A stretch of 64,000 nucleotides of DNA, taken from positions 23,201-87,200 of IMG/VR virus record IMGVR_UViG_3300025875_000590; one strand, 5' to 3'. This document shows positions 1 to 64,000 of the stretch, piece by piece. Within the stretch, counting starts at the first letter, position 1. The number at the start of each line of letters is the position of its first letter. Below the pieces are notes generated by a model, which saw only the letters and a program-made list of their open reading frames with translations, was not told where the DNA came from and made no database searches. The DNA comes from a virus (taxonomy: Duplodnaviria > Caudoviricetes). The translations under genes were made by a program, and so were the position numbers.

Positions 1-452
1 AGGCGGGCCACGTCCTCCTTCTTGGCGTGCTGGGTGAGCCGGAGGTACACCCACGCGCACAGCTCGTCCAGCGGCCAGTCCAGAGGGTCGCCGAGGCCGC
101 GGTCGCGGGCGACGGCGATGAAGGTGTCCCAGCCGTCGACCATGGTGGCCACGAGCATGGTGGCCTGCCACCACGGGCGGCCGGCGGCCTGGGCGAGCAG
201 GCCCTGCCCGATGCGGTGCAGCAGCGCCGGGTCGAGGTCCTCGTCGGGGTCCAGGGCGGTGTCCCACAGCTCTTCGGCGACGTCGTCGGGGAGGACCTCG
301 AGCAGCAGGTCGGCGGGCTCGTCGGAGAGGATGGCCAGCACCCACACCCGGGCGGGGTGCTCGGCCACCTCGAACAGCCGGCCGTCGATGCGGAAGGCAA
401 GCGGGTCCAGCCGCCGGTCGCGCCAGGCGTCCAGACGCGACCGGGCGCTCAC
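1..452 (-). CDS. Tail-region protein following the tail assembly chaperone (runs off window)
   Basis: Hand translation from GTG 452 (MSARSRLDAWRDRRLDPLAFRIDGRLFEVAEHPARVW...), GTGA overlap with upstream gene, open to window edge. Confidence 0.65.
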   Translation of the reverse strand, partial: MSARSRLDAWRDRRLDPLAFRIDGRLFEVAEHPARVWVLAILSDEPADLLLEVLPDDVAEELWDTALDPDEDLDPALLHRIGQGLLAQAAGRPWWQATMLVATMVDGWDTFIAVARDRGLGDPLDWPLDELCAWVYLRLTQHAKKEDVAR

Positions 453-808
453 CGGCGCTTGGTGGCCTTTTGCTGCTTGTCGTAGTCCTTCCAGAAGTCG
501 CCCATGTCGGCCAGGATCGGCATGACGTCCTCGGCGTCGAGGTCGTCGTCGTTGTTGAGCAGGCGGCCCTCGAGGATGGTGCGGCCGGGCTCGAGGACGC
601 AGTCGCCGAGGAAGTCCAGGGCGAGCTTGATCTTCATGCCGGCGGGGGTGCGGCGGGACTGCACCGGGGCGAGCTGGGCGATGAGGGCGTCCTTGGGCTT
701 GCTCGCCGACATCTCGACGCCGTCGACCTTGAAGCGGAACAGCGGAGGCGCGTCGGCGCCCTCGGCGGTCTCCTTCGGCTTGGTGGTGTAGTCGCGGATC
801 TCGGTCAC
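449..808 (-). CDS. Putative tail assembly chaperone
   Basis: AGGAG RBS before GTG 808; position after gp10-like gene in tail operon; acidic 119 aa. Confidence 0.6.
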   Translation of the reverse strand: MTEIRDYTTKPKETAEGADAPPLFRFKVDGVEMSASKPKDALIAQLAPVQSRRTPAGMKIKLALDFLGDCVLEPGRTILEGRLLNNDDDLDAEDVMPILADMGDFWKDYDKQQKATKRR

Positions 809-887
809 GAGGGGCTCCTGGTGCAGGGGGCGAGCAGACGACAGCACGGTAACCGTCTGCGGTCGGCTGGTGACGCCAGGCACGCGG

Positions 888-1415
888 TCAGGCGTTGCGG
901 TCGATGACCTCCTCCATCGCGCGGCGGAGGAACGGCCGGCCCGCTCGAGCGGCGATCTTCCGGCTGTGGGAGGGCACGGTGTGCGCCAGCTGCGTGCGGG
1001 CGGCCACCTGGTGGGCGGGCACCTCGGTGGCCGGGACGGTGTAGGACTTCCGGCCGTTGCGCGCCGGGACGGTGTACGCCTTCCGGGTGTGCGCCTTGAC
1101 GGTGTGCGCCTTGATCGTCCGGGCCTTCACCTGGTGCGCGGCCACCGTCACGGTCTGCGCGCGCACGCCCTCGTGGACGTCGGCGGCGTACTCGACCGCG
1201 GTGCCGACCCGGCCGATGACGAGCATGCCCTCGGTGCGGGTCGCCGAGGTGATGGAGGACCGGAGGTTGCCGGTGTCGACCGGGCAGTAGAGCACCGCGC
1301 GGTTGCGGATGAGCCGGATCTGCCGGATGACGTGCCGGGTGACGAGCCCGCCAGGCCCGACCAGCTGGGTGCGGAGTTCGGACTGGTTGATGACCAGCCG
1401 GGCCGTGGCGGGCAC
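888..1415 (-). CDS. HK97 gp10-like tail/neck protein
   Basis: CPVDTGNLRSSI and VEYAADVHEG motifs. Confidence 0.8.
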   Translation of the reverse strand: MPATARLVINQSELRTQLVGPGGLVTRHVIRQIRLIRNRAVLYCPVDTGNLRSSITSATRTEGMLVIGRVGTAVEYAADVHEGVRAQTVTVAAHQVKARTIKAHTVKAHTRKAYTVPARNGRKSYTVPATEVPAHQVAARTQLAHTVPSHSRKIAARAGRPFLRRAMEEVIDRNA

Positions 1416-1419
1416 GGGG

Positions 1420-1686
1420 CTACTCCCCCGCTGGCGTGCCGGCGCGGTGCTCGGCGAGGCGCTGCTGCTTCTCCGCCACCGAGCCCGACGTCGACAGCTC
1501 GGCGGCGGCCAGCGCGGCGTCGAGGGCGGCGCCGCGCAGGAGGGCCTCCTCGCCGTCGTCGTCCAGGACGGTGAGCCGACCGTCGGCGATCGCCGCGTCG
1601 ATCAGCGGCGTGCGGGTGAGGGTCACCTCCTCGTACCAGGCCAGCCCGAGCATCGGGGTCTCGGTGCGCACACGAACATCGGCCAT
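1420..1686 (-). CDS. Small virion-operon protein with C-terminal SAP/HeH-like helical module
   Basis: C-terminus LRGAALDAALAAAELSTSGSVAEKQQRL; position in operon. Confidence 0.55.
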   Translation of the reverse strand: MADVRVRTETPMLGLAWYEEVTLTRTPLIDAAIADGRLTVLDDDGEEALLRGAALDAALAAAELSTSGSVAEKQQRLAEHRAGTPAGE

Positions 1687-1700
1687 GACAGCTCCCTACC

Positions 1701-2267
1701 TCAGACGACCTGGATGGTCGCGGTGATGAGCCCGCCGACGATGCCGCCGTCGGGCCCGAACGGGGTCCAGGCGCCCAGGACGATGCCCACGTCCTCGGCG
1801 TCGGCGTACCGGTTGAGCAGCGCCTCGCGGAGGATCGCGGCGTCGATCGCGGCGACGCTGGCGGCCTCCTCCTCGTCCTCGATCGGGGGGAGGACCGCGG
1901 CGCCGTCGACCTCGGTGACCACCGGCGCTGGCCGGGCGACGCCGACCTCGATGGTGACCGCCCAGGACATCTCGGCGGTGTGCGGCCCGGCGTCGGGCTC
2001 GGGGAAGTTGCGGGAGGGCACCGAGGACACGAGGCGGACCCACAGCTGCCCGCAGCAGTCCTCGGTGAGGTCGGTGCCGCGGTCCAGGGGCACCTCGACG
2101 CCGGCGACGGCCAGGACGGCGCAGGGGGTCAGGACGGAGGGGTCCCGCTCGTGGAGCTCGTCGTACAGCTCGACGGTGACGTCGCGGACCCGGCCGAGCA
2201 GGGGGGCGGCGACGCCGTCGAGGACGGTGCCGTCGGGGAGGATGCACAGCCCGCTGGCGTAGGTCAC
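1701..2267 (-). CDS. Putative tail terminator/neck protein
   Basis: DCCGQLWVRL and TIEVGVARP motifs typical of actinophage neck genes; GTGA overlap with adaptor gene. Confidence 0.55.
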   Translation of the reverse strand: MTYASGLCILPDGTVLDGVAAPLLGRVRDVTVELYDELHERDPSVLTPCAVLAVAGVEVPLDRGTDLTEDCCGQLWVRLVSSVPSRNFPEPDAGPHTAEMSWAVTIEVGVARPAPVVTEVDGAAVLPPIEDEEEAASVAAIDAAILREALLNRYADAEDVGIVLGAWTPFGPDGGIVGGLITATIQVV

Positions 2268-3019
2268 TGGTCGGCCCCGGAGTGGACGGCGAGCACGCGG
2301 TGCTTGGCCGACAGCGGCGACCAGAGGGTGGCGGCCTGCCGGAGCCCGTCGGGGTTGACCGACCGCAGCCACGCGTCAACGGTGGGGACGCCGGTGTAGC
2401 CGGCGTCGGCGAGGTCCTCGGGGGCGGCGAGGGTGACGCTGGTGCCCTGCCGGGTGACGTCGCGGGCGCGGGAAGGCAGCTTGCACTTCGGGTCGACCAC
2501 CATGCCGCGGCCGAGCTCGAGGGCGTAGCGGGCGGCGGCGAGGTTGCCGTCGACGCCGGGGGCGAGGCCGCGGGTGTAGCGGACGGCCCAGCGGGGCGCG
2601 TAGACGTCCTGGGCGACGGGCCAGCCGCCGCCGTCGGTGCGCACGAGGGTCCCGTCGGGGTCCAGGTGCCAGGCGGCGCTGTCGAGGACCTCGGCGTCGA
2701 CCACGACCTGGGAGACGCCGACGACGGGCCCGGGGAGCCGGAACGCGCGGGCGGGGGTGCAGTAGCCGTTGACGGCCATCCCGGCGCCGGCGTTGAGGGC
2801 GACGCCGGTGCGGTGCCCGGTGTACCAGCCGACGCGCGGCGGGGGGATGAACGGGGCGAGGGTGACGTCGAGGGTGCCGAACCGTCGCCCGGACAGCGCC
2901 CACAGGGTGCGGACGGCGACCTGCTGGGCGACCGCCTGCACGTCGGTGGGGAGGGCGTCCCAGCTGGCCCCGAGCAGGTCGGTGCTCGGGGCCCAGCCGG
3001 TGGGCAGCGGGTCGGTCAC
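2264..3019 (-). CDS. Head-to-tail adaptor
   Basis: LWALSGRRFG, CKLPSRARDVTRQG and TGVPTVDAWLRSVNP motifs. Confidence 0.75.
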   Translation of the reverse strand: MTDPLPTGWAPSTDLLGASWDALPTDVQAVAQQVAVRTLWALSGRRFGTLDVTLAPFIPPPRVGWYTGHRTGVALNAGAGMAVNGYCTPARAFRLPGPVVGVSQVVVDAEVLDSAAWHLDPDGTLVRTDGGGWPVAQDVYAPRWAVRYTRGLAPGVDGNLAAARYALELGRGMVVDPKCKLPSRARDVTRQGTSVTLAAPEDLADAGYTGVPTVDAWLRSVNPDGLRQAATLWSPLSAKHRVLAVHSGADQ

Positions 3020-3021
3020 GC

Positions 3022-3708
3022 TCAGGCGGCGAGCGCGACCAGGCCGGAGCTCTCGGCCGGCGGTGCGATCGTGGTCATCTGCAGGTGGAAGTGGTCCTTC
3101 GGCCCGATCGCGGTGAGCAGCGGCCCCGGGGTGATGGTGCCCTCGGCCGCGGAGATGTCGACCACGTCGTAGGGGCCGACGTCCCAGCCCGGGTTCTCCC
3201 GGGTGGAGGACGACAGGCTGAAGCTCGCGGCGCCGTTCTCCAGGCTGAAGTCGCCGATGGTGCCGCCCTTCAGGAACGGCAGCAGGGTGTAGCCGTAGGC
3301 CTTGGCGCCGGCGCACGCCTGCCCGGCGAGGTCGGTCCACACCTCCAGGCCCCACCCGCCGAGCACGGGGACGCCGCCGGAGAGCCGGAAGCCGACGGCG
3401 GCGGCCTTGGCGTCGAGGACGACCTGCTGCCCGGTCATGAGGGAGAACAGGTCGGGGTCGACGCGGGTGAACGCGATCTCGGCGTTCATGCCGGTGAGGG
3501 TGGAGTCGCCGGGCTCGTTGAAGTCGGACTCGCCGGAGCCGTTGGTGACCGCGATCGCGTCGGCGGTCTCGTACTGCGGGGACAGGCCGACGGAGACGAA
3601 GCCCTTGCTGACGCGGGTGGACTTCGGGCCGATGACGGGGACGCCGCACTCGTCCAGCCGGGTGATGCGCATCCGCCGACCGCGGATGGGAGCGAAGGTA
3701 CCGTTCAC
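3022..3708 (-). CDS. Major tail protein
   Basis: IRGRRMRITRLDECG, FTRVDPDLFSLMTG, YTLLPFLKGG motifs; GGAG RBS. Confidence 0.8.
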   Translation of the reverse strand: MNGTFAPIRGRRMRITRLDECGVPVIGPKSTRVSKGFVSVGLSPQYETADAIAVTNGSGESDFNEPGDSTLTGMNAEIAFTRVDPDLFSLMTGQQVVLDAKAAAVGFRLSGGVPVLGGWGLEVWTDLAGQACAGAKAYGYTLLPFLKGGTIGDFSLENGAASFSLSSSTRENPGWDVGPYDVVDISAAEGTITPGPLLTAIGPKDHFHLQMTTIAPPAESSGLVALAA

Positions 3709-3778
3709 GGGGGACTCCAGGGTGCTCGGGAGCGAGCGCCCGGCCCTCGGCCAGCGGCGGTACAACTTCGGAGGGTAG
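3706..3778 (-). promoter_or_regulatory. Late promoter/leader motif, copy A (before major tail gene)
   Basis: TACCCT (-10-like) then GCCGCTGGCCGAGGGCCGGGCG; near-identical to 8589-8665. Confidence 0.7.
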
Positions 3779-3811
3779 TGCAGCGCGCAGGCCCGAGCGG
3801 GGTCGGCGCGC

Positions 3812-4177
3812 TTACCGCCCGGGGGGCATCGGGTGGTCGGTGCCCGGGAACAGCCCGCAGTACCACTCCTCCTCCGCCGGCGGGGGCGCGGCGGGCTGGC
3901 CGTAGGCGGCGAGCGGGTAGCAGTTGTTGCGGACCTTCTCGTGCAGCCACACGGCGCCGTAGGCGGTGAGCGGGGTCCACAGCAGCAGCCCGAGCGCGAG
4001 GACGACGGCGACGTGGTGCAGCCGGGAGCGGGTGCGCTCGGCGGTCTCGTCGGCGGCGCCGGCCAGCCGCTCGGAGAGGTCCCGGGCGACGCGGTCGGCC
4101 TGCAGGGAGTCCGAGAGGCGGGTGACCCGGTCGTGCAGGTCGCGGACGCCCTCGTGCAGCTGCTCGTCCTCCATCAC
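3812..4177 (-). CDS. Membrane protein (coiled coil, one TM, Cys-containing C-terminus)
   Basis: Hydrophobic run VAVVLALGLLLWTPLTAYGAVWL; overlap-coupled to upstream gene. Confidence 0.65.
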   Translation of the reverse strand: MMEDEQLHEGVRDLHDRVTRLSDSLQADRVARDLSERLAGAADETAERTRSRLHHVAVVLALGLLLWTPLTAYGAVWLHEKVRNNCYPLAAYGQPAAPPPAEEEWYCGLFPGTDHPMPPGR

Positions 4178-4743
4178 CGCTCGCTGGGCCCGTCGAGGCG
4201 GGTGATCTGCGCGGTGATGCTGCGCGGCGCCGAGCCCGGGGAGGCCCCGGGGTACTGGCCCCCGCCGGGGTTGGCGGCCTCGTCGTTGGCCTCGAGCTCG
4301 CCGGGGTACCAGCGGTGCAGGAGCAGCCCGGCGTGGCTCTCGCGGATGGAGCGGATCTCCTGGGCGGGCACGAGGACCATCCCGCGGGGAACGCGGCTGC
4401 CCAGCTGGTAGTCCTGCACCAGCTGCCGGAGGTCGGCGACCTGCCGCTCGAGGGACCGGTTCTCCGTCTTCAGCTCGCTGATGTCCGCGGCGTGGTCGGC
4501 CTTCAGGGAGACGATCGACTGCTCGTAGGAGTCGACGCGGCTCTTCGTCTCCTCCAGCAGCAGCCGAAGCACGTCGAAATTGCCCTGCGCCGAGACGGCG
4601 GAGACCTCCTTGCGCTCGGCGGCGGCGACGTCAGCGCGCTCACCGCGGCGGGTGACGTACCGCTGCACGAGGTCCTTCACGCCGAGCCCGGCGAGGATGG
4701 CCCCGATGGCGGTGAGGACGGCGACGATCGTGTCGCCGTTCAC
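4174..4743 (-). CDS. N-terminal TM plus coiled-coil protein (lysis-cassette-like)
   Basis: IVAVLTAIGAILAGLGV anchor, then heptad region. Confidence 0.65.
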   Translation of the reverse strand: MNGDTIVAVLTAIGAILAGLGVKDLVQRYVTRRGERADVAAAERKEVSAVSAQGNFDVLRLLLEETKSRVDSYEQSIVSLKADHAADISELKTENRSLERQVADLRQLVQDYQLGSRVPRGMVLVPAQEIRSIRESHAGLLLHRWYPGELEANDEAANPGGGQYPGASPGSAPRSITAQITRLDGPSER

Positions 4744-5180
4744 GCGCGGCCCTCGGGGATGCCGCGGGCCTGCTGGTTGCGCCAGGACAGCAGGTGGACG
4801 TAGGCGTAGACGTGGGTGCCGACGGCGAGGATGCCGTAGGCGAAGGTGCCGATCTGGGCGGGGTTGACCCAGGTCAGGTCGAAGGCGAACAGCCCCCACA
4901 CGGCCATGCCCGCCAGGGTCGCGCCGTCGATGATCCGGTCGAGGGCGTCGCTGTAGAGCCCGGCGCCCATGATCAGGCCCAGGACGATGAGCACGGACCC
5001 GAAGATGACGTCGTTGGCGAAGTGCTGGCGGGCGAGGCTGTAGCCGGCGCTGGAGGCGAGGGTGTCGTCGGGGAACAGCAGCCGGATCCCGACGACCACG
5101 TTGAACACGGCTGAGAGCACGCGGGCGGAAGTGACCCGGGCGACGACATGCGTCGGGTCGGTGTGCGGCAGGAGAGGCAT
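4740..5180 (-). CDS. Four-TM membrane protein, holin candidate
   Basis: 146 aa, four hydrophobic segments, basic C-terminus. Confidence 0.55.
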   Translation of the reverse strand: MPLLPHTDPTHVVARVTSARVLSAVFNVVVGIRLLFPDDTLASSAGYSLARQHFANDVIFGSVLIVLGLIMGAGLYSDALDRIIDGATLAGMAVWGLFAFDLTWVNPAQIGTFAYGILAVGTHVYAYVHLLSWRNQQARGIPEGRA

Positions 5181-5203
5181 CGGTGGGCTCCGGTAGGGCG
5201 ATA

Positions 5204-5236
5204 CCGCCCCGCCCTCCGGTCAGGAGGGCGGGGCGG
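5204..5236. terminator. GC-rich hairpin terminator
   Basis: 14-bp perfect stem CCGCCCCGCCCTCC, GGTCA loop, after 5254-5913. Confidence 0.7.
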
Positions 5237-5253
5237 CGGGGGTCGCGGGGGTG

Positions 5254-5913
5254 TTACTGGCCGGCGCGGTGCGCGGCGAGCCGCGCCTGCTTCTCCGCGA
5301 CGCGGCCGGTGGTGGGCAGGTCGGCGGCGCGGAGGGCCTCGTCCAGGGCCTCCCCGCGCAGCTCACCCTCGGCCGGGCCGCCCTCGTCGTCGCCACCGGT
5401 GTCGCTGGCGTCGGCGACGTTCTCGGTGCTCTTCGCCGGCAGCCCGGTGTGCGTCTCGTCGCGGGCGCCCTCGACCGGCGGCGGAGCGCCGTGGGTCAAG
5501 CCACCGTTCGGGTCGCCCTCGGGGACGTCGGCCTCGGTGGGAGCACCGGTGGTGGCCTCGGCGTGCGTGGCGCCACCGTTGGGCTCGTTGCCGGAGCGGG
5601 CCAGCGTGCCGCCGGTCTGCGCACCGTCGGTCGCGGCGACACCCCCGGCCGGGGCGGGGCGCTGCGCGACGGCGGTGTTGGTCAGGGCCTTGCCCTCGAC
5701 GGCCATCGCGTCGACGGCGCCGTCCTCGGAGGCGCTGAAGCCGGCGGCCTCGGCGACGTCGGCGGGGACGCGGAAGCCCTGGAACACGGTGGCCACCGAC
5801 TCCTGGGCCACGCCCAGCTCGTCACAGGCGGCGAGCAGCCGACGGGAGATGTCGGGCTGGTCGGCGTTGGCGGCGAAGATCTCCACGAACTGCGGGGCGG
5901 TGGGCTCGGACAC
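5254..5913 (-). CDS. Head-associated protein with acidic linker and SAP/HeH-like C-terminus
   Basis: Follows capsid genes; C-terminus LRGEALDEALRAADLPTTGRVAEKQARL. Confidence 0.6.
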   Translation of the reverse strand: MSEPTAPQFVEIFAANADQPDISRRLLAACDELGVAQESVATVFQGFRVPADVAEAAGFSASEDGAVDAMAVEGKALTNTAVAQRPAPAGGVAATDGAQTGGTLARSGNEPNGGATHAEATTGAPTEADVPEGDPNGGLTHGAPPPVEGARDETHTGLPAKSTENVADASDTGGDDEGGPAEGELRGEALDEALRAADLPTTGRVAEKQARLAAHRAGQ

Positions 5914-5931
5914 GGCGAGGTGCTCCTTCGG

Positions 5932-6771
5932 TCAGACGGTGAGGTTGGTGGGGACGGCGAACAGCCCGCACGAGTGCCCGACGGACACGATGCGGGCGGT
6001 CTGGACCGTGGCGACGTTGGTCTCCCGGTCCAGTGCTTCGGGGAGGTTCTCGGGCAGGTCGATGACCGGGCGGCGGACGACCTTGACGGGGCCGGTGGCG
6101 TAGAGCCAGGTGGCCTCGTCGGTGCGCGCCTGCCCGGCCGGGCCGGAGCCGGGGTAGCCGGTGCCGAACACGACCTTCGTGCCGAGCTCGGTGCGCATGA
6201 CCCCGCGGGACTCCGACACCATGCCCTTGAGCGCCTGGAAGGCGACGCGGGGAGCGTGGATGACGCCGACCGCGCCGGTCATGAGGCCGATGGCCTCCTC
6301 GAGGCGGCCGAAGGCGAGCGCGGGCTTCAGCGCCGTGCCGGAGAGGATCTCCGCGGCCACGGCGTCGGCGAGGTGCACGGGCTCCACGTCGGGGGCCCAG
6401 CCCTCCCCGGTCCAGTAGGCGCGCTCGACGGCGGTCTGCTCCGTGAGGCGCATACGGGCCCGGGCGACGTCGCGCAGGTGCTCGAGCGTGGTGCCGACCG
6501 GCTTGCACTGGATGCCGGCGTGCACGCCGATCGGGGGTGCCTGCACCAGGTCGGTGCCTTCGGGCACGTCGCCGGGGAACGGGCTCTCGACGGCGCAGCC
6601 GACGGGGAACGTGGTGGCCAGCCCGCAGATCGTGGGCTCCCACTGGACGCCGTTGGCCGCGTGCGGGTCGGGGTCGTCCACCGGGACGGCGACGGAGTAC
6701 AGCCCGTAGCCGGCCGTCTCGGGAGTCGGCTCCTCGACGTCGTGCAGCGGGGCGGGGGCGGGAGAGGTCAC
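5932..6771 (-). CDS. Major capsid pentamer protein (cluster-B-mycobacteriophage-like)
   Basis: 279 aa directly after hexamer gene; NGVQWEP and EQTAVERAYW motifs. Confidence 0.6.
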   Translation of the reverse strand: MTSPAPAPLHDVEEPTPETAGYGLYSVAVPVDDPDPHAANGVQWEPTICGLATTFPVGCAVESPFPGDVPEGTDLVQAPPIGVHAGIQCKPVGTTLEHLRDVARARMRLTEQTAVERAYWTGEGWAPDVEPVHLADAVAAEILSGTALKPALAFGRLEEAIGLMTGAVGVIHAPRVAFQALKGMVSESRGVMRTELGTKVVFGTGYPGSGPAGQARTDEATWLYATGPVKVVRRPVIDLPENLPEALDRETNVATVQTARIVSVGHSCGLFAVPTNLTV

Positions 6772-6793
6772 GGGCGGTGCGCTCCTTCCATGA

Positions 6794-6830
6794 CCGAGGC
6801 CGGGGAGCCGGTCAGGCTCCCCGGCCTCGG
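6794..6830. terminator. Hairpin after major capsid gene
   Basis: 16-bp perfect stem CCGAGGCCGGGGAGCC, GGTCA loop. Confidence 0.75.
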
Positions 6831-6848
6831 GTCAGGCGCTGCGAGGGG

Positions 6849-8591
6849 TCAGACGGCAGCGACGGCGACGGGGCCACCGGCGGCGTGGTAGCCGTCCGCG
6901 GCGATCGGCACCGTGTAGACGCGGGAGTCGTGGCCGAGCTTGGCGACCATGAGCGACTCCTCGGTGAACAGGCCGGTGAACTCGTTCTCCACCAGGCCCG
7001 CGGAGTCGTAGACGGTGTCGAGGCTGATGACGTCGCCCATGCCGCGCACGAACGTGCCTGCGGGGTAGACCAGGAACGACACCGTCGCCGGCCAGCGCAC
7101 CGCGGCCACGGCCTGGCCGAGACCGGAGTCCTGCCAGTCGTAGACGAACTGCGGGGCGATGCTGCGCTGGGTGAACCAGGCCCGCACCTCGGCGTCGGTG
7201 ACGTCGAGCAGGTCCTTGCCGCCCTGCCACGCCAGGTCGGCCCGGATCGCGGGGAGGATCCACGCCGGGAACACCGCCTCGAGGGTGGTGCCCCGCGCCA
7301 TGCGGTGCCGGTACTTGACGTCCTCGACGGCCAGCTCGATGGCGTTGAGCACCGGGGTGCCCGCGCCACCGCCGGGGTTCGGAAGCGTCGGCACGGCGGT
7401 CGACAGCGCCACCATGCGGGCGATGCTCTTCGCCGAGATGCGGTGCGCGTGCGCGGCGAGAGCACCGCGGACGACGCGGGCCGTCAGCTCCGGGTAGGCC
7501 CGGTTCTGCAGGATGCCGGCGGTGATGCACAGCCCCTCGACGCCGGCGCGCTCCTCGGTGAACGGGGGGCACTCGACGCGGTAGCAGGGCTTGGTCTGCC
7601 CGGCGGTGGCCTGCGCCTCGGTCTGGGAGAAGCCGGTGCCGTCGAAGATCGACCGGAAGTCCGGGCCCGGGGTGAACCGGATGCCGCCGCGGGCGACGTT
7701 GATCTCCGGCATGTCGACCAGCGCGTCGGCGGCCTCGTACTCGGCGAGGTCGTACAGCGTCTCCGACGGAGCGCACCAGCCACCGGCGGCGACCAGGGAG
7801 CCGCCGGGGAGGCGGTGCTGGTCGATCGCGTAGTCCAGGACCTGGGAGTCGGTGACGGCCTTCGCCACGAGGCCGGGCTCGAAGTCCTTGCGGAGCAGCG
7901 CGATCCCGTGCTTCATGCGGGTCCGGGTGCCCGGCAGCGGAGACGAGGGGTACTCCGACGCCCGGCGAGACACGGCCTCGGCGACCTCACCGAAGGAGCC
8001 GAACGCGGTGCCAGCCTGGTGGCCGGGCGCCTCGGGGGCGGCGATGAGGCTGATCGGGCGGCGCTCGGGGGCGGCCGGCTTCTTCGACAGGCGGGCCAGG
8101 TCGGCGGCCCGGGCACGCGGCCGGGTCGTGGCGCCACCGGTTGCGGCGGCGGCGGTGACGGCGTCGGGCTCCAGCTCGGAGGCGTCGTCGGGGACCTCGA
8201 CGTCGTCCGCGGCGGTGCCGTCGGCGTCGGCGTCTGCGTCGTCTGCGGCGGAGGAGCCGGGCAGCTCGATGCCGGCGAGCTTGTTGCGCCGCTCGGCGTT
8301 GGCGCTGGCGCGACCGTCCTGCTCGACGCGGACGGCGGTGACGACCTCGGCGAGCCGCTCGGCCTCGGCGACGTCGTCGTCGGTGAGGAACTCCTTGTCG
8401 CGGATGGCCTCGAACGCGGATACGGCGCGGGTCTCGAGGTCGGCGAGCGCCTCGTCGTCCGCGGCGTCGACGCCGCCTTCGGGCAGGTCGATCGCGGGGG
8501 CGGTGTCCTCGGTGGGGACGAACACGGTGAAGCGGGCGCCGGCGCGGTCCCGCCCGATGCGCGGGACGGCGGGGAGGGTGGACAGGCTCAC
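6849..8591 (-). CDS. Major capsid (hexamer) protein with acidic N-terminal scaffold-like region
   Basis: SLVAAGGWCAPSETLYDL and RGGIRFTPGPDF motifs; GGAG RBS before GTG 8591. Confidence 0.85.
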   Translation of the reverse strand: MSLSTLPAVPRIGRDRAGARFTVFVPTEDTAPAIDLPEGGVDAADDEALADLETRAVSAFEAIRDKEFLTDDDVAEAERLAEVVTAVRVEQDGRASANAERRNKLAGIELPGSSAADDADADADGTAADDVEVPDDASELEPDAVTAAAATGGATTRPRARAADLARLSKKPAAPERRPISLIAAPEAPGHQAGTAFGSFGEVAEAVSRRASEYPSSPLPGTRTRMKHGIALLRKDFEPGLVAKAVTDSQVLDYAIDQHRLPGGSLVAAGGWCAPSETLYDLAEYEAADALVDMPEINVARGGIRFTPGPDFRSIFDGTGFSQTEAQATAGQTKPCYRVECPPFTEERAGVEGLCITAGILQNRAYPELTARVVRGALAAHAHRISAKSIARMVALSTAVPTLPNPGGGAGTPVLNAIELAVEDVKYRHRMARGTTLEAVFPAWILPAIRADLAWQGGKDLLDVTDAEVRAWFTQRSIAPQFVYDWQDSGLGQAVAAVRWPATVSFLVYPAGTFVRGMGDVISLDTVYDSAGLVENEFTGLFTEESLMVAKLGHDSRVYTVPIAADGYHAAGGPVAVAAV

Positions 8592-8665
8592 GGGGGAGGC
8601 TCCTGGGGTGCTCGGAAGTGCGAGCGCCCGGCCCTCGGCCAGCGGCGGTACAACCCGGAGGGTAG
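8589..8665 (-). promoter_or_regulatory. Late promoter/leader motif, copy B (before capsid gene)
   Basis: Near-identical to 3706-3778. Confidence 0.7.
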
Positions 8666-8710
8666 CCGACCAGCACGGCCGCTGCCTACGAGCCGTCACC
8701 GACACGCTGA

Positions 8711-8743
8711 CGGCCCCGGGCAGCACAACGCCCCCCGGGGCCG
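8711..8743. terminator. Hairpin terminator after parB
   Basis: 10-bp stem CGGCCCCGGG/CCCGGGGCCG. Confidence 0.55.
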
Positions 8744-8844
8744 CTCCAGCTGATCCAGCTAGCAGCAGCGCCCGAGGGGCGAAGGCCCGATCAGTCCGGC
8801 CGCGGCGTCCTAGGAACGCGGCCAGCAGGTGAGACGGTAGTCGA

Positions 8845-9333
8845 TCAGCCGCCCAGGGGCCGGCCGGTGGGCAGCTGGCCGCTGCTCACCGGTGCCCAGG
8901 ACCGGCCGCCGTTGTACGCCTCCTCCCGCCGCTCGACCTCGCGGCGGACGGCGCGGGCCACGAACTCCGCCCAGGACCGCTCCCCCTCGGCGACGTGGCT
9001 GTTGAGGTAGGCGGCGCGGGCGCGGGCGAGCCCGGCCGGGGTGTCGTAGAAGGTGCTCTTCTCCCGGGCACCCGCCGAGGACGTCGCCACCGCGGGGGCC
9101 GCGGCGGTGACGGTGCCCGGCGCGATCGGGGACTCGACCAGCCCCCGGTCGACCGCGGCGTCGATGGCGCGCTGCTGCGGAGAGGCCACCGGTGCCGGCT
9201 CGGGCAGCCCGGCCGGGCGGGCGCCGAGCACGGGGTCGACCGCCGGGGCCTTCGGCAGCGGGGCCGAGCCGGTGAGCTCGGCGAGGGTGGCCGCGTCGGG
9301 GGCACCAGTGCGCCGCCGGGACGGTGGGGGCAT
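8845..9333 (-). CDS. parB: Centromere-binding protein, small actinobacterial ParB C-terminal type
   Basis: RAAYLNSHVAEGERSWAEFVARAVRREVERREEAYNGG after disordered N-terminus; coupled to parA. Confidence 0.7.
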   Translation of the reverse strand: MPPPSRRRTGAPDAATLAELTGSAPLPKAPAVDPVLGARPAGLPEPAPVASPQQRAIDAAVDRGLVESPIAPGTVTAAAPAVATSSAGAREKSTFYDTPAGLARARAAYLNSHVAEGERSWAEFVARAVRREVERREEAYNGGRSWAPVSSGQLPTGRPLGG

Positions 9334-10118
9334 CAGGACAGCTCCAGGGAGAGGTGGTGGGCCACGGACCGCAGTGCGGCCCGGACGTCGCCGGCGGCGG
9401 CGGTGCGGTACTCGGTGAGCGGAGCAGCAGCCGAAGCGGCCTGCTTCACCACCTCCCGCTCGGGGACCTGCTGCTCGAGCACCAGCTCGGCGTAGTCCTC
9501 GACCAGCGCGGCCAGCCACTCGTCGCCGTCCCGCCGGCCGGGCCGCCACCGGTTGACCACGATCCCCGCCAGCGCGAGGTCGGGGTTGTAGCTGCGGCGG
9601 ACGGTGGCCACGGTGCGGGTCATGAGCGCGAGCCCGGCGACGCTGTCGGCGCCGGGCTCGGTGACCAGCAGCGCCCGGTCGGCGGCGACGAGGGCGTTGA
9701 CGGTGAGCAGCCCGACCGAGGGCGGGCAGTCGATGAGCACGACGTCCCAGCCGCGGTCCTCCCCGTCGAGGGCGGTGCGCAGCCGCCGCTCCCACCCGAG
9801 GTCCCGCTCCATCTCCCGGGCCGACAGCCCGGCTTCGGAGGGCAGCACGCCGAGGGACTCCGGCCACAGCGCGCCGGCCTCGGTGACGGCGTGCGCGGCA
9901 CCGTTGGGCATGACGTCGCCGGTGGCGGGCTGCACGGCCAGCACGTCGGCCAGCGTCAGGTCCGGGGCGTGCACGCCGAGCCGGGCGGAGGCGTTGCCCT
10001 GCGGGTCGGCGTCGATGACGAGCACGCGGAACCCGGCTGCGGCGAGTTCGCCGGCGAGGTTGACGGTGACGGTGGTCTTGCCGACGCCGCCCTTCTGGTT
10101 GCAGACGGCGATGACCAT
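9333..10118 (-). CDS. parA: ParA partition ATPase
   Basis: NQKGGVGKTT deviant Walker A, IDADPQGN, IDCPPS. Confidence 0.95.
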   Translation of the reverse strand: MVIAVCNQKGGVGKTTVTVNLAGELAAAGFRVLVIDADPQGNASARLGVHAPDLTLADVLAVQPATGDVMPNGAAHAVTEAGALWPESLGVLPSEAGLSAREMERDLGWERRLRTALDGEDRGWDVVLIDCPPSVGLLTVNALVAADRALLVTEPGADSVAGLALMTRTVATVRRSYNPDLALAGIVVNRWRPGRRDGDEWLAALVEDYAELVLEQQVPEREVVKQAASAAAPLTEYRTAAAGDVRAALRSVAHHLSLELS

Positions 10119-10224
10119 CGCCCGGTCGCCGATCACCGACGACCCCGCCGTCGGTCGAGCCACACCAGCAGGAACGCGAAGTTCCCGCCGGCGACGACCA
10201 GGAGCACGTTCTCCAGCCACTCGC

Positions 10225-10623
10225 TCACGCTGCCGCCTCCTTCTTCACCCAGGGCAGGCGGACCGCGGTGTAGCCGCGCTCCTGGCTGGCCCCGCAGTAG
10301 CCGGGCTCGATGACCCCGGCGTCGGCGAGCGCCCCGAGCAGGGTCATGTACTTCGCGTGCGGGACCTCCAGGTCCAGGTAGAGGTGGAAGTGCCCGGGCG
10401 TGGACGAGGGCACAAGCTGGGCGGGGAAGTCCAGGTCGAGGACCGGCCGGTGCACGCGGGTGGGCAGGTCGCCGTAGCCCTCCCGGTCGACCATCGACGT
10501 CGTGACCTGCGCGGCGCCGACGTCCCGGGTGTCGGCCCGGCCGTCGTTGCCGTACTCGGGGCCGAGGTCGACCACGGTCTGCAGCACGTTGCCCGGCAGC
10601 GGGGCCTGCAGCTCGGCGCTCAT
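10225..10623 (-). CDS. Conserved-type phage protein with primase-polymerase-like motifs
   Basis: PVLDLD, SSTPGHFHLYLD, VRLPW. Confidence 0.6.
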   Translation of the reverse strand: MSAELQAPLPGNVLQTVVDLGPEYGNDGRADTRDVGAAQVTTSMVDREGYGDLPTRVHRPVLDLDFPAQLVPSSTPGHFHLYLDLEVPHAKYMTLLGALADAGVIEPGYCGASQERGYTAVRLPWVKKEAAA

Positions 10624-10886
10624 GCCGCAGCCACGGGCGAGGGCCAGACGACGCGCTCAGACCGCTCGATGACGACCGTGCTGGCCGCGGGGATCTCCGC
10701 GACCCGCTCCATCGGCCCGCTCATGTGGTCGTACCCCCCGACAGCAGGGGCCCCGGCGCGGAGCAGCGCGGCCCGCTTCTCCGCGGCCTTCTTCGACTGG
10801 TAGTGCCAGGCCCGGGTCTCGGTGGGCCGCCCCGGAGACGTCCAGGTGGCGGTGACGCGGAACAGGTACTTCGGCCGGTACCTCAC
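10620..10886 (-). CDS. Hypothetical protein
   Basis: Overlap-coupled on both sides. Confidence 0.55.
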   Translation of the reverse strand: MRYRPKYLFRVTATWTSPGRPTETRAWHYQSKKAAEKRAALLRAGAPAVGGYDHMSGPMERVAEIPAASTVVIERSERVVWPSPVAAA

Positions 10887-11368
10887 GGCTTCGGGACCTC
10901 GACCACGAGGTCGGCCAGGTCCGGCCAGGCGTTGACGCCGAGGGAGCCGGGCAGGTGGAGGACGACGGCGATCGGCGTCCAGCGGCGGATGACGAACAGG
11001 CCCTGCTCGGGCCACCGCTCGTCGGGGCGCACCTCGACGTCGGCTGACTCGTAGCTGACCTGCAGGCCACCGCGGTAGGTGGAGGCGGGGACGCGCTGGT
11101 CGTCGTAGACCTCGCCGAGCACCTCGAGGACGTTGCTGTGCGGGCGGCCGGAGCCGGGCAGCTCCAGCTCCTTGATCGTGTCCCAGGTGGAGATGACGCC
11201 GACGGGGTCGGCGCCGTAGTCGCCGAGGTCGGGCCGGATGCCGGCGTGCAGGGCGGTGAGGGGGATGGCCCGCTCGGGGAGCACGAGGCCCTCGCCGACG
11301 AGCAGGCGCCCGTCGGTGGTGGGCACGTCGGTGCGGCCGATGGGCCCGGAGATGGACAGGACTGACAC
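10883..11368 (-). CDS. Stand-alone prohead-protease-like protein
   Basis: DVPTTDGRLL...IPL resembles DTPTGDGRIF...LPLPL of the 46.4 kb protease; start-associated motif upstream. Confidence 0.55.
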   Translation of the reverse strand: MSVLSISGPIGRTDVPTTDGRLLVGEGLVLPERAIPLTALHAGIRPDLGDYGADPVGVISTWDTIKELELPGSGRPHSNVLEVLGEVYDDQRVPASTYRGGLQVSYESADVEVRPDERWPEQGLFVIRRWTPIAVVLHLPGSLGVNAWPDLADLVVEVPKP

Positions 11369-11375
11369 GAGGACA

Positions 11376-11388
11376 GCTCCTCAGCTGG
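11376..11388 (-). promoter_or_regulatory. Start-associated motif CCAGCTGAGGAGC
   Basis: Exact 13-mer; GTG start 8 nt after GAGGAG. Confidence 0.8.
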
Positions 11389-11395
11389 TAGGAGA

Positions 11396-11416
11396 AACGG
11401 CACCGTTGGTGCCGTT
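11396..11416 (-). terminator. Terminator of conjugation operon
   Basis: Perfect 9-bp stem AACGGCACC/GGTGCCGTT followed by TCT on the minus strand. Confidence 0.6.
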
Positions 11417-11423
11417 GACTACG

Positions 11424-11891
11424 TTAGCCCTGTTCGGTGGGGCGCGCTAGAGGGAACAGCCGCTCCGGGGGCGCCTCGACCGGGAGCGCGGCCAGCCGGG
11501 GCGAGTGCCCCCGTTCCTCGTTGCAGCCGTGGAACGGGCCGTTCGAGTCCAGCAGGACGGGCATGTGGACGTCGGCGTGGTCGCGGAACCACACGCTCAT
11601 GCCCAGCGCCGGCTCCAGGCGCAGGTGCTCCCACGACCGCCACAGCGCCTCCAGTCGCGCGATGGCCTCAGCGTGCTTCCACCACATCGGGCACCAGATG
11701 AGGGTGCCCAGCGGCCGGCGGTACATGGGCGCGAGCTGATCGGCGACGAACTCGGGCAGCGAGGGGTAGAAGGTCTGCGGCGGCGCCTCGGGCGGTGGGG
11801 GCGGGGCGGCCGGGCGGGGCTTGACGCTGGCGGCGACGTCGTCCATCCACGCGTCGTCCGGGGCGCCCCAGGCGTCGGGGAGCGCGGTCAC
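11424..11891 (-). CDS. DUF4913 family protein
   Basis: WCPMWWKHAEAIARLEALWRSWEHLRLEPALGMSVWFRDHAD...GPFHGC. Confidence 0.85.
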   Translation of the reverse strand: MTALPDAWGAPDDAWMDDVAASVKPRPAAPPPPPEAPPQTFYPSLPEFVADQLAPMYRRPLGTLIWCPMWWKHAEAIARLEALWRSWEHLRLEPALGMSVWFRDHADVHMPVLLDSNGPFHGCNEERGHSPRLAALPVEAPPERLFPLARPTEQG

Positions 11892-13660
11892 GCCGCGGCC
11901 CACACGTCGTCGGGGACGTCGGCGTCGGCGAGGGTGACCGCGGCGGCCGGGTCGTGCGCGGCGATCGACGCCCGGACGGCGTCCTGGTGCGGGCCGGCCA
12001 TCCAGGGCACCAGGCGCAGCAGCACGGGCCGGACGCCGGTGGTGAACAGCACCGCCCGGCCCTTCGGGATCGCGCCGAGGTCGGCGACGTCGAGGACCCG
12101 CTCGCGGTGCTCGGACCACGAGCGCGAGCGGGAGTCCTTGCCGGTGGAGCCGGAGCGGGTGACGTCGCGGAAGGTGCCGGTGAACTTCGACAGGCCCTCG
12201 AGGAACTCGTCCTCGGAGACGCCGGCGCCGACGACGCGCAGGTTGGCCGCCGACCACAGCTTCCGCATGCCCTCCCGGCCCCACACGTCCACGCCCTGGG
12301 ACCAGGACTGCAGGAACGTGATGACCGGCATGCCGCGGGAGCCGAGGTGGCTGTAGAGGTCGGGCAGCTGGTGCCACCTGCAGATGTTCGCGGCCTCGTC
12401 CAGGCAGAGCAGCAGCGGCACGCGCAGCCGCCCACCGGGGCAGGTCTTGGCCTCGGCCTCGGCTGCCTCGGTGACGGCGACGGTGAGCGCGGTGACCAGC
12501 GGCCCCGCCGAGGCGTCACCTTCCTTGGACAGCAGGTACAGCGTGTCGGTGGAGACGACGAACGCCGTCGGGTCGAACTGCGGCCGGGCCCCGGTCGGGT
12601 CAGTGATCCACCGCTCGGTGCGGGAGCTGATAAGGAAGCTCATCAGCTCCTGGGCGGTGCCGTAGATGCCGCCGCGCTGCTTGGGCTCCATGCGGATGAC
12701 CGCCTGCACGGCCTTCGCCGAGCGCACGAAGCCGGCGGCCTTCAGCAGCCGGGCGGGCTCGTCGTCCAGGGAGTCGGTGAGCCAGTCATAGACCTGGGTG
12801 ATCGGCCGCGGGTCCGGCTGGCCGGTCTCGGGGTCGACGCCGCGGGCGGCGGCCAGGCACAGGTTCCCGATGAGCGAGGGCCCGGCCTTGTCGAAGTAGG
12901 CGTCGGTGCGGGCGCCGGGGTCGCGGGCGGCGGAGACCAGCGTGCGGGCGAGCTTCAACCCGGACACCTCGTCGTGCACGGCGCCGAGCGGGTTCCACCA
13001 CCAGGTGGGCTCCTCGTCCGCGAGGCCCATGGGGTCGAACACCCAGATGCGGCCGGTGCGGGCACGCAGGTCGCGGGTGGCGTCGGTGGAGTCCCGCTTG
13101 TTGCTGGTGGCCAGCACGGGGCAGCCGGGGACGGAGAGGATGGCGGTGATCGCGGCCGAGGTGGTCTTGCCGCCGCGGGGGCCGATGATCCACACGGCGA
13201 CGGCCTCGAAGTCCTGCCACAGCGGCTGCCCGCCGGCGACGGCCCGCCCGACAGGGAAGCCGGGCACATCGATGCCCAGCCGCCGCGCGGTCCGGGTAGC
13301 CCCGGCGGTGGAGAGGTCGGTGAGGTCCTTCCCGCGGCCGAGGTGCCCGGCGGCCCGGTCGATGGTCTTACGCCCCCGCCGGGCACGGCGGGCGAGCAAC
13401 CCGACGAGCACGGCGAGGACGACGACCGGCAGCGTCAGCAGCGCGAGGGCAAGCCACCCGCGCTCGGGCCACGCCGCCTCCCCCGAGCGCAGCTGCAGCG
13501 CGAGGACGAGCGGATGCCAGGGCAGGCGGACACCGTCCCCGTCAAGGACGGCACCGAGGTGCGCGGTGCCGGTGAACACCCCGGCCACGCCGGCGACGCC
13601 GAGCAGCGCGGCCAGCCCGAGCAGCCCCTCACCGCGGGTCTGCCGGTCGGTGGCGCTCAC
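11888..13660 (-). CDS. Type IV coupling protein (TraG/TraD/VirD4 family)
   Basis: N-terminal TMs, GPRGGKTT, ATSNKRD, WWWNPL, LDEAANI, FLQSWSQG. Confidence 0.9.
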   Translation of the reverse strand: MSATDRQTRGEGLLGLAALLGVAGVAGVFTGTAHLGAVLDGDGVRLPWHPLVLALQLRSGEAAWPERGWLALALLTLPVVVLAVLVGLLARRARRGRKTIDRAAGHLGRGKDLTDLSTAGATRTARRLGIDVPGFPVGRAVAGGQPLWQDFEAVAVWIIGPRGGKTTSAAITAILSVPGCPVLATSNKRDSTDATRDLRARTGRIWVFDPMGLADEEPTWWWNPLGAVHDEVSGLKLARTLVSAARDPGARTDAYFDKAGPSLIGNLCLAAARGVDPETGQPDPRPITQVYDWLTDSLDDEPARLLKAAGFVRSAKAVQAVIRMEPKQRGGIYGTAQELMSFLISSRTERWITDPTGARPQFDPTAFVVSTDTLYLLSKEGDASAGPLVTALTVAVTEAAEAEAKTCPGGRLRVPLLLCLDEAANICRWHQLPDLYSHLGSRGMPVITFLQSWSQGVDVWGREGMRKLWSAANLRVVGAGVSEDEFLEGLSKFTGTFRDVTRSGSTGKDSRSRSWSEHRERVLDVADLGAIPKGRAVLFTTGVRPVLLRLVPWMAGPHQDAVRASIAAHDPAAAVTLADADVPDDVWAAA

Positions 13661-13836
13661 GACAGCCGCCCGATCGAGGCGAGATGCGCGCGGAGCGCGG
13701 TGAGCTGGTCCCGCTTGACCCGAAGCTGCCGGAAGACGTCGTCGGCCGCCGCCGACATCGCCTGGTGGGCGTAGGTGAGGCCCGCGATCTCGGCTTCCCG
13801 GTCGGCCAGGTGCTCGGCCAGTTCCGCGTCGGTCAT
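13657..13836 (-). CDS. Small coiled-coil protein
   Basis: 59 aa, overlap-coupled to T4CP. Confidence 0.5.
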   Translation of the reverse strand: MTDAELAEHLADREAEIAGLTYAHQAMSAAADDVFRQLRVKRDQLTALRAHLASIGRLS

Positions 13837-13844
13837 GCCACCGC

Positions 13845-15509
13845 TCACGCCGCCACGCCCTCGAGCGGGGGCAGGTCGGCGATCGACCCGATGCGGGACA
13901 CGTCGTGCCACAGCTTGCTGGTGTCGTTGAGCGCCAGGTCCTGCTCGATGCTGGTCAGCTGCAGGTGGAACGGGATGCCGGGCTTCGTCTTGACCTTGAT
14001 GAGGAAGTGCCCCTGCCCGGGCGGGGCGTCCTCCGCGCCCGTCTTGGGGTTCCACGCCGAGGGGTCGGTCCAGCCGATGAGCATGTCCCGCTCGGCGCGG
14101 GAGAACCGGGCGACGCCGCGGAGCAGCTCGAACTCGCTCTCCGGCAGCCCCGCGCAGATGACCATGCCGGCGCGGGCGACGAGGCCGCGGGCCTTCATCC
14201 GGTCGGACTCGGTGGGGAGGGCGAGCAGGTCCTCCATCGTGTGGCTGACCATCGCCACGCCGACGCCCTTGGACCGGTTGAGCCGGGACAGGGCGTTGAC
14301 CCGGTCGACCATGCCCTGCCCGGCCTGCAGCGCCCGCCACAGCTCGTCCATGATGACGAAGTAGTGGCGGCGCTTCTCCAGGCCGGCGTCGGCGAGGACG
14401 TTGGCGATGTTGACCGCGCCGAACCCGGCCGACCAGCAGGCGAGCAGGACGGCGGCCTGGTAGTCCATCTGCGCGTCATCGATGCGGGACACGTCGTAGA
14501 CGACGGAGCGGTCCAGCCGCATGCGGGTGGTGGTGTGCCGGGCGAAGGTGACCCCGAACCGGCCGTCGGGCTCGGACAGGGCGACGAGGGTCGCCTCGAT
14601 GGACTCGGTCTTCTCCCGGTATCGGGCGAGGTCGCCGCGGTCGATGGCCATGCGCCGCACCTCGGCCGGGGCGTCGCGGATGACGTCGAGCAGGTCGGCG
14701 ACGATCGGGACGTCGGCGCCGGGCGCCCACGGCACGCCGACGCGGCCGGCGGCGCGGGCGTCGGCCAGGCGGAGCGCGGCACCGAGGATGGCCTCCTCCC
14801 AGTCCAGCGGGGGCACCCCGCCGCGGAGGATGGTCATGAGCGCGGCGAGCACGGTGGTGCGCCGGGTGTGGGCCTCGGCGAGGATGACCGACCGGTGCCG
14901 GCGGAGCTCGGTGGCCCGCGCGGTGGCCCCGGCGCGGTCGGCGTCGGCGGCGTAGACCTCGAGCCGGTCGGCGGCGGCCCGCGCGTCGCCGGGGTCCAGG
15001 AAGTTGATGTGCCCGCCCTCGGGGCCGATCTCGATGACCTGCCCGCCGAGGGCGCGGGTGACGTCGACGTACTCGCCCTTCAGGTCCCCGAGGACGAGGC
15101 TGTTGGTGCCGTAGCCGTTGAGGCCGACGACCTGCCGGCGGACGATGGTGCTCTTCCCGAGCCCGGGCAGGCCGAGGATGAACTCGCTGGGGTTGGAGAG
15201 CAGCCGGGCGCGCTGGTACCAGGAGATGGGGTCGCAGCACACGCTGGTGCCGGCGGCGGAGGTGAGGTGGCGGCCCATGGGGACGCCGATCATGGGGGCG
15301 GCGGCACCGGCGGCGAACGGGTAGAGCCCGCACAGCTGGTTGCTGGTGGCCCGAAACCGGTCGATGGGGGCGATGACGAGCTGCGTGCCGCCGGCGGGGA
15401 CGTGCCAGCCGCGCCGCCCGGGGCCGCGCCGGTCGGCGCGGTTCGGGGGCGCGGTGGCCGGCTGCGCACCGGTGGTCTTGCGGTGCAGCAGAGCGCGGAG
15501 GCGGGTCAC
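13845..15509 (-). CDS. virB4: VirB4-like conjugation ATPase
   Basis: GLPGLGKST Walker A, DLKGEY, VIMDELW Walker B, RLNRSKG. Confidence 0.9.
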   Translation of the reverse strand: MTRLRALLHRKTTGAQPATAPPNRADRRGPGRRGWHVPAGGTQLVIAPIDRFRATSNQLCGLYPFAAGAAAPMIGVPMGRHLTSAAGTSVCCDPISWYQRARLLSNPSEFILGLPGLGKSTIVRRQVVGLNGYGTNSLVLGDLKGEYVDVTRALGGQVIEIGPEGGHINFLDPGDARAAADRLEVYAADADRAGATARATELRRHRSVILAEAHTRRTTVLAALMTILRGGVPPLDWEEAILGAALRLADARAAGRVGVPWAPGADVPIVADLLDVIRDAPAEVRRMAIDRGDLARYREKTESIEATLVALSEPDGRFGVTFARHTTTRMRLDRSVVYDVSRIDDAQMDYQAAVLLACWSAGFGAVNIANVLADAGLEKRRHYFVIMDELWRALQAGQGMVDRVNALSRLNRSKGVGVAMVSHTMEDLLALPTESDRMKARGLVARAGMVICAGLPESEFELLRGVARFSRAERDMLIGWTDPSAWNPKTGAEDAPPGQGHFLIKVKTKPGIPFHLQLTSIEQDLALNDTSKLWHDVSRIGSIADLPPLEGVAA

Positions 15510-17017
15510 AGGGACTCTCCCAGCTCGACGGGGATGATGCGGTGGCGGGCGGGCACGATGCCGAGCAGCCCGGCGTGGCCGATGAGGAACGCGGAGTCCT
15601 GGGAGCCTTCGAGGACGCGGCAGCGGAGCCGGGCGGCGCCGATGGCGTTGTCCATCGCGGCGACCATCTCGGGGTACCGGGCGGGGTCGGTGACGGTGGC
15701 GGTGATGACGAGCCCGAAGTTGAGCAGCCCGGAGCCCTTGGCGTTGGCCTTGGCGTTGGCCTTGGCGGCGGCGAGGTCGTTGAGCACGCGCTCGGTGGGG
15801 CGGCGCATGCTGCCGGCGCGGGTGGCCGCGTTGTTGACGTCGGCCTGCGCGAGGTCCGGTGCCCGGCCGGAGCTGATCGGCTCGTACACGATGGTGACGG
15901 CCTTGCGGTCGACCTCGGGGATCGGCTCGAGCAGCTGCATGAGGACGCTGGAGAACACCTCGCCCTGCGGGGGCAGGCTCATGCCGTAGGTGACCGACAC
16001 GTTCCGGCCGTGCCGCAGGTGGTCGAAGGCGGCGTCGGTGGCGACCGGGCCGACCTCGGACCACTCCAGGTCCACGGGCTCACCGGCGGCGTGCATGCGG
16101 TCGATGACGGCGCGCTGCAGCGGGTCGTAGGCGACCATCATGGCCTCGGCGAGCTCGTCGCTGGTGGCCGGCGCGACGGCACCGGCGCCGGTCCCGGACA
16201 GCCGCCGGTACAGGCCCGGGAGGCGGGCCCCGATCTTGGCGGCCATGTCCTCGGTGGACAGGCGCTTGCCGTTGCCGGTCGCGGTACCGCTGTAGGTGAG
16301 CGACATCCAGGACGTGGTCGACGCCGAGCCCGAGGGGTAGGTCTCGACGCACTCGCGGAGCATGGCCTGCGCGATCGGGTGGGAGCCGGGGTCGGTGGCG
16401 CCTTCGATTTCGGTGCGCAGCCGGGTGCCGGGATCCCGCTCAGTGACGATGGTGACCGCGGCGCCGACCAGGTTGGGCTCGTTGGTGAGGCCGCCGAGCA
16501 GGCCACCGTAGTGGGCGACCCACTGCTCGCGCTGCTCGTCGTCCACCAGCTCCCCGCCCTGGGGCTCGCTGGTGAGGCCGGCGGAGTAGGAGTGGTCGGC
16601 CGGGTGGTGGATGAGGGCGAAGTCCTTCCCGGCGCGGTCGGTCCAGGTGGAGACCTGCATGCCGGCGGCGAGGCCGGGAAGAGCGAAGCCGTGCCAGGGG
16701 ATGGAGCTGGTGGGCCCGGACCGGTAGAGGTGGGCGCCGCGGCTGCGCGCCCACCGGAAGGCGAGGCTCGTGAAGGCGCGCTGCAGGAGGGTGCGGTGGT
16801 GCTGGTCGCGGGCGGTGACCAACCACAGCACGAGCGCGAGCAGCAGCCCGCCGACGGCGGCCTCGAGGATGCCGACGAACTTCAGCAGGAACAGGATCAG
16901 CAGGGACCCGCCGAACAGGATGAGCAGGCCGACGACGCCGAGCTTGCCGACGCCGACGCTCACCGCCCGCCGCCAGTTGCCGAACATGGGCTGCTCGAGC
17001 GCGCTGTCACTTGCCAC
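15506..17017 (-). CDS. SCO6880 family conjugation membrane protein
   Basis: FGNWRR N-terminus, two TMs, DPGTRL; directly upstream of virB4. Confidence 0.8.
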   Translation of the reverse strand: MASDSALEQPMFGNWRRAVSVGVGKLGVVGLLILFGGSLLILFLLKFVGILEAAVGGLLLALVLWLVTARDQHHRTLLQRAFTSLAFRWARSRGAHLYRSGPTSSIPWHGFALPGLAAGMQVSTWTDRAGKDFALIHHPADHSYSAGLTSEPQGGELVDDEQREQWVAHYGGLLGGLTNEPNLVGAAVTIVTERDPGTRLRTEIEGATDPGSHPIAQAMLRECVETYPSGSASTTSWMSLTYSGTATGNGKRLSTEDMAAKIGARLPGLYRRLSGTGAGAVAPATSDELAEAMMVAYDPLQRAVIDRMHAAGEPVDLEWSEVGPVATDAAFDHLRHGRNVSVTYGMSLPPQGEVFSSVLMQLLEPIPEVDRKAVTIVYEPISSGRAPDLAQADVNNAATRAGSMRRPTERVLNDLAAAKANAKANAKGSGLLNFGLVITATVTDPARYPEMVAAMDNAIGAARLRCRVLEGSQDSAFLIGHAGLLGIVPARHRIIPVELGESL

Positions 17018-18239
17018 GGGTGTCTCCTGAGTCGTCGTCGGGGGTGACGGCGCCGGACGCCGCCTGGGACGCCGCGATCGCGGCCTGGATGCCGGCGGAG
17101 CGGGCGGGGCTCATGTACTTGGTGCCGCCGGGCCCGGGCGGGGGTGCGCCGCCGCCGGGACGGCGGGAACCGCCGGTGGTGGGGCCAGACCCCGAGGGGC
17201 CGCCGCCGCGCCGGCCACCGCCACCGCCGGACGTCGAGCCACCGCCACCGCCGCTCGAGGCGCCACCGGCGGCAGCAGCTCCGGCTGCGGGGGTGCGCAT
17301 GATGGCCGCGCCGGCGGGACCGGCGACCGCGGCGGCGGCAATCGCACCGCCCCCGCCCCCGCCGCTGCCGCCGACCATGGCGCCGACGGGGGCGAGCAGC
17401 TTCATCAGGGCGGGCAGCGCGAGGATGGCCAGGGTGACCACGGCGAAACCGCTGATGGCCTGCCCGACCGGGTCGCCGGAGGCGGGGGCCCCCTCAAGGG
17501 TGATGAACCCGAACGCGTAGATGGTGGCCGCGGTCGGCATGTAGAGCAGGTAGGCCAGCAGCCACGAGGTGTGCCGGGCGAACGCGGCCCGCCCGACCTC
17601 GGTGCGGGTGGCTGCGGCGGCGGCCGACGTCGCCCAGGAGCCGGCCAGCAGGGGCAGCACCGCGGACCGGACGACCATGAGGCCCATCTGCCCGAGGCTG
17701 GACAGCAGCGCGAGCACGGCGAGGATCACCAGCAGCGGCCACGCCTGGTCGAGGTCGTCCAGGGCGAACAGCTCGCCGAGGGACTCCCCGAAGTTGTCCG
17801 TGGCCCGCTCGATGATCCAGAACGCGAGGGCGGTGGAGAACGCGAGCATCAGCGCGATGAACGCCAGCCCGGCGCCGCTGATGAGGATCAGCTGCAGCAG
17901 CCCGGCGAGCAGGTCGCGGCCGGCCTGCATGCGCTGGGTCCAGGCGATGCGCCCGGCGCCGATGAGGACGGCGAGCACGGCGATGGCCATGGTCAGCCAC
18001 GACAGGGACCCGGTCAGGAAGCTGATGGTGGGCGCGGGCTGGAAGCCGCCGGTCTCGTAGAAGTCCCCGACCCGGGGCGGGGGCGAGTTCATCCAAAACG
18101 TGGACAGGGAGACGATCGCGTCGCCGGCGGCCTCGATGAAGTCCGTGGCCAGGCCCTGCAGCCCCTCCTCGGCTGCCTGCCCGGCCTTGCACACGAAGTC
18201 GACTACGCCGCAGTCCTTCGGCGGCTCCTCCGGGTCCAT
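17007..18239 (-). CDS. VirB6/TrbL-like polytopic conjugation protein
   Basis: About six TMs, Gly/Pro-rich C-terminal tail, position in operon. Confidence 0.75.
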   Translation of the reverse strand: MDPEEPPKDCGVVDFVCKAGQAAEEGLQGLATDFIEAAGDAIVSLSTFWMNSPPPRVGDFYETGGFQPAPTISFLTGSLSWLTMAIAVLAVLIGAGRIAWTQRMQAGRDLLAGLLQLILISGAGLAFIALMLAFSTALAFWIIERATDNFGESLGELFALDDLDQAWPLLVILAVLALLSSLGQMGLMVVRSAVLPLLAGSWATSAAAAATRTEVGRAAFARHTSWLLAYLLYMPTAATIYAFGFITLEGAPASGDPVGQAISGFAVVTLAILALPALMKLLAPVGAMVGGSGGGGGGAIAAAAVAGPAGAAIMRTPAAGAAAAGGASSGGGGGSTSGGGGGRRGGGPSGSGPTTGGSRRPGGGAPPPGPGGTKYMSPARSAGIQAAIAASQAASGAVTPDDDSGDTRGK

Positions 18240-19018
18240 CAGCCGGCCGCGAAGGGCACGTAGCCCTCGAGGGAGGTGATGGGGGTGGCCAGCGCGGTGA
18301 GGTCGCCGTCCGGGGGCAGGGAGACCTGCCAGTCCCCGGCCCAGGTGAGGGTGATGGGGGCCGCGACCCGGCCACCGTTCGGGGCCTCGATGACGACCGC
18401 GACGGCGACGGTGCTCATGCCGGTGGACAGGTAGGTGAAGCCGACGATCTCCCCGGCCTGCCCGCTGCCGGTGATGGCGACGGGGTTGGTCGCGGCGAGC
18501 TCGACCAGCGCGTCGCGCCCGGGTCCGGGGGCGGTGAGCTCGCCGACGGCGCGCTCGAGGACCTGCGGGTCGGTGAGGGCGGCGATGAACCCGGCGGCGG
18601 CGAACAGCGCCCCGGTAGGGGTGCGGGCGTAGCAGCGGGCCACGCCCCCGTCGTTGAGGACGGGACCGACCTGCGCGGCGAACGGGGCGAGCATCCGCCC
18701 GACCGGCAGCCACTGCGCGGCCGGGGGCTGCGCCCGGGTGGGCAGCGACTGGTCCTCGGCGGGCAGGTCCGAGGGGCAGGCGGCGAGCTCGCGGCCACCG
18801 ACGGGGCGGGGAGCGACGCCGCTGGGGACCGCGCTGGGGGCGGCACTGCTCGGCGCGGCGGCCGGGGGCGCCTGCTCGGGCGTGCGGTCGTGGAGCAGGA
18901 CGAAGGCGAGGGCGGCGGCGACGGCAACCACCAGCAGCCCGGACGCCCACGTCCAGCCGGGGTGGGCGAACCGGCGCCGCGGAGCGGCGGGGGGCGCGGG
19001 CGTCCGGGTGCCGAGCAT
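18239..19018 (-). CDS. Bitopic conjugation protein (VirB8-like position)
   Basis: One TM, Pro-rich linker, CYARTPTGALFAA motif. Confidence 0.7.
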   Translation of the reverse strand: MLGTRTPAPPAAPRRRFAHPGWTWASGLLVVAVAAALAFVLLHDRTPEQAPPAAAPSSAAPSAVPSGVAPRPVGGRELAACPSDLPAEDQSLPTRAQPPAAQWLPVGRMLAPFAAQVGPVLNDGGVARCYARTPTGALFAAAGFIAALTDPQVLERAVGELTAPGPGRDALVELAATNPVAITGSGQAGEIVGFTYLSTGMSTVAVAVVIEAPNGGRVAAPITLTWAGDWQVSLPPDGDLTALATPITSLEGYVPFAAG

Positions 19019-19326
19019 CAGACGAGCACCGCCCCGATGATCGCGGAGGCGGAGCCGGCGATGACCGCGGCGGCGAGGACCTTCACGACGCCGCCGGTGA
19101 CCTCGACGTGGCCCTGCCGGTTGTGCTCGATCGCCATCTTCCCGGCGACGACGAGCAGGCCGGCGACGCAGAGCCCGAACACGACCCAGGCGGCCCACCC
19201 GAGCACGGTGAGGAAGCCGTCGGAGCCGGGGGGCGCCTCGCCCTGGCCGGGGTCGGGGATGGCGGCCAGCACGTCGAGGGCGGCGAGGTTGGCGGAGGCG
19301 AGCTGGGTGGTGAGCAGGTGCGACAC
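19018..19326 (-). CDS. Conjugative pilin-like protein
   Basis: PDPGQGEAPPG followed by two TMs; first gene of operon, GGGAGG RBS. Confidence 0.7.
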   Translation of the reverse strand: MSHLLTTQLASANLAALDVLAAIPDPGQGEAPPGSDGFLTVLGWAAWVVFGLCVAGLLVVAGKMAIEHNRQGHVEVTGGVVKVLAAAVIAGSASAIIGAVLV

Positions 19327-19346
19327 GAGGGACCTCCCGGTAGGGG

Positions 19347-19414
19347 GGCCGTCAGCGGACGTGACGGCCAGTTTCCGGGGCGGACTCTACGCCCGCTCAT
19401 GTGGGGGGCGTCAA
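19347..19414 (-). promoter_or_regulatory. Promoter of MPF operon with downstream palindrome
   Basis: TTGACG-19-TAGAGT; GGCCGTCA-N7-TGACGGCC at 19347-19369. Confidence 0.55.
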
Positions 19415-19445
19415 TGGGTGACGCGGAGATCACCGTCCGCTGTGG

Positions 19446-20537
19446 TCAGCCGAGCCCGGTCAGGTCAACGCCGCGGGCGCGGAGGAACGGCACCGGGTCG
19501 ATGAAGCCGCTGGTCACCGAGCCGCCCTGCAGGATCTCGAAGTGCAGGTGGGGGCCGGTCGAGTCGCCGTAGGTGCCGACGCGGGTGATCTGCTGCCCGA
19601 CCTGCACCCGGTCCCCGACGCGCACGAGAACGTTCGCCGGCGTGGCGTGCGCGTAGCGGGTGACGACCCCACCGCCGTGGTCGATGGCCACCAGCGTGCC
19701 GTAGCCCCCGCAGGGGCGGGCGTTGGTGAGGCAGGCCATGACGACGATGCCGTCCGCGGCGGCGACAACGGGCGTGCCGAGGGGAGCACCGATGTCCGCG
19801 CCGTTGTGCATCCGCCCCCAGCGCATCCCGAACCCGGACGTGAAGCGGCCGACCGCGGGCTTCGTCCAGCCCTCGGCGGTGGGAGCCCCACCGGCCAGCG
19901 GAGGCGTCTCCTGGCACGCGGCCCCACCGGTGGCCGGGGAGGGCACGAGGCCCCCGCCGAGCGCGGCAACGACGGCGGTCGCGGCGGGCCAGTACTTCTC
20001 GTAGTGCCACGGGTCGGCGTTGCGCTGCACGGCGTGCGCCGCGGCGGTCGGGGTCATCGTCTGCCAGCCCTGCACGTCGAGCAGCCCGCGCTGCCCACCG
20101 CGCCCACCGGTGAAGAACATGACCGCCGACCCGTAGGCGTCCAGCCGCACCTCCCGCGGCCCCCACGGGTCCCGCTGCTGGAACCACCCCAGAGAGTCCG
20201 GCCCGGCCAGGTCGCCGTGGTCGACGGCGGTGAGAGCGGACTCCCCCATCGAGGTCATGACCCCGATCGTCTGCCCGAACACCGGGACGCCGCTGTCCGC
20301 GCCGGCCTTCATGATCGCGGCGGCGCCGACCAGCTGCGCACCGGAGTACCCAGCGACCGACGCCGCCGGCGCTGGAGCACCCGGTGCGCCGGCGACGGGG
20401 GAGGCGGTGACCGCGCCCTCCCCGCAGACGGTGGTGGTGGCGACCTCCCGGGACCCGGCGATGACCACCCCGACGCCGAGCAGCACGACGAGCAGCGGCA
20501 GCGCGATCGCCGGCAGCAGCCGCAGGAGGATCTTCAC
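19446..20537 (-). CDS. Conjugation cell-wall hydrolase (lysozyme-like region plus M23 peptidase)
   Basis: N-terminal TM, DSLGWFQQR, HNGAD and HLHFE M23 zinc motifs. Confidence 0.9.
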   Translation of the reverse strand: MKILLRLLPAIALPLLVVLLGVGVVIAGSREVATTTVCGEGAVTASPVAGAPGAPAPAASVAGYSGAQLVGAAAIMKAGADSGVPVFGQTIGVMTSMGESALTAVDHGDLAGPDSLGWFQQRDPWGPREVRLDAYGSAVMFFTGGRGGQRGLLDVQGWQTMTPTAAAHAVQRNADPWHYEKYWPAATAVVAALGGGLVPSPATGGAACQETPPLAGGAPTAEGWTKPAVGRFTSGFGMRWGRMHNGADIGAPLGTPVVAAADGIVVMACLTNARPCGGYGTLVAIDHGGGVVTRYAHATPANVLVRVGDRVQVGQQITRVGTYGDSTGPHLHFEILQGGSVTSGFIDPVPFLRARGVDLTGLG

Positions 20538-21031
20538 TGCACCGGCCGGATCCGCTCGACCCGCCACGGCGAAATCCCGTCCTCCCGGACCATGAGCACC
20601 AGGTAGGGCCCGGCGTCGGTGTCGACGGTGGCCTCGGCGAGCCACGCCGACGGGCTGGTCACCGTGGCGTCGGCGAAGTTGGTGACCGCCACCTCGGCCG
20701 GGTCGGTGCCGTAGTAGGCGGCCTGCCCCGCCGGGGTGAGCAGCCCGGCGAGCTGCTCGTACCAGACGTCGGCCGGGACGTCGGCGGCGTAGGCGCCCAT
20801 CGCCTGCAGCGCGAGCAGGCGGGTGGTCTCGGCGTCGGCCTCGGTCCAGGTGGGCACGGCGGCGCTGCTGGCCGGCAGCTCGTCCAGCGCGGGCGAGGGC
20901 TCGGCCGCGGTCGAGGACACCGCCGAGCTCGGCGGGGAGCTGCTGGCCGTGGGCTTGGAGCTGATGCTCAGGGAGCAGCCGGTGAGGGCGAGCACGGCCC
21001 CGACGGTGACAGCGGACGACAGGCGGCGCAT
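20534..21031 (-). CDS. Putative lipoprotein of the conjugation module
   Basis: Signal peptide with LALTGC lipobox, Ser/Pro linker. Confidence 0.7.
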   Translation of the reverse strand: MRRLSSAVTVGAVLALTGCSLSISSKPTASSSPPSSAVSSTAAEPSPALDELPASSAAVPTWTEADAETTRLLALQAMGAYAADVPADVWYEQLAGLLTPAGQAAYYGTDPAEVAVTNFADATVTSPSAWLAEATVDTDAGPYLVLMVREDGISPWRVERIRPVQ

Positions 21032-21170
21032 GATGATCCGATCCACAAGGGTTGACGGGATGCCCCATCAGACCACGAGAATGGGCGACACGTCAGCAGC
21101 GGACGCGGAGCCGACGACCGGGGCTAGGCACACTGGCGCGGCCGGTGACACCGAACAGAGGGAGCGCGGC

Positions 21171-21620
21171 GTGGCGGAGCAGGACGAGGCCGACGGCCAC
21201 GGCGAGGGGCTGGCGGGCAAGCTCGACCGCCTGTTCGCCACGGTGCTCAACCCGGCCACCGGCCGCCCGTACAGCCACGAGGACGTCGCCACCGCCCTCG
21301 CCGGTGCCGGTGGCCCGACGATCTCGGCGACCTACCTGTGGCAGCTGCGCCGCGGGCAGCGCACCAACCCGCGGATGAGCCACCTCGAGGCCCTCGCCCG
21401 CCACTTCGGGGTCGACCCCGCCTACTTCTTCCCCGGGGAGCTCGCCGCCGAGGCCGCCGAGCGGATGGCCACCGCCGCCGCGCTGCGCGACACCCGGGCG
21501 CTGGGGATCGCCCGGCAGGCCGCCGCCCTCGGGCACGGCAGCCTCGACGTCGTGGCCCTCGTGGTCGCCCACCTGCACAACCTCGAGGGCCACAACCCCG
21601 TCCGCGTCGCCTCGGCCTAG
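21171..21620 (+). CDS. XRE-family HTH regulator, EspR-like
   Basis: KLDRLF...ISATYLWQLRRGQRTNPRMSHLEALARHFGVDPAYFF; GAGGGAG RBS. Confidence 0.85.
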   Translation: MAEQDEADGHGEGLAGKLDRLFATVLNPATGRPYSHEDVATALAGAGGPTISATYLWQLRRGQRTNPRMSHLEALARHFGVDPAYFFPGELAAEAAERMATAAALRDTRALGIARQAAALGHGSLDVVALVVAHLHNLEGHNPVRVASA

Positions 21621-22297
21621 CGGCCCCGCTCCCGGTCCGCCCCGCGCCCGCGCCCGCGGGCCTTCGGTGCCCGGCCCCTTGCCGGGGAGCCCTGCTCGCG
21701 CACCGCCTCGGCCGCAGGCTTGGCCTGCGACCGGCCGGCCAGCACCGCCGCCTCGGTGCCCTCCTTGTCCACGCCGAGCCCGCGCACCCGGTCCTCCGGG
21801 TCGGCGATGAGCACCTCGACCGGCGGCACACCCCCCCGAGCAGGTGCAGCGTCGGCGGCCCGCACGTCGGCCACCGGCACCTCGCTGTAGGCCTCGTGCC
21901 CGGTCTGCACCGCCACCGTCTCCGGCAGATCAGGAATCGACCGCCAGTCCGCGCCGAACCGCTGCTCGAGGACCCGCTCGGCCTGCCGGCGGTCGTCGGC
22001 GGCCAGCACCGCGATCGCCGTCGGAGCCTCGCGGGCATCCCGCCGCCGAGCGGCTTCGGTCATGGGCAGCCCCAGGTCGCCGGTCTCTCGGTCTCGCGGG
22101 CGGACCGCTTCCTTCACCGCGGTGGTCGCCATGCTGCGCTGCCGGTCCGCCGCCGCCTGAGCACCCGCCGAGGACGCCCGAGCGCGAGCCTCATCCTCCC
22201 GCCTGCGGGCCATGTTCTCCAGCACCTGCCCGGCGCCGGTCAGCACGACCCGCTTGGCCCCGTCGAGGACCTCCTCCACACCATCACCCTCGGACAT
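21617..22297 (-). CDS. Relaxase-associated hypothetical protein
   Basis: 226 aa ORF directly after relaxase. Confidence 0.6.
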   Translation of the reverse strand: MSEGDGVEEVLDGAKRVVLTGAGQVLENMARRREDEARARASSAGAQAAADRQRSMATTAVKEAVRPRDRETGDLGLPMTEAARRRDAREAPTAIAVLAADDRRQAERVLEQRFGADWRSIPDLPETVAVQTGHEAYSEVPVADVRAADAAPARGGVPPVEVLIADPEDRVRGLGVDKEGTEAAVLAGRSQAKPAAEAVREQGSPARGRAPKARGRGRGADRERGR

Positions 22298-22309
22298 CGC
22301 TCCCCCTCG

Positions 22310-23842
22310 TCATCGCTCCACCCCGCGGTCGCGGGACGTCGTCGTGCGCGCTCGAGCACGCTCCAGATCGGCAGGCAGCACCGCCCCCGGTGCCGGGCGT
22401 GAACTGCTGGGCGCCGAAGTCACGCCAGACGGCGCGGGCGTGAACTGCGGCGTGGGGAGGGTGGCGGCGATGGTGACGAGCTCCCCGCGGGCCATCCGCG
22501 CGATCTCCTCCGCCCGCCGCGCCTCCCCCACCGCCCCGTGCCAGTCGTGCAACGCCCGCGTCGTGTTGGACAGCTGCCGCAGCAGCACCGCCTGCGCCAC
22601 CGTCCCCTGCCCCCCGTGCGCGATCGAGGCGAGCAGCAGCGCCGCCCCCCGCGCCGACGGGCCCCGCCGAGCCCCCTTCGCCTCGTGCGCCCGGATCTGC
22701 GCCGACCGGGCCAGGGAATCCGCGGCGTGCGCGAGCGGCCCCGGCACGTCGCCCTCCACGGCCACCGACCAGGCGGCGAACGCGCCGGCGGTCTCCCCCG
22801 CCACCCGAGCCCACGTCGCCCGGTCGGTGACCGGCACCGACCGCAGCCACGCCTGCAGCTGCCCGATCTCGACCGCCGCCGCCTCCCACAGCTCCGGCCC
22901 GGGGGTGACCAGCTCCGGCCCGGAGCGCACCGGTGCCCGGCCGCGTTTCGCCGCGGTCCACTCCTCGACGGCCTCCCCCACCGCCTCGACCGACCGGTCC
23001 CACCCGGCGGCCTCCCGCAGCCGAGGCAGCGTGAGGTCCTTCGCCAGGTGCCCGCCGCCGTAGAAGATGCCGTCCCCGCCCGGTGCCGGCCGGGCGACGG
23101 AGTGCCCGCCGACGACGTCGTCCCGGTCCGCGGCGAACCGGGCGTCGACGCGCAGCCCCGCCCGGCGGAGCCGGCGCACGAACTCCGCCTCGCTCGAGGC
23201 CGCCGCTGCAGCCGCCCGCACGGTGCGCGCCAGCCGCACGGTCTCCGGCTCCCGCCCGGCCGCCGCCGCCCGCTCGAGCACCGGCCGGGACACCCCGCGG
23301 TCCCCGCGGCCAGCGCCTCGGGCCTCCAGGCGCACCAGCCCGTACTTCGCCTCCAGCTCCCGGGCGAGGGCCTGAGCGCGCGGCCGGTCCCGCCACACGT
23401 TGGCCTTGGTGCCGTCCTCCCGCACGAGGGAGGTGACGAAGTGGATGTGGTCGTTGCCGCCCTTGCTCGGGCCGTGGTGCACGGCGACCCACCGGCAGGG
23501 GGCCTTCCCGTCGGCGCCGGAGAACCCCATGCCGTCGGCGATGTCCTGCGCGATCGCCGCCCACTTCTCATCCGGCAGCCGGCCCTCGTCGGCGGCCAGC
23601 GCCCAGGAGGCGTGCCACACGTGCCCGTCGGGGACGTCGACGTGGAACGCCCGCCGCGGCCCGCCGAGGTCCCGCCCGATCGCCAGCGCTTGCTCGTGGG
23701 ACAGGACGGCGGTGTCGTACCAGGCCATGATCGCCGGATCGCCGGCGACCAGGTGCGGGTCGACGTGCTGGTTGTCCCGCCCGGGCCCGACCAGGTAGGC
23801 CATGAGCCCACCGAGCCGGTTCCCGCGGGTGATGTTCGGCAT
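22310..23842 (-). CDS. Relaxase (MOBP/VirD2-like HUH family)
   Basis: MAYLVGPG (catalytic Tyr region), VWHASWAL, HHGPSKGGNDHIHFV. Confidence 0.9.
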   Translation of the reverse strand: MPNITRGNRLGGLMAYLVGPGRDNQHVDPHLVAGDPAIMAWYDTAVLSHEQALAIGRDLGGPRRAFHVDVPDGHVWHASWALAADEGRLPDEKWAAIAQDIADGMGFSGADGKAPCRWVAVHHGPSKGGNDHIHFVTSLVREDGTKANVWRDRPRAQALARELEAKYGLVRLEARGAGRGDRGVSRPVLERAAAAGREPETVRLARTVRAAAAAASSEAEFVRRLRRAGLRVDARFAADRDDVVGGHSVARPAPGGDGIFYGGGHLAKDLTLPRLREAAGWDRSVEAVGEAVEEWTAAKRGRAPVRSGPELVTPGPELWEAAAVEIGQLQAWLRSVPVTDRATWARVAGETAGAFAAWSVAVEGDVPGPLAHAADSLARSAQIRAHEAKGARRGPSARGAALLLASIAHGGQGTVAQAVLLRQLSNTTRALHDWHGAVGEARRAEEIARMARGELVTIAATLPTPQFTPAPSGVTSAPSSSRPAPGAVLPADLERARARTTTSRDRGVER

Positions 23843-24081
23843 CACAGCCCAGCCACCCCCAGGTCCTCGACCACCTGCTGCAACTCGGGGGTGACCCCGA
23901 CGCTGCCGTACTCGCCGTCCGCGTCGTCGGCCAGGCTGCGGGCGAGCTCGACCACGGCGCGGAGCGCGGCCAGGGGCACGGTCACCGTGCGGTCCCCGTC
24001 CTCGGCCGGGCACAGGTGCACCTCCTCGCCGCGCCTGTACCACCGCCCGCACGGCTGGTGATACAGCTGGTTGGCCGGCAT
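23842..24081 (-). CDS. Small hypothetical protein
   Basis: TGATG overlaps on both sides. Confidence 0.55.
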   Translation of the reverse strand: MPANQLYHQPCGRWYRRGEEVHLCPAEDGDRTVTVPLAALRAVVELARSLADDADGEYGSVGVTPELQQVVEDLGVAGL

Positions 24082-24203
24082 CACCAGACCACCTCGCAGT
24101 ACGCGCAGTGGTGCCCGCCGTCGTGGCCGGGGTCCTCGCCGCACCAGTGCAGCACCCGGCCGTCGTCCTCCAGCTCGTCACCGCAGTCCGGCGGGAAGCT
24201 CAT
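24081..24203 (-). CDS. 40-aa Cys/His-rich microprotein
   Basis: C..WC..H..HHC..C pattern; overlap-coupled. Confidence 0.5.
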   Translation of the reverse strand: MSFPPDCGDELEDDGRVLHWCGEDPGHDGGHHCAYCEVVW

Positions 24204-24391
24204 CGCCGGGCCGCCCGCCGAGCGCGACGCCGCGGCGCCGGGATCTCCAGCCCAGCCACAACGGCGCAATCGGGGATAACAGCCCCGTTGGAGTCGAAGC
24301 CGCCGTTGGTGCCACACAGCGGCATCGCGGAGCCACCGTTGGTGCCACGCTCGTCCCACGAGCAGCCCACGGCCGAGCACACCTCGGTCAC
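24200..24391 (-). CDS. Small Cys-containing hypothetical protein
   Basis: Overlap-coupled; duplicated GTNGG. Confidence 0.45.
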   Translation of the reverse strand: MTEVCSAVGCSWDERGTNGGSAMPLCGTNGGFDSNGAVIPDCAVVAGLEIPAPRRRARRAARR

Positions 24392-24819
24392 CCCTCCACC
24401 CCCAGGATCCGAGCCGTCGCGCACGGCCACGCCACCAGATGCACGTCCGGGTGCAGGTACGGCCCGTCCTCGCCATCCCACTCGTCGGGCCCCGAGCACT
24501 CCCGGCACACCGCCGCCGCCACGCCGCCACCGAGCAGCAGCCGCACCAAGCCGGGCATGGCGAACGGCCGGTGCAGCGCCCCGAGCTCCATGACCAGATC
24601 CCGCGCCGGCGGCACCTCGGCGCGCTCCTCGAGCACGTCGATCGGCAGGGTCACCTGCCAGTCCGACTGCGACCCGTCCGCCGACCGGACCAGGATCGTC
24701 GGAGCAGCCGCGTACCCGACGACCACGCCCTCCGCGAGCGGCATCGTCATCCCCTTCGGGTCGAACGCCGGCCACACCCGCACCCGCCGCCCCAACCACT
24801 CCCTGGCCGCCTCGCTCAC
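24388..24819 (-). CDS. Phage-type hypothetical protein with LHxP..CxxC..WPCxT zinc motif
   Basis: LHRP, CREC, WPCATARILG. Confidence 0.65.
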   Translation of the reverse strand: MSEAAREWLGRRVRVWPAFDPKGMTMPLAEGVVVGYAAAPTILVRSADGSQSDWQVTLPIDVLEERAEVPPARDLVMELGALHRPFAMPGLVRLLLGGGVAAAVCRECSGPDEWDGEDGPYLHPDVHLVAWPCATARILGVEG

Positions 24820-25061
24820 GCCGGGACCCCCAGCGTCAGCAGCAGCACGTCGTAGTAGGCCCCGACGTCGACCCGTTCCGCCCGCAGCACCGCATCCCCC
24901 TCCGGCAGCTTCTCCCGCAGCATCTCCAGCAGCCCCTCGACCGCGAACCGGTCCTGCTCGTAGCCCGGCGCCAGATGCGCCGACACGAACACCCCCGGCC
25001 GCCCGCCGAGCACCGCCAGCCCCGCCGCCTGCTGCGCCGCCTCCAGCAGCTCCACCCTCAC
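24816..25061 (-). CDS. Hypothetical protein
   Basis: Overlap-coupled to mobC. Confidence 0.55.
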   Translation of the reverse strand: MRVELLEAAQQAAGLAVLGGRPGVFVSAHLAPGYEQDRFAVEGLLEMLREKLPEGDAVLRAERVDVGAYYDVLLLTLGVPA

Positions 25062-25474
25062 GACGCCGGACCCGACGACACGACGTCGATCGCCACATCG
25101 ATCCGGCCACCCGGCCCCGCCAGCCGCCGCAGCTCCAGCAGGTCCTCCCGCACCACCTCGACCGGGAACCCGTCGCCGACGTTCACCCGCCGAGCCGCCT
25201 GGTTCAAGTTCGTCGCCATCCCCGACAGGTCCCGCCGCAGAGCGAACAGCTGCACCAGCAGCTCCCGCCGCACCGCCGGCGTCTCCCCACCCGAGGACAA
25301 CGCGAGCTCCACCAGGGCCTTCTGCAGCGTGATCCCACCGGCCTCCGCGGCGTGCCGCTCCAGCACCTCGAGCTCGTCGTCGGACAGGTCCACCGGGATG
25401 CGGTGCGGCCGACCACCCGGCACCCGCTCGCGCCGCATGCGACCGAGCACCCGGCCCGGCGAGAGATCAGCCAC
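25058..25474 (-). CDS. mobC: MobC relaxosome accessory protein
   Basis: RHH-like N-terminus; LFALRRDLSGMATNLNQAARRVN. Confidence 0.85.
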   Translation of the reverse strand: MADLSPGRVLGRMRRERVPGGRPHRIPVDLSDDELEVLERHAAEAGGITLQKALVELALSSGGETPAVRRELLVQLFALRRDLSGMATNLNQAARRVNVGDGFPVEVVREDLLELRRLAGPGGRIDVAIDVVSSGPAS

Positions 25475-25592
25475 GGTGCACCGCCACCCGGGGCACGAGG
25501 CACCCGCACTCGGATCCGTCGAGCCGGCCACGACAGCCCCGCCTGTCCACAACGTGCTCGGACAGCGGATGCGGACAGCACACCAGCTCCAC
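25467..25592 (-). CDS. 41-aa zinc-finger microprotein upstream of mobC
   Basis: Hand translation VELVCCPHPLSEHVVDRRGCRGRLDGSECGCLVPRVAVHRG; GCTGAGGAGC RBS variant at 25601-25610. Confidence 0.5.
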   Translation of the reverse strand: MELVCCPHPLSEHVVDRRGCRGRLDGSECGCLVPRVAVHRG

Positions 25593-25669
25593 GACGACCA
25601 GCTCCTCAGCCCAGCGCAGCGCCCCCAACGGGCACCCCACCCCGCCACGATCTCACGGCGGCCGGGGCA

Positions 25670-25720
25670 CGCGCCAGCGGTAACTGCGCGTTAGCGCCTA
25701 GCTTGCTCCGCACCACAAGC
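25670..25720 (+). promoter_or_regulatory. Candidate oriT
   Basis: Non-coding gap upstream of mobC; TAAC/GTTA inverted repeat 5' of TAGCTTG^C, MOBP-like. Confidence 0.4.
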
Positions 25721-25817
25721 CCCAGACGGGGCAGGGCGGCCGGTGGGGACCCGTGGACCCGGGCGGTGGGCGAGGCCGGGAGCGGGAGGCTGGCGGGGCG
25801 GGTGACCCCGGACAGCA

Positions 25818-25851
25818 CGAGGCCCCCAGCCGCGGTGCGGTGGGGGCCTCG
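25818..25851. terminator. GAGGCCCCC-type hairpin 1
   Basis: CGAGGCCCCC/GGGGGCCTCG stem. Confidence 0.7.
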
Positions 25852-25864
25852 AGGCGGGAGCGGG

Positions 25865-26110
25865 TCAGGCGGCGTAGACGGCCCAGCCGTGGGCGGTGCG
25901 GACCCAGGTGACGGTGATGCCGGTGCCGCGGGCGGCCCGGTCGACGGCGTTGGCGACGCGGGTGGCGAGGTGCTCGGGGCCCTCGACGCGGGCCTCACCG
26001 TAGGAGATGAGGTCCTCGCGGATGGCGCGGGCGAGGTCGCTGGTGAGCAGGGCCGGGTGGGCGGCGAGGCGGTGGGCGGCGAGGCGGTGGGCGGTGGGGG
26101 CGGGGGGCAT
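25865..26110 (-). CDS. Small hypothetical protein (cassette gene)
   Basis: Between operator 26141 and hairpin 25818. Confidence 0.65.
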   Translation of the reverse strand: MPPAPTAHRLAAHRLAAHPALLTSDLARAIREDLISYGEARVEGPEHLATRVANAVDRAARGTGITVTWVRTAHGWAVYAA

Positions 26111-26140
26111 GGCGGTAGCTGACCATCCCCGCCGGGGAGT

Positions 26141-26156
26141 TGTCCAGTCCTAGACA
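26141..26156. promoter_or_regulatory. Palindromic operator
   Basis: TGTCCAGTCCTAGACA. Confidence 0.8.
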
Positions 26157-26168
26157 GGCGACACGCAG

Positions 26169-26198
26169 GAGGCCCCCACCCGATCGGGTGGGGGCCTC
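26169..26198. terminator. GAGGCCCCC-type hairpin 2
   Basis: Perfect 30-bp palindrome. Confidence 0.75.
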
Positions 26199-26210
26199 GA
26201 GGCCGGGCGC

Positions 26211-26387
26211 TCAGTTGCAGCCGAGGGCCGGGTCCTGGTCGGGGGCGTAGAGCGGGACGACGTGCTCGGTGAGGTCGTCGGCGTTGCGGATCTCGTAGCC
26301 GGGCATGCCGGGGCGGACGACGACGGCGGCGCCGCAGCAGCCGCAGGCCCAGACGTCGGCCGGGTCGGTGGGGAGGACGGCGCGCAT
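26211..26387 (-). CDS. 58-aa hypothetical protein
   Basis: Hand translation MRAVLPTDPADVWACGCCG...; high GC3. Confidence 0.55.
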   Translation of the reverse strand: MRAVLPTDPADVWACGCCGAAVVVRPGMPGYEIRNADDLTEHVVPLYAPDQDPALGCN

Positions 26388-26545
26388 CACGAGCGGGTGA
26401 TGCCGCGGGAGCGCAGCTCGGCCTCGATGCGCCGGTTGTCGGCGAGGACGGCGGCCCGGAGGCGGGGCAGGCGGGGGATGAAGATCGACGGGGTGTAGGC
26501 GTCCATCAGGGCCCGGTCGGTCATGCGGGTGAGGTCGGTGCGCAC
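26387..26545 (-). CDS. 52-aa hypothetical protein
   Basis: GTG 8 nt after GAGGAG of the start-associated motif. Confidence 0.6.
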   Translation of the reverse strand: MRTDLTRMTDRALMDAYTPSIFIPRLPRLRAAVLADNRRIEAELRSRGITRS

Positions 26546-26552
26546 GGGGGAG

Positions 26553-26565
26553 GCTCCTCAGCTGG
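26553..26565 (-). promoter_or_regulatory. Start-associated motif
   Basis: Exact CCAGCTGAGGAGC. Confidence 0.8.
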
Positions 26566-26589
26566 TCGGGCGAGTCGGGGTGGGGTGGG

Positions 26590-26748
26590 TCAGCGGCGGG
26601 GCAGGTGGGCGGTGCGGTCGGCGACGATGCCGTTGGCCATCGCGCGGGCGAGGCGGTCGACCAGGGGGTCGGCGGCGATGCGGCGGAGCTCGCCGGTGGT
26701 CATGCCGCGGAGGGCGGCGCGGGAGAGGGGGCGGTCGCTGGCGGGCAT
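26590..26748 (-). CDS. 52-aa hypothetical protein
   Basis: ATG 30 nt from operator 26778. Confidence 0.5.
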   Translation of the reverse strand: MPASDRPLSRAALRGMTTGELRRIAADPLVDRLARAMANGIVADRTAHLPRR

Positions 26749-26777
26749 GGAGGTAGTACGCCATAGCCCCGCACCGT

Positions 26778-26793
26778 TGTCCAGCACTAGACA
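26778..26793. promoter_or_regulatory. Palindromic operator
   Basis: TGTCCAGCACTAGACA. Confidence 0.8.
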
Positions 26794-26817
26794 CGCCGGG
26801 CGCTCCCCCGCATGAGG

Positions 26818-26849
26818 GAGGCCCCCGCCGCGGGAGCGACGGGGGCCTC
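26818..26849. terminator. GAGGCCCCC-type hairpin 3
   Basis: GAGGCCCCCG/CGGGGGCCTC stem. Confidence 0.7.
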
Positions 26850-26864
26850 GAGGGGGGAGCAGGG

Positions 26865-27149
26865 TCAGGCGCCGACCTTCGGCGGCGGCACGGGCCGGGA
26901 GGTGAGAGGGCCGGCGGCCTGGTTGTCGGTGTCGACCTTCGCGTCGGCGTCCCAGGTGTGCAGGGTGAGGTCGGCCTCCGGGGGGGCGTAGCCCTCGGAG
27001 ACGACCTCGTCGCCGTAGCGGAGCTGGATGCGGGACTCCTCGCGGTGGACGGAGAGCCGGCGGCGGTCGATGGCCTCGGCGACGGCGCGGCCGGTGTGGT
27101 CCTGGACGCCGTAGAGGATCCGGTCCGGCTTGTAGGCGGGCTCGGTCAT
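26865..27149 (-). CDS. Hypothetical protein
   Basis: 94 aa ORF, GGAGG RBS. Confidence 0.65.
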   Translation of the reverse strand: MTEPAYKPDRILYGVQDHTGRAVAEAIDRRRLSVHREESRIQLRYGDEVVSEGYAPPEADLTLHTWDADAKVDTDNQAAGPLTSRPVPPPKVGA

Positions 27150-27358
27150 GGGGTGCCTCCGGGGGTGGGGGTGGAGTCAACGGGGCCGTTTGCGCCGTTG
27201 GGGTCGTTGGGGTCGCGGGGATGCTGCCAGCAGCGGTCGCCCTCGTGGGCGACCTTCCGGTTGCACACCCACATGGCGCCCAGCTCGAGGTGGCCACCGC
27301 GGCGGCGGGTGGCCTCGAAGTTGCCGTAGCGGGCCGGCGCACCGCAGATGGGCTTCAC
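27146..27358 (-). CDS. Small Cys/His zinc-binding protein
   Basis: CGA..C...RCWQH pattern. Confidence 0.55.
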   Translation of the reverse strand: MKPICGAPARYGNFEATRRRGGHLELGAMWVCNRKVAHEGDRCWQHPRDPNDPNGANGPVDSTPTPGGTP

Positions 27359-27786
27359 GGTCGGGCGGCCCGGATGTCGAGGTCGAGCGCGAACTGCTCC
27401 ACGGCTGCAGCGTCGCCGTCGGTGATCGGCCCGGCGGGGCCGCAGAGGATGACGCCGCCGAGGCGGGCGGCAACCTCCTCGGGGGACAGCACGCGGTTGG
27501 GGTCCTCGGCCGCCGCGCGGGAGCGGGCCGCCGCCGCCGCGGCCCGCTCCTCCTCCAGCTGGACGAGCCGGGCGGCTGCGTGGCGGAGGTCGGTGCCGGG
27601 GGGCAGCCGGTCGAGGCGGGCCAGGAGCTGGTCGACCTCGGTCTCGGTGAGCTGGCTGCCGCTGGTGATGTGGCGGCCGACGGCGTCGCTGTAGAGGCGG
27701 AGGCGGTCGGCGCGGCGGTTGTGGTCGATGCCGCGGGCGGCGAAGGCGAGCACGAGGGCCCTGAGCTTGCCGTCCGGGACGCTCAC
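27355..27786 (-). CDS. Hypothetical protein
   Basis: RLRLYSDAVGRHITSGSQLTETE helical motif; overlap-coupled. Confidence 0.6.
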   Translation of the reverse strand: MSVPDGKLRALVLAFAARGIDHNRRADRLRLYSDAVGRHITSGSQLTETEVDQLLARLDRLPPGTDLRHAAARLVQLEEERAAAAAARSRAAAEDPNRVLSPEEVAARLGGVILCGPAGPITDGDAAAVEQFALDLDIRAARP

Positions 27787-28910
27787 GGCTGGACCTCGCG
27801 CCACTGGTGGGAGACCGACGACCGGGTGTGCTCGCGGGTCAGAAGGTCGCCGGGGCGGACGGCGGCGCGTGCCTCGGCTTCGTCTGAGGTGAGGCACCAG
27901 GTGGTGCCGTCGGGGGCGGCGACGCGCCACCACCGGCCGGGCTGCCAGTCGGTGATGGCCTGGTCGCCGCCGAGCATGGCCAGCAGCTCGTCGGCTTCCG
28001 TCAGCCAGTGCCCGCGCGATCCCGGCGTCCCGGCGTCCCACTGGGCGTCCGTGAACCCGTCGCGCCGCCATAGCCATCGCGCCACGTCGTCGCGGTTCGC
28101 CGTCCCCGACACCAGCTCGGGTAGTGGTTCGACCTCCGGCGGTGCGCTGGCCGGGTCGTCGGCCCACGTCCGGTAGCTCTTGGCCGTCCGGTCGGCGAGC
28201 AGTGCGGCACGAGGCTCGCCCTCCCGTTCCAGCTCCTCGGCGAGCATGGCGAGCGCACCGGCCTGACCCAGGTGGATGAGGCGGTCCGTCCCCGACACCA
28301 GCGGCCGGGCAGTGATGCGGTACCCGGCGGCGTTGAGCTGCTGCACAACTCCCCACGCCGCGCCGCCAGCGTCGTGCCCTTCGATGGGCGAGATTGACGC
28401 GGACAGTGCAGGAGCCAGAGCGTCGGCCTGCCAGATACCGTCGTCCTCCCCGGTACGGACAGCGGGCGGGGTGGCGGGGACGTTCCGGCCGTCGGTCAGA
28501 TGGTGGTAGGCGGCCTGGTGCATCGGCCCGAAGACGCAGCTCGCGCCCCCGTCGGTGAACCCGCAGGGACCGTGCTCCATCGACGGGGTCTTGTGCACGG
28601 CGTCGATGGCATGGCCGCAGACCGGGCAGGGATCCCCGACACGGACAGCGGGCGAGGTGGCGAGCAGCTTGGCCTCGTGGATCGGGCAGAAGTAGTCCGG
28701 CCGCTGCTCGGGCGGGCAGTCGCACGGCTCCACGGTGTCCTCCGGCGACGGGACGGCGGACTGGTACTTGGTGCATCCGTCGTCCGTCTTGCACTCGCCG
28801 CCCCCGTGGCGAGGCCAGTAGTGCTGGCCGAGCGTGTGGCCACAGCCGGGCGTTGCGCACGTCTCCGCCCCTGCGCCGGGGCTGCCCGCGTCGGCCGGGG
28901 TGGCGGTCAT
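27783..28910 (-). CDS. Mosaic multi-zinc-finger phage protein
   Basis: 375 aa; CGH..H, CDC..CPIH, CPVCGH motifs. Confidence 0.6.
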   Translation of the reverse strand: MTATPADAGSPGAGAETCATPGCGHTLGQHYWPRHGGGECKTDDGCTKYQSAVPSPEDTVEPCDCPPEQRPDYFCPIHEAKLLATSPAVRVGDPCPVCGHAIDAVHKTPSMEHGPCGFTDGGASCVFGPMHQAAYHHLTDGRNVPATPPAVRTGEDDGIWQADALAPALSASISPIEGHDAGGAAWGVVQQLNAAGYRITARPLVSGTDRLIHLGQAGALAMLAEELEREGEPRAALLADRTAKSYRTWADDPASAPPEVEPLPELVSGTANRDDVARWLWRRDGFTDAQWDAGTPGSRGHWLTEADELLAMLGGDQAITDWQPGRWWRVAAPDGTTWCLTSDEAEARAAVRPGDLLTREHTRSSVSHQWREVQP

Positions 28911-29278
28911 GACTGCTCCGCGTCGAAGAACACGGCGGGGGCGCCGGTGAGGCCGGTCTCGTCGCGCTCCCACGCGCGGCGGCCCTCTTCGCCGTCCGGC
29001 CGCCAGTGGCCCCACTCGGTGCGCTCGTTGGTCAGCTCCCACGGGAACGCGCCGTCGTACCGCTGCAGGGCGGCCTCGGCGAGCTGGCGGGCGGTCTCGA
29101 GGGAGTGGGTGCGCATGACGCAGACGCCGTCCACGGCCTCGTCGGCGTCGCTCAGGAGCATGGCCTCGGGGAGCTTCCGTGGCCGGTACAGGCGGCCGTC
29201 GGGGCGGTGGACGGGCGTGGGCCGCCGCGGCGGCTCGGGGAACGCGGCTGCCTGCGCTCCGGCGTCGACGGCGGTCAC
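28907..29278 (-). CDS. Hypothetical protein
   Basis: 123 aa, overlap-coupled. Confidence 0.65.
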   Translation of the reverse strand: MTAVDAGAQAAAFPEPPRRPTPVHRPDGRLYRPRKLPEAMLLSDADEAVDGVCVMRTHSLETARQLAEAALQRYDGAFPWELTNERTEWGHWRPDGEEGRRAWERDETGLTGAPAVFFDAEQS

Positions 29279-29601
29279 TGCTGGCCGCCGGTGGGGGGCG
29301 GGGTGACGATGACGTCGCCGGGACCCCAGGTCATGCGGTCGGCCTGCCCGGCCTCGGCCTCGGCCTCGGCCGCGTCGCGGGCGGCGGTGTCGAGGGCGCG
29401 GGCGTCGTGGTCGACCAGGGCGAGGCCGCCGGTGAGCAGGGTGCGCAGCTCGTCGTGGGTGCCCTCGATGAGGACGACGTCGCCGATGGTGAGGCCGACG
29501 TGGTCGGCGGCCAGGGGCGCCTCGCCGTCGGCGAGGTCGTCGCCGCGGAGGATGGCGGGGGCGACGGTGCTGGCGGTGACGCGCTCGATGTGGGTGCTCA
29601 T
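29275..29601 (-). CDS. Hypothetical protein
   Basis: 108 aa from ATG 29601. Confidence 0.6.
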   Translation of the reverse strand: MSTHIERVTASTVAPAILRGDDLADGEAPLAADHVGLTIGDVVLIEGTHDELRTLLTGGLALVDHDARALDTAARDAAEAEAEAGQADRMTWGPGDVIVTPPPTGGQQ

Positions 29602-29927
29602 CAGGACTCCAGGGTGGTGGGGTGGTCGTCGGCGGGGTCGCTGGCGGGAACGGGGGCCGTGCGCTCGAGGTGGGCCTCGGCGCGGTCGGTGGCGGCGCGC
29701 AGGGCGTCGCCGAGCAGCTCGCCGAGGGGGTCGGCGCGGACGGCGGCGATCAGCGCGCGGAGGGCGTCGCGGTCGCCCTGGCCGCGGACGTCGGCCTGGC
29801 CGATGGCGTAGGCGAGGGACTCGAGCAGCAGCCGGCGGCGGATGAGCGAGGCCGGGTCGCCGGGCGGGGGGAAGCCGGCGGCGATGAGGGCCTTGCGGGC
29901 GGCCCGCCGGTGGTCGTCGGTGGTCAC
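29601..29927 (-). CDS. Hypothetical protein
   Basis: 108 aa, overlap-coupled. Confidence 0.6.
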   Translation of the reverse strand: MTTDDHRRAARKALIAAGFPPPGDPASLIRRRLLLESLAYAIGQADVRGQGDRDALRALIAAVRADPLGELLGDALRAATDRAEAHLERTAPVPASDPADDHPTTLES

Positions 29928-30253
29928 TGGACGGCGTCGAGCTCGTCGGCCTGGCGGTCCCAGGCGGCGGCGGAGGCGAGCAGCAGGTCGTAGCGGGGGG
30001 TGCCGCGGTCGAGGCAGTCGGCCTCCTCACGGTCGATCTGGGCGGAGCGGCGGGCACCGTCGGCGTCGTCGCCGACGTAGGGGTCGCGGTGGTCGGCGTG
30101 GTCGGGGGCCAGCCGGACGGCGAGGTCGACGTCGAGCTGCCGCTGCTGCCGGATCTCGGCGAGGCGGTGGACGACGACGGGGTCGCTCTCGCCGCGGCGG
30201 CCAGCGGCGAGAGCGCGCCGGGCGAGGTCGTCGCGGTCAGGGAAGTCGGTCAT
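29924..30253 (-). CDS. Hypothetical protein
   Basis: Start-associated motif upstream. Confidence 0.65.
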   Translation of the reverse strand: MTDFPDRDDLARRALAAGRRGESDPVVVHRLAEIRQQRQLDVDLAVRLAPDHADHRDPYVGDDADGARRSAQIDREEADCLDRGTPRYDLLLASAAAWDRQADELDAVQ

Positions 30254-30262
30254 GGTGGGTCA

Positions 30263-30275
30263 GCTCCTCAGCTGG
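30263..30275 (-). promoter_or_regulatory. Start-associated motif
   Basis: Exact CCAGCTGAGGAGC. Confidence 0.8.
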
Positions 30276-30289
30276 TCAGCGGGTCGGGG

Positions 30290-30385
30290 TCAGCGGGGGG
30301 TGTGGATGGGCAGGTCGTGCTCGGCGCAGGAGACGCCGTCGCCGCCGGGGAGGGTGGACACGGTCCGGCCGCACCAGCAGGTCAC
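30290..30385 (-). CDS. 31-aa CxC..CxxH microprotein
   Basis: VTCWCGRTVSTLPGGDGVSCAEHDLPIHTPR; GTGA overlap with HTH gene. Confidence 0.4.
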   Translation of the reverse strand: MTCWCGRTVSTLPGGDGVSCAEHDLPIHTPR

Positions 30386-30660
30386 GGCTGGCCCGCGGCG
30401 GCGGTGAGCCGCTCGAGGGTGGCCTGTTCCTCGGCGAGCTGCTCGGCGTCGATGGGCTCGCGGATGGCGTCGTAGACGGTCTGGCGGGCGACGCGGGCGG
30501 TGGCGGTGATCTGGGAGCGGCTGTTGCCGCCCTCGCGGTCGGCGACGCGGATCGCGGCGCGCAGCCGGGCGATGACCTCGCGGCGCCGGTCCTCGATCTC
30601 GGCGAGCTCGCCGCCGGTCTCGGCCAGCGCCTTCATGGCGGGGGAGGGGGTGGTGGACAT
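30382..30660 (-). CDS. Small HTH protein, candidate repressor of the operator regulon
   Basis: SRSQITATARVARQTVYDAI helix-turn-helix; best operator overlaps its own -35. Confidence 0.7.
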   Translation of the reverse strand: MSTTPSPAMKALAETGGELAEIEDRRREVIARLRAAIRVADREGGNSRSQITATARVARQTVYDAIREPIDAEQLAEEQATLERLTAAAGQP

Positions 30661-30667
30661 GCCCGCG

Positions 30668-30707
30668 ACGCTACTCCTAGACACCCATCTCTGTCCAGCT
30701 CTGGACA
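30668..30707 (-). promoter_or_regulatory. Leaderless promoter overlapped by operator
   Basis: TGGACA-18-TAGCGT-7-ATG; operator TGTCCAGCTCTGGACA 30692-30707, half-site CTAGACA 30677-30683. Confidence 0.8.
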
Positions 30708-30800
30708 GCTGTGCGGGGCTCCGTCCATCGGAGGGGGGACAGCACAGCGCCCCGCCCCCCGGAAGCCGGGGACGAGGCGCTGGTGGCGCGGGCGAGCGGG

Positions 30801-31211
30801 TCAGTCGGTGGCACCGAGCAGCAGGTCGATGATGCGGCGGTTGGCGAGCAGCTTCTCCACGCCTGCCTTCCGCTCGGCGAGGGCTTCGACCAGGCGGCCG
30901 GTGGCGGACTCGACCAGCGAGCCGTCCTCCTGGTAGCCGCCAGCGAGGTTGGCGATGACGCGCCCGGCGTAGCCCTTGACCTCGGTGGCCCGCTCCCCGG
31001 CGGCGCGGTCGGCCTCGAGGACGGCCCAGGTGGCGGTGGTCTCCGCGGCCATGAGCATGAGCCCGAGCTTCCCGGCGTTGCGGAGCGCGACGCCCTGCTC
31101 GTCGGTGAGGGTGGCGAAGCTGGGCAGGATGCGGGTCAGGGACTCGGCGTCCCGCTGGGACAGCTCGAGCGCGCCGACGGTGTGGCGGGGGGCGTTCGCG
31201 GTGGTGGGCAC
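30801..31211 (-). CDS. Hypothetical helical protein
   Basis: Start-associated motif upstream. Confidence 0.65.
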   Translation of the reverse strand: MPTTANAPRHTVGALELSQRDAESLTRILPSFATLTDEQGVALRNAGKLGLMLMAAETTATWAVLEADRAAGERATEVKGYAGRVIANLAGGYQEDGSLVESATGRLVEALAERKAGVEKLLANRRIIDLLLGATD

Positions 31212-31218
31212 GGTAGGA

Positions 31219-31231
31219 GCTCCTCAGCTGG
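31219..31231 (-). promoter_or_regulatory. Start-associated motif
   Basis: Exact CCAGCTGAGGAGC. Confidence 0.8.
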
Positions 31232-31255
31232 GTGGGTGGGGCTGTCACCGCCGCG

Positions 31256-31284
31256 GGCCCCGCACCCGAGGTGGGTGCGGGGCC
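31256..31284. terminator. Hairpin terminator
   Basis: 12-bp perfect stem GGCCCCGCACCC. Confidence 0.65.
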
Positions 31285-31304
31285 AGGCGGAGCAGGCGGG
31301 GCGG

Positions 31305-31553
31305 TCAGGCCAGGGCGAGGGTCTGACCCTTCTTCCCGTAGACGGTGCCGGTGGTGCGCTTCTCCCGGCCCTTGACGGTGACGGCGATCGTCCCGTTGAG
31401 GTAGGCCCGGGCCGGGGGGCGGCCGTAGGTGGTGGTGATCGTCCGGCCGTTGACGGTGGTGGCCTTGCCGGAGGCGAAGGCGGCGTTGATGCGCTCGGCG
31501 ATGTCCTCGTTGCCGCCGGCGGCGACGGTGATGGTGGTGGCGGTGCGGGCCAT
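31305..31553 (-). CDS. Small basic hypothetical protein
   Basis: 82 aa, start-associated motif and operator upstream. Confidence 0.7.
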   Translation of the reverse strand: MARTATTITVAAGGNEDIAERINAAFASGKATTVNGRTITTTYGRPPARAYLNGTIAVTVKGREKRTTGTVYGKKGQTLALA

Positions 31554-31557
31554 GTCA

Positions 31558-31570
31558 GCTCCTCAGCTGG
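31558..31570 (-). promoter_or_regulatory. Start-associated motif
   Basis: Exact CCAGCTGAGGAGC. Confidence 0.8.
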
Positions 31571-31625
31571 TGGGGTGCGGGGCCGGTCGGCCGCGCAGGA
31601 GTAGGAGACCATCCCTCGCACGCGT

Positions 31626-31641
31626 TGTCCAGTGCTAGACA
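31626..31641. promoter_or_regulatory. Palindromic operator
   Basis: TGTCCAGTGCTAGACA. Confidence 0.8.
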
Positions 31642-31660
31642 CGCGACGCGCGGGAGGGGG

Positions 31661-31804
31661 TCAGACGGTGGCGAGCTCGGCGGCGACGTCGTCGGCGCGG
31701 ACGTCGCCGTAGGTCTCGACGGCGTCGAGCAGGGCCTCGCGGTCGGCGACGGGGAGAGCGGCGAGCAGGGCCTCGATGCGGGCGAGAGCGGCGGTGGCGT
31801 CCAT
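31661..31804 (-). CDS. 47-aa acidic hypothetical protein
   Basis: MDATAALARIEALLAALPVADREALLDAVETYGD...; high GC3. Confidence 0.5.
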   Translation of the reverse strand: MDATAALARIEALLAALPVADREALLDAVETYGDVRADDVAAELATV

Positions 31805-31874
31805 GACCCTGTGTTCGGCTCGTGCAGACCGGAGCTGAAGGCCGGCGTTCGCGGCTCCCCCCTTCAGGGGGGGG

Positions 31875-32978
31875 TCAGGCGGCGATGGCCGCGGCGAGCC
31901 CGAGGTGCTCGAGGACCTCGTCGGGGGCGGCGTCGAGCAGCAGCCCGAGGACGGCGGCGGTGGCGTGCAGCGGGACGACGCCGTTGCCGAGCATCTTGAT
32001 CGCGTCCTCCCCGGATACGGCCCACCGATCGGCGGGGGCGTCGAACAGGTCGAGCTGGTCGACCACTGCCGGCACGCGGGTGACCCACCCGGCGGGCAGG
32101 CCCATCATCCACTCGGTGAAGGCGGGGTTCAGTCCTCGTCCGCCGCGGGCTCGTCGCTCCAGAGGCTGAGGGGCTCGTCGGCCGGTGATGTGCTCCCAGC
32201 GGGCGACGGCGTCGGCGTAGACGCCCCAGTCGACGTCAGCGCCCCCAGCAGGGTCGGGTTGCCCCGCGGGTAGGACAGCGAGGTCCGCTCGGCGTCCGAG
32301 CGCATCGGGGTAGGCAGCAGGTGCAGCGCCGTCGTCAGGTCGTGGCCGCCGGAGCCGGGCCGGGTCATCCGCGCGTAGTCCGGGCCGGAGTGGGCCAGCT
32401 TCGCCTCCGGGGTCGGCAGGAGCCGGCCAGGCGGTGATGAACACGCGGGCGCGGCCGTGGGGGGCGCCGACGGCGGAAGCGGGTACGAGACGCCACGCCG
32501 CATCGTACCCGAGGTCGGCCAGGTCGCCGAGAACAGCTCCGAGGGCCCGGAGGACGACGGAATCCGCCAGGTCCGGCTCGTCGGGTCCCAGATCGCGGTG
32601 GGCTCGGGCACTGAGCAGTCCTCTCACGTTCTCGATGACGACCAGCGCGGGGCGCAGCTGGGCGATGGCGTAGGCGAAGTGGGTCCAGAGACCGGAGCGG
32701 GAGTCGGGGTGGATGCCGAGCCGGCGCCCGGCGAGGGACACGTCCTGGCAGGGGAAGCCGCCGAGCAGGACGTCGACGGGCTCGACCTCGGACCAGTCGA
32801 TGCGGGCGACGTCGCCGAGGTTGGGGACGTCGGGGAAGCGGTGGGCGAGGACGCGGCAGGCGGCGGGCTCGACCTCGGCGTGCCAGGCGGTGCGGGCGCC
32901 GGGGATGGCCGCGGTGACGCCGAGGTCCAGGCCGCCGTAGCCGGAGAACAGCGACCCGACGGTGAGGGCAGGGGCCAC
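31875..32978 (-). CDS. C5 cytosine DNA methyltransferase
   Basis: Motifs I FSGYGG, IV GFPCQD, VI ENV, VIII RARVF, X LGNGVVP. Confidence 0.95.
   Translation of the reverse strand: MAPALTVGSLFSGYGGLDLGVTAAIPGARTAWHAEVEPAACRVLAHRFPDVPNLGDVARIDWSEVEPVDVLLGGFPCQDVSLAGRRLGIHPDSRSGLWTHFAYAIAQLRPALVVIENVRGLLSARAHRDLGPDEPDLADSVVLRALGAVLGDLADLGYDAAWRLVPASAVGAPHGRARVFITAWPAPADPGGEAGPLRPGLRADDPARLRRPRPDDGAAPAAYPDALGRRADLAVLPAGQPDPAGGADVDWGVYADAVARWEHITGRRAPQPLERRARGGRGLNPAFTEWMMGLPAGWVTRVPAVVDQLDLFDAPADRWAVSGEDAIKMLGNGVVPLHATAAVLGLLLDAAPDEVLEHLGLAAAIAA
32129..32611 (-). CDS. Nested out-of-frame ORF (LLPTP repeats) inside the methyltransferase gene
   Basis: 160 aa in +1 frame; GC3 higher than host frame; TWPTSG and two LLPTP motifs. 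Confidence 0.6.
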   Translation of the reverse strand: MPEPTAIWDPTSRTWRIPSSSGPSELFSATWPTSGTMRRGVSYPLPPSAPPTAAPACSSPPGRLLPTPEAKLAHSGPDYARMTRPGSGGHDLTTALHLLPTPMRSDAERTSLSYPRGNPTLLGALTSTGASTPTPSPAGSTSPADEPLSLWSDEPAADED

Positions 32979-33026
32979 GGTGGCGCTCCAGACGGGTGAG
33001 AGGGGCGGGGTCAGTGTCGGGGACGG

Positions 33027-33060
33027 CGACGCCCGCCCCGCGCAGGCGGGGCGGGCGTCG
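33027..33060. terminator. Hairpin terminator
   Basis: 15-bp perfect stem CGACGCCCGCCCCGC. Confidence 0.75.
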
Positions 33061-33065
33061 GCCGG

Positions 33066-33362
33066 TCAGGCGGAGCGGCGGGTGAGCTCGGCGCGGGCCC
33101 GGCGGCGGGTGACCGGGGAGGCGAGCGCGGCCTCGAGGTCGGCGGTGGTCATGGAGGCGGCGACGGCGTCCAGGACGTCGCTCTCCAGGTCGATCTCGCG
33201 GAGCCCGAACCGGGCGGCGATGCGGGTGGCGGTGGCCGCGGCCTCGGCGCGGTCGGCGATGGAGTGGGCCATGTGGGAGGCGACGGCGGCGTCGATGTAC
33301 GCCTGCCGACCGGCCGCCGCGCCCAGCTGCGGGCGCGGCGACCACACGAAGTCGGCGGTCAT
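33066..33362 (-). CDS. Hypothetical protein
   Basis: 98 aa, overlap-coupled. Confidence 0.6.
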   Translation of the reverse strand: MTADFVWSPRPQLGAAAGRQAYIDAAVASHMAHSIADRAEAAATATRIAARFGLREIDLESDVLDAVAASMTTADLEAALASPVTRRRARAELTRRSA

Positions 33363-34006
33363 CGGGTCACCGGCAGCACGCCGACGGTGTTGGCGATCGC
33401 GGCGAGGACGACGGACTGCGGGGTGGAGCCGCCGAACTCGACGCGCCACCACTCCAGCTTCGCCAGGGGCCGGTCGGGGTCCCAGCCGATGAGGGTGACG
33501 CGATCGCCGTCGTCGGTGTAGCCGATGACGCGGAAGGCGCCGGACTCGTGCTCGGTGCGCCACCAGGGGCCGGACAGGTAGTGGTCGCCGGTGGTCATCT
33601 CGCCGAAGCCGAGCCCGGCGAGGGCGGCGCCGAACTCGCCCGGGTTGGAGCGCAGCGTGCCGAGGGCGGCGTCGGCGACCGTGCGGGCCAGCGCGGCGTC
33701 GCGGTCGGGCTGGCCGCAGACCTCGCACGCGCCGTCGACCATCTCGTGGCCGAACATCGAGCAGCGCATGACGTCGTCGTCCTCGTCGGGCACGGGGACG
33801 GTGATGGCCTCGCGGGGGGCCTCGGCGGCGGCCACGGCCCGGGGGGTGGGGACGTGGGAGCAGCGGGCGCAGTCGACGGTGATGTGGGGGACGCGGCCGA
33901 CCCAACCGGCGGTGAAGTCGATGGGGCGCCCGCACGCGGTGCGGCCGTCGGGGCGGACGGTGTGGGTGCGCCCGCGGGCGGCGGTGGCGACGGTGATGGC
34001 GGTCAT
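33359..34006 (-). CDS. Zinc-binding hypothetical protein
   Basis: H..CG..CARC and C..GH..CEVC motifs; start-associated motif and operator upstream. Confidence 0.7.
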   Translation of the reverse strand: MTAITVATAARGRTHTVRPDGRTACGRPIDFTAGWVGRVPHITVDCARCSHVPTPRAVAAAEAPREAITVPVPDEDDDVMRCSMFGHEMVDGACEVCGQPDRDAALARTVADAALGTLRSNPGEFGAALAGLGFGEMTTGDHYLSGPWWRTEHESGAFRVIGYTDDGDRVTLIGWDPDRPLAKLEWWRVEFGGSTPQSVVLAAIANTVGVLPVTR

Positions 34007-34014
34007 GGTGAGCA

Positions 34015-34027
34015 GCTCCTCAGCTGG
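34015..34027 (-). promoter_or_regulatory. Start-associated motif
   Basis: Exact CCAGCTGAGGAGC. Confidence 0.8.
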
Positions 34028-34056
34028 TGGTGTGGTCCGGTGCGGGCCACACCACC

Positions 34057-34085
34057 AGTATCGGCAAGTGTCCAGCACTAGACAA
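34057..34085 (-). promoter_or_regulatory. Operator overlapping candidate promoter
   Basis: TGTCCAGCACTAGACA 34069-34084; TTGTCT-17-GATACT. Confidence 0.75.
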
Positions 34086-34193
34086 GGGGAACGGGGATTT
34101 TTCTCCCCCCGACGAGGGAACGCCCGCCCCGCCAGGTGGCGGGACGGGCGGCGGGAGACTCGGGTCAGCGATCGTGCGCTCGGATCCGAACGG

Positions 34194-34373
34194 TCACCCC
34201 TTGGAGGCGGGCCGGTTGGCGACGAGGACCTGGCAGAGCACCCCGGGCGGGGGTGAGGCGACGACGAGGCGGCGGACGTCGCCGCCGGCGTGCACGAGGG
34301 CGAGAGCCCACGCCTCCGGGTCGGGGACCGGGACGGCGGCGGCGGAGCCGGGGCGGGTGCTGGTGTGGGCCAT
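34194..34373 (-). CDS. 59-aa hypothetical protein
   Basis: MAHTSTRPG...AWALALVHAGGDVRRLVV...VLVANRP (hand translation). Confidence 0.5.
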   Translation of the reverse strand: MAHTSTRPGSAAAVPVPDPEAWALALVHAGGDVRRLVVASPPPGVLCQVLVANRPASKG

Positions 34374-34400
34374 GCGGGGCAGCCTGGCGGAGCAGGCCGG

Positions 34401-34447
34401 GACCCGGGCCCCGCCGCCGGTGCCCGGTCACGGCGGCGGGGCGGGTC
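34401..34447. terminator. Hairpin terminator
   Basis: 11-bp stem CCCCGCCGCCG/CGGCGGCGGGG. Confidence 0.55.
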
Positions 34448-34461
34448 GTCACCGGGCGCGG

Positions 34462-35126
34462 TCAGGCGGCCTCGGCGGGTGCGTCGGTGAACGACACGGC
34501 GACGGCCTGCCCGCCGGCGGGGTCCTCCCGCAGCGGGGTGACGCCGGTGTGCTCCTGCCAGCGGCGGCAGATGACGTCGGCGTACCGCAGGTCGAGCTCC
34601 ACGAGCGCGGCCAGCCGGCCGGCGCGGTGCGCGGCGATCAGCGTCGACCCGGACCCGCCGAACAGGTCGAGGACGAGCGCGCCCTTCTTCGTGGAGTTTT
34701 CGATGGCACGCCCAACTAATTGGGTGGGCTTCATCGTGGGGTGTACGTCGTTGCGGGAGGGCCGGGGGATCGACCAGACGGTGGTCTGCTTCCGGCCGCC
34801 GTGCCAGGTGTGGGCGGCGCCCTCCCGCCAGCCGTAGAGGATCGTGTCGTGCTCGAGGTCGAAGTGCGGGGGCTCGGGCGGGGTGGAGCCGGGGCGCCGG
34901 TCCAGCCCTCCTCCTTCGCCGCGCGCCAGGTGGTGTTCCCGGCGAGCACGAAGCCCGTCGACCGCTGGACCACGATCGTGCGGTATTGGCCGTGGATGCG
35001 GAGCGACTCCCGGATGACCTCGACGCTCCCCTTGTTCGGGTTGCGCGGGTGCGGCCTGATCGAGTCGATGGGGACGACGACGCTGGCAGCGGCGATCTGC
35101 TCGGCGGTCAGGCTGGGCTGGGACAC
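34462..35126 (-). pseudogene. ParB-N/N6-N4 DNA methyltransferase fusion with internal deletion and frameshift
   Basis: ParB-N (HPRNPNKG, VLAGNT) joined out of frame to MTase C-half (HPTMKP, DLFGGSGSTL); DPPY motif absent. Confidence 0.75.
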
Positions 35127-35182
35127 GGGGCGGGGCTCCTGGGCATGCGGGAGGAAGCCCGGCCCAGAGCCAGCAGCAGCAC

Positions 35183-35812
35183 CTAGTCTGCCGCGCTCGC
35201 GACGCGGTGCGGCGGAGGTTGGGAACCGGTCGCGCTCGGCGCGGCGAGGTAGCGGATGGCGGCGGCCAGCCGGGCAGGGTCGTTGCGGAAGGCGCCGAGG
35301 CCGAGGTTGCACGCGCCGCAGAGCAGCCCCCGGACGTGGCCCTCGCGGTGGCAGTGGTCGATGACCAGCCCCTCGGCGACGACGTCGCCGCAGATCCGGC
35401 AGGCCCCGCCCTGCTCTTCTTCGAGGGCGGCCAGCTCGGCCTCGGTGAGCCCGTAGGTGTAGAGCTTCCGCCGGCGGGCGTTGCGCTTCGCGTAGGCGGA
35501 GTTGACCTCGCGCATCCGCTCCCGGTGCCCGGCCTGCCAGGCGACGGAGCTGGCCTTCAAGCACGCCTTGCAGCGCGACATCGGCTTGCGCTCGGGATTC
35601 GACCCGGGGCGCCCGGAACGCAGGTAGAACTCCTCGGGGCCCTTGGCCTCCCCGCATCCGGTGCACCGGTGGCCGGTCGTCGGGACCTCGCGGAGACTGC
35701 GGGCACCGCCGGGATCACCGTGCGTCTTCCACCGCTGCCAGTGCATGGAGCACCAGCCCCGCCCCACCACGGGCCTGTCGCAGCCGTCGATGCTGCACGT
35801 AGCCTTGCTCAC
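35183..35812 (-). CDS. Endonuclease VII-type (His-Me finger) endonuclease
   Basis: YGLT..QGGACRIC, IDHCH..VRGLLCGACNLGLG; N-terminal CSIDGC..WCSMHWQRW. Confidence 0.9.
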   Translation of the reverse strand: MSKATCSIDGCDRPVVGRGWCSMHWQRWKTHGDPGGARSLREVPTTGHRCTGCGEAKGPEEFYLRSGRPGSNPERKPMSRCKACLKASSVAWQAGHRERMREVNSAYAKRNARRRKLYTYGLTEAELAALEEEQGGACRICGDVVAEGLVIDHCHREGHVRGLLCGACNLGLGAFRNDPARLAAAIRYLAAPSATGSQPPPHRVASAAD

Positions 35813-35935
35813 GTCGACTCCATCCGGTCGGCCATGCCCCGGGCCAGTGACAGCTGGCGCCGGGGTCCCCTCCGAGGACGGTAGCTCCGCCCACCGACGA
35901 CCCCCGGTGAGCACCTCGAGTCCGCTCGGATCCGT

Positions 35936-36199
35936 TCAGTCGGCGGGGAACAGGTGGATGACGCGGGCGGCGAGGCGGGGGTGGCCGACGGCGGTGAGCT
36001 GGTCCACGATGCCGCCGACGAGGATGGGCCAGGCGGCGGTGACGGCGATGGCGGCCTGGCAGGATGCGCAGCTGCCGCAGCAGTCGGCGGGCAGCCCGGT
36101 CGGGGCGGGACCCTCCTCGAGCAGGTGCCCGTCGAGGGCGGTGAGGGCGGCTTCGACGGCGGCCACCGCAGCGTGCCCGGAGGCGGTGAGGGCGCTCAC
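35936..36199 (-). CDS. Hypothetical protein with CCGSCASC motif
   Basis: 87 aa, overlap-coupled. Confidence 0.6.
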   Translation of the reverse strand: MSALTASGHAAVAAVEAALTALDGHLLEEGPAPTGLPADCCGSCASCQAAIAVTAAWPILVGGIVDQLTAVGHPRLAARVIHLFPAD

Positions 36200-36750
36200 G
36201 CGAGCAGCCCGCGGACGGCGAGGGGGAGCAGCAGCACGAGCGGGGTGAGGACGACGGCGGTGACGGTGAGCACGAGCGGGGTCTCCCGCCAGGACCACCA
36301 GCCGCGTCGGCGCCATGGGGAGGCGAGGGCGCCCCAGCGGACGGCGACCCACAGCAGCAGGGTGAGGACGGGGCCGACGCCGACGGAGCGGAGTGCGCGG
36401 CGCCACAGCTGGTCGACGCCGGGGGAGTCCAGCCAGGGCTGCCGCACCTCGAGCAGCGGCTGGTCCCGCTCGGCGCGGAGCCGGTTGGCGCGCTCGCCGG
36501 CCCACTGGTCGCGGAGGGCGTCGCAGCCGAGGTCGTGGGTGGCGGCGGGCTCGTCCCACGGGCCGAGCTTGGGCACGAAGATCGTGAGCAGGCGGGGGAT
36601 GGTGGCGAAGTCGGTGCGGTAGCCGGCGGGGGTGGTGAACACGCGGTCGGGCACCGGGCCGGTGGCGTCGAGGAACGGGAGGTCCTCGAGCAGCTGCCAC
36701 GGGCGGGGCCCGCCGATGCGGCGGACGGCGATCTGGGACAGGTAGGGCAC
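36196..36750 (-). CDS. DUF1353 family protein
   Basis: PAGYRTDFATIPR, AATHDL; C-terminal TM. Confidence 0.8.
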   Translation of the reverse strand: MPYLSQIAVRRIGGPRPWQLLEDLPFLDATGPVPDRVFTTPAGYRTDFATIPRLLTIFVPKLGPWDEPAATHDLGCDALRDQWAGERANRLRAERDQPLLEVRQPWLDSPGVDQLWRRALRSVGVGPVLTLLLWVAVRWGALASPWRRRGWWSWRETPLVLTVTAVVLTPLVLLLPLAVRGLLA

Positions 36751-36753
36751 GGG

Positions 36754-37170
36754 TCACTTCCCCTTCACGTAGGCCGGCCAGCCGCGGCCACCGTCCCCGC
36801 TGGTCATGAGCCACCGGGACAGGGACTCCTCGGGGTGGCCGGCGTGACGCAGGTCGAGCAGCCACCGTCCCCACGCGTCGGGTTCCCCGTACACGTCGGC
36901 GACCAGCGGCGTGTTGAACAGCAGCGCCTCGGCGAGCCACTGCCCGGTGTCGGCGGCGGCGCGGGCCCACCCGACGGGGTCCGAGTTCTCTTCCGGGGTG
37001 TCCACCCAGGTGAGCCGCGCGGAGACGCCGCGGGGGCTCTTGGTGCGGGCGGAGAGGATGAGCCCGGGGAGCTCGCCGACGTCGCGGTCCAGGCGGAGCT
37101 TCACGGTGTCCCCGTCGACGGCCCGGACGACGGTGAGCACGGTCCAGGTGGCGACGGGCGGCAATGACAC
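36754..37170 (-). CDS. Thermonuclease (SNase)-like protein
   Basis: VRAVDGDTV, RLTWVDTPE, DAWGRWL; TACCGT 7 nt before GTG (leaderless). Confidence 0.75.
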   Translation of the reverse strand: MSLPPVATWTVLTVVRAVDGDTVKLRLDRDVGELPGLILSARTKSPRGVSARLTWVDTPEENSDPVGWARAAADTGQWLAEALLFNTPLVADVYGEPDAWGRWLLDLRHAGHPEESLSRWLMTSGDGGRGWPAYVKGK

Positions 37171-37267
37171 GCGACTGACGGTATCGGCACGACCACGGCG
37201 CGTGGGGGAGGCTGAGCGTTGCCGCTGGCCACGGGCCGGGCACCCCACCGCGCACCTGGAGCATCCC

Positions 37268-38179
37268 GTGGCTGACCGCCAGCTTCCTCTCCCCGAAGTC
37301 GTCCGGCCCGATCGGCGGCTCGGCCGGCACGTCCGGCACGACCCCCGCTCGATGCGGTACCTCGTCCACCCGCGCGGCGCTGAGCCGGTCACCCCGCGCA
37401 CGGTGTTCCACCCGCGCCGGATCCCGCTGCTCGACCAGGGCAACCTCGGGTCGTGCACCTGCAGCAGCGCGGCCGGGGTGCTGGGCTCGGCCGGGTTCTA
37501 CGAGACCCTGTCCGCCGAGCTGCAGCGCACCCTGTCCGATCCGCTGACCGCGCAGGCGTGGGCGGAGGACCTGTACCGGGAGGTGACCCGCGTCGACCCG
37601 TTCGAGGGCGCGTGGGAACCGGAGGACACCGGCAGCGATGGCCTGACGGTGGCGAAGGTGCTCACCGGCCGCGGCCTGATCGCCGGGTACGAGCACGTCA
37701 CCAGCCTCACCGCCGCGCACGCCGCGATCCAGCGCGGGTCGTTCTTCGTCGGCACGATGTGGTGGTCCGGGATGGAGGCGCCGAACAGTCAGGGCATCGT
37801 CACCGCGACCGGCCGCCCGCTGGGCGGGCACCAGTACCAGTGCTTCGGGTACGAGCTCGAGCGGGACCTGTGGTGGTTCTGGCAGACGTGGGGTCGCCCG
37901 TTCGGGGTGGAGCCGCCGGAGCCGGTCATCGCTGCAGCGGTGGCGGGGGCGGGGGCGTTCGCCATGAAGTCCGCGACCTTCGGGCGGCTGCTGCAGCAGC
38001 AGGGCGACGCCACCCTCTTCGTGCCGAACACCGCCCCAGCGCCGACCCCGGCCCCCGAGCCCGCGCCGGGCGGCTTCCCGGTGGACACGGTCGGGCCGTG
38101 GCTGGCCGGCCGGCACTACACGAAGCGGGAACGGCGGGCCGCCGACGCGGTCGCGGGCTGGATGGGGCAGCAGCCCTAG
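37268..38179 (+). CDS. Papain-like (C1) cysteine peptidase
   Basis: LDQGNLGSCT, GGHQY..GY, QTWG; GGAG RBS. Confidence 0.8.
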   Translation: MADRQLPLPEVVRPDRRLGRHVRHDPRSMRYLVHPRGAEPVTPRTVFHPRRIPLLDQGNLGSCTCSSAAGVLGSAGFYETLSAELQRTLSDPLTAQAWAEDLYREVTRVDPFEGAWEPEDTGSDGLTVAKVLTGRGLIAGYEHVTSLTAAHAAIQRGSFFVGTMWWSGMEAPNSQGIVTATGRPLGGHQYQCFGYELERDLWWFWQTWGRPFGVEPPEPVIAAAVAGAGAFAMKSATFGRLLQQQGDATLFVPNTAPAPTPAPEPAPGGFPVDTVGPWLAGRHYTKRERRAADAVAGWMGQQP

Positions 38180-38478
38180 CCGGGCGGGCTGGGCCGGTCA
38201 GTGAGACGGCCGGTCCAGCCGAGCGCGGCGAGCCCGGGCCGTTCCCCGCCGGCCTTCCAGCGCAGGAACGCCGGCCAGCCGACGGGGAAGACCTCGGCCC
38301 ACAGGTGCTCGTCGTGGACCTGTCCGGGGAGGCTGAGGTAGGGGGTGATGATGAAGCCGATGCCGCGCTTGGTGCGGGCGAGCGCGGCCTCGGTGTCGGC
38401 GGCTCGGCGGGTCCAGCGGGGGATGACGAAGGTGGGCTGGCTGCGGTCGGGGGTGCCGATCAAGACGGCGTAGGGCAT
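38176..38478 (-). CDS. Hypothetical protein
   Basis: 100 aa. Confidence 0.55.
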   Translation of the reverse strand: MPYAVLIGTPDRSQPTFVIPRWTRRAADTEAALARTKRGIGFIITPYLSLPGQVHDEHLWAEVFPVGWPAFLRWKAGGERPGLAALGWTGRLTDRPSPPG

Positions 38479-38858
38479 CAGCAGGTCTCCAGATCGAACA
38501 GGGGTGCCTGGCCCTCGGCGAGCAGGGCTGCGACCCGGCCGGCGGCGCGGGTCTCGGCGTGGTGGGCGCGGTCGTAGTGCAGGTGGCAGCCCTGGCAGGC
38601 GGCGAACAGGTTGTCGTCGTCGCAGTGCTCGGGGACGTGGTCGCGGTGGGCGGTGGTGAGGACGACGGTCGAGCCGGTCGACCAGGCGGGCTCGGCGTGC
38701 AGGTTGCGGCAGCGTCCGTCGTCGGCGAGGTGCCCGGCTGGCCGGCCGCACTCACCGCGGCACTCGCATCGGCCGTCGGCGCGGACGAAGCGGATGCGGT
38801 GGGAGATGGCCGGCCAGTCGGCGGGGTACCGGTCGCGATTCTCCGGCCGGATGGGCAT
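38478..38858 (-). CDS. HNH-type endonuclease-like protein
   Basis: MPIRPENRDRYPADW, RCEC, LTTAHRDH..NL..CQGCHLHYD. Confidence 0.8.
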   Translation of the reverse strand: MPIRPENRDRYPADWPAISHRIRFVRADGRCECRGECGRPAGHLADDGRCRNLHAEPAWSTGSTVVLTTAHRDHVPEHCDDDNLFAACQGCHLHYDRAHHAETRAAGRVAALLAEGQAPLFDLETC

Positions 38859-39211
38859 CAGATGGCCGCGAGCTCGAGCAGGACGTCGGCGTGGCAGGGC
38901 TGGTCGAGGGGGCACCAGCAGGCGAGGTCACGGCCGGCGAGCTCGGGCAGACCCATGAGGATGACGGCGCGGTCGACGCCGTGGACGGGCTGCGGATCGC
39001 GGCTGGTGAGCCACCGCCGGTAGGCGGCGGTGGCGGTCTCCGGCGTCCACCGCCGCGCGGGCTGGCGGGGCTCGGCCCACGGCGCGAGAGGCAGCACCCC
39101 GCCGACGACGAACGGGTTGCCCCAGCGGCTGGGGCGGCCGACGTAGACGACGCCCTCGGGCATGCGCCAGCCGGCGGTGCGCCGCCGCTGCACCCGGCGA
39201 GGACTGGTCAC
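38858..39211 (-). CDS. DUF4326 family protein
   Basis: YVGRPSRWGNPF, LAGRDLACWCPLDQPCHADVL. Confidence 0.9.
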   Translation of the reverse strand: MTSPRRVQRRRTAGWRMPEGVVYVGRPSRWGNPFVVGGVLPLAPWAEPRQPARRWTPETATAAYRRWLTSRDPQPVHGVDRAVILMGLPELAGRDLACWCPLDQPCHADVLLELAAI

Positions 39212-39732
39212 TGAGACCGGCCGGTGCCAGCGGGGTCCCAGGTGAGCAGGAGGCACCCGAACGGGGGCCGTTCACCTGGGCCGATGCGGGTGCGGCCGGG
39301 GCGCAGGAAGCGGATCCGGCCGGGCAGGAAGCTGCAGGAGAGGGCGCCCCCGGGCTGGTCGCGGTGGGGCTCGACCAGCAGCTGCCACCACTGCTGCTCG
39401 GTGCGGTTGGCGGGGAGCAGCATGACGATGCCGCGGGTGGTCGAGTACTCGGCCCAGGCCTTTTGCACCCACGGCTTGATCCCGGAGAACGGCGGGTTGC
39501 ACCAGACGGACTCTCCGGCCCAGGGCTGGGCGAGCCCGTCGTCGTCCCGGGTGAAGTAGCGGGGGCACTTCGTGTTGGCCGGGGAGGCGGCGACGTCGAG
39601 GGTGAAGTGGTGCTGGCCGTCGAGGAAGCGGAACAGGTCGAGCGGGGTGGCCCGGTCGTCCACCTCGTCGTCGGGGCCGCGGAGCAGCACCTGGGCGGGG
39701 TGGTTGCGGGGGACCATGCCGGACACGCTCAT
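39208..39732 (-). CDS. Phage Dam-type N6-adenine DNA methyltransferase
   Basis: FTLDVAAS, DGLAQPW, VWCNPPFS, MLLPANRTE, GRIRF. Confidence 0.9.
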   Translation of the reverse strand: MSVSGMVPRNHPAQVLLRGPDDEVDDRATPLDLFRFLDGQHHFTLDVAASPANTKCPRYFTRDDDGLAQPWAGESVWCNPPFSGIKPWVQKAWAEYSTTRGIVMLLPANRTEQQWWQLLVEPHRDQPGGALSCSFLPGRIRFLRPGRTRIGPGERPPFGCLLLTWDPAGTGRSQ

Positions 39733-40112
39733 CAGGTCTCGCCCCAGACGACGTCGACCTTGCCGCAGCTCGAGCCGACGCCGGTGTGCTCGTGCTCGTC
39801 GGCCTCGCCGGGCCACGGCGGCAGCTTCCGCACGGTGGCGAAGGGGACGAACCGGCCGCATGTCCCGCAGTGCCAGCGGTAGGGCGGGCGGAGGACGGCG
39901 GGGTGCAGCTCGGGCGGGGGGTCCTGGGGTGGGCCGAACCGGACGTCGGTGAGCGCGGCGGCCTTGGCCGCCTCGGTGAACAGGATGCGGGCGCCGTGGG
40001 TCCAGCCGCCGGGCGGGTTGCCGACCTCGGCGCACGGCGTGCCGGGAGCGGCGCCGCAGCTGGAGCAGGAGAACTCGAGCGCCTGGGCGTGGACGTCGGG
40101 CCGGTCAGCCAC
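39732..40112 (-). CDS. Zinc-finger protein
   Basis: CSSCGAAPGTPC..H..R and CGTC motifs. Confidence 0.65.
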   Translation of the reverse strand: MADRPDVHAQALEFSCSSCGAAPGTPCAEVGNPPGGWTHGARILFTEAAKAAALTDVRFGPPQDPPPELHPAVLRPPYRWHCGTCGRFVPFATVRKLPPWPGEADEHEHTGVGSSCGKVDVVWGET

Positions 40113-40578
40113 GACCCCGGCCCTTCGCGCGGCGGGCGGCCCGGTTCGGGCCAGCGGTGACGGTGCCCGAGGGGACCAGCGGGAACCGGTCCTCGCAGCC
40201 CCGCACCCACCGCTTCCCCTCACGGCGCCAGCGGCACTGCGGCATCGCCTCGGCGCGCTCGCGGGTCATCGGGGACCCGTCGAGCAGGTGCCCGTCGAAG
40301 GCGACCGCGCCCTCGTCGGAGAGGGCGATGAGCCCGCGGCAGTGCGTGCACATGCCGCCGGTGAGCACGCGGGTGGCGAGCGCCTCGAGGGCAGCCACCG
40401 GGTCGGGGTGGTCCTCGACCATGAGCCGGGTGCCCTGGTAGGAGCAGACGGCCCACCAGGTGACCTCGGTCATCGGGGAGGCGTCCTCGCCGGTGTGGCC
40501 GAACTCGAGGTCGCGGGCGCCGGTGCGCCCGATGACGTCGACGGACGCCACGAGGGCGTCCTCGTCCATGCGGATCAT
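40105..40578 (-). CDS. Hypothetical protein
   Basis: 157 aa, CTHC and CRW..GC motifs. Confidence 0.65.
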   Translation of the reverse strand: MIRMDEDALVASVDVIGRTGARDLEFGHTGEDASPMTEVTWWAVCSYQGTRLMVEDHPDPVAALEALATRVLTGGMCTHCRGLIALSDEGAVAFDGHLLDGSPMTRERAEAMPQCRWRREGKRWVRGCEDRFPLVPSGTVTAGPNRAARRAKGRGRG

Positions 40579-40889
40579 CGTGTGGGCTCCTTCGGGGTGG
40601 TGGGCTGGTCGCCGATGTGGCCGGCGAGCAGGTCGGCGCCGCGCAGGACGGCGGTGACCTCCCCGGCGGCGGCTTCGAACGGCACCCGGTCGCGGGCGTA
40701 GGTGCGCTGGCCGCAGACCACCACGCGGTGGGTGCCGTCGATGACCACGGCGTAGGCGTAGCTGATCGGGGCCAGCCGTCGCAGGTTGGCCAGGTCGATC
40801 TGGTTGGCGAAGGCGACAGCGTGCTTGAGGACGGCTGGGTTGCCACCGGAGGCGGTGCGGACGGCGGCCAGGAACTCGGCTCGGGACAG
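40575..40889 (-). CDS. Hypothetical protein, probable CTG start
   Basis: In-frame CTG 9 nt after GAGGAG of start-associated motif; no ATG/GTG/TTG at that distance. Confidence 0.55.
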   Translation of the reverse strand: MSRAEFLAAVRTASGGNPAVLKHAVAFANQIDLANLRRLAPISYAYAVVIDGTHRVVVCGQRTYARDRVPFEAAAGEVTAVLRGADLLAGHIGDQPTTPKEPTR

Positions 40890-40897
40890 GGGGATCA

Positions 40898-40910
40898 GCT
40901 CCTCAGCTGG
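40898..40910 (-). promoter_or_regulatory. Start-associated motif
   Basis: Exact CCAGCTGAGGAGC. Confidence 0.8.
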
Positions 40911-40927
40911 TGGGGGGAACACGGACG

Positions 40928-40966
40928 ACGCTACCGGTAGACACAACCGGTGTCCACCGGTAGACG
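40928..40966 (-). promoter_or_regulatory. Promoter overlapped by operator variant
   Basis: TGGACA-17-TAGCGT; TGTCCACCGGTAGACG 40951-40966 and half-site GTAGACA 40937-40943. Confidence 0.75.
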
Positions 40967-40967
40967 G

Positions 40968-41525
40968 TCAGCGGCTGGTCTCGGCGAGCCGGCGGGCGCG
41001 GGCCGCGCGCCCGGCCGGGGTCGAGGGAGCACCGAGCGGGGTCCGCTCGGGGGTCGGGGCGGTGCGCAGGTGCGTGGTGAACGTGGCGTCGACCTCGGCC
41101 TGCTGCTCGCGGGCGCGGGCGGCGCGCTCGGGCTGCCCGCGCAGCTCGGCCAGCTCGGCGTAGGAGGGGCGGCCAGCGTTCGAGGCGACGGTGGCGGCGA
41201 CGCACTGGAACGCGAGCTGGGCGGCGGCCTCGGCCTCGCGGTCGGCGACGTAGCGGGCGGCGTTGAGCTCGCTCTGCAGGCGGTCGGCGACGGCAGCGGG
41301 GTGGGTGGTGATGCGCCACGCCTCGGCGGCGGCGACGGTGGCGGCGACCTTCGCGGGGTCGTTGTCGGCCAGCGCGAGCCACTCGTCGGAGCCGTACTCG
41401 GGGACGGGCACGTCGCGGGGAGGCAGTCGGCGGGCGGACCACTCGGGGACGGGCCCGGTGTCGGGGGCCAGCACGGGACCCAGGGCGCGACCGCTGCGGC
41501 GGAGACGGCGGCGGAAGTTGGACAC
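40968..41525 (-). CDS. DUF2742-like protein
   Basis: PEYGSDEWLALADNDPAKVAATVAAAEAW; GAGGAG RBS. Confidence 0.7.
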   Translation of the reverse strand: MSNFRRRLRRSGRALGPVLAPDTGPVPEWSARRLPPRDVPVPEYGSDEWLALADNDPAKVAATVAAAEAWRITTHPAAVADRLQSELNAARYVADREAEAAAQLAFQCVAATVASNAGRPSYAELAELRGQPERAARAREQQAEVDATFTTHLRTAPTPERTPLGAPSTPAGRAARARRLAETSR

Positions 41526-41694
41526 GGGCACTCCTCGGGTGGGCGGCGAAGCGTACAGGTCGAGTGTACGGGCATCGGGCGCGGGAGAACATGCCCAAAT
41601 GCATGGGAACCGTCGTGACGGAACGGGGTCTGACCTGGGAGAACAGGCCAGCGACCCGTCCTGTTCATGGTGGGACAGGGGGAGGTGCGGACGG

Positions 41695-42534
41695 TCACCC
41701 GGCGACGACGCGGTACCGGTCCCCGTCGGCGACGACGCGGAGGTCACCGCTGTCGCCGACGAACCGGTTGACCGGGGCCTCGAGCACCGGGTCCTCGACC
41801 GTCGCCGCGGCGGCGGCGAGGTCGGCGAGCATGACCCGGCCGCCGGCGGTGAGGACGTGGATGCGCTGCCCAGCGCGGACGTCCTCGAGGCGGACGGCCC
41901 AGCCGTGGGAGGCGCGGGTGAGGTAGGACAGCGCGCCGCTGGCCTTGCCCTCGGTCCAGCCGGCGACGGCGGCCAGCTCGACCAGGGAGAGCCCGGCGGT
42001 GAGGGTGACGCCGTGGTGGACGACGAGCCCGGCGTCGGCGCGGCGGAGCCACTCGGCGGCCTGCTGGTACACCAGTCCGGTCGGGGGCTCCAGGGGCAGC
42101 GTGGCGGCACCGGCGCCGGGGCGGGAGGCGCCGCGGGCGGGGCGGTCCTTGCCGTCCCCGGACTCGACCTTGGCGGGCTCGTTGTCCAGCAGGCCGGCGC
42201 GGCGCAGTTCGATGATGTCCTCGGCGACGGTGCCGAGGCCGACGCCGAGGCGGCGGGCGATGGTGCGCTGCGAGGCGCCCTTGACGCCGTCCCCGAGGCG
42301 CATGGACAGCACGAGCGCGCGACGCTCCTCCATGGTCAGCCGCAGCTCGGCGAGCAGGTCGCTGAAGCGGGCGAGGGCGTACTCGTGCCAGGCGGTGAAC
42401 CCGGCGGTGATGTGCGCGGAGCCGACGCGCAGCCGCGTCAGGTTGCCGATGCCGGACACGAGGTCGGCGCGGGTGGCCAGCTCGAGGCGCTCGACGTCGG
42501 CGGGGGACAGGACGGGGGCGGTGGTGGCGTTCAT
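41695..42534 (-). CDS. HTH DNA-binding protein (two HTH-like regions)
   Basis: SQRTIARRLGVGLGTVAEDI; LSLVELAAVAGWTEGKASGALSYL. Confidence 0.75.
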   Translation of the reverse strand: MNATTAPVLSPADVERLELATRADLVSGIGNLTRLRVGSAHITAGFTAWHEYALARFSDLLAELRLTMEERRALVLSMRLGDGVKGASQRTIARRLGVGLGTVAEDIIELRRAGLLDNEPAKVESGDGKDRPARGASRPGAGAATLPLEPPTGLVYQQAAEWLRRADAGLVVHHGVTLTAGLSLVELAAVAGWTEGKASGALSYLTRASHGWAVRLEDVRAGQRIHVLTAGGRVMLADLAAAAATVEDPVLEAPVNRFVGDSGDLRVVADGDRYRVVAG

Positions 42535-42538
42535 GGCA

Positions 42539-42551
42539 GCTCCTCAGCTGG
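42539..42551 (-). promoter_or_regulatory. Start-associated motif
   Basis: Exact CCAGCTGAGGAGC. Confidence 0.8.
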
Positions 42552-43002
42552 TGGTGGCGGGCTGGCCGCCGTGGTCGTGGCAGGCCGGGAGACCGGCCAG
42601 GCGGTGCGTGGTGGTGCGGGTGCAGGGCGACCCGTCGCGGCGGGTGCCGGTGCAGGTGGCGGCCGAGCCGGTGAAGGCGGCGGCGAGGTCGGGGTTGCAG
42701 GCGGTGCAGTGGTGGGCGGCCCAGCGGGCGAAGTGACCGTGGGGGCACTTCGGGGCGTACAGCCGGACGAGGCCGGGGCGGACGACGACGACCGGGTTGG
42801 TCGCGGTGGGGGTGAGCAGGTCCTCGTCGGCGATGGTGGGCAGCTCGAGGTCCGAGGGGCGGTCGAGGATCGGCAGGGGGCCGGTCTCGAACAGCCACGC
42901 GGGGACCTCGCGGCGGTGGCCGCGGACGTGGACGACGCGCACGTCCCCGTCCGGGCCGACCAGGTGCCGGTCGTGGGGGGCGACCCGGGTGGCGGCGGTC
43001 AT
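42544..43002 (-). CDS. Zinc-binding hypothetical protein
   Basis: CPHGH..HCTAC and CTGTRRDGSPC..CHDHGG motifs. Confidence 0.65.
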   Translation of the reverse strand: MTAATRVAPHDRHLVGPDGDVRVVHVRGHRREVPAWLFETGPLPILDRPSDLELPTIADEDLLTPTATNPVVVVRPGLVRLYAPKCPHGHFARWAAHHCTACNPDLAAAFTGSAATCTGTRRDGSPCTRTTTHRLAGLPACHDHGGQPATTS

Positions 43003-43394
43003 GCGGCCCCACCGGCGCGGAACAGCGCGATGACCTCGGCGTCGAAGTGGGCGAGCTCGGCCAGGACGGCGGCGAACTCGTCCTCGGTCGGGATCTCCCC
43101 GGCGGCGGCGAGGTCGGCGAGGTCGCCGTTGAGGACGTCGACCAGCGTGGCCAGGAACGGTCGGCCGCCGACGACGCCGGCGGTGCGCGCGGCGAGGGCG
43201 GCGGCGGCGAGGACGTCGACCTGGGTGATGAGCACGAGCAGGCGGGGGGACTCCCACACCTCGTTGGTGGGGTCGGTGTGGACGGTGATGGCGCCGGTGA
43301 CGAGGTCGAGGACGGCGACACCGGCCGGGTGGGCGAGGACGGCGGAGACCTGGGCGGCGTCGAGGACGGGGGCGGCGGTGCGCGTGGTGGGCAT
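42999..43394 (-). CDS. Hypothetical protein
   Basis: 131 aa, overlap-coupled. Confidence 0.6.
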   Translation of the reverse strand: MPTTRTAAPVLDAAQVSAVLAHPAGVAVLDLVTGAITVHTDPTNEVWESPRLLVLITQVDVLAAAALAARTAGVVGGRPFLATLVDVLNGDLADLAAAGEIPTEDEFAAVLAELAHFDAEVIALFRAGGAA

Positions 43395-43502
43395 GACCCA
43401 TGTGACGGCAGGCGGCCCGCGTTCGTACAGTCGAAGTGGACGGTTCTTCACCCGCCGGGGGGAGATCGTCTGGTCACCGGTGCGGAGAGTCGACACGAAC
43501 GG

Positions 43503-43596
43503 CTGGAGCCCGCCCCCAGCAGCGGGGACGGGCTCCAGTGCTCCCCACCGGGGAGCCTTCGATCGCGCACCGAGGTGCACCTACTTGGACGGTAGG
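43503..43596. terminator. Stack of four hairpins ending the first half of the head operon
   Basis: CTGGAGCCCG/CGGGCTCCAG, GCTCCCC/GGGGAGC, GCAC/GTGC, CCTAC/GTAGG. Confidence 0.55.
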
Positions 43597-43612
43597 CCCA
43601 GCAGCGTAGCCC

Positions 43613-43771
43613 TCAGGAGACGGTGATGACCGTCGACCCGGACGGCGCCGCCGACATCGCGGCGATCGCCTCGGTGCGCGACACGTAGGTGCCGAGCACC
43701 GTGCCGCTCGGGTCCTTCAGCTGGTACCGGGGGCCGGTGCCCTTCGCACCCCCGCACTTGCAGTTGCCCAT
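43613..43771 (-). CDS. Small MGxCxC head-operon protein
   Basis: MGNCKCGG..YQLKDPSG; AAGGAG RBS. Confidence 0.65.
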   Translation of the reverse strand: MGNCKCGGAKGTGPRYQLKDPSGTVLGTYVSRTEAIAAMSAAPSGSTVITVS

Positions 43772-43773
43772 CG

Positions 43774-44223
43774 TCATCTCCTTCGTGGCGGACGCCTGGC
43801 CTGAGCTTCTTGCCAGCAGGCGAGGCAGCCGCGCCGGTTGCCGTGCCGATCCCACCGGGCGGTGGCATCGGTGATCTCGTGCCGGCCGGACCGGCAGCGG
43901 GTGAGGCGGGACCGGCGCCGGTTCTCGGCGTGGGTCACAACCTCAAGGTGGGTTGTGCGGACGCAGAGGGGCGTCACGCATAGGTGGTCCAGTTCGAACC
44001 CGTCTGGAACGGGGCCGTGCTCCTGCTCCCACGCCCAGATGTGGACGTAGACCTTGGGGTCGGCCTGTCGGGTGCCGGGTTGGAACGTCCCGTAGGCGCG
44101 TGGACCTGAGCCGGTCCAGAGCCAGCACGGACCGAGCTCGGGCCGCTGCGCGGGCACCGGCCCGTCCCGGTTGACCTTGCGCCAGAACCGGACGTCGGCG
44201 GGGATGGGGACTCGTGCCACCAC
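43774..44223 (-). CDS. HNH homing endonuclease
   Basis: RFWRKV, CWLWTG, LDHLC..PLCVRTTHLEVVTHAEN. Confidence 0.9.
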   Translation of the reverse strand: MVARVPIPADVRFWRKVNRDGPVPAQRPELGPCWLWTGSGPRAYGTFQPGTRQADPKVYVHIWAWEQEHGPVPDGFELDHLCVTPLCVRTTHLEVVTHAENRRRSRLTRCRSGRHEITDATARWDRHGNRRGCLACWQEAQARRPPRRR

Positions 44224-44253
44224 ACGAGTGTCCCATCCCCGCCACCGGCCCTC

Positions 44254-44409
44254 CTACTTCGTCGGGATGGCGCGGACGGCGAGCCGCACCACGATCGTGA
44301 TGGTCGCGCCGAGCAGCAGCGCGGCCGGCTCGTGCCACCAGCGGCCGGAGCGGCGGGCGGCGCGGACGCCGTCGAGGTACTGGCCGAACGTGAGGTCGTC
44401 GTTGCTCAT
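44254..44409 (-). CDS. 51-aa membrane protein
   Basis: MSNDDLTFGQYLDG..LLLGATITIVVRLAV (hand translation). Confidence 0.45.
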   Translation of the reverse strand: MSNDDLTFGQYLDGVRAARRSGRWWHEPAALLLGATITIVVRLAVRAIPTK

Positions 44410-44422
44410 GGTGACCAGTGTC

Positions 44423-44767
44423 CTAGGCCCGCGGCGGCCAGCACCAGGTGCCGGGCCCGCCGGCCGCGTCGTAGGGCACGTCGTACTCCGGGTAGGAGCC
44501 GTTGACGTTCTCGGCCCGGCCGTGCGGGGACTCGACCAGGAAGTCGTCGGCGTCCTTCCGCTTGCCGGGCACCCCGGGGGTGAACACCTGCAGGTGCACG
44601 TGCTCGGGGGAGGACAGGTCGGCGACGAACCCGGCGTCGACGCCGGGCCGGTAGAGGCTGTCCTGCGTCGCGGTCACCATGGCGGGCACGGTGTAGTGCC
44701 CGGTGCGGGACCGGTAGTGGACGACCCGCCCGAGCCCGAGCACCCCGCCGCCGACGATCGCGCTCAC
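44423..44767 (-). CDS. Conserved-type phage protein
   Basis: GRVVHY..PAMVT..VHLQVF..GTWCWPPR. Confidence 0.7.
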   Translation of the reverse strand: MSAIVGGGVLGLGRVVHYRSRTGHYTVPAMVTATQDSLYRPGVDAGFVADLSSPEHVHLQVFTPGVPGKRKDADDFLVESPHGRAENVNGSYPEYDVPYDAAGGPGTWCWPPRA

Positions 44768-47694
44768 CGGGACACCACGCTGGCGGAGAGGGCGGCCAGG
44801 CGGTCGCGGCGGGGCTGGTCGACCCGGGCGGCCAGCGAGGCGAGCTTGGCGTGCCGGGACCGGTCCGGGCGCACGGTGGCGGCCAGCCCGCGGAGCCGGG
44901 CGGCGCGCTCCCCGCTCGCGGTCTCCTCACGCAGCTGCGCGCGGACGGCGGCGGTGACGTCGGCGGTGATGCGCTGGGTGAGCTGCGCCAGGGTCGCCGA
45001 GGACGTCGACCGGGTCTTGGTCGGGTCGACCGGGCGCACCGAGGGGGCGGCGGTGAGCGCGGTGCGGCCGGCGGAGTCGGTGGCGAACCGGGGGGTGGGG
45101 AACCCGGGGCTGTTGACCGACAGCACGCCGATCATCTCCAGCTCGCCGCCGACGCGCCGCCAGTCACCCGAGACCGGGGAGCGGCGCAGGTCGTAGATCT
45201 GCTCCTCGGTGACGCCGGGGGTGAGGGCACCGGAGAACGCGATCCCGAACTCGTCCTCGTACATGCGGACGACAGCAGCGCCGGCGCCGCGGACGTCGTA
45301 GTGCTCGATCGCGGACCGGTAGGCGAGCCGCACGTCGGCGTGCTGGCCGCCGAGGGTGAGGTTGCCGACGGCGACGCGGGTGCCGTCGGCGGTCACGACC
45401 TCCCCGGTGTGGAAGTGCTTGTAGCCCGACGGGGACGGCGGCGGGGTGACGCAGGTGTTGGCGAACCCGACGTGGCAGACGTCCCAGAGGGCGGCGTGCC
45501 CGTAGACGCGGCCGTCGTCGGTGATGGTGAGCGCGGTCGGCCCGGCCAGCTTCGGGTCGGCGAACCACTCGGCCGGCGGGCGAAGCGGCCCGGCGGCGGC
45601 GAGCAGGCTGACCTCGGCCTCCTCCTCGGTGGCCGGGTCCTCCTCGGGGGCGGCGGTGACGACGGTGACGTTGGCCAGGGGCACGGTGACCGGGTTGCCG
45701 GGCGTCTCCACGGGGGCGCCGACGGGCACCTCGGTGGGCTGCAGGGTCACCATCTCGTCGTCCTCGTTGAGGCCGGTGACCTCGCCGCGGCCGGACTCCT
45801 GCACGTCCTCGCCGTCGTCGGAGACGATCTCGTAGTCCACGATCGCGCCGACCGCGACGACACCGCCAGCGGCGTCCTCCAGCGACGCCTCACCGCCGGG
45901 GGCGGCGGGAGCAGCAGCGGCCGACAGCTCGATCTTCGCGCCCTCGAAGGCGGGGGTGGCGACCTGGGTGACGGCGATGAGCTTGCCCTCGGAGACCTGC
46001 TCGAGGACCTTCGGGTCCTCCCCGCGGTCCCAGGCGTCGAAGATGTCCTCCATCGAGACGGGGTTGCCGTCCTCGTCCACGAGCTCGCCGACGACGTCGG
46101 AGAGGTCGACGGAGACGTGGCCGAGCCCGGACTCGGTGAGGGTGACGGCCTGCTCGATGGCCTTGGACAGGTCGGGGGCCGCGGCGGCGTCGGCGTCGAG
46201 GTAGTCGCCGCTGGCCTCGATGCCCTGGTTGGTGAAGGTGACGGCGAGGATGCGGCCGACGACGACGGAGCCGTCGTGGCCGAAGCCGCTGGTGGGCTGG
46301 AACAGCAGCGGCAGCGGCAGCTCGCGGGCGGTGAGCGAGCCGACCTTGAAGATCCGGCCGTCGCCGGTGGGGGTGTCGAACGGGGCGAGGTGCGGTGCGG
46401 ACTTCCAGGTTCGGGGCATGGGGCGTCCTTCAGGAGCGGAGGAGTCGCCCGGCCCGGAGCCAGCAGCAGCATCAGTGTGCCCCGTGAGGGGCTCGTCGGC
46501 GGTGAGGGCGGGACCGTCCGGTTCCGAACGGTCCCCGGTCGCGCCGGCGTCGGCGGTGACCGCGGCCCGGGCTGCGTCGACCATGTCGGCCTGCCGCGCC
46601 TGCTCTACGGGGTCATCGAACGCCCGGACGACGGGCGGGTCCTGGGCGGCACGGGCTTCGATTTCTGCCTGCACTTCTGCGGGGTCTTGCCAGCCACGGT
46701 CAGCGACATCGTTGGACTCTTCGTCGGCGCCCACGAAGGCGAGTGAGCAGCGGCAGTTGACCGTGAGGTGGGGTGGGGCAGTCGGATCACCGGGATGCCC
46801 CAGGTGGAAGCCTCCGACGTCGAACGGTTCCCCGAGGGGTCGTCGCTGTCCGTCGGCGGCGAAGTGCGCGTCGCGGGTGCGGCCGTCCCCGATGGTCGCC
46901 ACCCACACCTTGTGCAGCGGTTCGTCGGTGGCGTCGGCGATCACCTCGTGGGCGGCGAGCTGGCCCCCTGCGTACGCGGCGATGGTCTCGGTGCGGGCGA
47001 TGGTCTGCGCTCGCCCGGCCCATGAGTTCTCCCCGCTGGTGTCGAGGGATTCCTGGACGCGGTCGCGGATGGTGGGGATGGAGGCGCCGTCGGCGATGCC
47101 GTCCTGGACGACCGTGCGCACGAGGTCGAAGGTGCTGTCGGCGACGCCGCCGAGCCGGTTGGACACCTCCTCGAGGTACTGCTCCTGCCACGCCCGGGCG
47201 GAGACGGTCTGCTCGTCGGAGAGGAACAGCGCGAACACCTGGTCGAGGAGTTCGGCGATCCGGGTGACGATCTGCAAGTTGGCGATGCGCCGCCAGGTGC
47301 TGGCCATCGCGGGGATCGCGCCGGGATCGGGCGGGAGGTTCCCGTCGGGAGCGGCGGTGAGGTACTGGTCGTCCAGGACGGCGCTGGCGACGACGGCGGT
47401 CCACGCGGACAAGGCCTTGCGGGCGGCGGTCTCGATGCGGGGTTCCCACCGGGCGAGGGCCGCGGCGGCGTCAAGGCGCTGCTCGTGCCACGGGTCGAGG
47501 TGCTGCTCCCCGGTGTCGACGTCGTCGGCCGCAGCGGTGACCGCGGCCGGGGGGCGGGCGATGAGCAGCCCGGTGGCCGGCTCGGCGAACTGGGACGGCG
47601 GCGGGGTCGTGGTGAGGACGAGCCCGCTGGTGTCCTCCATGAGCCGCTCGGCGGCGATCTGCGGCGCTGCGGCGCCGGGGCGGGAGCGGCTCAT
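44764..47694 (-). CDS. MuF-like minor head protein fused to capsid maturation protease
   Basis: RAQTIARTET, KVWVAT..RTRDAH, VNCRC; then DTPTGDGR..LPLPL, PAFEGA, SGDWR; internal AAGGA-ATG at 46419. Confidence 0.85.
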   Translation of the reverse strand: MSRSRPGAAAPQIAAERLMEDTSGLVLTTTPPPSQFAEPATGLLIARPPAAVTAAADDVDTGEQHLDPWHEQRLDAAAALARWEPRIETAARKALSAWTAVVASAVLDDQYLTAAPDGNLPPDPGAIPAMASTWRRIANLQIVTRIAELLDQVFALFLSDEQTVSARAWQEQYLEEVSNRLGGVADSTFDLVRTVVQDGIADGASIPTIRDRVQESLDTSGENSWAGRAQTIARTETIAAYAGGQLAAHEVIADATDEPLHKVWVATIGDGRTRDAHFAADGQRRPLGEPFDVGGFHLGHPGDPTAPPHLTVNCRCSLAFVGADEESNDVADRGWQDPAEVQAEIEARAAQDPPVVRAFDDPVEQARQADMVDAARAAVTADAGATGDRSEPDGPALTADEPLTGHTDAAAGSGPGDSSAPEGRPMPRTWKSAPHLAPFDTPTGDGRIFKVGSLTARELPLPLLFQPTSGFGHDGSVVVGRILAVTFTNQGIEASGDYLDADAAAAPDLSKAIEQAVTLTESGLGHVSVDLSDVVGELVDEDGNPVSMEDIFDAWDRGEDPKVLEQVSEGKLIAVTQVATPAFEGAKIELSAAAAPAAPGGEASLEDAAGGVVAVGAIVDYEIVSDDGEDVQESGRGEVTGLNEDDEMVTLQPTEVPVGAPVETPGNPVTVPLANVTVVTAAPEEDPATEEEAEVSLLAAAGPLRPPAEWFADPKLAGPTALTITDDGRVYGHAALWDVCHVGFANTCVTPPPSPSGYKHFHTGEVVTADGTRVAVGNLTLGGQHADVRLAYRSAIEHYDVRGAGAAVVRMYEDEFGIAFSGALTPGVTEEQIYDLRRSPVSGDWRRVGGELEMIGVLSVNSPGFPTPRFATDSAGRTALTAAPSVRPVDPTKTRSTSSATLAQLTQRITADVTAAVRAQLREETASGERAARLRGLAATVRPDRSRHAKLASLAARVDQPRRDRLAALSASVVSR

Positions 47695-48041
47695 GAGCGG
47701 GCCTTTCGGAGCACGGCGGGCAGGTAGCTGGTGCGGTGCGCCTGCCCGGACAGCAACAAACCGCCGACGTACTCGGTGAGCTCGGCGCGGAAGCGGGCGG
47801 GGTCGACGGTGATGAGGCCGTCGAGCTCGTCGCACCAGTCGAAGGCGCCGGCGAGGAGCTTGGGCAGCTGCGTGGCGGTGACGCGGACGGTCTCGTGGAG
47901 GCGTCGGACGTCGCCGGAGTAGGAGCCGCGGCGCTCGCGGGTGAGGAGCCGCTTGCCGGCCAGCTCGAGGGCGCGCTGGACGAGCAGGTGCGCGGCGACG
48001 GTGTCCCCGCTGGCGACGGCGGTGGGGGCGGTGGTGGTCAC
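47691..48041 (-). CDS. Portal-associated protein
   Basis: VQRALELAGKRLL..LLAGAFD; GTGA overlap with portal stop. Confidence 0.6.
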   Translation of the reverse strand: MTTTAPTAVASGDTVAAHLLVQRALELAGKRLLTRERRGSYSGDVRRLHETVRVTATQLPKLLAGAFDWCDELDGLITVDPARFRAELTEYVGGLLLSGQAHRTSYLPAVLRKARS

Positions 48042-49630
48042 GCGGCGGCCCGCGCAGCGGCCTCGGCCCGGGTGCGGGCGGCGACGCGGGATGCGACGAC
48101 CTGAGCGGTGACGCGGGCGGCAACCGCGGCGGTGGGCGGGCCGGTCGGCTCCCCACCGGCCGGGGGGCCCTCGACGTCGGAGACGGGCTCCCCGCCCTCG
48201 CCCTCGGCTGGGGCGTCCCCGCCGACGGCACCGACGGGGGCGAGGTTGAGGTCGGAGACCTTCCCCCCACTCCACAGGTGCACCAGCGCGGGCACCAGGT
48301 CCCCGGCGCCGGAGGGGTTGGCGGTGATGACCTGGTGCAGCAGCCGGGCGACGCGCTCCTCCAGGTCGGGGGCGTCCTCCTCATCGAACCCGGACTCCCG
48401 CAGCAGCGCGGCGTTGGACAACTCACCGGTGGCGTGCGCGGCCCGGGCGTGCTCTTCCCGGTTCGGGCGCTGGGTGAGGGCGGAGATGTCGAACCAGAGG
48501 GTGAACTTCCACGGGTCCAAGCCGGCCCGCTCGAGGGCGGGCACGTAGTAGCCCTCGTTGATGGCCTGCACGATGACCATGAGCTTCGGGGCGATGTGGA
48601 GCTTGACCGCCTGCTCCTCAATGGCCCACGCCGTCCAGTGGTTCGCGGTGGCCAGCCCGAGCAGCACCTCGGCGGGCATGTCCAGGCCGAGGGCGATGCG
48701 GCGGATGCACGCCTCGCGGGACGCCTGGTTCTCCGACTGCAGCAGCGAACTGAAGGTCAGGTGCTTGACCTTGTCGACGGCCTCCGGCGGGACGCGGAGC
48801 ACGGGGGGGACGAGGCGGGCGGAGTCCGACGGGTCGTCCAGGGGGACGAGGATCGACTCGGCGAGCATCAGCATGAGGGGGTCCGCGCCCGGGTTGGCCT
48901 CGAGCGCCTCCGCGGACGGCGGGGGGAAGGTCACGTTGTTGGGGAGGATGAGCAGCCCGGCGCCGGCGAGGGTGGAGTCCATCTGGCGGGCGGCGACCTG
49001 CACGAGGGACCGCAGCTCCCGCAGCACGGGGAGGATCGCGCGCACCGGGGAGTCGGCCTGCCACCGCTTGCGGGGGTGCGACGTCCAGATGCGGATGATG
49101 ATCGTGCGCTTCGGGTCGAGGGTGCGCTTGCCGTTGCCGCGGTCGATCTGCCAGCCACCGCCGGCGGAGTAGGACAGCTCGTCGGTGGAGGCCACGTACC
49201 AGTCGTCATCGCCGACGGGCTCCCCGAGCTCGTCCACGGGGGTCTCGCCGATGACGTAGGAGTCGCCGACGACGGTGAGGTGGACGCCGACCTGGGCGAG
49301 GATCTGGGACTGCGTGGTGGGGCCGCCGAGCAGGTCGAACGCGGCGGCCAGCGCGCCGGGGTGCTCGGTGGGCTTGTCCGAGGGCTTGCCGTCGTCGGCG
49401 ACGTCGGCGGGGTAGAGGATCGCGCGGGACAGGGAGTTGCCGAACCAGTTCGCGGCGAACCGCAGCTCGCCGCACTCGTTGTAGAACTCCCAGCCCTCGG
49501 CCTGCCACGCCTGCTGTAGCACGCCCTTGGGCTTCTTGGTGAGGTCGAGGCGGGCGGCGGAGGCGACGAGCCCGTTGGGGGTGAAGCCCTCGTCCACCTC
49601 GACGGTGGAGCGGCGGCGGCGGCCGGGCAT
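48038..49630 (-). CDS. Portal protein
   Basis: WQAEGWEFYNECGELRFAANW, IWTSHP..ADSP, LAGAGLLILP, GLDMPAEVLLG..NHW. Confidence 0.9.
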   Translation of the reverse strand: MPGRRRRSTVEVDEGFTPNGLVASAARLDLTKKPKGVLQQAWQAEGWEFYNECGELRFAANWFGNSLSRAILYPADVADDGKPSDKPTEHPGALAAAFDLLGGPTTQSQILAQVGVHLTVVGDSYVIGETPVDELGEPVGDDDWYVASTDELSYSAGGGWQIDRGNGKRTLDPKRTIIIRIWTSHPRKRWQADSPVRAILPVLRELRSLVQVAARQMDSTLAGAGLLILPNNVTFPPPSAEALEANPGADPLMLMLAESILVPLDDPSDSARLVPPVLRVPPEAVDKVKHLTFSSLLQSENQASREACIRRIALGLDMPAEVLLGLATANHWTAWAIEEQAVKLHIAPKLMVIVQAINEGYYVPALERAGLDPWKFTLWFDISALTQRPNREEHARAAHATGELSNAALLRESGFDEEDAPDLEERVARLLHQVITANPSGAGDLVPALVHLWSGGKVSDLNLAPVGAVGGDAPAEGEGGEPVSDVEGPPAGGEPTGPPTAAVAARVTAQVVASRVAARTRAEAAARAAA

Positions 49631-49728
49631 CAGCGATCACCTCGGGAGCGGTAGCGGTTGGCGAGGGTGGCGAGCAGCCCGACGGCGGCCATGGCGGTGA
49701 CGACCTGCAGCAGGAGGTCGGTGGTCAC
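49630..49728 (-). CDS. 32-aa membrane peptide
   Basis: Single TM; overlap-coupled on both sides. Confidence 0.4.
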   Translation of the reverse strand: MTTDLLLQVVTAMAAVGLLATLANRYRSRGDR

Positions 49729-50063
49729 TCGTCGTCCTCGAGGCCGGCGAGCAGCGCGGTGCCGTGGCTGTAGGCGAGGGCGAGCAGCGCGCCGAGGGCG
49801 ATGCGGTGGGGCCAGGCGAGGGCGTCGGCGACGTCGGGGGCGAGGGCGAAGGTCAGCCACAGGACGGCGGCGGCGACCGGGGGCGCCATGTACATGGAGA
49901 CGCACCACCGGCAGTGCACGAGGTAGCCCAGGGCCGAGCTGGGGCCGAAGCGGCGGACGATCGCGGCGCGGAGAGGCAGCAGCACGCGGTCGGCGGAGAG
50001 CAGGCGGGTGAGGCGGGCGGTGGCGAACAGGCCGGCCAGGACGGTGATGACGGCGAAGATCAC
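49725..50063 (-). CDS. DUF1360 family membrane protein
   Basis: ARLTRLLSADRVLLPLR, LVHCRWCVS. Confidence 0.8.
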   Translation of the reverse strand: MIFAVITVLAGLFATARLTRLLSADRVLLPLRAAIVRRFGPSSALGYLVHCRWCVSMYMAPPVAAAVLWLTFALAPDVADALAWPHRIALGALLALAYSHGTALLAGLEDDE

Positions 50064-50221
50064 GCGCCGGAGTATCACTGCGCGTGTCCGCTTGACTACC
50101 GGACGACTCGCCGCCTCCCAACTCGGCCCCAACGGGCGGGGAGCGGGGGCGTGGGGCACACTGCGGGGGCGTCGGGCAGCTCCCCCCGTGGCTGCCCGGC
50201 GCTCCAGCTCGAGCACGGCGG

Positions 50222-50407
50222 TCACCGGCGCCGGTCGCGCAGCCACCAGCAGGCGACGCCGCGGCAGCGCGTGCACGCGGGCACGTACTCGTGAGGACGG
50301 CCGATGGCGCTCCTGAGCGTCCAGCGCACGCGGTGCCAGCCGAGCCGGCACCGCCGTCCGCCCGGCACGGTGTCCAGTGCGACGGGGATGCGCGTCCAGG
50401 GCTTCAC
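50222..50407 (-). CDS. Small Cys/His hypothetical protein
   Basis: CRLGWH..CTRC. Confidence 0.5.
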   Translation of the reverse strand: MKPWTRIPVALDTVPGGRRCRLGWHRVRWTLRSAIGRPHEYVPACTRCRGVACWWLRDRRR

Positions 50408-50432
50408 GGGTGCCTCACGGGCTCGCGGGGGA

Positions 50433-50467
50433 CGCCCGGCCCGTGGCCAGCAGCACGCTCAGGGTAG
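50433..50467 (-). promoter_or_regulatory. Late promoter/leader motif, copy C (before portal operon)
   Basis: CTACCCT then GCTGCTGGCCACGGGCCGGGCG. Confidence 0.6.
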
Positions 50468-50831
50468 CTGCGGAGCGGGGCCCCGCCGCCGTTCGCGGCT
50501 TCCACCCCGCGGCTAGCGGCGAGGACCCGTACCTCGCGCCGGCGCGGGGTTCAGCAGGCCCACCGCTGACCCGCGCCCGGCGCACCCTGCTCGTAGGCGC
50601 GCGGGCACGGGCGAGCACGAGAACGGTCCCTCTCGCTTCGCACGCGAGAGGGACCGTCTGCGCAGCTCCACCGGGGCCCCGGGTGCTGGGCTGCTCGTTC
50701 GCTAGTGCTGCTCCGTCCCGCACACCAGGTGAGCTCCCCCCGGGACGGCGGCTCCAGCCCTCCACCGACTACGGGCTGGTTCCCCCGGCTTCACCCGAAG
50801 GTCAGCGGTCGGCGGGGGTCTGCGGAGCAGG
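50468..50831 (-). ncRNA. Candidate structured non-coding RNA
   Basis: About 360 nt without a convincing ORF; 14-bp perfect stem, UUCG tetraloop, multiple nested helices. Confidence 0.4.
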
Positions 50832-51278
50832 TTACTCGTCGGCTCCGAACGCGGCATCACGAGCACGCCGCAGCACCTTGACCAACCGGTTCACGCCGGA
50901 CCGGTCGAGGTGGGTCCATGCGTTCTCGTAGCCATACGTGGGCCTGGCCTCCTCGCGGGTGGCGGGGTCCGGTCCGTCCTGCACGGCGTTGAGCACCTCG
51001 CGGCCGATCTCGCGGTACGTCTCGGCCAGCGCCCTGGCCTGCTCCGGGTTCAGCCCCTCCAAATCTGGGGTGAGGCTCATGGTCCGCCAGCCTGCGGCGA
51101 CCGCGCGCTTCCCGATGCGCTCCAGTTGCTGCGCTGAGCCGTACAGCTGGGTGACCAGCGACCGTCCGTCGCTGGTCTCGATCCCGAGCTGCACGTCGTT
51201 GTGGGTCGAGGCCCAGCCGACCTGGACAACGAAGCCGTCCACGTCCCTGCCGGTGCCGGTGATCGTCTCGCGGGGCAT
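50832..51278 (-). CDS. Conserved-type actinophage protein
   Basis: MPRETI, VQVGW..VQLG, LDRSGVNRLVKVLRRARDAAFGADE. Confidence 0.7.
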   Translation of the reverse strand: MPRETITGTGRDVDGFVVQVGWASTHNDVQLGIETSDGRSLVTQLYGSAQQLERIGKRAVAAGWRTMSLTPDLEGLNPEQARALAETYREIGREVLNAVQDGPDPATREEARPTYGYENAWTHLDRSGVNRLVKVLRRARDAAFGADE

Positions 51279-51343
51279 GACGCCCTCCGCTCTGCCCATC
51301 ACGGGCGTCCACCCCAGCCTCACGCCGGGGACTGCCGCGGACG

Positions 51344-51523
51344 CTACCCGCCGCCGGTGACAAGCAGCAGCAGGGCGACGACCCCGGCGAGCAGCGCGAG
51401 GTCGACGGCGATGATGACGGCCAGGCCGACCTCCTCGGCGCGGTTGAGGACGATGAGCCCGCCGCCGAACAGGACGACCAGCACGAGCAGGGCCGGCCAC
51501 ACGTCGGCGAGGTGCTCGGTCAC
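51344..51523 (-). CDS. Small two-TM membrane protein
   Basis: 59 aa hydrophobic. Confidence 0.55.
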   Translation of the reverse strand: MTEHLADVWPALLVLVVLFGGGLIVLNRAEEVGLAVIIAVDLALLAGVVALLLLVTGGG

Positions 51524-51575
51524 GGTGCGCGCACCTCGCCGTCCCCAGGGTGGGGGCCGTGCAGTCGGCGACTGC

Positions 51576-52157
51576 TCACAGCCGCTCGGGTTCGGGAGCG
51601 GCAGGGAACAACTGGACGCGGCCGGCCATGTCCCGAACTTCGATGACCTCCTCGCCGGAGCGCGCGGCGGCGAAGCTGCGGTCCAGCTGGGCCTGCTGCT
51701 GGCGCAGGTCAAGGATCGTGCGCTCGTAGGCGTCGACCCGGGCCTTCGTGTCCTCCAGCAGTTGCCGCAGCTTCCCGTTCGGGTCGACGCGGATGGCGAG
51801 AGGCACGACGGCGGTCGCTCCGCCCGGGGGCTCGAGCACATGCTCCGGCTCCGGCTCCGGTTCAGGATCCGGGTGGCCGAGGGCGGCGCGGACGTCGGGG
51901 GCGAGGGTGCTGAGGATGGCGGCGTGGTCGCCGGGCAGCTCGAGCACGGTTCCTCCAGCGGGGACGGCGCGGCGGGGTGGCCGGCCGTGGACGACGCGGT
52001 GGGCGACGGCGGCGATCGTCTCCCACACGGCGGCCAGCGCGTCCCGCATCGCGTTCCAGATGCCGACGACGCCGACCTCGGTGATCACGAGCACGATCAG
52101 GACCAGCGCGGTAGCGAGGGCGACGCCGGCGATCTGTGCCCACTCGAGGGCGGTCAC
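51576..52157 (-). CDS. TM-anchored coiled-coil protein
   Basis: N-terminal TM; LRQLLEDTKARVDAYERTILDL. Confidence 0.6.
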   Translation of the reverse strand: MTALEWAQIAGVALATALVLIVLVITEVGVVGIWNAMRDALAAVWETIAAVAHRVVHGRPPRRAVPAGGTVLELPGDHAAILSTLAPDVRAALGHPDPEPEPEPEHVLEPPGGATAVVPLAIRVDPNGKLRQLLEDTKARVDAYERTILDLRQQQAQLDRSFAAARSGEEVIEVRDMAGRVQLFPAAPEPERL

Positions 52158-52489
52158 CGGCGTGCCCAGACGAGGTGCAGCGCAGGGCGCTCGTCGGTGG
52201 GCAGCTCTTCCAGCGGCAGCTCGGGGACGGCGGCCAGGGGGAGGGCGATCAGCTCGGTGGTGTCGGTGCGGGGGATGCGCCGGACGGTGCCGCACGAGCA
52301 GGCGCGGGCGCCGACCGGGTCGGGGGCTTGGAGGGGGTGGACTCCGCCGGAGTCGGGTTCGGCGCACACGGGCGGCTCCTTGGGTCGGCGCAGCAGGTGG
52401 ACGGCGATGGCGATGAGCGCGGCGGCCAGGACGACGGCGAGCACGGCCCAGAGGCCGGCGGCCAGGTCGACGTGCGCGCCCTCGACCAT
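52154..52489 (-). CDS. Single-TM hypothetical protein
   Basis: Hydrophobic N-terminus; overlap-coupled. Confidence 0.55.
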   Translation of the reverse strand: MVEGAHVDLAAGLWAVLAVVLAAALIAIAVHLLRRPKEPPVCAEPDSGGVHPLQAPDPVGARACSCGTVRRIPRTDTTELIALPLAAVPELPLEELPTDERPALHLVWARR

Positions 52490-52695
52490 CAGCGGCGGCG
52501 CGCGGCCCGGTCCAGCACGCGCTGCTCGGGCTGGGCCGGACGTGGGGGCAGCAGGACCGCGCTGCTGCCGGGCATGGGCCGGTAGCAGCGCTCGAGGGCG
52601 TCGGCGCGGTGCATGCCGATGCCGAGCGCGGGGGCGAGCAGGGCGCCGAGCAGGAACCACCCTGCGCAGATGATGGCCAGCAGGGTCCAGGTCAT
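52489..52695 (-). CDS. Small membrane protein
   Basis: MTWTLLAIICAGWFLLGALLAPALG. Confidence 0.55.
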   Translation of the reverse strand: MTWTLLAIICAGWFLLGALLAPALGIGMHRADALERCYRPMPGSSAVLLPPRPAQPEQRVLDRAARRR

Positions 52696-52892
52696 GACCA
52701 GACGTCCTCGTGTAGATCGGCGGCGGGCTTGCAGCCGGGGTGCACGATCCGGCGATCGCGGACCGTGGTGAGCGCGTCGAGGGGGTCGACGCCCTGCAGG
52801 CACCAAGTGCAGTGCGTGGTGCGGTTCTCACGGTAGGTGACCCACCATGCCTGCGCCCGCAGGAGCAGCTCCGACACGAGCTGCCCGATCAC
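52692..52892 (-). CDS. Small zinc-binding protein
   Basis: CTWC..HPGC. Confidence 0.5.
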   Translation of the reverse strand: MIGQLVSELLLRAQAWWVTYRENRTTHCTWCLQGVDPLDALTTVRDRRIVHPGCKPAADLHEDVWS

Positions 52893-53269
52893 GAGCCGGC
52901 CGCCTGCCGGCGGGCGCCCTCGCGGTAGTCGGCGAACTGGCAGCGCCGCCGGTGGTGCTCGGCGAGGATGGCCTCGGTCCAGGCGCCGAGCTCGTGGTCG
53001 GTGAGGAAGCGGAGCACCTCGACGCCCTGCCCGGGCTCGGCGCCGGGGAGGACCCCGGCCTCCCGGTCCGCGGCCAGCCGGCGCGCGGTGCGGCCGACGG
53101 GGGAGTCCGGGTGCGGCGGCACGTAGGACGGCGGGGGGCCGGCCCCGGGGTCGTCGGAGCAGACGGCGGCGTCGGCGATGGCGGCGTCGAGGGCGTCGAC
53201 GTACTGCGCGGTGCGGAAGTCCTCGAGCTGAACGGGCGCAGCGTCGGTGCTGGGCTGGTGGTGGGTCAC
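52889..53269 (-). CDS. Hypothetical protein
   Basis: 126 aa, overlap-coupled. Confidence 0.55.
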   Translation of the reverse strand: MTHHQPSTDAAPVQLEDFRTAQYVDALDAAIADAAVCSDDPGAGPPPSYVPPHPDSPVGRTARRLAADREAGVLPGAEPGQGVEVLRFLTDHELGAWTEAILAEHHRRRCQFADYREGARRQAAGS

Positions 53270-53319
53270 GGCAGGATCCCTCGGGTCTGGGAGGAAGCAA
53301 GCTGGCTGGGGGTGTTCGT

Positions 53320-54900
53320 TCAGCGACCGATGCCCGGACGTCGCCCGAGACCACCTCCGCCACCGCCGCCGCCGATGCGGAGACCTGCGGCGCCGCCGAG
53401 CTGCGCCTCCCCGACGAGGGGGTTGATGACGAGGGCGAGGGCGGCCTGGGTGAGCTGGTCGACCATGTCGTCGTGCTTGGCGTTCGGGAACCCGGCGGCC
53501 TGCTCGATGAGCTCCTCCACCACGGGCAGGATCTCCGCGGCCGGAAGGACGACGTTGTGGGCGACCACGAGGGGTGCAGCGGCGTTCGCGCGGGCCACCT
53601 TCCCGCCCTCGGGCTCGACGGGTGTGAGGCCGACGACCTCGTTGCGGAGGGAGTCCATGACGGCGGTGCCGTTGGCCTTGTCCTCGATGAGCTTGGTGAT
53701 GGCCTGCGGCCAGCGGGCCGACATGGCGCGGACGGCGTCCACGGTCTCGGTGAAGCTCATGCGCCGGTTGACCAGGTCGAGCAGGTACAGCTGGCCGCCG
53801 CGCTTGAGCCACACACCGCCGGCGACGTAGTCGGAGGTGGAGGTCTTCTTGAAGGCCATGTCCCAGGACTGCGCGAGCTGGTCGCCGGGCTGCAGCGGCA
53901 CCCACATCGAGCCGTCGGCGCGGGCGATGGCGATCGGGGCGTCGTAGCGGGCCCAGCCGCCCCGCTTGAACAGGGTGCCCTCCGGGGGGGAGGGCTGCCC
54001 CTGGTAGAGGGCGGTCCAGGTGCTGATCGAGCGGCGCTTGATCTGCTCCCACTGCGCGCGGGTGCGCCGACGCGCCGACCGCAGAAATTCCCCGGGCTGC
54101 CGGCCGAGGGGGTCGGTCTCGCCCTTCTCGGGGTCGTGGTCGGCCTGGGCGGGGATGTTGATGACGGTCCAGCCCTCGCCCTCCCCGCGCTCGTCCTGGG
54201 CGATGAGCCGACCAGCAAGATCGTCCTCGTGCCAGCGGGTCATGATCAGGATGACGGGGGCGCCCGCGGCGAGACGGGAGGCCGCGGTGTCGGTCCACCA
54301 CTTCCAGGCGTCCTCGCGGTAGGTCTCGGAGTCCGCGGTCTTGCGGTCCTTGACCGGGTCATCGATGACGAGCAGATCGACGGGACGGCCGGTGAGGGCG
54401 CCGCCGATGCCGGTGGTGAACACGCCGCCGTCGTGGTCCTCCAGCTGCCACTCGTTCTGCGCGGCGACGTCGCGGCGGACGCGGAGCCCGAGCCGGGGGT
54501 GCTGCCGGATGTCGTCCCGGATGGCGCGGCCCCAGCGGCGGGCGACGTCGGACTCGTAGGAGACGATCGCGGCGCGGGTGGCGGGGTTGCGGCGCAGCGC
54601 CCACAGCACGCCGCGGCGGACGGCGCGCTGGCTCTTGCCCTCCTGGGGAGGCATGGAGATGATCAGCCGGCCGTCGGGGGTGTCCAGGCACTTGACGATC
54701 GCGGCGTCGATGAGCCGCAGGGCCTCGGTCTGGACGGTGCGGTGGTCGAGGTCGACGGCGAGCGCGCCGGGGGTCGGCCACTTGTCGGAGGGCCGGGCGC
54801 GGGCGCGGGCGTCGTCGTACTCGAGGAGCTTGAGAGCTTCGGCTTCGAGCTCGGCGTCGGTCATCTCGGCGACCGGGCGCGGGGGCAGGACGGCGGTCAA
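53320..54900 (-). CDS. terL: Terminase large subunit
   Basis: SMPPQEGKS, LLVIDDPVK, IMTRWHEDDLAG, SWDMAFK, HDDMVD. Confidence 0.95.
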   Translation of the reverse strand: MTAVLPPRPVAEMTDAELEAEALKLLEYDDARARARPSDKWPTPGALAVDLDHRTVQTEALRLIDAAIVKCLDTPDGRLIISMPPQEGKSQRAVRRGVLWALRRNPATRAAIVSYESDVARRWGRAIRDDIRQHPRLGLRVRRDVAAQNEWQLEDHDGGVFTTGIGGALTGRPVDLLVIDDPVKDRKTADSETYREDAWKWWTDTAASRLAAGAPVILIMTRWHEDDLAGRLIAQDERGEGEGWTVINIPAQADHDPEKGETDPLGRQPGEFLRSARRRTRAQWEQIKRRSISTWTALYQGQPSPPEGTLFKRGGWARYDAPIAIARADGSMWVPLQPGDQLAQSWDMAFKKTSTSDYVAGGVWLKRGGQLYLLDLVNRRMSFTETVDAVRAMSARWPQAITKLIEDKANGTAVMDSLRNEVVGLTPVEPEGGKVARANAAAPLVVAHNVVLPAAEILPVVEELIEQAAGFPNAKHDDMVDQLTQAALALVINPLVGEAQLGGAAGLRIGGGGGGGGLGRRPGIGR

Positions 54901-55073
54901 GGGAGCACCTCGATAGAGATCAGGTCGGGGCCGGCCCACACGGTGCCGGTGCCCTCGAGGTCGATGCCCTCGGCTCGGGCGGCTGCGAGCGCCTGGTGGA
55001 CCTCGATGGCGGACTCGGCCTCGACCAGGTGCTCGAGCACCAGACCGGTGCGCACACGGTAGACGCGGGTCAT
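54897..55073 (-). CDS. 58-aa hypothetical protein
   Basis: Hand translation MTRVYRVRTGLVLEHLVEAES...; stop overlaps terL TTG. Confidence 0.5.
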   Translation of the reverse strand: MTRVYRVRTGLVLEHLVEAESAIEVHQALAAARAEGIDLEGTGTVWAGPDLISIEVLP

Positions 55074-55204
55074 CGGAGGACCGCCACGGCTGCGACGACG
55101 CCGAGGCAGGCGAGCAGCACCTCGAGCACGAGCAGGGCGAGGACCAGCGCCGCGAGGACGGTGGCGGCCAGCGCGGTGAGGACGGCCAGCAGGGCGCGGC
55201 TCAT
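55070..55204 (-). CDS. 44-aa membrane peptide
   Basis: Fully hydrophobic; overlap-coupled. Confidence 0.5.
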   Translation of the reverse strand: MSRALLAVLTALAATVLAALVLALLVLEVLLACLGVVAAVAVLR

Positions 55205-55530
55205 GACGGGGGCCCGGGCAGGGTGATGGCGGTGGTGTCGCCCTCGGCGTCGCGGGGGGTCCACACGGTGCTGCCCGCGGGGGGGCGGGTCTCGGCCGCG
55301 GGGCGGGTGACCGGGCCGGGCGTGGGGTCGGGGGCGGCGTGCCGCCGGACGGTGGGGCGCAGCCCGGGCCCGGGCACGCGGGGAGCGGGCGCCGTCGGCG
55401 GGGCGGGCTCCGGGGGGAGGCGGCGGGGGACGGGCCGGCCCTCGAGGGGGTCGCCGAGCTCGGCGACGAGGGTGTGCCAGGAGCAGGTGTCGATGGACAG
55501 CGGCCCGAACGGCTGCGCGGGCGCGGTCAC
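55201..55530 (-). CDS. Pro-rich hypothetical protein
   Basis: Overlap-coupled. Confidence 0.5.
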   Translation of the reverse strand: MTAPAQPFGPLSIDTCSWHTLVAELGDPLEGRPVPRRLPPEPAPPTAPAPRVPGPGLRPTVRRHAAPDPTPGPVTRPAAETRPPAGSTVWTPRDAEGDTTAITLPGPPS

Positions 55531-55805
55531 CGGGACTCCTTGCCGGGAAGTCGGTAGCGCACGGAGGGTGGGGCGGTCTGGGCAGCGCGCTTGGCGCGCA
55601 GCATCTGCTCAACGGCGGCGAGGGCGTCTGCGTGGGTGCCGAGGACGACGTGCGTCTCGGGTCCGAACGCGCCGGCCCACAGGTCGATGCGCCACCGCTC
55701 GCGCCGGCGGAAGGCGGTGGGGTGGTGTCGGTGGACCTCGGCGGTCCAGTCGGTGAGGAACCGGCGGGGCAGCGGCCGGTCGGGCTCGCGCTCGAGGTCG
55801 CTCAC
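55527..55805 (-). CDS. Hypothetical protein
   Basis: Overlap-coupled. Confidence 0.55.
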   Translation of the reverse strand: MSDLEREPDRPLPRRFLTDWTAEVHRHHPTAFRRRERWRIDLWAGAFGPETHVVLGTHADALAAVEQMLRAKRAAQTAPPSVRYRLPGKESR

Positions 55806-56161
55806 TGGCCGGCCACCCGCTCGGCGAGGCGGTCGCCGGCGTCGATGACCCGGTCCCCGGCGGCCTCGAGCAGCCGCCCCGCGTGGGCGATGGTGTGGCC
55901 GAGCCGCCACCCGGCCTGCCCGACGCGGCGCGCGGCCCGCACGCGGCGCGTCGGGGGCGGCGTGGGCAGGCTCGGGCCGTGGAGCCCGAGCAGGATGCGG
56001 GGCACGTCGAGGCCGCGGGCGAGGGACTCCAGCAGCGGACCGAGCTCGGGGGCCTGGAAGCCGGGGGCGTTCGATGGCGGGGGCAGGGGAGGCACGCCTC
56101 CCGTGTCGAGCAGCGCGTGGATCCGCTGGGAGAACACGGCGAACGGGTCGGGGGCGGTCAT
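55802..56161 (-). CDS. Hypothetical protein
   Basis: Overlap-coupled. Confidence 0.55.
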   Translation of the reverse strand: MTAPDPFAVFSQRIHALLDTGGVPPLPPPSNAPGFQAPELGPLLESLARGLDVPRILLGLHGPSLPTPPPTRRVRAARRVGQAGWRLGHTIAHAGRLLEAAGDRVIDAGDRLAERVAGQ

Positions 56162-56457
56162 CGCCGGCCTCGGCGGGCGAGGGCCTTGCGGCGGGTGACC
56201 TGCCGGTGCCGACGGCGGTCGTAGGTCCAGCGCGGGCCGAGCACGATGCGGCGCAGCCGCCGGGACGGCCGGAACGTGACGGAGGCGGTGCGGTGCAGCT
56301 GCAGGTTGAGGTCGCGGAAGTCGCCGACCATCTGGTCGAGGACGGGGGTGAAGCCGGTGAAGGCGTCGGTGAGGCCGGTCCAGGCGTGGGCCACGCTGTC
56401 GGTGTCCAGGGGCGCGATGCGGACGGAGCGGGCGCGGACGGGGGTGGGCTGGGTCAT
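56158..56457 (-). CDS. Basic hypothetical protein
   Basis: Overlap-coupled. Confidence 0.55.
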   Translation of the reverse strand: MTQPTPVRARSVRIAPLDTDSVAHAWTGLTDAFTGFTPVLDQMVGDFRDLNLQLHRTASVTFRPSRRLRRIVLGPRWTYDRRRHRQVTRRKALARRGRR

Positions 56458-56669
56458 CGGGGCGGGACCTCGGAGGACGGGGCGGCCCACCAGCGGTGGC
56501 CGATGCCGGCGCCGGGGGTGGGCTCGCAGATGACGTGGGTGCGGGGGCGGTGGTGCTCGACCAGCAGCAGGTTGCCGCTGGTCGGGGAGCGGAGGGCGGT
56601 GACCGACCGGTGGCAGCCGGGGCACTCGGCCCGGGCGTGCCGCCGCCACGCGGCCGGTCGCCGCCTCAC
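56454..56669 (-). CDS. Zinc-ribbon hypothetical protein
   Basis: CPGC..H..C. Confidence 0.5.
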   Translation of the reverse strand: MRRRPAAWRRHARAECPGCHRSVTALRSPTSGNLLLVEHHRPRTHVICEPTPGAGIGHRWWAAPSSEVPPR

Positions 56670-57277
56670 GCCGTCGGCTCGGCGGGGGTAGGCGGCTGGT
56701 CGGCGGTCGGGTCGTTCAGCTGGTAGGAGACCCACGAGCCGTGGGCGTAGCCGGCGACCGGCTGGCCCTTGACGTCGAGGACGGTGAGGCCGCGGTCGGG
56801 GGTGAACCGGACCTCGTCGCCGCGGGGGTGGCGGACGCGCATCCCGCCGTAGTGGACGTCGCTGGGCACGTAGACGTCGACGCCGCGGGGCTCGGGCTCG
56901 GCGGGGCGGGCGCGCAGCGCGCGGAGGACCAGGCCGCGGATCCGGCCGACGCCGTGCTCGCTCATGGCGCCTTCGTTGCCGAGCACGCGGTCGATGCGCA
57001 TGAGGGCGAGCCGCTCGGGGGAGACGAGGGTGGGGGACTCCCAGGTCTCGGCGTCGGCGAGGTAGCCGTCGGACAGGCCGGGCTCCTTGATCTCGACGTC
57101 GGCGTCGCCGAGGGACAGGGGCGGGGCGGGGTGCTCGGACACGGGGGGCTCCAGAGGTGCGCGGTCGGGGTAGGGGATGCCGCCGCCGCCGGCGGGTGCG
57201 GGCGGTGGGGGCTGGCGGTCGTGGCCGAACAGGTGGCTGCGGAGGAACAGGTAGCCGCCGCGAGAGCGGTCAGCCAC
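56666..57277 (-). CDS. Hypothetical protein
   Basis: 203 aa, overlap-coupled. Confidence 0.55.
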   Translation of the reverse strand: MADRSRGGYLFLRSHLFGHDRQPPPPAPAGGGGIPYPDRAPLEPPVSEHPAPPLSLGDADVEIKEPGLSDGYLADAETWESPTLVSPERLALMRIDRVLGNEGAMSEHGVGRIRGLVLRALRARPAEPEPRGVDVYVPSDVHYGGMRVRHPRGDEVRFTPDRGLTVLDVKGQPVAGYAHGSWVSYQLNDPTADQPPTPAEPTA

Positions 57278-57641
57278 GGCCGAGCAGCCGGGCGAGCAGG
57301 GACGGGCGGCAGCCGCCGCGCCCGCGGGGGACGCGGCGGTCGCCGGGGGTGACGGACGGCCAGCGGGGGACGTAGGTGAACCACTCGAAGTTGAGGACGT
57401 CGATGGGGCCGCGGGCGCTCGGGCAGAACGCGACGGCGTCGGAGGGAACGCCGGCGGCGAGGAGGGCGGCGAGGCCGTCCTCAAGCTGCTGCAGCGTGGG
57501 CCCGGGGAAGTAGGCGGTGCGGGAGTGGACGCCGTGCTCGGGGTCGAAGATGACCGGCAGCTCGGACTTGATCCGCGGGGCGGGGTCGGGCTCGACGGGC
57601 TGGGGGGCGGGTCCGGGCACGGGGGTCTCCTCGGTGGTCAC
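57270..57641 (-). CDS. Hypothetical protein
   Basis: 123 aa, overlap-coupled. Confidence 0.55.
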   Translation of the reverse strand: MTTEETPVPGPAPQPVEPDPAPRIKSELPVIFDPEHGVHSRTAYFPGPTLQQLEDGLAALLAAGVPSDAVAFCPSARGPIDVLNFEWFTYVPRWPSVTPGDRRVPRGRGGCRPSLLARLLGRG

Positions 57642-57913
57642 AGCTGCCCGCAGTCGGGGCAGGGGCCGCAGGTGCGGTCGGGGTGGCTGACGCCGTCGGG
57701 GCCGGTGCAGCCGCACCGGTGAGACGCGCAGGCCGTGCGCATGGGGTCGGCGTCGGCCCACGCCTGGCGCTGGCCGTGGCCGACAGCCCGCCAGTAGGCG
57801 CCGCGCTGCCGGTGGTACTCGGCGCGGCCGGTGTGCCAGGCGACACGGAGGTAGAACGCCTGACGGTGGACGGCGTCGAGGGCGCGGTGCAGCAGGGCGC
57901 GGGCGCGGGTCAT
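57638..57913 (-). CDS. Cys/His-rich hypothetical protein
   Basis: CASHRCGC..H..CGPCPDC. Confidence 0.55.
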   Translation of the reverse strand: MTRARALLHRALDAVHRQAFYLRVAWHTGRAEYHRQRGAYWRAVGHGQRQAWADADPMRTACASHRCGCTGPDGVSHPDRTCGPCPDCGQL

Positions 57914-58167
57914 GCCTCACCTCGGTGCCGGGCCTCATGATCGTTCTTACCCGCCGGTGGGCGAGGGGCACGAACGGGCTGGTCAGGGGCGAGGGCGGGG
58001 TCGAGCAGTCGGCGAGTGCTCGGGGTGAGCCACGGCAGGGGCCGGACGATCTCCGCGCGCCACGCGCCGTCCCGCCACGTCCAGGCGTGGTCGGCGGCGC
58101 CGGCGCAGCGGACGGGGTCGTGGTGGCCGGTGCGGCAGAGCAGCCGGCGGGCGAGGCGGGCGATCAC
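57910..58167 (-). CDS. Hypothetical protein
   Basis: LCRTGHH..C motif. Confidence 0.5.
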   Translation of the reverse strand: MIARLARRLLCRTGHHDPVRCAGAADHAWTWRDGAWRAEIVRPLPWLTPSTRRLLDPALAPDQPVRAPRPPAGKNDHEARHRGEA

Positions 58168-58289
58168 GACAGCTCGCCCATGCGCCCGTACTGCCGCCAC
58201 GCCTGCGCGGACCAGCCGATCGGGCCGGGGTGCGTCCGCGGGCGGCGGGCGGCGAGCACGAAGATCAGGAACGCGAGGCGGGTTCTCAC
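58164..58289 (-). CDS. 41-aa hypothetical protein
   Basis: Overlap-coupled. Confidence 0.4.
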   Translation of the reverse strand: MRTRLAFLIFVLAARRPRTHPGPIGWSAQAWRQYGRMGELS

Positions 58290-58462
58290 GATGCGGCCTC
58301 CGGGATGGCGGTGACGGGGATGCCGGCAACGGGGCCGGCGTCGCGGCGGAGAGCGGCGGCGGCCCGGCGGAGCGCGGCGGCGGTGCGGGCGTGGACGGCG
58401 GCCAGTGCCTCGAGCTGCTCGGCGTCGGTCACGAGGGCGGCCCGTACCTCGGCGGGGCTCAC
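58286..58462 (-). CDS. 58-aa Ala-rich helical protein
   Basis: VSPAEVRAALVTDAEQLEALAAVH... (hand translation); overlap-coupled. Confidence 0.45.
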   Translation of the reverse strand: MSPAEVRAALVTDAEQLEALAAVHARTAAALRRAAAALRRDAGPVAGIPVTAIPEAAS

Positions 58463-59082
58463 GGCGCAGCCGGGGGGACGGGGAGGGCGGGCGTGCTGGT
58501 GGTGACCTGCAGGGCAACCAGGTAGCCGTCCCGCTCGGCCTGCAGCTGCTCGAGGACAGCGGTGAGCAGGGCAGCAGCGCGAGGCACCAGATCACCGGGA
58601 GGGATCTCTCCGGCGGCGGCGAACGCCCGCGGCACCGCCTGGTACACAAGCTCCTCGGCCTGCGGGGCGTCCCGGCCGTCGATGGTCCGGTCGTCGGCGC
58701 CGAACAGGACTTCCACAAGGGTGGTGGCCACGGCGCGGCTGATGGTGCCGGCGTCGCTGGTCCAGGTGAGCAGCACACCCCAGTGGCGGGCGGCGCGCTC
58801 GAGGGCGACGAGGACCAACCCGTCGGTGTGCGGAGCATTGGTGGTGAGGGAACCGTCGCCGGGTTCGCGGGTGAACACAACGGCGAGGGGCTGGGAGGCG
58901 GGGGCGGTGACGGTGAACGCGATCGACTCCGCGGTCAGCACGGGGGTGTTGGCCGCGCCGGGGCCGGTGACGCTGGACCCGCCAGCGGCCATGACGGTGA
59001 GCAGCCGGCGCACGTCGGCCAGCAGCTGCGCCCACGGGCCCGGGGGGACGGTGACGGTGGTCGACCAGGTGGTGGTGGTCAT
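58459..59082 (-). CDS. Hypothetical protein
   Basis: 207 aa, overlap-coupled. Confidence 0.55.
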   Translation of the reverse strand: MTTTTWSTTVTVPPGPWAQLLADVRRLLTVMAAGGSSVTGPGAANTPVLTAESIAFTVTAPASQPLAVVFTREPGDGSLTTNAPHTDGLVLVALERAARHWGVLLTWTSDAGTISRAVATTLVEVLFGADDRTIDGRDAPQAEELVYQAVPRAFAAAGEIPPGDLVPRAAALLTAVLEQLQAERDGYLVALQVTTSTPALPVPPAAP

Positions 59083-59309
59083 CGGGCACCCTCCGGGGCG
59101 TAGGAGCGGACGCGGGCAGCAGCAGCAGCGCGGACGACGTCGGCAGCGCGGGTGCAGGCGGGGCACAGGTCACCGCCGTCAGATCGGCGGGTCCAGCCCT
59201 CCCCGGCGGCGACACCGCGGGCCCGCACGTTGGAGACGTCGACCGGCCCGTACTCGTCGGGGCAGCCGGGGCCGTCGCAGATGACCTGCATGACCTGGAC
59301 GGCGCTCAC
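59079..59309 (-). CDS. Zinc-ribbon protein
   Basis: ICDGPGC..GW..DLCPAC. Confidence 0.6.
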   Translation of the reverse strand: MSAVQVMQVICDGPGCPDEYGPVDVSNVRARGVAAGEGWTRRSDGGDLCPACTRAADVVRAAAAARVRSYAPEGAR

Positions 59310-59851
59310 AAGGCACCACCCAGGGGGATCGCCTCGGGGTCGGCGGCCAGCCGGCGGGAGATCTCCGCGGACACCTCGGCGAGCCGGGCGCGGGCCTCGT
59401 CGGGGGACAGGTGGGTGAGCTCGATGGGGGCACCGCCCTCGCCGGTGACGGCGACGTGGTCGCCCTGGCCGAGGGCCTGCCGCTGGACCTTCGCCGACAC
59501 CTCCAGCCAGTAGCCGATGTCCCGGGCGCTCATGGTGGCCACGTCGAGGGAGGCGAGGGCGCGGACGAGCCGGTCCTGCATGGCGTTGGCGATGCGCAGG
59601 TGCCGCTTCCCGACCTCGGCGCGGGAGGCGAGCTGCTGGCGGCGCCACAGCCGGTCCTGCTCGACGTCCCACGCTTCGACGCGGAGGACCCAGGCGTCGC
59701 GGGCGGACCACCGCTCGACCAGGGTGGTGGACTTGCCCAACGTGCGCGCCACCTTCGCCAAGCTGCGGTCGGTGCCGGCGTCGCGGTAGAGCACGAACGC
59801 CTCGAAGGCCTTGGCGGATTCGCCGGTGAGGCGCTCCCAGGGCTGTGCCAC
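59306..59851 (-). CDS. terS: Terminase small subunit
   Basis: PWERLTGESAKAFEAFVLYRD..RSLAKVA..RWS..W..R..AWD; C-terminal VTGEGGAPI. Confidence 0.8.
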   Translation of the reverse strand: MAQPWERLTGESAKAFEAFVLYRDAGTDRSLAKVARTLGKSTTLVERWSARDAWVLRVEAWDVEQDRLWRRQQLASRAEVGKRHLRIANAMQDRLVRALASLDVATMSARDIGYWLEVSAKVQRQALGQGDHVAVTGEGGAPIELTHLSPDEARARLAEVSAEISRRLAADPEAIPLGGAL

Positions 59852-60121
59852 GCGGAAGTTTCCCCCGATTCGGAGCGTGATGGTCTGCTGACGGGTAGCT
59901 CCGACCAGTGTGACAGCGGGTGAGCGGCTGCACCGGTTGGGTGGGGGTTGGTCGGCGCGTCGCGCGGGGTAGGGAGGGGCGCGCGGGCAGGGCTGGCGTA
60001 CTGGCCGGTGGAGGGTGAGCCTGCGCGCATGCGGGACATGGGGCTCGGAGGCCCGCCCGTGGTGGAGGCGGATGCCCCCGGGGGTGCTGGCTGTGGGTCG
60101 GCCCCCGGGGGTGACGTCGGG

Positions 60122-60472
60122 CTAGTCGCCGGTGCGGGGTTGGGGAACCCCGGGGTGGTTGACGGTGACGTCGAGGCGCTGAGGCACGTCGAGGGGCTGG
60201 GCGGGGGTGAACGCGGTGCAGCCGCAGCGGGAGCCGATCGCGCAGGGGTGCTCCCCGAACCAGTAGTGGCGGTTGTCGGGGTGGCCGCAGGCGCAGATGG
60301 TGGGGTCCTGGGGGGCGGTGCGGCGCCAGACGAGGCCGAACGTGCGGTCGTAGTGCTCCTCGCTGCGGTGGCCCGCCGGCAGGTGGCAGCGCAGCACCGG
60401 GCCCGTCGGGTCGCCGTCGATCGATTCCTGCTGGTCGCACAGCGGGCCGCGGACCGGGAGGGGGTCAGTCAT
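60122..60472 (-). CDS. Double zinc-finger protein
   Basis: C..CHLPAGH..H and CACGH..H..C..CGC. Confidence 0.6.
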   Translation of the reverse strand: MTDPLPVRGPLCDQQESIDGDPTGPVLRCHLPAGHRSEEHYDRTFGLVWRRTAPQDPTICACGHPDNRHYWFGEHPCAIGSRCGCTAFTPAQPLDVPQRLDVTVNHPGVPQPRTGD

Positions 60473-60770
60473 CGGGGGACTCCAGGGGGATCGCGCTGAT
60501 GAGGCGGGCGGCGTCGCGGGCGGTGGCGTCCGGGGGGAGCGCGACGACGGCGGACCAGGCGTCGCGGAGAGCGGACTCGCGGCCGTGCCGGTGGGCGCGG
60601 GATCCGTGCTCGCGGAGCAGGGAGTAGATGACGCCGCTGATGAGCCGCTGCCCGCTGTTGGTGAGGCGGAGGCGGGTGCGGAGGTCGATGGCGGCTTCGC
60701 GGGCGGCCTTCGACCAGCGGTCGGGTCGCTGCGCGGGGAGCGGGGTGGGTGGGGGGAGGTCAGACGCCAC
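60465..60770 (-). CDS. Hypothetical protein
   Basis: 101 aa. Confidence 0.55.
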   Translation of the reverse strand: MASDLPPPTPLPAQRPDRWSKAAREAAIDLRTRLRLTNSGQRLISGVIYSLLREHGSRAHRHGRESALRDAWSAVVALPPDATARDAARLISAIPLESPDD

Positions 60771-61017
60771 AGCCGAGCCCGAGGTCCTGGAGCAGGTCGA
60801 GGGTGAGGTCGACGGTATCGGGGTCGCGGATGGCGGCCTGCAGGTCGGCGTTGTCGACGGCGCCGGTGCCGTCGCTGATGAGGACGCCGGTGACGGCGAG
60901 GACGCGCTCGGCGCAGGTCCATGCCTCGAGCCATCCGCGGTGCTGCTCGGTCCAGGCGCGGGCGTCGCGCATCTGGGCGCCGGTGACGACGCGGTCGGGG
61001 GTGGGGGTGGTGGTCAC
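60760..61017 (-). CDS. Hypothetical protein
   Basis: 85 aa. Confidence 0.5.
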   Translation of the reverse strand: MTTTPTPDRVVTGAQMRDARAWTEQHRGWLEAWTCAERVLAVTGVLISDGTGAVDNADLQAAIRDPDTVDLTLDLLQDLGLGCGV

Positions 61018-61523
61018 AGCAGGTGCTCCAGGGCGGGGTGGTCGGGGTGGACGAGGGAGACGCGCTCGCCGGGGGTGCACCACAGGTGGTAGGCGAGGCG
61101 GGGGCCGGCGGGCTGGGCGATGAGGTGGGTGCTGAGGGAGGCGGAGATGGTCCGGCCGGGGACGAGGCCGAGCGTGGGGGGCCAGAGGTCGTCGGGGACC
61201 TCGGGGGGGACGGTGAAGGGGCCGCCGTGCTCGATGGCGAGCAGGCGGGCGGGTTCGCGCATGGGGCGCAGGTGGAACCACCAGCCGAGGTGCTCGGGGC
61301 CGACGGTGCCGGCGGGGAGCCAGTCGTCGCCGACGAGGGCGGGCGTCGGGCGGAACCGGCCGGGCCCGTCGAGGGCGTGGATCCAGGCGGGGTAGCCGTA
61401 CTGCGTGCGCAGGGAGGACTCGAGGGCGACGTGGGCGGGGTTGATCGAGTGGCCGTCGTCTGAGACGCGGGGCTGCCGCGCGTCCACGCGGGCCCGGATC
61501 TCCTCGGGGGTGGGGCGGGTCAT
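61014..61523 (-). CDS. Hypothetical protein
   Basis: 169 aa, overlap-coupled. Confidence 0.55.
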   Translation of the reverse strand: MTRPTPEEIRARVDARQPRVSDDGHSINPAHVALESSLRTQYGYPAWIHALDGPGRFRPTPALVGDDWLPAGTVGPEHLGWWFHLRPMREPARLLAIEHGGPFTVPPEVPDDLWPPTLGLVPGRTISASLSTHLIAQPAGPRLAYHLWCTPGERVSLVHPDHPALEHLL

Positions 61524-61732
61524 GCGCCGACGCCGGTGACGGTGATGGTGGTGGAGCCGGTGTCGCGCTGGTCGCGCTGGTCGCCGCGGTCCTGGCGGAT
61601 GGTGACGCGGCAGGCGTCGTCGGCGCCGTCCAGCTGGGCGACCAGGGCGCGGAGGTCGCCGAGGCTCATGCCGCCGGAGCCGGGCATGGTGACGGTGGTG
61701 GTGCGGGTGACGCGCAGCGGGCTCATGGTCAT
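61520..61732 (-). CDS. Hypothetical protein
   Basis: AAGGAG RBS; SLGDLRALV motif. Confidence 0.55.
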   Translation of the reverse strand: MTMSPLRVTRTTTVTMPGSGGMSLGDLRALVAQLDGADDACRVTIRQDRGDQRDQRDTGSTTITVTGVGA

Positions 61733-62361
61733 GCTCCTTCGGTGAGGCGGTCGAGGCGGCGTGCCTCGGTGCGGACGGCGGCGCGCAGGAGGGGTGCGAC
61801 GAAGTCGCGGTCGAGGGGCTCGGGGGTGAGCTTGGGGGCCTGGGTGATGACGCGGGCGTACCGCTCCATGCCGACGTCGTAGCCGCGGCGCTCTCGGTTC
61901 CAGGTGGAGGTGCGGCGTTCGGCGACCTCCATGAGGCCCCAGCCGTCGGGGAGCTCGCCGGGCTTGACGATGCTGCGGTGGCCGACGACGAGCCACCAGC
62001 GGTCGCAGTAGCGGCGCACGGGGAAGCTCTTCTCGGGGGCGCGGAGCTCGGTGAGCCAGTCTGAGCGGGACACCTTGACCTCGTGGCCGTGGATGGCGAG
62101 GCCCTGGCTGGGCCAGAGGTCCATCGCTACGGCGTCGGCGGTGCGGATGAGGCCGCCGCGGCCGAAGCCGGCCGAGCAGCGGACGTGGGTGGCGAACGCC
62201 CACCGGTCGCCGTTGCCGTACGTGATGCTGTACCGGCGGCGAAGGGCTTCGAGGACGTCGTGCTCGGTGAGCTGGACGACGGGCGGGGCCGGCTCGGGGA
62301 CCGGCGGGGCCGCGGGTGCTGGTGCGGGGAGCTCGGGCATGCCGGGCAAGGTGGCGGTCAC
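61729..62361 (-). CDS. MmcB-like PD-(D/E)xK nuclease
   Basis: TADAVAMDLWPS..GHEVKVSRSDWLTELRAPEK..CDRWWLV..ELPDGWGLM. Confidence 0.75.
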   Translation of the reverse strand: MTATLPGMPELPAPAPAAPPVPEPAPPVVQLTEHDVLEALRRRYSITYGNGDRWAFATHVRCSAGFGRGGLIRTADAVAMDLWPSQGLAIHGHEVKVSRSDWLTELRAPEKSFPVRRYCDRWWLVVGHRSIVKPGELPDGWGLMEVAERRTSTWNRERRGYDVGMERYARVITQAPKLTPEPLDRDFVAPLLRAAVRTEARRLDRLTEGA

Positions 62362-62762
62362 TGGTCGCCGGTGCCGGGGACGCCGAGCATGCTGGCGGGC
62401 TGCTCGGCGGGGGTGGTGGGGTGGCCGTGCTGGGGGCAGCAGGACCAGGCGGCGTCGTCGGTGACGGTCCAGCCGAGCCGGCGCCCGTGGTCGCGGATGC
62501 CGGCGAGGGCCTGGACGCGGGTGTCGGCGCGGATGTCGGCGGTGAGGGCCGGGGTGCCGCAGTCGGGGTGGTCGCAGGCGAGGGCCATGAGGGTGAAGGG
62601 GCCGCGGTTCTCGGCCCAGGTGTCCGGCGCGGGCTCGGTGGTGACGCGGGTGACGGGGACGGTGTCGGTGTCGTGGGGGCCGGGGATGGCGCCGCAGCCA
62701 CCGCACGGGCCGGTGCTGAAGTCGTGGAAGCAGTTGACGCAGCGGCCGACGGGTCGGGTCAC
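62358..62762 (-). CDS. Zinc-binding hypothetical protein
   Basis: CVNC..CGGC and CDHPDC..GW..CPQH. Confidence 0.6.
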   Translation of the reverse strand: MTRPVGRCVNCFHDFSTGPCGGCGAIPGPHDTDTVPVTRVTTEPAPDTWAENRGPFTLMALACDHPDCGTPALTADIRADTRVQALAGIRDHGRRLGWTVTDDAAWSCCPQHGHPTTPAEQPASMLGVPGTGDQ

Positions 62763-62965
62763 GGGGTGGCTCCAGGGTGGATGGGGCACGCGCGGGCGGG
62801 CCGGGGCGGGAGGGCGAGGCAGGTGGCGTCGTGGTGGGCGAGCAGGTGGCAGGGGCCGGTGGCCGCGGGCAGCCCGCACACGGGCCGGGGGCGGGGGCGG
62901 AGCAGCCCGGTGGCGGGGCCGCTGCGGGCGGGGAAACGAGAGAGGGGCACGGGGGGCTCCCGGGG

Positions 62966-63379
62966 TCAGGCCGCTCGGCTGGCGGCGCGGGCTGCGGTGT
63001 GCGCGGCGGTGCACGGGGGGCAGGCGGGATCGTCGGCGGTGCGGTGCTGGCGGTAGCCGCGCTCGGTGCCGTGCTCGCGGGGCTCCCGCCCGGACAGCAG
63101 GGGCGGGTGTCCGACGGTGGGCACGGGGCCCTCGAGGGACCAGGCGAGCAGGGACCGCACGGTGCGGTCGGGGTCGACCATGCCGGCGAGGATGACGGCG
63201 AGGGCGTCGACGCGGCCCCCGGGGGTGGCGGCGAGCAGCGCTTGGACGACGTCGGGGCCCTCGTCGCGGACGGCGGCCACGAGCTGCGCGGCGTGCGGGA
63301 CCAGCTCCCCGGCGAGGTCGAGGATCGCGGCCCGCTCGGGGGGAAGATCGTCGGCGGGGACGGGGACGGTGGTGAGCAT
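62966..63379 (-). CDS. Hypothetical protein with HGT..GY..H..C..C motif
   Basis: HGTERGYRQH..CPPC; start-associated motif upstream. Confidence 0.7.
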   Translation of the reverse strand: MLTTVPVPADDLPPERAAILDLAGELVPHAAQLVAAVRDEGPDVVQALLAATPGGRVDALAVILAGMVDPDRTVRSLLAWSLEGPVPTVGHPPLLSGREPREHGTERGYRQHRTADDPACPPCTAAHTAARAASRAA

Positions 63380-63384
63380 GGTCA

Positions 63385-63397
63385 GCTCCTCAGCTGG
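63385..63397 (-). promoter_or_regulatory. Start-associated motif
   Basis: Exact CCAGCTGAGGAGC. Confidence 0.8.
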
Positions 63398-63408
63398 TCG
63401 GTGGAAGG

Positions 63409-63630
63409 TCATCGGAGGCGGGGAACCGGGGGGTGCTCCCGGCGGGCGGCGCGGAGGGCACCGTCCTTGCGGGTGTAGCCCTGCCCGGGGGTGCCGACGA
63501 CCTGCCCGTTGCCGGCCTTGACGCGGTACCGCCACAGCCCGCCGCCGTCGGGGTAGATCTCGACGCGGCGGGGCTGGCCGCCGTCGGGTCCGGGGGTCGG
63601 GTAGACGACGGGCTTGCGGCCGGCGCTCAC
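63409..63630 (-). CDS. DUF1508 (YegP-like) protein
   Basis: EIYPDGGGLWRYRVKAGNGQVVG..GYTRKDGA. Confidence 0.75.
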   Translation of the reverse strand: MSAGRKPVVYPTPGPDGGQPRRVEIYPDGGGLWRYRVKAGNGQVVGTPGQGYTRKDGALRAARREHPPVPRLR

Positions 63631-63917
63631 GACGGCGTGCCCGGGGCCGGGTCGCCGGGAGCGGCGTGGCGGGACTGGTAGGCGGCAGTGGTGGTGAGCA
63701 ACTGCTCGGCGATGCGGGCCACGCCCTCCGGCGGCAGAACGAGGGTGGCATGGGAGCTCTCGCCGGTGGCGAGGATGCCGTGCGCGGTCACGACGATCGC
63801 GTCGCTGCCGCCGGCGTCGGTGAGGACGGCGGCAGCGGCCACGGTCATGTGGGTGACGACGATCGCCGAGTCGGGGAGCAGGTCGCCGGGCTGGGGAGTG
63901 CGGGTGGGCTCGGACAT
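63627..63917 (-). CDS. Hypothetical protein
   Basis: 96 aa, GGAGG RBS. Confidence 0.6.
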   Translation of the reverse strand: MSEPTRTPQPGDLLPDSAIVVTHMTVAAAAVLTDAGGSDAIVVTAHGILATGESSHATLVLPPEGVARIAEQLLTTTAAYQSRHAAPGDPAPGTPS

Positions 63918-64000
63918 CAGGGGGCCTCCTGGTGGTGGTGGTCGGACAGGATGGTGCGGGCACGCTGCAGGCGGGCCCAGGCGGCGACGTCACCGCCGGC

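Follow-up and report, generated by a model that had tools for sequence, protein, structure and literature searches.

An integrase-less lineage of tailed phages carrying a plasmid-type conjugation system

We analysed a stretch of 64 kb (hereafter the window), which is the last part of an 87.2-kb IMG/VR virus record, G000. The record encodes about 136 genes by gene call, about 134 of them co-directional and two on the other strand, and its GC content is uniform along its length (73-77%). CheckV estimated its completeness at 96%. The map of G000 is circular: when an 8-bp overlap of the ends was removed, an unbroken 217-aa ORF spanned the contig ends, and these ends match contiguous genes in a relative, G001 (91% complete by CheckV), whose own ends match adjacent genes in G000. 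IMG/VR labels the record 'linear', without terminal repeats. The backbone is phage-like and encodes RecT, RusA, HNH, WhiB and methyltransferases. The hosts are probably high-GC, soil-type Actinomycetota, with Micrococcales suggested by the conjugation genes. The virion genes in the window are as follows; coordinates here and below are those of the window, and features lie on the minus strand unless stated.

59306-59851, minus: terS, small terminase subunit (phrog_6299, E 4.5e-24; 62% identity to G001 h149)
53320-54900, minus: terL, T4-like Terminase_6 type (PF03237 and PF17289, Terminase_6N/6C; 68% identity to G001)
48038-49630, minus: probable portal, between terL and MuF (weak PF04860 match; 59% identity to G001)
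44764-47694, minus: MuF-like head morphogenesis protein, 976 aa (PF04233), the final head gene ahead of the inserted region
8592-8700, minus: promoter-like box (TACCCT) and structured leader directly upstream of the major capsid protein (MCP) gene
6849-8591, minus: MCP, 580 aa (NF033847, E 2.4e-176)
5932-6771, minus: protein of unknown function (phrog_779 match)
3022-3765, minus: major tail protein (family match)
2264-3019, minus: head-tail adaptor (family match)
888-1415, minus: Neck1 (family match)
1-808, minus: probable tail chaperones, in the head-completion, neck and tail-tube block 1-6771

Homologues of the portal candidate adjoin MuF in 36-49 relatives. Beyond the window, at 11.6-23 kb of the genome, the same operon carries on with most of the tail genes (tape measure, Dit, minor tail proteins) and the endolysin, and the virion, packaging and lysis gene set of G000 is complete as judged from gene content. 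The promoter-like box and leader are conserved ahead of MCP in all six members of the lineage described below, and a 35-nt core of this leader recurs unchanged as the leader of the major tail protein gene (3732-3766). A conserved promoter and leader of its own thus serve the MCP-to-tail operon, so that late expression would be uninterrupted by the insertion. The MCP is 47-50% identical to those of Microbacterium phages with 95-98-kb genomes, the nearest cultured phages by MCP, and is related to that of G002, a phage whose 94.4-kb genome has direct terminal repeats.

The MuF-to-MCP interval of G000 spans 36 kb and houses the mobilisation (mob), type IV secretion system (T4SS) and partition genes.

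25590-25870, minus: leader with an SAS-variant motif and GC-rich hairpins upstream of mobC, candidate oriT region only
25058-25393, minus: MobC relaxosome accessory protein (PF05713)
23842-25061, minus: four small ORFs between mobC and relaxase (gene call; also in G001, L224 and L226)
22310-23845, minus: MOBP-type relaxase (PF03432; 53-55% identity to Arthrobacter plasmid relaxases)
20823-21620, plus: HTH (XRE-like) regulator, divergent from the T4SS operon (weak HTH_31 and HTH_3 matches)
19446-20537, minus: M23 peptidoglycan hydrolase with N-terminal TM segment, opening the T4SS operon (PF01551 and TM prediction)
19018-19326, minus: 102-aa two-TM protein in VirB2/VirB3-like position (TM prediction)
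within 17007-19326, minus: 259-aa bitopic protein (TM prediction; annotated as DUF8175 in relatives)
17007-18239, minus: 410-aa polytopic VirB6-like protein (TM prediction)
15506-16987, minus: SCO6880-family T4SS protein (NF042935, E 1.4e-128)
13845-15509, minus: VirB4/TraC-like ATPase (weak NCBIfam VirB4 matches; ESM-Atlas neighbours with AAA_10, P-loop_TraG and DUF87)
11888-13660, minus: coupling protein T4CP, VirD4/TraG-like (PF12696, TraG-D_C, and PF02534, T4SS-DNA_transf; two N-terminal TM segments)
11424-11903, minus: DUF4913 protein (PF16259, E 1e-34), the conserved final gene of actinobacterial T4SS operons
9333-10136, minus: parA (AAA_31, CbiA and ParA matches)
8845-9333, minus: parB, centromere-binding (PF18064, CB_ParB_C, 44 bits; cut-off 27 bits)

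The order of the conjugation genes is that of plasmids typed as conjugative and MOBP by MOB-suite, and the three membrane proteins at 17007-19326 are ordered as in Micrococcales plasmid operons. The Walker A motifs of the T4CP (GPRGGKTT) and the VirB4-like ATPase (GLPGLGKS) are intact; the ATPase retains 77 of 84 plasmid-invariant residues and the relaxase 136 of 166, including the Tyr and His motifs. Catalytic motifs are likewise intact across the G000-type members (G000, L224, L225 and L226), and retention of plasmid-invariant residues is 74-92% in the proteins compared. The mating machine of G000 is near-complete. DUF6668 and a ParA/MinD-like ATPase of about 480 aa, which lie beside the hydrolase in plasmids and in G001, are missing from the G000-type members. 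The parA and parB genes have the features of a bona fide type-Ib plasmid partition cassette, which occurs in G000, L224 and L225 but not in L226, the fourth G000-type member, nor in G001. The reverse-strand HTH regulator is kept in all six members and is missing from nine plasmid loci.

A preliminary description of this DNA had reported a tailed phage and conjugation genes on one record, and the family matches to terS, terL, MCP, relaxase, MobC, T4CP, SCO6880 and parAB bear this out. Several of its individual assignments held in part. Its terminase and capsid genes and, as a probable one, its portal were recovered, but no match confirmed its prohead protease; of its two capsid genes one is the MCP, whereas the other candidate is the phrog_779 protein. 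Of its tail and neck genes, the major tail protein, head-tail adaptor and Neck1 were identified; most tail genes lie beyond the window. The protein called a pilin is present as the 102-aa two-TM protein, its identity as a pilin not being confirmed, and the search for oriT in the mob leader gave only GC-rich hairpins. The machine described as complete-looking has the core set but not DUF6668 and the ParA-like ATPase. The small genes described as threaded through the mob operon do sit between mobC and relaxase, which are adjacent in plasmids.

Regulatory sequences link the conjugation block with the phage genes around it. The 13-nt start motif noted earlier, GCTGAGGAGCTG, was found in 12 copies against about 0.02 expected, all on the coding strand and 3-8 nt ahead of a start codon; its sites include 11385 after the conjugation operon, 25610 in the mob leader (with a variant prefix) and 63394 in the phage arm. 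In every G000-type member the gene that directly follows the T4SS operon is preceded by the SAS motif, and phage-type motifs flank the conjugation block on both sides. Upstream of the block lies an early region.

26141-43400, minus: early/cargo region of small genes with the start-associated motif ACCAGCTGAGGAGCTG, encoding a C5 methyltransferase, a second methyltransferase and endonuclease VII
36911-38179, plus: peptidase gene on the reverse strand, inside this region

Eight intergenic palindromic operator-like sites (TGTCCAG-N2-CTAGACA) were detected against 0.02 expected, six of them in 26141-43400; the mob transcription unit has one ahead of it, at 26141. Their excess indicates repressor control of early genes; no repressor gene for them was identified in G000. 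No tyrosine or serine recombinase (PF00589 or PF00239) was matched across the whole 87.2-kb record, which extends the earlier observation on the window, and no integrase or resolvase was found in G000 or G001. These absences, the lack of the parAB cassette in L226 and G001, and the closest cultured relatives by MCP being Hendrix-type Microbacterium phages, which are generally lytic, would fit a strictly lytic phage without a plasmid-prophage state, for which the plasmid-derived genes are mere accessories. We consider this improbable, because three of the four G000-type members carry the type-Ib parA/CB_ParB cassette, the operator-like palindromes far exceed expectation, and DNA that destroys its host cell in one cycle gains little from a mating system.

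The T4SS block abutting MCP is common to G000 and five further members from at least three other samples (G001, L131, L224, L225 and L226; all six are metagenomic contigs). G001 and G000 have 56 proteins in common across both modules, with 36-77% identity. T4SS genes were found in none of about 200 other MCP-related loci, and the MuF-MCP spacing is 0.5-9.7 kb in 66 ordinary relatives as against 36 kb and 46 kb in this lineage. Some relatives have related phage arms but no such block; their MCP identity is at most 60% and they fall outside the six-member clade. This greater distance places the acquisition at the base of the lineage and argues against a recent insertion. G000 being a metagenomic contig, and its T4CP and relaxase being 52-55% identical to Arthrobacter/Glutamicibacter plasmid proteins against 53-57% to G001, could suggest that assembly joined a phage to a plasmid, or that a phage has only just received an ICE or plasmid. 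Such an artefact or accident is very improbable, as it is contradicted by the same junction in six assemblies made independently from at least four samples, by congruent phage and T4SS trees, by the absence of an integrase, by uniform GC and by the flanking phage-type motifs. The six assemblies exclude chimerism, and the lack of an integrase and of att-type boundary genes in the 96%-complete, circular-map record argues against an independent ICE.

The MCP tree and the concatenated T4CP, VirB4 and SCO6880 tree have the same topology, ((G001,L131),(G000,(L226,(L224,L225)))), with support of 87-100 and 100, respectively. The phage-borne T4SS genes form a single clade among Micrococcales plasmid systems (support 99 for T4CP alone); in the concatenated tree this monophyly reaches 80% bootstrap (80/100), and two single-gene trees leave it unresolved. 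Between G001 and L131, dN/dS ranges from 0.27 to 0.66 in the T4SS genes and from 0.23 to 0.44 in the virion genes, every ORF being intact, and both modules are under purifying selection (dN/dS <1). These results show two intact gene sets that meet at a fixed junction and, in the six members, have diverged in step while under purifying selection. Five further members with the same synteny, identical tree topologies, a single T4SS clade and dN/dS below 1 strongly support the earlier proposal of one co-evolved element rather than a fresh ICE.

The phage-borne T4SS proteins lie on long branches relative to the plasmid ones, which, with a somewhat higher dN/dS than in virion genes, is compatible with altered function. 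A genuine phage might have reused the plasmid-derived T4SS other than to move its genome by mating: for protein or DNA secretion modifying neighbours, for exclusion of rival plasmids or phages, or with the relaxase as a rolling-circle replication initiator. Loss of DUF6668 and the ParA-like ATPase in G000-type members, the degenerate Walker A of the G001 T4CP (GPRTVKSS) and the small lineage-specific genes between mobC and relaxase point the same way, and family searches of G000 recognised no replication initiator, leaving room for the relaxase to serve replication. We nevertheless regard such reuse as unlikely, since the lineage has kept mobC, relaxase and T4CP alongside the channel genes in plasmid order, a combination specific for DNA transfer, and the catalytic motifs are intact in G000-type members; to our knowledge, exaptation of a T4SS to such use in phages has no precedent. 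Slightly less likely still is a conjugative plasmid keeping a phage-derived particle module that is GTA-like or defective, as could follow if the genome outgrew the head. The carriage of plasmid-type parAB and conjugation genes, the 'linear' label without terminal repeats, and genomes of 87-95 kb, which exceed most relatives of the same MCP family (50-60 kb) by 30-40 kb, would agree with it. Against it stand the 95-98-kb genomes of the closest-MCP cultured phages and the 94 kb of G002, the intact terS/terL, endolysin and all tail genes (41-77% identity across members, with the low virion dN/dS) and the phage-like backbone of co-directional genes with start-associated motifs. GTAs, moreover, usually lack terS-directed self-packaging.

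The explanation that we favour, at a probability of about 60%, is that G000 belongs to a diversified, integrase-less siphovirus lineage (circular maps of about 87-95 kb) with a captured plasmid conjugation system, combining a plasmid prophage, mating and infection. The lineage ancestor would have captured a Micrococcales-type plasmid conjugation system (mobC, MOBP relaxase, T4CP, VirB4-like ATPase, SCO6880, VirB6-like and small membrane proteins, hydrolase and DUF4913) into the variable MuF-MCP slot; the type-Ib parAB is an additional feature of the G000 branch. The element would persist as a low-copy plasmid prophage segregated through parAB, with early genes silenced by a repressor on the eight operators and replication via an unrecognised initiator or an RNA-primed origin. 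In mating, a relaxase-MobC relaxosome would nick an oriT close to the mob leader; one strand would leave through the T4CP and T4SS for a neighbouring cell. In infection, terS/terL would headful-package the genome of about 87 kb after induction, which would fit a capsid family known to hold about 95 kb. Because five diverged relatives retain the T4SS, which has diversified in parallel with the capsid gene, the element may have two routes of spread, in virions and by cell-to-cell mating.

Parts of this arrangement have parallels elsewhere. Mycobacterial parABS prophages often have no recognisable Rep protein (PMC7157519). By MCP, Rogerhendrixvirus-type Microbacterium phages are distant kin of the lineage. 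In plasmids mobC adjoins relaxase, whereas in the phage lineage small, lineage-specific ORFs intervene. Conjugative phage-plasmids are not known, according to a 2025 review. The closest precedent is pZL12, a Streptomyces plasmid-phage, whose transfer is of the TraB type.

The 64-kb window is the final part of a single 87,200-bp IMG/VR virus record (G000:C1:23201-87200; hereafter G000), the completeness of which was 96% according to CheckV. A GC3-based gene call gave ~134 genes, only two of them on the plus strand, and a few genes added by hand (parB, a C5 methyltransferase and an HNH endonuclease) brought the total to ~136. Since GC content is 73-77% along the whole sequence, G000 points to a high-GC actinobacterium as the host. 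The two contig ends have 8 bp in common, and removal of this overlap produced a continuous 217-aa ORF of high GC3 across the junction. The genes at the ends (g132 / g002, g003) are contiguous in a metagenomic relative, G001, and the ends of G001 fall between homologues of the neighbouring G000 genes g123 and g124. Because of the end-spanning ORF and this reciprocal contiguity, the G000 map is, as judged from the assembly, circular, as it would be for a circular molecule or for virion DNA with circularly permuted ends. Searches for near-identical DNA among GenBank phages and PLSDB plasmids returned short gene-level matches only.

The terS, terL, portal, capsid and neck/tail genes listed in the preliminary description proved to be real by profile matches, the portal match being weak and backed by synteny; the prohead protease, the second capsid gene and the pilin (a 102-aa protein) of that description stay candidates.
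59306-59851, minus strand: terS (phrog_6299)
53320-54900, minus strand: terL (PF03237 and PF17289)
48038-49630, minus strand: probable portal (weak PF04860 match, synteny support)
44764-47694, minus strand: MuF-like protein, 976 aa
6849-8591, minus strand: major capsid protein (MCP), 580 aa (NF033847, E 2e-176)
3022-3765, minus strand: major tail protein
2264-3019, minus strand: head-tail adaptor
888-1415, minus strand: Neck1
Outside the window: 1274-aa tape measure, Dit, minor tail proteins, fibre-like protein, endolysin-like protein, RecT

With terS, terL and an HK97-fold MCP, together with the weak portal match, G000 is a tailed phage (Caudoviricetes) of siphovirus morphotype. PHROG searches of G000 recovered a long non-contractile tail set and a 465-aa endolysin-like protein, and recognised no sheath gene and no holin. 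The endolysin-like gene (genome 15686-17083, outside the window) lies amid tail genes; at 77% identity its product is the best conserved of all proteins that G000 and G001 share, and it may be a tail-associated lysin instead of a lysis endolysin. A C5 cytosine DNA methyltransferase gene (31875-32978, minus strand; PF00145, E 1e-32), with a GC3 of 0.85 lower than that of its neighbours, was missed by the gene call; a candidate ORF nested in it (32129-32611) has a GC3 of 0.91.

The window also carries the conjugation gene set noticed at first from the sequence alone, and profile, transmembrane (TM) and ESM-Atlas searches established that mobC, relaxase, T4CP, VirB4-like, SCO6880, M23 and membrane protein genes are present.
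25058-25393, minus strand: MobC (PF05713)
22310-23845, minus strand: relaxase (PF03432)
19446-20537, minus strand: M23 hydrolase
15506-16987, minus strand: SCO6880-family protein (E 1e-128)
13845-15509, minus strand: VirB4/TraC-like ATPase
11888-13660, minus strand: T4CP (PF12696 and PF02534)
11424-11903, minus strand: DUF4913 protein
Three T4SS membrane proteins: two, one and at least four TM segments

The relaxase, with MobC alongside, keeps 136 of 166 plasmid-invariant residues and an intact catalytic core, and the Walker A motif of the G000 T4CP (GPRGGKTT) is intact. In the G000-type members of the lineage (G000 and the metagenomic contigs L224, L225 and L226), T4CP and VirB4 have intact Walker A motifs, the relaxase has intact Tyr/His motifs, and 74-92% of plasmid-invariant residues are kept. 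The VirB4-like ATPase has its orthologue (45-57% identity) in the 'ATP/GTP-binding protein' of plasmid operons; its ESM-Atlas neighbours carry AAA_10, P-loop_TraG and DUF87 and such names as TraC and VirB4, and it scores below the curated NCBIfam VirB4 cut-offs. PDB sequence searches with this ATPase, the relaxase and the portal returned nothing useful. The earlier view of a complete-looking conjugation machine holds for the relaxase, MobC, T4CP and VirB4-like ATPase; it goes too far for the accessory genes of Micrococcales plasmids, of which G000 has six of eight (DUF6668, small TM protein, ~250-aa protein, VirB6-like, SCO6880, DUF4913, hydrolase and ~480-aa ParA-like ATPase). DUF6668 is absent from all six reading frames of G000, and no homologue of the 479-aa ParA/MinD-like ATPase was found in G000. 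All eight are present in G001. In the G001 T4CP (h091; 47838-49631 of its stretch L081), Walker A reads GPRTVKSS as against GPRxGKTT in all plasmids and G000-type members, and the coupling protein may be inactive in the G001 sub-lineage. A T4SS exapted for another function is kept as a live alternative to DNA transfer: the two missing accessory genes and the degenerate G001 motif leave room for it, and the intact catalytic motifs of the G000-type members stand on the side of transfer.

An inverted-repeat scan of the mob leader found GC-rich hairpins only and no convincing oriT; there is no oriT model for this MOB family, and when the mob leaders of G000 and G001 were compared by blastn, similarity was seen at the coding level only. 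A gene encoding a helix-turn-helix (HTH) protein on the reverse strand was considered as a plasmid T4SS regulator and rejected, being without homologue in nine plasmid loci.

In transcription order, G000 runs from terS, terL, portal and MuF through a 36-kb block to MCP, neck and tail. The block consists of ~17 kb of small early/cargo genes followed by mobC, four small ORFs, relaxase, the reverse-strand HTH gene, M23, the T4SS operon, T4CP, DUF4913, three small genes, parA and parB. Because MuF and MCP flank the block but are co-oriented and only 0.5-9.7 kb apart (median 2.4 kb) in 66 related phage loci, the 36-kb block sits inside the head-morphogenesis module. Two HNH endonuclease genes (HNH_3, HNH) were found at window 43774-44223 and genome 9368-9754; one lies ~0.5 kb downstream of MuF, from which two small genes separate it, and close to the block's upstream edge. 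A promoter-like TACCCT box and a structured leader directly precede the MCP gene. A 35-nt core of this leader is identical at MCP (8620-8654) and at the major tail protein gene (3732-3766), each after a TACCCT box, and the MCP leader is kept in all six lineage members, whichever gene precedes MCP. The conserved leader of its own at MCP suggests that late head and tail expression would be independent of read-through across the block.

Small early/cargo genes are marked by a start-associated sequence (SAS). The motif GCTGAGGAGCTG, mostly with ACCA before it, occurs 12 times against ~0.02 expected, each copy lying on the coding strand, 3-8 nt ahead of an ATG or GTG. The 13-nt start motif reported previously is thus genuine, including at the sites where it was first seen, and it is also present in G001. 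Cluster K mycobacteriophages have similar start-associated sequences. The form ACCAGCTGAGGAGCTG consists of a 5-bp stem (CAGCT/AGCTG) around a GAGG loop and lies at the following positions.
Window 11385, 26562, 30272, 31228, 31567, 34024, 40907, 42548, 63394: SAS ACCAGCTGAGGAGCTG
Genome 2549, 2833, 3444, 7125, 11156: SAS ACCAGCTGAGGAGCTG

The SAS is confined to the starts of these small genes, the late structural and T4SS operons having none, and is common to G000, G001, L224, L225 and L226. In addition, eight 16-bp palindromes of the form TGTCCAG-N2-CTAGACA, all intergenic, were found in G000 against 0.02 expected.
Window 26141, 26778, 30692, 31626, 34069, 40951: operator-like palindromes
Genome 3764, 8522: operator-like palindromes

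The palindrome at 26141 is directly upstream of the transcription unit running into mobC and relaxase, and the eight together look like a repressor regulon with predicted operators. None was found in G001, as expected if G001 is a heteroimmune relative.

Downstream of the T4SS genes, parA and parB are joined by an ATGA overlap and form what is, by domain content, a type-Ib plasmid partition cassette.
9333-10136, minus strand: parA (AAA_31, CbiA, ParA)
8845-9333, minus strand: parB, 162 aa (PF18064 CB_ParB_C, 44 bits vs 27-bit cut-off)

An ORF at 8886-9305 was rejected as parB, its GC2 of 0.96 marking a wrong frame; the true gene is in another frame. The cassette is present in G000, L224 and L225 and missing in L226 and G001. 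As a separate observation, G001 carries two genes for ParB_N-domain proteins and then one for a TET-associated glycosyltransferase (PF20691; 30928-33231 of its stretch L080), which suggests a DNA hypermodification module, absent from G000. Six-frame searches of G000 and G001 found neither tyrosine (PF00589) nor serine (PF00239) recombinases, in line with the lack of an integrase reported for the window. The element is therefore not an ICE or an integrated prophage with an ICE in it: it is without integrase, and the block is bounded by phage genes at a conserved junction. Among the ~100 G000 proteins scanned, no Rep, primase, helicase or polymerase was recognised, and G000 yielded no convincing iterons in a tandem-repeat scan and no Rfam RNA family. 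The lack of a recognisable Rep is not disqualifying, because most mycobacteriophage prophages with parABS are without repA and use an RNA-based origin (PMC7157519); by analogy, G000 may use an RNA-primed origin. A purely lytic lifestyle is likewise kept alive beside the plasmid state to which the partition cassette points.

Relatives were sought through MCP and in a large protein database. Homologues with the same synteny exist, as had been asked of a co-evolved element: G001, L131, L224, L225 and L226 share the T4SS-MCP junction. G001 (IMGVR_UViG_3300025875_000621; 94.6 kb, CheckV 91%) has 56 proteins in common with G000 across the whole element, with similar identities for virion proteins (terL 68%, portal 59%, MuF 57%, MCP 58%, tape measure 48%) and conjugation proteins (relaxase 57%, T4CP 53%, VirB4 55%, SCO6880 43%, M23 64%). 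Its block, 46 kb, is in the same slot between MuF and MCP, with the T4SS operon inverted relative to G000; mobC, relaxase and a hypothetical gene converge with DUF4913-T4CP-VirB4-SCO6880 and following genes, exactly the Micrococcales plasmid layout. L131, a 17.9-kb contig from the same metagenome, is a distinct member with 65-90% identity to G001. A VirB4-like query against a 5.8-billion-protein database returned a tight group at 61-74% identity, from which L224, L225 and L226 (JGI samples 3300061606 and 3300061560 and SRR23458678) were examined. All three have the co-directional G000-type layout, from mobC through the T4SS, parAB (not in L226) and MCP (71-74% identity) to the tail. None of ~200 other MCP-related loci (74 viral, 47 isolate/MAG genomes, 78 metagenomic) had T4SS genes near MCP. 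In 50,697 GenBank phage records, tblastn with SCO6880 gave no match and tblastn with T4CP gave one marginal match (24% coverage, E 2e-4) on an unannotated fecal contig of 4.3 kb. When viral contigs were searched with a single-sequence SCO6880 pattern, there was no match.

The G000 T4CP and relaxase are 52-55% identical to plasmid proteins of Arthrobacter, Glutamicibacter, Miniimonas and Leifsonia, which is about equal to their identity with G001, so trees were needed. These contained the phage-borne proteins and nine plasmid operons, with a Streptomyces outgroup. Phage-borne T4CPs formed one clade (99/97; 99 with five members), as did the relaxases (88/88). The VirB4 and SCO6880 phage clades received 89/95 and 85/85 with three members; with six, both trees gave a trichotomy of two phage sub-clades and the plasmid clade. 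A concatenated T4CP, VirB4 and SCO6880 tree recovered one phage-borne clade (80/100) with the topology ((G001,L131),(G000,(L226,(L224,L225)))), all internal nodes being 100. The MCP tree has the same topology, and its six-member clade (support 89) is sister to ordinary phages without the block. Independent T4SS acquisition by the two sub-lineages was considered; it finds room in the VirB4 and SCO6880 trichotomies and is disfavoured by the T4CP and concatenated trees. Congruent MCP and T4SS trees, the single T4SS clade in the concatenated tree and the shared junction bear out the proposal of one co-evolved element, and a fresh insertion or chimera is effectively excluded.

The G001-L131 comparison gave a dN/dS of 0.27-0.66 in T4SS genes and of 0.23-0.44 in virion genes, and all ORFs were intact; since extreme GC3 bias inflates NG86 values, use is made only of how the two modules compare and of every value lying below 1. 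The phage-borne T4SS proteins lie on long branches. A conjugative plasmid with a particle module that is no longer infectious is a third alternative kept alive, beside intact virion ORFs with dN/dS below 1. Taken together, these results suggest a single capture of the conjugation module from a Micrococcales-type plasmid at the root of the phage lineage, followed by vertical inheritance along with the phage under selection. The genomes and trees show a tailed phage that appears to have held a plasmid-type relaxase/T4SS module over long evolutionary time, the module lying inside the head operon, apparently under purifying selection and co-diverging with the capsid gene. The original observation is confirmed, and both the genomes and their evolution support its interpretation.

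We propose that a single replicon, living as a plasmid prophage, spreads both by relaxase/T4SS mating and by siphovirus particles within one phage circuit, and so represents a stable 'conjugative phage' class; to this reading we give slightly less than an even chance (roughly 0.45). The element would persist as a low-copy plasmid prophage, from which relaxase and MobC would nick an oriT near the mob leader and T4CP and the T4SS would export one strand; on induction, ~87 kb would be packaged by headful. Both routes would be tied into the circuit by common SAS motifs, by repressor operators ahead of the mob unit and by a late promoter that serves MCP specifically. Capsid capacity for ~87 kb is plausible by analogy, because the closest cultured phages by MCP have 95-98-kb genomes, and one phage with a related MCP, 94.4 kb long, carries direct terminal repeats. 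Gene content makes the dual-route lifestyle plausible. Its three rivals (exaptation, loss of infectivity, lytic growth) are kept alive because DUF6668 and the ATPase are missing, Walker A is degenerate in G001, the T4SS branches are long, and the searches recognised neither an oriT nor an oriV. Infection and conjugation are usually treated as alternative transmission strategies that differ in costs, host ranges and size limits. If both routes work, the element would escape the receptor-limited host range of virions as well as the contact limitation of conjugation, would blur the classification of viruses and plasmids by tools such as geNomad, and would offer a tractable system for the choice between killing the host to disperse and mating without killing. 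SCO6880/VirB4/T4CP genes adjoining MCP and the conserved MCP leader are signatures with which more such elements can be searched for.

Among known systems, the conjugation module can be compared with conjugative Micrococcales plasmids that have a SCO6880/DUF4913-type T4SS (for example Glutamicibacter nicotianae plas-AT6, Arthrobacter pJ349-116, Cryobacterium pA10BH1 and Kocuria flava plasmid 1), which are without virion genes. Shared with them, at 40-57% identity, are mobC, a MOBP relaxase and a cell-wall hydrolase, and also the order small TM protein, ~250-aa protein, VirB6-like, SCO6880, VirB4-like ATPase, T4CP, DUF4913. G001 keeps their convergent mob/T4SS layout, DUF6668 and the ParA-like ATPase, whereas in G000-type members the T4SS operon is inverted and co-directional with the phage genes, the hydrolase comes first in the operon, neither DUF6668 nor the ParA-like ATPase is present, small ORFs lie between mobC and relaxase, and the HTH regulator is unrelated. 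The nearest cultured phages by MCP (47-50%) are Rogerhendrixvirus-type Microbacterium phages (Hendrix, Leaf, Dewdrop, Rasputia; 95-98 kb), which share the order MCP, major tail protein, adaptor and have big blocks of small genes in the morphogenesis module; the annotation of the 45 kb inspected includes neither a T4SS nor a relaxase nor type-Ib parAB. Hendrix (L228) has ~15 kb of small genes between terL and portal (4426-19285) and three ParB-like genes at its left genome end, and this phage group seems unusually tolerant of late-operon insertions. The parABS prophages of cluster A mycobacteriophages (Wetzel et al. 2020, PMC7157519) likewise have a partition cassette in place of an integration cassette, and many have an RNA-based origin and no recognisable Rep; they differ in having no conjugation genes, ~50-kb genomes and another ParB type, that of G000 being type-Ib CB_ParB.

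Phage and conjugation genes are likewise found on one DNA molecule in E. coli p1002-1, described in a preprint (10.1101/2025.03.14.643293) as a phage-plasmid/conjugative-plasmid cointegrate, and in Streptococcus phage-ICE tandems (PMC13651849). Those are fusions of two still recognisable elements, whereas here the block is embedded in the head operon, is without integrase and has co-diverged deeply. T4SS domains are only sporadic in phage-plasmids according to a 2025 preprint, and our literature search found no paper tying phages to SCO6880, DUF4913 or DUF6668 systems. Streptomyces plasmids of ~100 kb encode related MCPs (34-36% identity). Seven PLSDB plasmids from Streptomyces, Micromonospora and Rhodococcus (58-191 kb) encode MCPs 34-44% identical, all seven being non-mobilizable by MOB-suite; they are probably phage-plasmids, possibly pZL12-like.

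By description, the closest true precedent appears to be pZL12/phiZL12 (Zhong et al. 2010, J Bacteriol 192:3747; cited in PMC7157519 and PMC3583192), from Streptomyces, the one actinobacterial plasmid-phage with a transfer locus to have been studied experimentally. As described in papers that cite it, it is likewise an actinobacterial element of ~90 kb that is both autonomous plasmid and tailed phage and carries a conjugal transfer locus. Its transfer is described as depending on a major tra gene (TraB/FtsK-like, acting on double-stranded DNA) and two adjacent genes, a Streptomyces-specific system unrelated to the relaxase, MobC, T4CP and VirB4-type T4SS of our lineage, which are of the single-strand conjugation type. 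It is also described as a singleton (PMC7157519), as against six co-diverging members here. On these descriptions, the lineage differs in its T4SS-type mechanism, in having the module within the head operon and in forming a co-diverging family. Phage-plasmids with a transfer locus are already known from pZL12, and the novelty here is a phage-plasmid with a T4SS-type conjugation module.

Follow-up and report, generated by a model that had tools for sequence, protein, structure and literature searches.

The locus considered here raises the question of what an 18-kb run of small, fast-changing genes is doing next to the conjugation genes of a virus. The window, a stretch of 64,000 nucleotides, is part of an 87.2-kb virus record, and positions below refer to the window unless given as record positions. 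The gene block spans 25865-43394, and a preliminary description had proposed that it is positioned like the leading region of a conjugative plasmid, the part that enters the recipient first, and that it may also serve as phage early genes after infection. The observation itself was confirmed, and the leading-region interpretation is partly supported. On balance, we think that the block is a repressor-controlled, hypervariable "entry" gene island of a phage/conjugative-plasmid chimera, situated on the leading side of the origin of transfer (oriT).

A Phage Genome with a Conjugation Module

The record encodes terminase, portal, MuF, capsid, and tail proteins as well as RecT, RusA, and a lysin. 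It also encodes MobC, a MOBP-type relaxase, VirD4, a split VirB4 (VirB4-like and SCO6880 proteins), and ParA. The T4SS genes are intact and display 43-58% identity to their plasmid homologues. Judged by these genes, the element is a rare chimera that joins a tailed temperate phage to a MOBP/T4SS conjugative plasmid. Phage-plasmids and conjugative plasmids are usually regarded as alternative transmission strategies (PMC12282955), and "conjugative phage-plasmids" are mentioned only in passing, in a 2026 preprint. Two further virus records, G1 and G2, contain both a terminase (69-71% identity) and a relaxase (57-59%) in the same order, and nearly all of the virion and conjugation genes are common to the three.

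The relaxase (22310-23845, minus strand; PF03432) keeps all the invariant catalytic residues, Tyr17 and the H124...N131-D-H133-x-H135 motif. Its family is widespread on plasmids of Arthrobacter, Rhodococcus, Streptomyces, and relatives, and the homologue on the Arthrobacter FB24 plasmid is typed as MOBP/MPF_T and conjugative. A MobC/NikA-like relaxosome accessory protein is encoded at 25058-25450 (minus strand; PF05713, E 4e-6), and MobC homologues are found beside the relaxase in 59 metagenome loci. The mob operon opens with a small Cys-rich ORF (25467-25592, minus strand); G1 and G2 likewise have a homologous small ORF ahead of mobC.

The Predicted Origin of Transfer

A non-coding stretch at 25.6-25.86 kb separates the block from the conjugation genes and contains a well-supported oriT at 25680-25708, recognized by comparing 56 aligned sequences, the relaxases of which share only about 42-60% identity with that of this element. 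Its inverted repeat (25680-25697, plus strand) has arms of 8 bp across the family, and six of the eight pairs are kept here. In the alignment 96.2% of the cells pair and changes on both sides are seen at all eight pairs, while slid controls pair at 24-43%. The adjoining core, TAGCTTGCTC (TAGCTTG|CTC; 25699-25708, plus strand), is invariant in 56/56 relatives, intact at all 10 positions in this element, and present in a single copy and a single orientation in each of the three hybrid genomes (G0, G1, and G2). A full-text literature search for the motif gave only unrelated papers among the matches listed.

The most likely nick by the relaxase is on the plus strand between G25705 and C25706, in agreement with the earlier supposition of a nic on that strand near 25.7 kb, whose coordinate 25706 coincides exactly with this G|C: the predicted G|C lies within the invariant core, 8 nt 3' of the covarying repeat, and the repeat is on the side of the mobC/relaxase operon. 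This is the layout of RP4 and other MOBP oriTs, where an inverted repeat is found 5'-proximal to the nick region (PMC3772185), and the homology to a relaxase typed as MOBP fits as well. The core differs from the MOBP consensus YATCCTG|Y (PMC3772185), matching it at six of eight positions, and the family is actinobacterial with a T4SS of the split VirB4 type; nicking is in this case predicted from sequence. Since the repeat, the 8-nt spacing, and the nick on the plus strand follow the MOBP arrangement, 25.7-43.4 kb is the predicted leading side and the relaxase is on the lagging side. By its operational definition the leading region flanks oriT opposite the relaxase, which itself lags (PMC11541004), and the block is placed accordingly. 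In mating the relaxase would pilot the plus strand 5' to 3' into the recipient, so that 25.7 to 43 kb, and with it the block, probably enters first, and mobC and the relaxase last.

Two other elements border the oriT. A conserved box, CGCTGCGCTGGGCTGAG (25605-25621, minus strand), immediately precedes the ribosome-binding site of the gene that opens the mob operon, and in most relatives it is found some 100 nt past the core; an accessory-protein site and a leader are both possibilities. On the other side, a G+C-rich, terminator-like hairpin (25818-25851, minus strand), 93-96% conserved in G1 and G2, closes the block.

Gene Content of the Block

Of the approximately 37 ORFs in the block, 36 are encoded on the minus strand, and 14 of the 36 called ORFs are shorter than 100 aa. 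As described earlier, the genes point toward oriT and the transferred strand would be their template; this orientation is, however, not particular to the block, as 133 of the 135 genes in the record are co-oriented with it. The sole plus-strand gene (36911-38179) encodes a phage-type peptidase of 422 aa (phrog_16701, E 7e-32), and the incoming T-strand could not serve as its template; it is conserved in G1 and G2, also there on the opposite strand. The block consists of an operator-controlled hypervariable part (25865-40966, minus strand), with six hairpin-operator-promoter cassettes driving about 32 ORFs, and a conserved upstream end (40968-43394, minus strand) with DUF2742, an HTH protein, and two uncharacterised genes. 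Homologues of three of these four are present in G1 and G2.

Profile matches bear out the methyltransferases, nucleases, and many small ORFs reported before. The C5 cytosine DNA methylase (31875-32978, minus strand; PF00145, E 1e-32) is encoded 6.2-7.3 kb from the predicted nick and displays 75% nucleotide identity to the methylase of Gordonia phage Phinally. A Dam-type N6-adenine methylase is found at 39208-39732 (minus strand; PF05869, E 1e-24). Both are intact and appear to be orphan enzymes. The third (34462-35180, minus strand) is a ParB_N plus N6/N4 (N6_N4) methylase remnant, with a frameshift near 34.85-34.9 kb and the N-terminal half of the methylase domain missing. The DNA methylase genes of the 87-kb genome are these three, all within the block. 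The nucleases are an endonuclease VII domain protein (35183-35812, minus strand; PF02945, E 3e-22) and an HNH endonuclease (38478-38858), which forms a pair with DUF4326 as in mycobacteriophages (the pair together at 38478-39193, minus strand). DUF1353 and a zinc finger were also detected, and the two largest uncharacterised proteins gave no usable match. The recognizable genes are phage-like and resemble actinophage genes.

Whether this content fits a leading region has a divided answer. Leading regions are enriched for orphan methylases, which rank among the most prominent of such functions (PMC11541004), but ssb, psiB, ardA/B/C, klcA, acr, and toxin-antitoxin genes were not found among the block proteins in Pfam, PHROG, and PADLOC scans. 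When all 39 block proteins were searched with PADLOC, the 25 families shown of the 94 matched were methylase models only and included neither restriction nor other defence models.

Operators and Promoters

The six operators noted earlier are all exactly where they had been placed: 26141-26156, 26778-26793, 30692-30707, 31626-31641, 34069-34084, and 40951-40966. This compares with 0.46 matches expected by chance, and none of 100 shuffles reached the count. The -35 element, TGGACA, is half of the 16-bp palindromic operator, and TAGCGT forms the -10 element at three sites. At the first operator the ATG of an 81-aa ORF (25865-26110) follows some 30 nt after the TGGACA half-site; the third is a perfect palindrome with the layout TGGACA-N18-TAGCGT, while the sixth is a variant, CGTCTAC..GTGGACA, followed after 17 nt by TAGCGT. 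The claim that the operators occur only in the block is correct for the window. Beyond it, the record has a seventh operator with the same promoter design by RusA/RecT (record 3764-3779) as well as a degenerate eighth (record 8522-8537). Equivalent palindromes in G2 are spread across the genome.

By their -35/-10 arrangement, the operator promoters are ordinary double-strand types and not single-strand promoters. A generic sigma-70 scan found no promoter of the E. coli type. No single-strand promoter was evident, the oriT-proximal T-strand fold comprising the repeat and the terminator only; no actinobacterial Frpo/ssi model exists. The HTH protein (41695-42534) and the ORF at 40575-40922 are candidates for the repressor. 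An XRE-type gene (20823-21620) diverges from the T4SS operon, and is therefore more likely to regulate that operon.

Because half of each operator is the -35 element, the block genes would be kept silent by the repressor in the resident plasmid-prophage. Driven by the six promoters, and at least one more elsewhere in the genome, they would fire once the DNA is double-stranded in a repressor-free cell, after mating or injection. As the operators sit on double-strand promoters, derepression is predicted after any entry route, not only as the zygotic induction proposed previously, and at any genome position; the regulon reaches RusA/RecT, and entering first would give little head start since these promoters require double-stranded DNA.

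Comparison with Relatives and Known Systems

Only eight of the 36 block genes have homologues in G1 or G2. At the same position, the blocks of these relatives contain ParB_N, TAGT, QueF-like, RlaP, methylase, and HNH genes, of which the glycosyltransferase and QueF-like genes indicate DNA modification. All three hybrids have a variable block adjoining oriT on its leading side. Variability of about this degree is also seen in two other regions of the genome. Plasmids with related relaxases have unrelated genes on their leading side, for instance parB and DUF4192, with a strand bias of only 65%, and none of the block genes are found there save for one HNH match.

The block resembles the leading-region anti-defence islands of conjugative elements (Samuel et al., 2024, PMC11541004), and the leading regions of F and ColIb-P9, in that it abuts oriT opposite the relaxase, has the transferred strand as template for its genes, and combines orphan methylases with many small uncharacterised genes and a highly variable content. 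It differs from them in the missing ssb, psiB, ard, klcA, acr, and toxin-antitoxin genes, in having repressor-controlled double-strand promoters where no Frpo/ssi-type promoter was seen, and in that its host element is also a tailed phage with a genome-wide strand bias.

The other obvious parallel is with the early regions of phages and, for the predicted expression, with plasmids entering naive hosts. Temperate actinophages have early regions controlled by repressor and operators, as exemplified by the conserved inverted repeats at the early promoters of phiC31. The repeated palindromic operator at promoters, the terminator hairpin before each of these, and the small genes with DNA-metabolism functions are shared with such regions. 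In contrast, the block is found between the head-morphogenesis genes and the conjugation module and not in a contiguous early arm, and its repressor is represented by candidates only. Repressed plasmid backbones, for instance that of R388, overshoot transcriptionally in a naive host, which has been shown experimentally and is plasmid-wide; a similar burst of repressor-held genes in a repressor-free recipient is for the present element a prediction.

Weighing the Explanations

Nothing as yet takes the block beyond the ordinary repressor-controlled early region of a phage. It might be just such an early or accessory region, like an actinophage right arm, with the oriT next to it by accident of a plasmid-phage fusion and the transfer polarity irrelevant to its function; we regard this as a real but lesser possibility. 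The named genes are phage-like (the methylase related to that of a Gordonia phage, the HNH/DUF4326 genes as in mycobacteriophages, the PHROG matches), and DUF4326 is found upstream of the terminase in ordinary actinobacterial prophages. The double-strand type of the promoters, the use of the same operator and promoter design at RusA/RecT, and the lack of block genes other than the one HNH match on the leading side of the plasmid relatives point the same way. Against it stand the recurrence, in each of the three hybrids, of a variable block that abuts oriT on its leading side and the confinement of all three methylase genes to the block. The early-region and entry-island explanations are compatible, and the sole difference is whether position matters.

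A reversed transfer, with the nick on the minus strand, or a conjugation module that is a relic would make the block lagging or irrelevant to mating. Both nicking and polarity are predictions, the reverse reading of the core matches the MOBP consensus at five of eight positions in our own comparison, against only six for the forward reading, and the inverted repeat, being symmetric, could be bound by an accessory protein. A minus-strand reading would, however, put the repeat 3' of the core, against the MOBP layout, and let the relaxase lead, against the usual rule (PMC11541004); and the complete set of catalytic residues, the intact T4SS genes, and the 10/10 core do not look like a relic. This makes such an explanation unlikely. 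Even less probable, to the point that we give it very little weight, is that the block is cargo for the benefit of the host, such as restriction-modification or another defence, and not counter-defence. The methylases do adjoin nucleases, but the latter belong to the endonuclease VII and phage HNH types, the PADLOC families shown comprise methylase models only and neither restriction nor other defence models, and the repressor controlling the genes would keep them silent in the resident element.

Implications

In the entry-island explanation the recognizable cargo is two intact orphan methylases, a decayed third, and the endonuclease VII and HNH nucleases. Together with the DNA-modification genes of the relatives, this cargo points to a role in protecting and processing the genome on its entry, with the small unique ORFs as candidates for further counter-defence functions. 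More tentatively, the element may belong to an actinobacterial "conjugative phage" lineage, in which a single hypervariable, repressor-silenced island acts as the leading region in mating and as the early region after injection, as a module for establishment and counter-defence.

The oriT, consisting of the repeat and TAGCTTG|CTC, is concrete and testable, and could help to predict mobility and leading regions of actinobacterial plasmids. If the dual-route reading is true, the approximately 25 unique small block proteins would include new anti-defence factors. If the element uses both routes, the entry island would be a place to ask whether counter-defence genes serve mating, infection, or both.

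Organization of the Element and Its Relatives

The window covers positions 23201-87200 of an IMG/VR virus record of 87.2 kb, which is rated as 96% complete. The G+C content of the window is 75%, and the minus strand holds 133 of the 135 genes found in the record by a GC3-based gene call. Read along transcription, from high to low coordinates, many small genes (64-55 kb) are followed by the large terminase (53320-54900), the portal (48038-49630), a MuF-domain protein of 976 aa (44764-47694), and the block of genes considered here (43.4-25.9 kb). A non-coding stretch then leads to the mob operon, in which a conserved small ORF (25467-25592) precedes mobC (25058-25450), five small ORFs and the relaxase gene (PF03432; 22310-23845). 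A size of 414 bp for the non-coding gap is ruled out by this small ORF. Next are an M23 peptidase, the T4SS genes encoding a SCO6880-family protein, a VirB4-like ATPase and the VirD4 coupling protein, then ParA, and finally capsid and tail genes continuing beyond the window, where the record also encodes a lysin, RecT (record 7184-8377), and RusA (record 575-1039).

The relaxase family is large and actinobacterial, with 1473 matches, many of them attributed to Arthrobacter, Modestobacter and similar genera, and members in 363 plasmid records. MOB-suite typed the Arthrobacter sp. FB24 plasmid 2 homologue as MOBP, MPF_T and conjugative. No sequence relative of the relaxase was found among solved structures. 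When it comes to viral contigs, a single-protein relaxase scan gave no matches, while an alignment-based scan found only G1 and G2, two virus records carrying both phage and conjugation genes (hybrids). G2 is 94.6 kb, and G1 is 50.2 kb and cut at the relaxase. Their relaxases are 57-59% and their terminases 69-71% identical to those of the present element, and a protein-by-protein comparison gave a backbone common to the hybrids consisting of terminase/portal/MuF, mobC/relaxase, T4SS and capsid/tails. The closest relative has a 92% identical relaxase and lies on a 64.6-kb contig; the comparison covered G1 and G2. Terminase relatives in sequenced genomes have only the terminase in common with the element, and so do not inform on a possible insertion of the block, mob and tra genes within a cluster of head genes.

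The T4SS operon and the relaxase gene are convergent in G2 and in the plasmid relatives, while in the present element the whole operon (11424-19326; VirD4, VirB4-like, SCO6880 and the rest) has been inverted and is co-directional with the phage genes. The five small ORFs separate mobC from the relaxase (23842-25061), whereas in the plasmid relatives mobC directly abuts the relaxase. Inserts at this position are found in G1 and G2 too, and these records have extra genes between oriT and mobC. Gene-order comparison shows the record to be circularly permuted relative to G2, since the genes of its two ends (window 63.4-64 kb and record 1-1.1 kb) are adjacent in G2 (89-90.3 kb). The molecule is thus circular, or the record is a permuted copy, and the permutation would fit either a circular plasmid or headful-packaged DNA.

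The Origin of Transfer and Its Predicted Polarity

G1 and G2 share with the present element two short sequences from the non-coding stretch that precedes the mob operon. Among 80 metagenome loci with relaxase homologues, the 10-mer GAGCAAGCTA (gene strand) is found about 130 nt upstream of mobC in nearly all, and CGCTGCGCTGGGC about 100 nt beyond it, right before the mobC ribosome-binding site, in most. In the present element the latter box is at 25605-25621, where it closely precedes the ribosome-binding site of the gene that opens the mob operon. An exact 14-mer scan of viral contigs gave chance matches with no relaxase nearby (80 loci listed of at least 118 stretches).

In an alignment of 56 distinct oriT copies, oriented as the plus strand of the window, TAGCTTGCTC is invariant in all 56. 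Ahead of the core (25699-25708), and separated from it by 2-3 nt, is an inverted repeat whose 8-bp arms flank a 3-nt centre. The sequence of the repeat differs between elements while its symmetry is kept: pairing is found in 96.2% of cells vs. 24-43% in slid controls, all eight repeat pairs are changed on both sides, and double changes occur in 110 cells. In each of the three hybrid genomes the core is single-copy and in one orientation. MOBP origins have a variable inverted repeat directly on the 5' side of a conserved nick core, and the consensus (C/T)ATCCTG(C/T) is nicked after the G (PMC3772185). The oriT described here has this layout, with its repeat (25680-25697) 5' of the conserved core and ending 8 nt before the predicted nick between G25705 and C25706. 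An RSF1010-like (MOBQ) nick at GGTAACTGCGCG (25678-25689) was rejected, as G1, G2 and the family at large do not conserve this sequence, which in the present element is just the left repeat arm.

The plus-strand core TAGCTTGC, with the predicted nick after the second G, agrees with the MOBP consensus in six of eight positions and the reverse-strand reading in five, so the consensus match separates the strands weakly, and the position of the repeat is the main argument for polarity. The plus strand would then be the strand transferred in mating (T-strand), nicked after G25705 and with its 5' end at C25706. DNA from 25.7 kb upward would enter the recipient first, and the repeat and the mobC-relaxase operon last. 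This agrees with the rule by which leading regions have been oriented in the literature, that the relaxase adjoins oriT on the lagging side (PMC11541004). The block was in the preliminary description placed as a conjugative leading region starting at 25706. This coordinate is exactly the predicted 5' end of the T-strand, and in terms of geometry there is good support for the block lying in the place expected of a leading region. The orientation of the block genes, also used as an argument, carries no weight as the whole genome is co-oriented.

Content and Variability of the Block

The block encodes a C5 methylase (31875-32978), endonuclease VII (35183-35812), a phage-type peptidase on the plus strand (36911-38179), an HNH endonuclease (38478-38858), a Dam-type methylase (39208-39732), an HTH protein (41695-42534), and DUF1353, DUF4326, DUF2742 and phage zinc-finger proteins. 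At 34462-35180, ParB_N is found in one frame and the C-terminal half of an N6/N4 methylase in another; the frame split and the missing N-terminal half of the methylase domain indicate a decayed ParB-methylase. The 87-kb genome thus has its three DNA methylase genes all in the block, and no other was found among the 75 outside proteins scanned. The C5 methylase and the HNH/DUF4326 pair resemble Gordonia and Mycobacterium phage genes at the nucleotide level. Between 32129 and 32629 in the C5 methylase ORF the third-position G+C moves to another frame, while the methylase frame stays open; this could represent a replaced target-recognition segment. The Pfam match of this protein spans residues 6-183 only.

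About two thirds of the block ORFs gave no match, and a protein atlas search with the two largest of these proteins (375 and 215 aa) yielded no usable match. Among the PADLOC matches listed, only the methylases were hit, and the PHROG matches were to methylases, nucleases, ParB-like proteins and families without known function. No member of the SSB, PsiB, Ard, KlcA or anti-CRISPR families was found in the block among the listed PADLOC matches, in PHROGs or by domain searches.

Of the 36 genes called in the block, only eight have homologues in G1 or G2. Most of these lie at the far end (40.9-43 kb), the others being the peptidase, DUF1353 and a 143-aa gene. The corresponding blocks in G1 and G2 are 26-28 kb long and contain other genes of similar flavour: three ParB_N proteins, a TET-associated glycosyltransferase, a QueF-like protein, RlaP nucleotidyltransferases, a methylase, an HNH endonuclease and MarR regulators. 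All three hybrids thus have a variable block rich in DNA-modification genes at this position. Variability is not confined to the block, as homologues in G1 and G2 are about equally scarce for the small genes that precede the terminase and for those that follow the tails. In the plasmid relatives, the leading side up to 10 kb from oriT contains parA/parB, DUF4192 and hypothetical genes, with one HNH gene as the only match to the block, and about 65% of its coding bases point toward oriT according to a crude gene call. A 28-nt hairpin ending the block (25818-25851; G2 39774-39800; G1 43519-43545, reverse complement) is 93-96% identical in the three hybrids despite different flanking genes, and similar hairpins lie inside the block at 26.1 and 26.8 kb.

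Operators and Regulation

The six 16-bp palindromic operators of the block (26141, 26778, 30692, 31626, 34069 and 40951) were confirmed and are far beyond chance. In gene orientation they read TGTCYAG-N2-CTGGACA, and each is preceded by a G+C-rich hairpin. Three have the TGGACA half-site 29-33 nt before a start codon, from which leaderless messages are predicted, while the other three precede a common leader that has a strong ribosome-binding site. At two block sites TGGACA is followed after 17-18 nt by TAGCGT. Judged from their sequence, the operator-bearing promoters are of the ordinary double-strand type, with the operator over the -35 element. A scan for the E. coli consensus gave no sites in this 75% G+C DNA, the operator promoters included.

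In the preliminary description the operators occur only in the block, from which zygotic induction was predicted. Their confinement to the block is true within the window, but a search of the whole record identified a seventh operator with one mismatch (record 3764-3779) and a degenerate eighth (record 8522-8537). The seventh has exactly the design found in the block (TGGACA-N17-TAGCGT-N7-ATG) and heads a string of small genes with RusA, and the eighth is ahead of RecT. The regulon is thus the early regulon of the element and no mark of a leading region; derepression is predicted in any repressor-free cell, at any genome position and by either entry route. F-like leading regions use single-strand promoters; derepression at the double-strand promoters of the block would first need second-strand synthesis, and is thus a different mechanism. 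Folding of the T-strand beside the predicted nick gave only the repeat and a terminator.

G1 and G2 have a different palindrome, CGTACAC-N5-GTGTACG, both inside and outside the block. Its CGTACA-N7-TGTACG form is found at 21649, 33960, 60251, 79694 and 86195 in G2, and at 20303, 25423 and 37556 in G1 (reverse-complement coordinates). The difference points to another immunity specificity on a common chassis. An XRE-type gene (20823-21620) diverges from the T4SS operon in both the present element and G2, and is therefore more likely to be the controller of that operon. Candidates for the operator-binding repressor are the HTH protein (41695-42534), the ORF at 40575-40922 and the small ORFs that follow the seventh operator.

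The Role of the Block

In leading regions, orphan methylases rank among the most prominent of the enriched functions (PMC11541004). The view that the gene content fits a leading region holds in part: the methylases agree with it, but they are equally typical of phage early regions, and no hallmark establishment gene was found. Alternatively, the block might be an ordinary phage early region that came to lie next to oriT by accident. We find this explanation rather unlikely. Polarity, nicking, expression timing and anti-defence activity are here all inferred. On balance we lean slightly towards the block being a single repressor-controlled entry island, which would serve the element by whichever route it is brought into a new cell, and for which protection by DNA modification would be the clearest function.

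Follow-up and report, generated by a model that had tools for sequence, protein, structure and literature searches.

The analyzed window, a stretch of 64,000 nt with a GC content of 75% taken from a virus record of 87.2 kb, contains a locus in which one open reading frame lies inside another; all features described below are on the minus strand, and coordinates are those of the window. The outer frame, ORF A or alpha (31875-32978), encodes 367 aa comprising motifs I-VIII, a spacer, a WGxY element and motifs IX-X. Its core (aa 1-186) reads FSGYGG at motif I, FPCQD at motif IV, ENV at motif VI and GAPHGRARVF at motif VIII. Pfam family PF00145 matched aa 6-183 (E 1.4e-32), covering only motifs I-VIII, and phrog_116 and phrog_363 matched across aa 4-345. 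Motifs IX and X follow in the same frame within the C-terminal part (31878-32237, aa 248-367), which is composed of a WGxYxxAVxRWE element, motif IX (LNPAFTEWMMGLPAGW) and motif X (GNGVVP). The element, which reads WGVYADAVARWE in ORF A, is conserved in frame A ahead of motif IX, and positions 226-319 of the phrog_1008 profile matched this C-terminal part in frame A as well (E 2e-29). These motifs place ORF A among the C5 cytosine methyltransferases, in agreement with a preliminary description of this DNA, which had reported an open methyltransferase frame with motifs I-VIII and IX-X.

M.HhaI was the top match of ORF A at the sequence level, and also the top fold match (E 2e-13) of its AF2 model (pTM 0.80). 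The model was compact, with pLDDT values above 90 for the core and for the C-terminal part packed against it, and left the spacer between them disordered. This spacer (32238-32420, aa 187-247) consists of 61 residues rich in R, P, G, A and D, is not conserved, showed pLDDT values below 50 over aa 199-238, and corresponds to the out-of-frame reading of both modules of the inner gene. Between motifs VIII and IX, the ORF A chain lacks a folded target-recognition domain, and recognition-type modules are found in frame B. Since no ATG, GTG or TTG codon occurs in frame A from motif VIII to motif IX, the C-terminal part can be obtained only by read-through from the core.

The inner frame, ORF B or beta (32129-32611), encodes 160 aa from a GTG start in the +1 frame of A and lies wholly inside A, on the same strand and across the variable region, as does the nested beta gene of M.EcoHK31I. 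Following an N-domain of about 60 residues (B aa 1-63), it contains two modules, each opening with an LLPTP repeat (B residues 64-68 and 98-102). Module 1 (32321-32422, aa 64-97; LLPTPEAKLAHSGPDYARMTRPGSGGHDLTTALH) belongs to the 'GPDYAR' type, which was found in 107 of 201 B-type proteins, and shares 58-65% identity with modules of phages Andrew and Lymara and of the related contig L012, the A reading not being conserved. Module 2 (32237-32320, aa 98-125; LLPTPMRSDAERTSLSYPRGNPTLLGAL) belongs to the 'RGNPTL' type (55 of the 201 proteins). The tail (32132-32236, aa 126-160), conserved in L012 and in L038, the closest relative, begins as the shadow of WGVYADAVARWE in A and ends in 16 acidic residues (DEPLSLWSDEPAADED). 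In this acidic part all 16 third positions of B are G or C, and A uses the rare codons CGA, GGA and CCT. The TGA stop of B (32129-32131) sits within the codons of A for G-L-N. The preliminary description had given the position of this 160-aa frame exactly and had noted its ordered LLPTP repeats. It had also taken the methyltransferase frame there to be filler; the spacer is unconserved, predicted to be disordered and low in GC at third codon positions (GC3 0.60).

Profile searches linked B to the same family as the end of A: positions 71-212 of phrog_1008 matched ORF B (E 4e-15), so that this profile is split in the window over two frames, with 71-212 in B and 226-319 in A, and the window has no one protein that, like phrog_1008, runs from the N-domain and modules through WGxY to motifs IX-X. 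Homologues of B were abundant among metagenome proteins (1261 cluster representatives at E<=1e-3), and tblastn gave matches in 192 actinophage records, spanning two adjacent, overlapping genes that are each annotated as DNA methyltransferase. No Pfam family matched B or the B proteins of three relatives. The B modules modelled alone reached low confidence (pLDDT 54-75), and no structural match to the B model was found with Foldseek (E>=4) or VIA-align (Z<=2.5), which does not imply a new fold.

At 75% GC, the six frames of the window contain 278 stretches of 150 or more codons free of stops; openness alone is therefore uninformative and was not used as evidence for B. Third positions showed instead which frame is selected along the locus. 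GC3 was 0.97 for frame A upstream of B, 0.80 for A and 0.87 for B where B overlaps motifs VI-VIII, 0.60 for A and 0.98 for B over the modules, and again 0.96 for frame A downstream of the B stop. For a sampled stretch (32341-32400), the preliminary description had counted G or C at 20 of 20 third positions in the nested frame and at 13 of 19 in the methyltransferase frame; the first count was reproduced, and the second should read 13 of 20. The same switch was apparent in the substitutions. L038, an independent assembly, aligns collinearly and gap-free with the window along 658 nt and shares its frames at the two junctions, and its module 1 differs from that of the window at 0.13, 0.03 and 0.21 of B codon positions 1, 2 and 3, respectively, a pattern indicating selection on B and not on A. 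A chance open reading frame was rejected on this basis: the phrog_1008 match, the homologues, the GC3 switch and the frame-specific substitutions exceed what chance would give. ORF B is confirmed as a real, conserved coding frame, and it is the selected frame across the variable region. A sequencing or assembly error, in the form of an indel at the run of five G near 32246-32250, was likewise discarded, given the gapless alignment with L038, its identical frames and the occurrence of the layout in many loci.

B has its own start signals, and these are conserved among relatives. A Shine-Dalgarno-like GAGAGGA (32619-32625) precedes the GTG start (32609-32611) by 7 nt. It is built from the Arg-Gly codons AGA GGA of motif VI (ENVRG), and the GTG arises from the Ser codon AGT. 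All three codons are rare in the phage of the window (AGA, 0.4% of Arg; GGA, 2.9% of Gly; AGT, 1.3% of Ser), the joint chance of their use being approximately 1.6e-6. A GTG located 7 codons past ENV, with GAGAGG-like purines and a +1 stop before it, was present in 12 loci (the window and 11 relatives), and in other relatives an alternative start is provided by an ATG within ENV, through an AAT codon.

From the end of motif VI to motif VIII of A, the same nucleotides also encode the N-domain of B, which makes positions 32422-32611 a doubly constrained overlap. The N-domain is characterized by W8, W15 and the pattern FSATWPTSG..G..Y.LP. Over 22 loci, +1-frame identity in this overlap was 0.41, compared with 0.27 after permutation of synonymous codons; an upstream control gave 0.29 vs. 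0.26. Stops in the +1 frame were lacking from the overlap in 21 of the 22 loci, with about 17.5 expected in total, although the depletion is weak for single loci (P 0.05-0.87) and only the sum is informative, the loci not being fully independent. AF2 predicted B aa 1-50 with pLDDT 87-94. In short, low-GC loci whose motifs VI and VII are not separated by the insertion, the domain, which starts with W/F-D-x5-W, begins upstream of ENV, that is, at a different register of A, so that its conservation is not tied to the A register. In the relative P0175 the N-domain stands in frame after motif VIII of a single chain, with no methyltransferase shadow underneath. Judged by its sequence and by its predicted structure, the N-domain of B is a real domain. 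Two observations bear on how strongly the overlap is constrained by B. Much of the pattern in the second half of the N-domain (WPTSG..G..LP) is forced by the conserved LADLGYDxxW..GAPH of A, and in the related contig L039 the shadows FLPELVG and EDSPAKTS, of motifs I and IV, appear conserved without needing a function. Moreover, differences between the window and L038 in the overlap amounted to 0.14, 0.17 and 0.27 by A codon position; the overlap evolves mainly as A-coded sequence, and the constraint from B is therefore moderate there.

The distribution of these pieces over frames was mapped in a comparison set of 24 related viral contigs, several GenBank phages and two metagenome contigs. A two-gene layout, with the core in frame 0 and the rest in +1, was found in phages Andrew, Lymara, Lilbooboo and Goose and in the contigs L019, L021, L023 and L024. 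The second gene of such phages, in +1, contains the N-domain, LLPTP repeats, the WGxY element and motifs IX-X, and phrog_1008 is the family of this C-terminal half, as in Andrew gp44. In Andrew, gp43 ends after motif VIII and overlaps gp44 by 239 nt. The nested layout of the window, in which frame 0, carrying I-VIII and IX-X, is open throughout and the modules are confined to the +1 ORF, was found in L008, L009, L011-L014, L018 (42% GC), L022, L031 (55% GC), L038 and phage Darolandstone. Return to frame A occurs after the first module in phage Shauna1, L015 and L020, and after motif IX in Paenibacillus phage Leyra and L039, while L016 and P0175 are single chains in the order core, modules, IX-X. 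The layout recurs in many diverged phage loci ranging from 42 to 76% GC. Same-strand overlap measures 160 codons in the window and up to about 380 in relatives, where modules of recurring types number from 1 to 8 or more; the window has 2 modules vs. 5 in L038. In the single-frame and two-gene relatives, the stretch from motif VIII to motif IX is where the LLPTP modules are located; the preliminary description had the nested frame covering the variable target-recognition region.

The same picture emerged from homologues of each frame. Among the best 120 full-length homologues of A, 86 lacked a PTP module in frame in the interval from motif VIII to WGxY, which was occupied instead by a spacer of 56-170 residues; such spacers often contain 'DGRHEGRPEPARL.GGPDAA', the out-of-frame shadow of the module 'TDGTKGGPNQRGSSGDLMLP'. 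Motif IX was missing in frame from 96 of 103 B homologues. Annotations follow these arrangements to varying degrees, both nested genes being annotated in Leyra (gp61/62), and a single one in Shauna1 (gp67) and Darolandstone (gp38), where the inner gene was missed. A LAGLIDADG-like insert spotted by eye in the B frame of L031 gave no Pfam match.

In order to evaluate how far frame A is kept open across B, synonymous codons of B were permuted and the resulting frame-A stops were counted. Nine nested-type loci were tested and had no frame-A stop, with about 16.8 expected in total; L031 gave 0 vs. 9.1 expected and Leyra 0 vs. 5.9 expected (P<2e-4 for each). By contrast, two-gene relatives carried frame-A stops at the expected rate, the observed (and expected) numbers in six of these loci being 3 (5.0), 10 (8.8), 3 (4.3), 1 (1.4), 9 (7.2) and 2 (4.8). 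The loci entering these sums are related, which makes the combined probabilities rough. Frame A is held open across B beyond chance in low-GC relatives. In the window itself, openness across the spacer was not significant (P 0.62), a test without power there because nearly all third positions of B are G or C. Openness in the window being expected by chance, its case rests on the relatives.

That same chance expectation, at a GC3 of 0.97, is what could be invoked if the window held only a decaying or inactive remnant, that is, a two-gene ancestor that suffered a frameshift and in which A remains open only through high GC. The small number of modules compared with L038 would agree with decay, as would the neighbouring N6/N4 methyltransferase, which appears truncated. 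Yet both junction frames are kept in the independently assembled L038 and also in L012, A has no stops and a conserved C-terminal part with a GC3 of 0.96, the start signals made of rare codons are intact, as is every catalytic motif, and the layout is under selection in low-GC relatives, all of which makes a remnant very unlikely.

A different product would result if ribosomes shifted frame twice, by +1 after motif VIII and by -1 before WGxY, giving one full-length enzyme whose modules are covalently attached and in which a separate B would be irrelevant. The order core, modules, IX-X that such shifts would produce equals that of the single-chain relatives L016 and P0175, and the offsets (+1, then -1) are consistent over loci. 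However, neither the length nor the sequence of the stretch from motif VIII to the first LLPTP is constant among loci, and inspection by eye showed no conserved slippery motif there and no X XXY YYZ heptamer at the return point of the window. The return point itself varies among relatives, and two successive shifts would be expected to result in a very low yield. In addition, the part of B located upstream of any shift site, with its N-domain, start and Shine-Dalgarno-like sequence, is conserved and predicted to fold. Frameshifting, which the preliminary description had offered as a route to alternative enzymes, found no support in this respect, and the full-length product is in our estimation highly improbable.

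Both frames are under selection, and the layout recurs in diverged phages. On these sequence grounds, the product of the locus is probably a phage C5 cytosine DNA methyltransferase of two subunits, made from two same-strand genes, one inside the other. Alpha would provide the AdoMet-binding and catalytic core (I-VIII) together with motifs IX and X, its two parts being tied by a flexible spacer whose sequence would be irrelevant, as it would be no more than the inner gene read out of frame. Beta would be initiated at its own GTG just past motif VI, behind the embedded ribosome-binding site, and would comprise a small N-domain rich in beta structure, followed by two recognition modules of the LLPTP type and the acidic tail. 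Both proteins would be made and would bind each other, the N-domain of beta possibly serving as the docking part; in the assembled enzyme the beta modules would stand, between motifs VIII and IX, in place of the target-recognition domain, and beta would set the sequence specificity. Already in the preliminary description the nested protein had been proposed to provide specificity in trans. Comparative evidence supports this reading: the nested frame is the selected one across the variable region and carries the LLPTP modules, B has start signals of its own, and low-GC relatives keep the outer frame open across it.

B might also be a real protein acting independently of A, or a regulator of A (for example an inhibitor, or a DNA mimic by virtue of its acidic tail), rather than a recognition subunit. 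Such a role would be compatible with the apparent selection on the acidic tail, with the lack of a fold match for B and with the compact structure predicted for A alone. In two-gene and single-chain relatives, however, the N-domain and modules are covalently joined to IX-X or to the whole enzyme, and A has merely a disordered spacer where the target-recognition domain belongs. An independent or regulatory B is consequently regarded as unlikely, and a recognition subunit as the preferred reading.

Within the two-subunit reading, a more far-reaching account of its origin may be considered, possible but on balance doubtful. The N-domain of beta may have arisen de novo by overprinting motifs VI-VIII, and may dock a modular recognition subunit, with pieces being shuffled between the subunits by single mutations. 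Any downstream -1 indel would reassign to alpha the rest of the C-terminal pieces of beta, which would explain the different return points, located past a single module, past all of them or past motif IX, or absent altogether. The lineage of P0175 seems, under this account, to have resolved the overlap, and a duplication that did so would explain the in-frame N-domain after motif VIII. With the recognition modules on a protein of their own, co-resident phages could also swap or combine specificities.

Two-subunit C5 methyltransferases are known. M.AquI (CYCGRG) is described as such in PMC3404938 (citing Karreman & de Waard 1990). It is also split in the variable region, its N-terminal subunit carrying motifs I-VIII, and its layout is that of the two-gene relatives Andrew gp43/44 and Goose gp80/79, in which the C-terminal half has IX-X. 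The window differs from it in that the C-terminal motifs are back in the first frame, leaving the second gene nested rather than trailing, and in that the overlap is long (at least 190 nt) with both frames conserved. M.EcoHK31I, from E. coli HK31 (YGGCCR), is a heterodimeric C5-methyltransferase (Lee, Kam & Shaw 1995) of which both polypeptides are needed for activity, according to PMC2836561 and PMC3404938. The preliminary description had named it as precedent, and did so accurately, since the whole of its beta is read from the alpha gene in a different frame (PMC2836561). The likeness, which is one of layout, lies in a beta gene wholly inside the alpha gene, in another frame, between motif VIII and the C-terminal motifs. 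Nevertheless, the alpha subunit of M.EcoHK31I keeps the target-recognition domain and motif X, and its 61-aa beta has only motif IX, a division not found in the window, where alpha keeps both IX and X and a 160-aa beta has the modules together with an N-domain overprinted on VI-VIII. Leyra and L039, with motif IX in beta, are nearer to M.EcoHK31I than the window is. As of 2012, M.AquI and M.EcoHK31I were the only two C5 methyltransferases described as consisting of two polypeptides (PMC3404938), and fragments of naturally monomeric C5 enzymes can complement each other (PMC2836561, PMC3404938).

Closer counterparts were found among phages. Andrew gp43/44, Goose gp80/79 and Leyra gp61/62 share with the window the same families (phrog_1008, phrog_116/363), the +1 offset, the N-domain and LLPTP/WxTP modules, and their GenBank records are 'DNA methylase' annotations. 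A search of the literature library used, for an account of this phage family, returned just papers on M.EcoHK31I and M.AquI, gene lists of P. larvae phages and the ShiLan HNH report. To our knowledge, a nested alpha/beta layout has been shown experimentally only for M.EcoHK31I. The multispecific C5-methyltransferases of Bacillus phages SPR, phi3T and rho11s carry tandem, exchangeable recognition modules between motifs VIII and IX, and are single polypeptides. The relatives of the window resemble them in having tandem modules in variable number, a similarity of arrangement. The ShiLan domain, in turn, is an HNH endonuclease encoded out of frame, with a GTG start, located inside an actinophage methylase whose frame stays open (PMC11855218); it is a selfish homing element that has no part in what the methylase does, whereas the inner ORF of the window would encode part of the enzyme.

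If the two-subunit reading holds, nested or overlapping two-subunit enzymes would be common in phages, being carried by hundreds of cultured actinophage and Paenibacillus phage genomes and by thousands of metagenome proteins. Many entries named 'DNA cytosine methyltransferase' would then hold a meaningless out-of-frame spacer, with the inner gene left unannotated. Such long same-strand overlaps, provided with internal controls, would be usable for studying the origin and upkeep of overlapping genes, and the locus, as a naturally split scaffold whose recognition modules can be exchanged, would lend itself to the engineering of methylation specificity.

The last 16 residues of B, the 160-aa ORF nested in the +1 frame of the C5 methyltransferase gene (frame A), form an acidic tail, DEPLSLWSDEPAADED (32132-32180, minus strand), in which all third positions are G/C, while across the same stretch CGA, GGA and CCT, all rare codons, appear in frame A. 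The closest relative of the window (L038) and a further related locus, L012, have acidic tails of a similar kind. The tail of B may be under selection in its own right.

Among the related loci, the two frames were found in several arrangements. In L039 (2001-3002, on a contig of 58% GC) they are co-extensive: the ATG of the B counterpart sits within the first codons of A, and its segments FLPELVG and EDSPAKTS are the shadows that motifs I and IV cast in the +1 frame. Gene calling at this locus retained B and discarded the catalytic gene. The Shauna1 (gp67, L032) and Darolandstone (gp38, L033) loci are each represented in GenBank by one long "DNA methylase" gene, and the inner +1 ORF, with its N-domain and modules, is unannotated in both. 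The nested +1 ORF of L031 (1796-2938) carries an insert of about 190 residues, in which a LAGLIDADG-like motif (..AAGLFEGEGYF..) was recognized by eye; a Pfam search of this ORF returned no match for the insert. Despite the insert, frame 0 of L031 is open over all 284 codons. In L009, an in-frame stop at position 2189 interrupts the nested ORF between two LLPTP modules, which could be due to faulty assembly or mark either a broken gene for the proposed recognition subunit (beta) or one more split.

In frame A, the alignment of relatives showed a Cys pair (E.C..C[MLV]G) within the segment inserted after motif VI and before motif VII in many loci (L001, L008-L010, L013-L015, L017, L021 and L024), and the window, L011 and L012 were without it.

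The neighboring N6/N4 DNA methyltransferase region (34462-35714, minus strand) gave matches in separate frames, a weak one to ParB_N (E 0.002) and one to PF01555 that covers only positions 135-219 of the 221 in the profile. No N-terminal catalytic part turned up, and the gene looks broken or truncated. Two nearby genes that share the block and strand of the C5 methyltransferase (35183-35935 and 36196-36753, minus strand) matched Endonuclease VII (PF02945; E 4e-22) and DUF1353 (E 2e-12), respectively.

In P0175, a single-chain relative (L040:1001-2215), the N-domain lies in frame after motif VIII, and the +1 frame across motifs VI-VIII retains only a degraded shadow. This protein may represent an overlap resolved by duplication.
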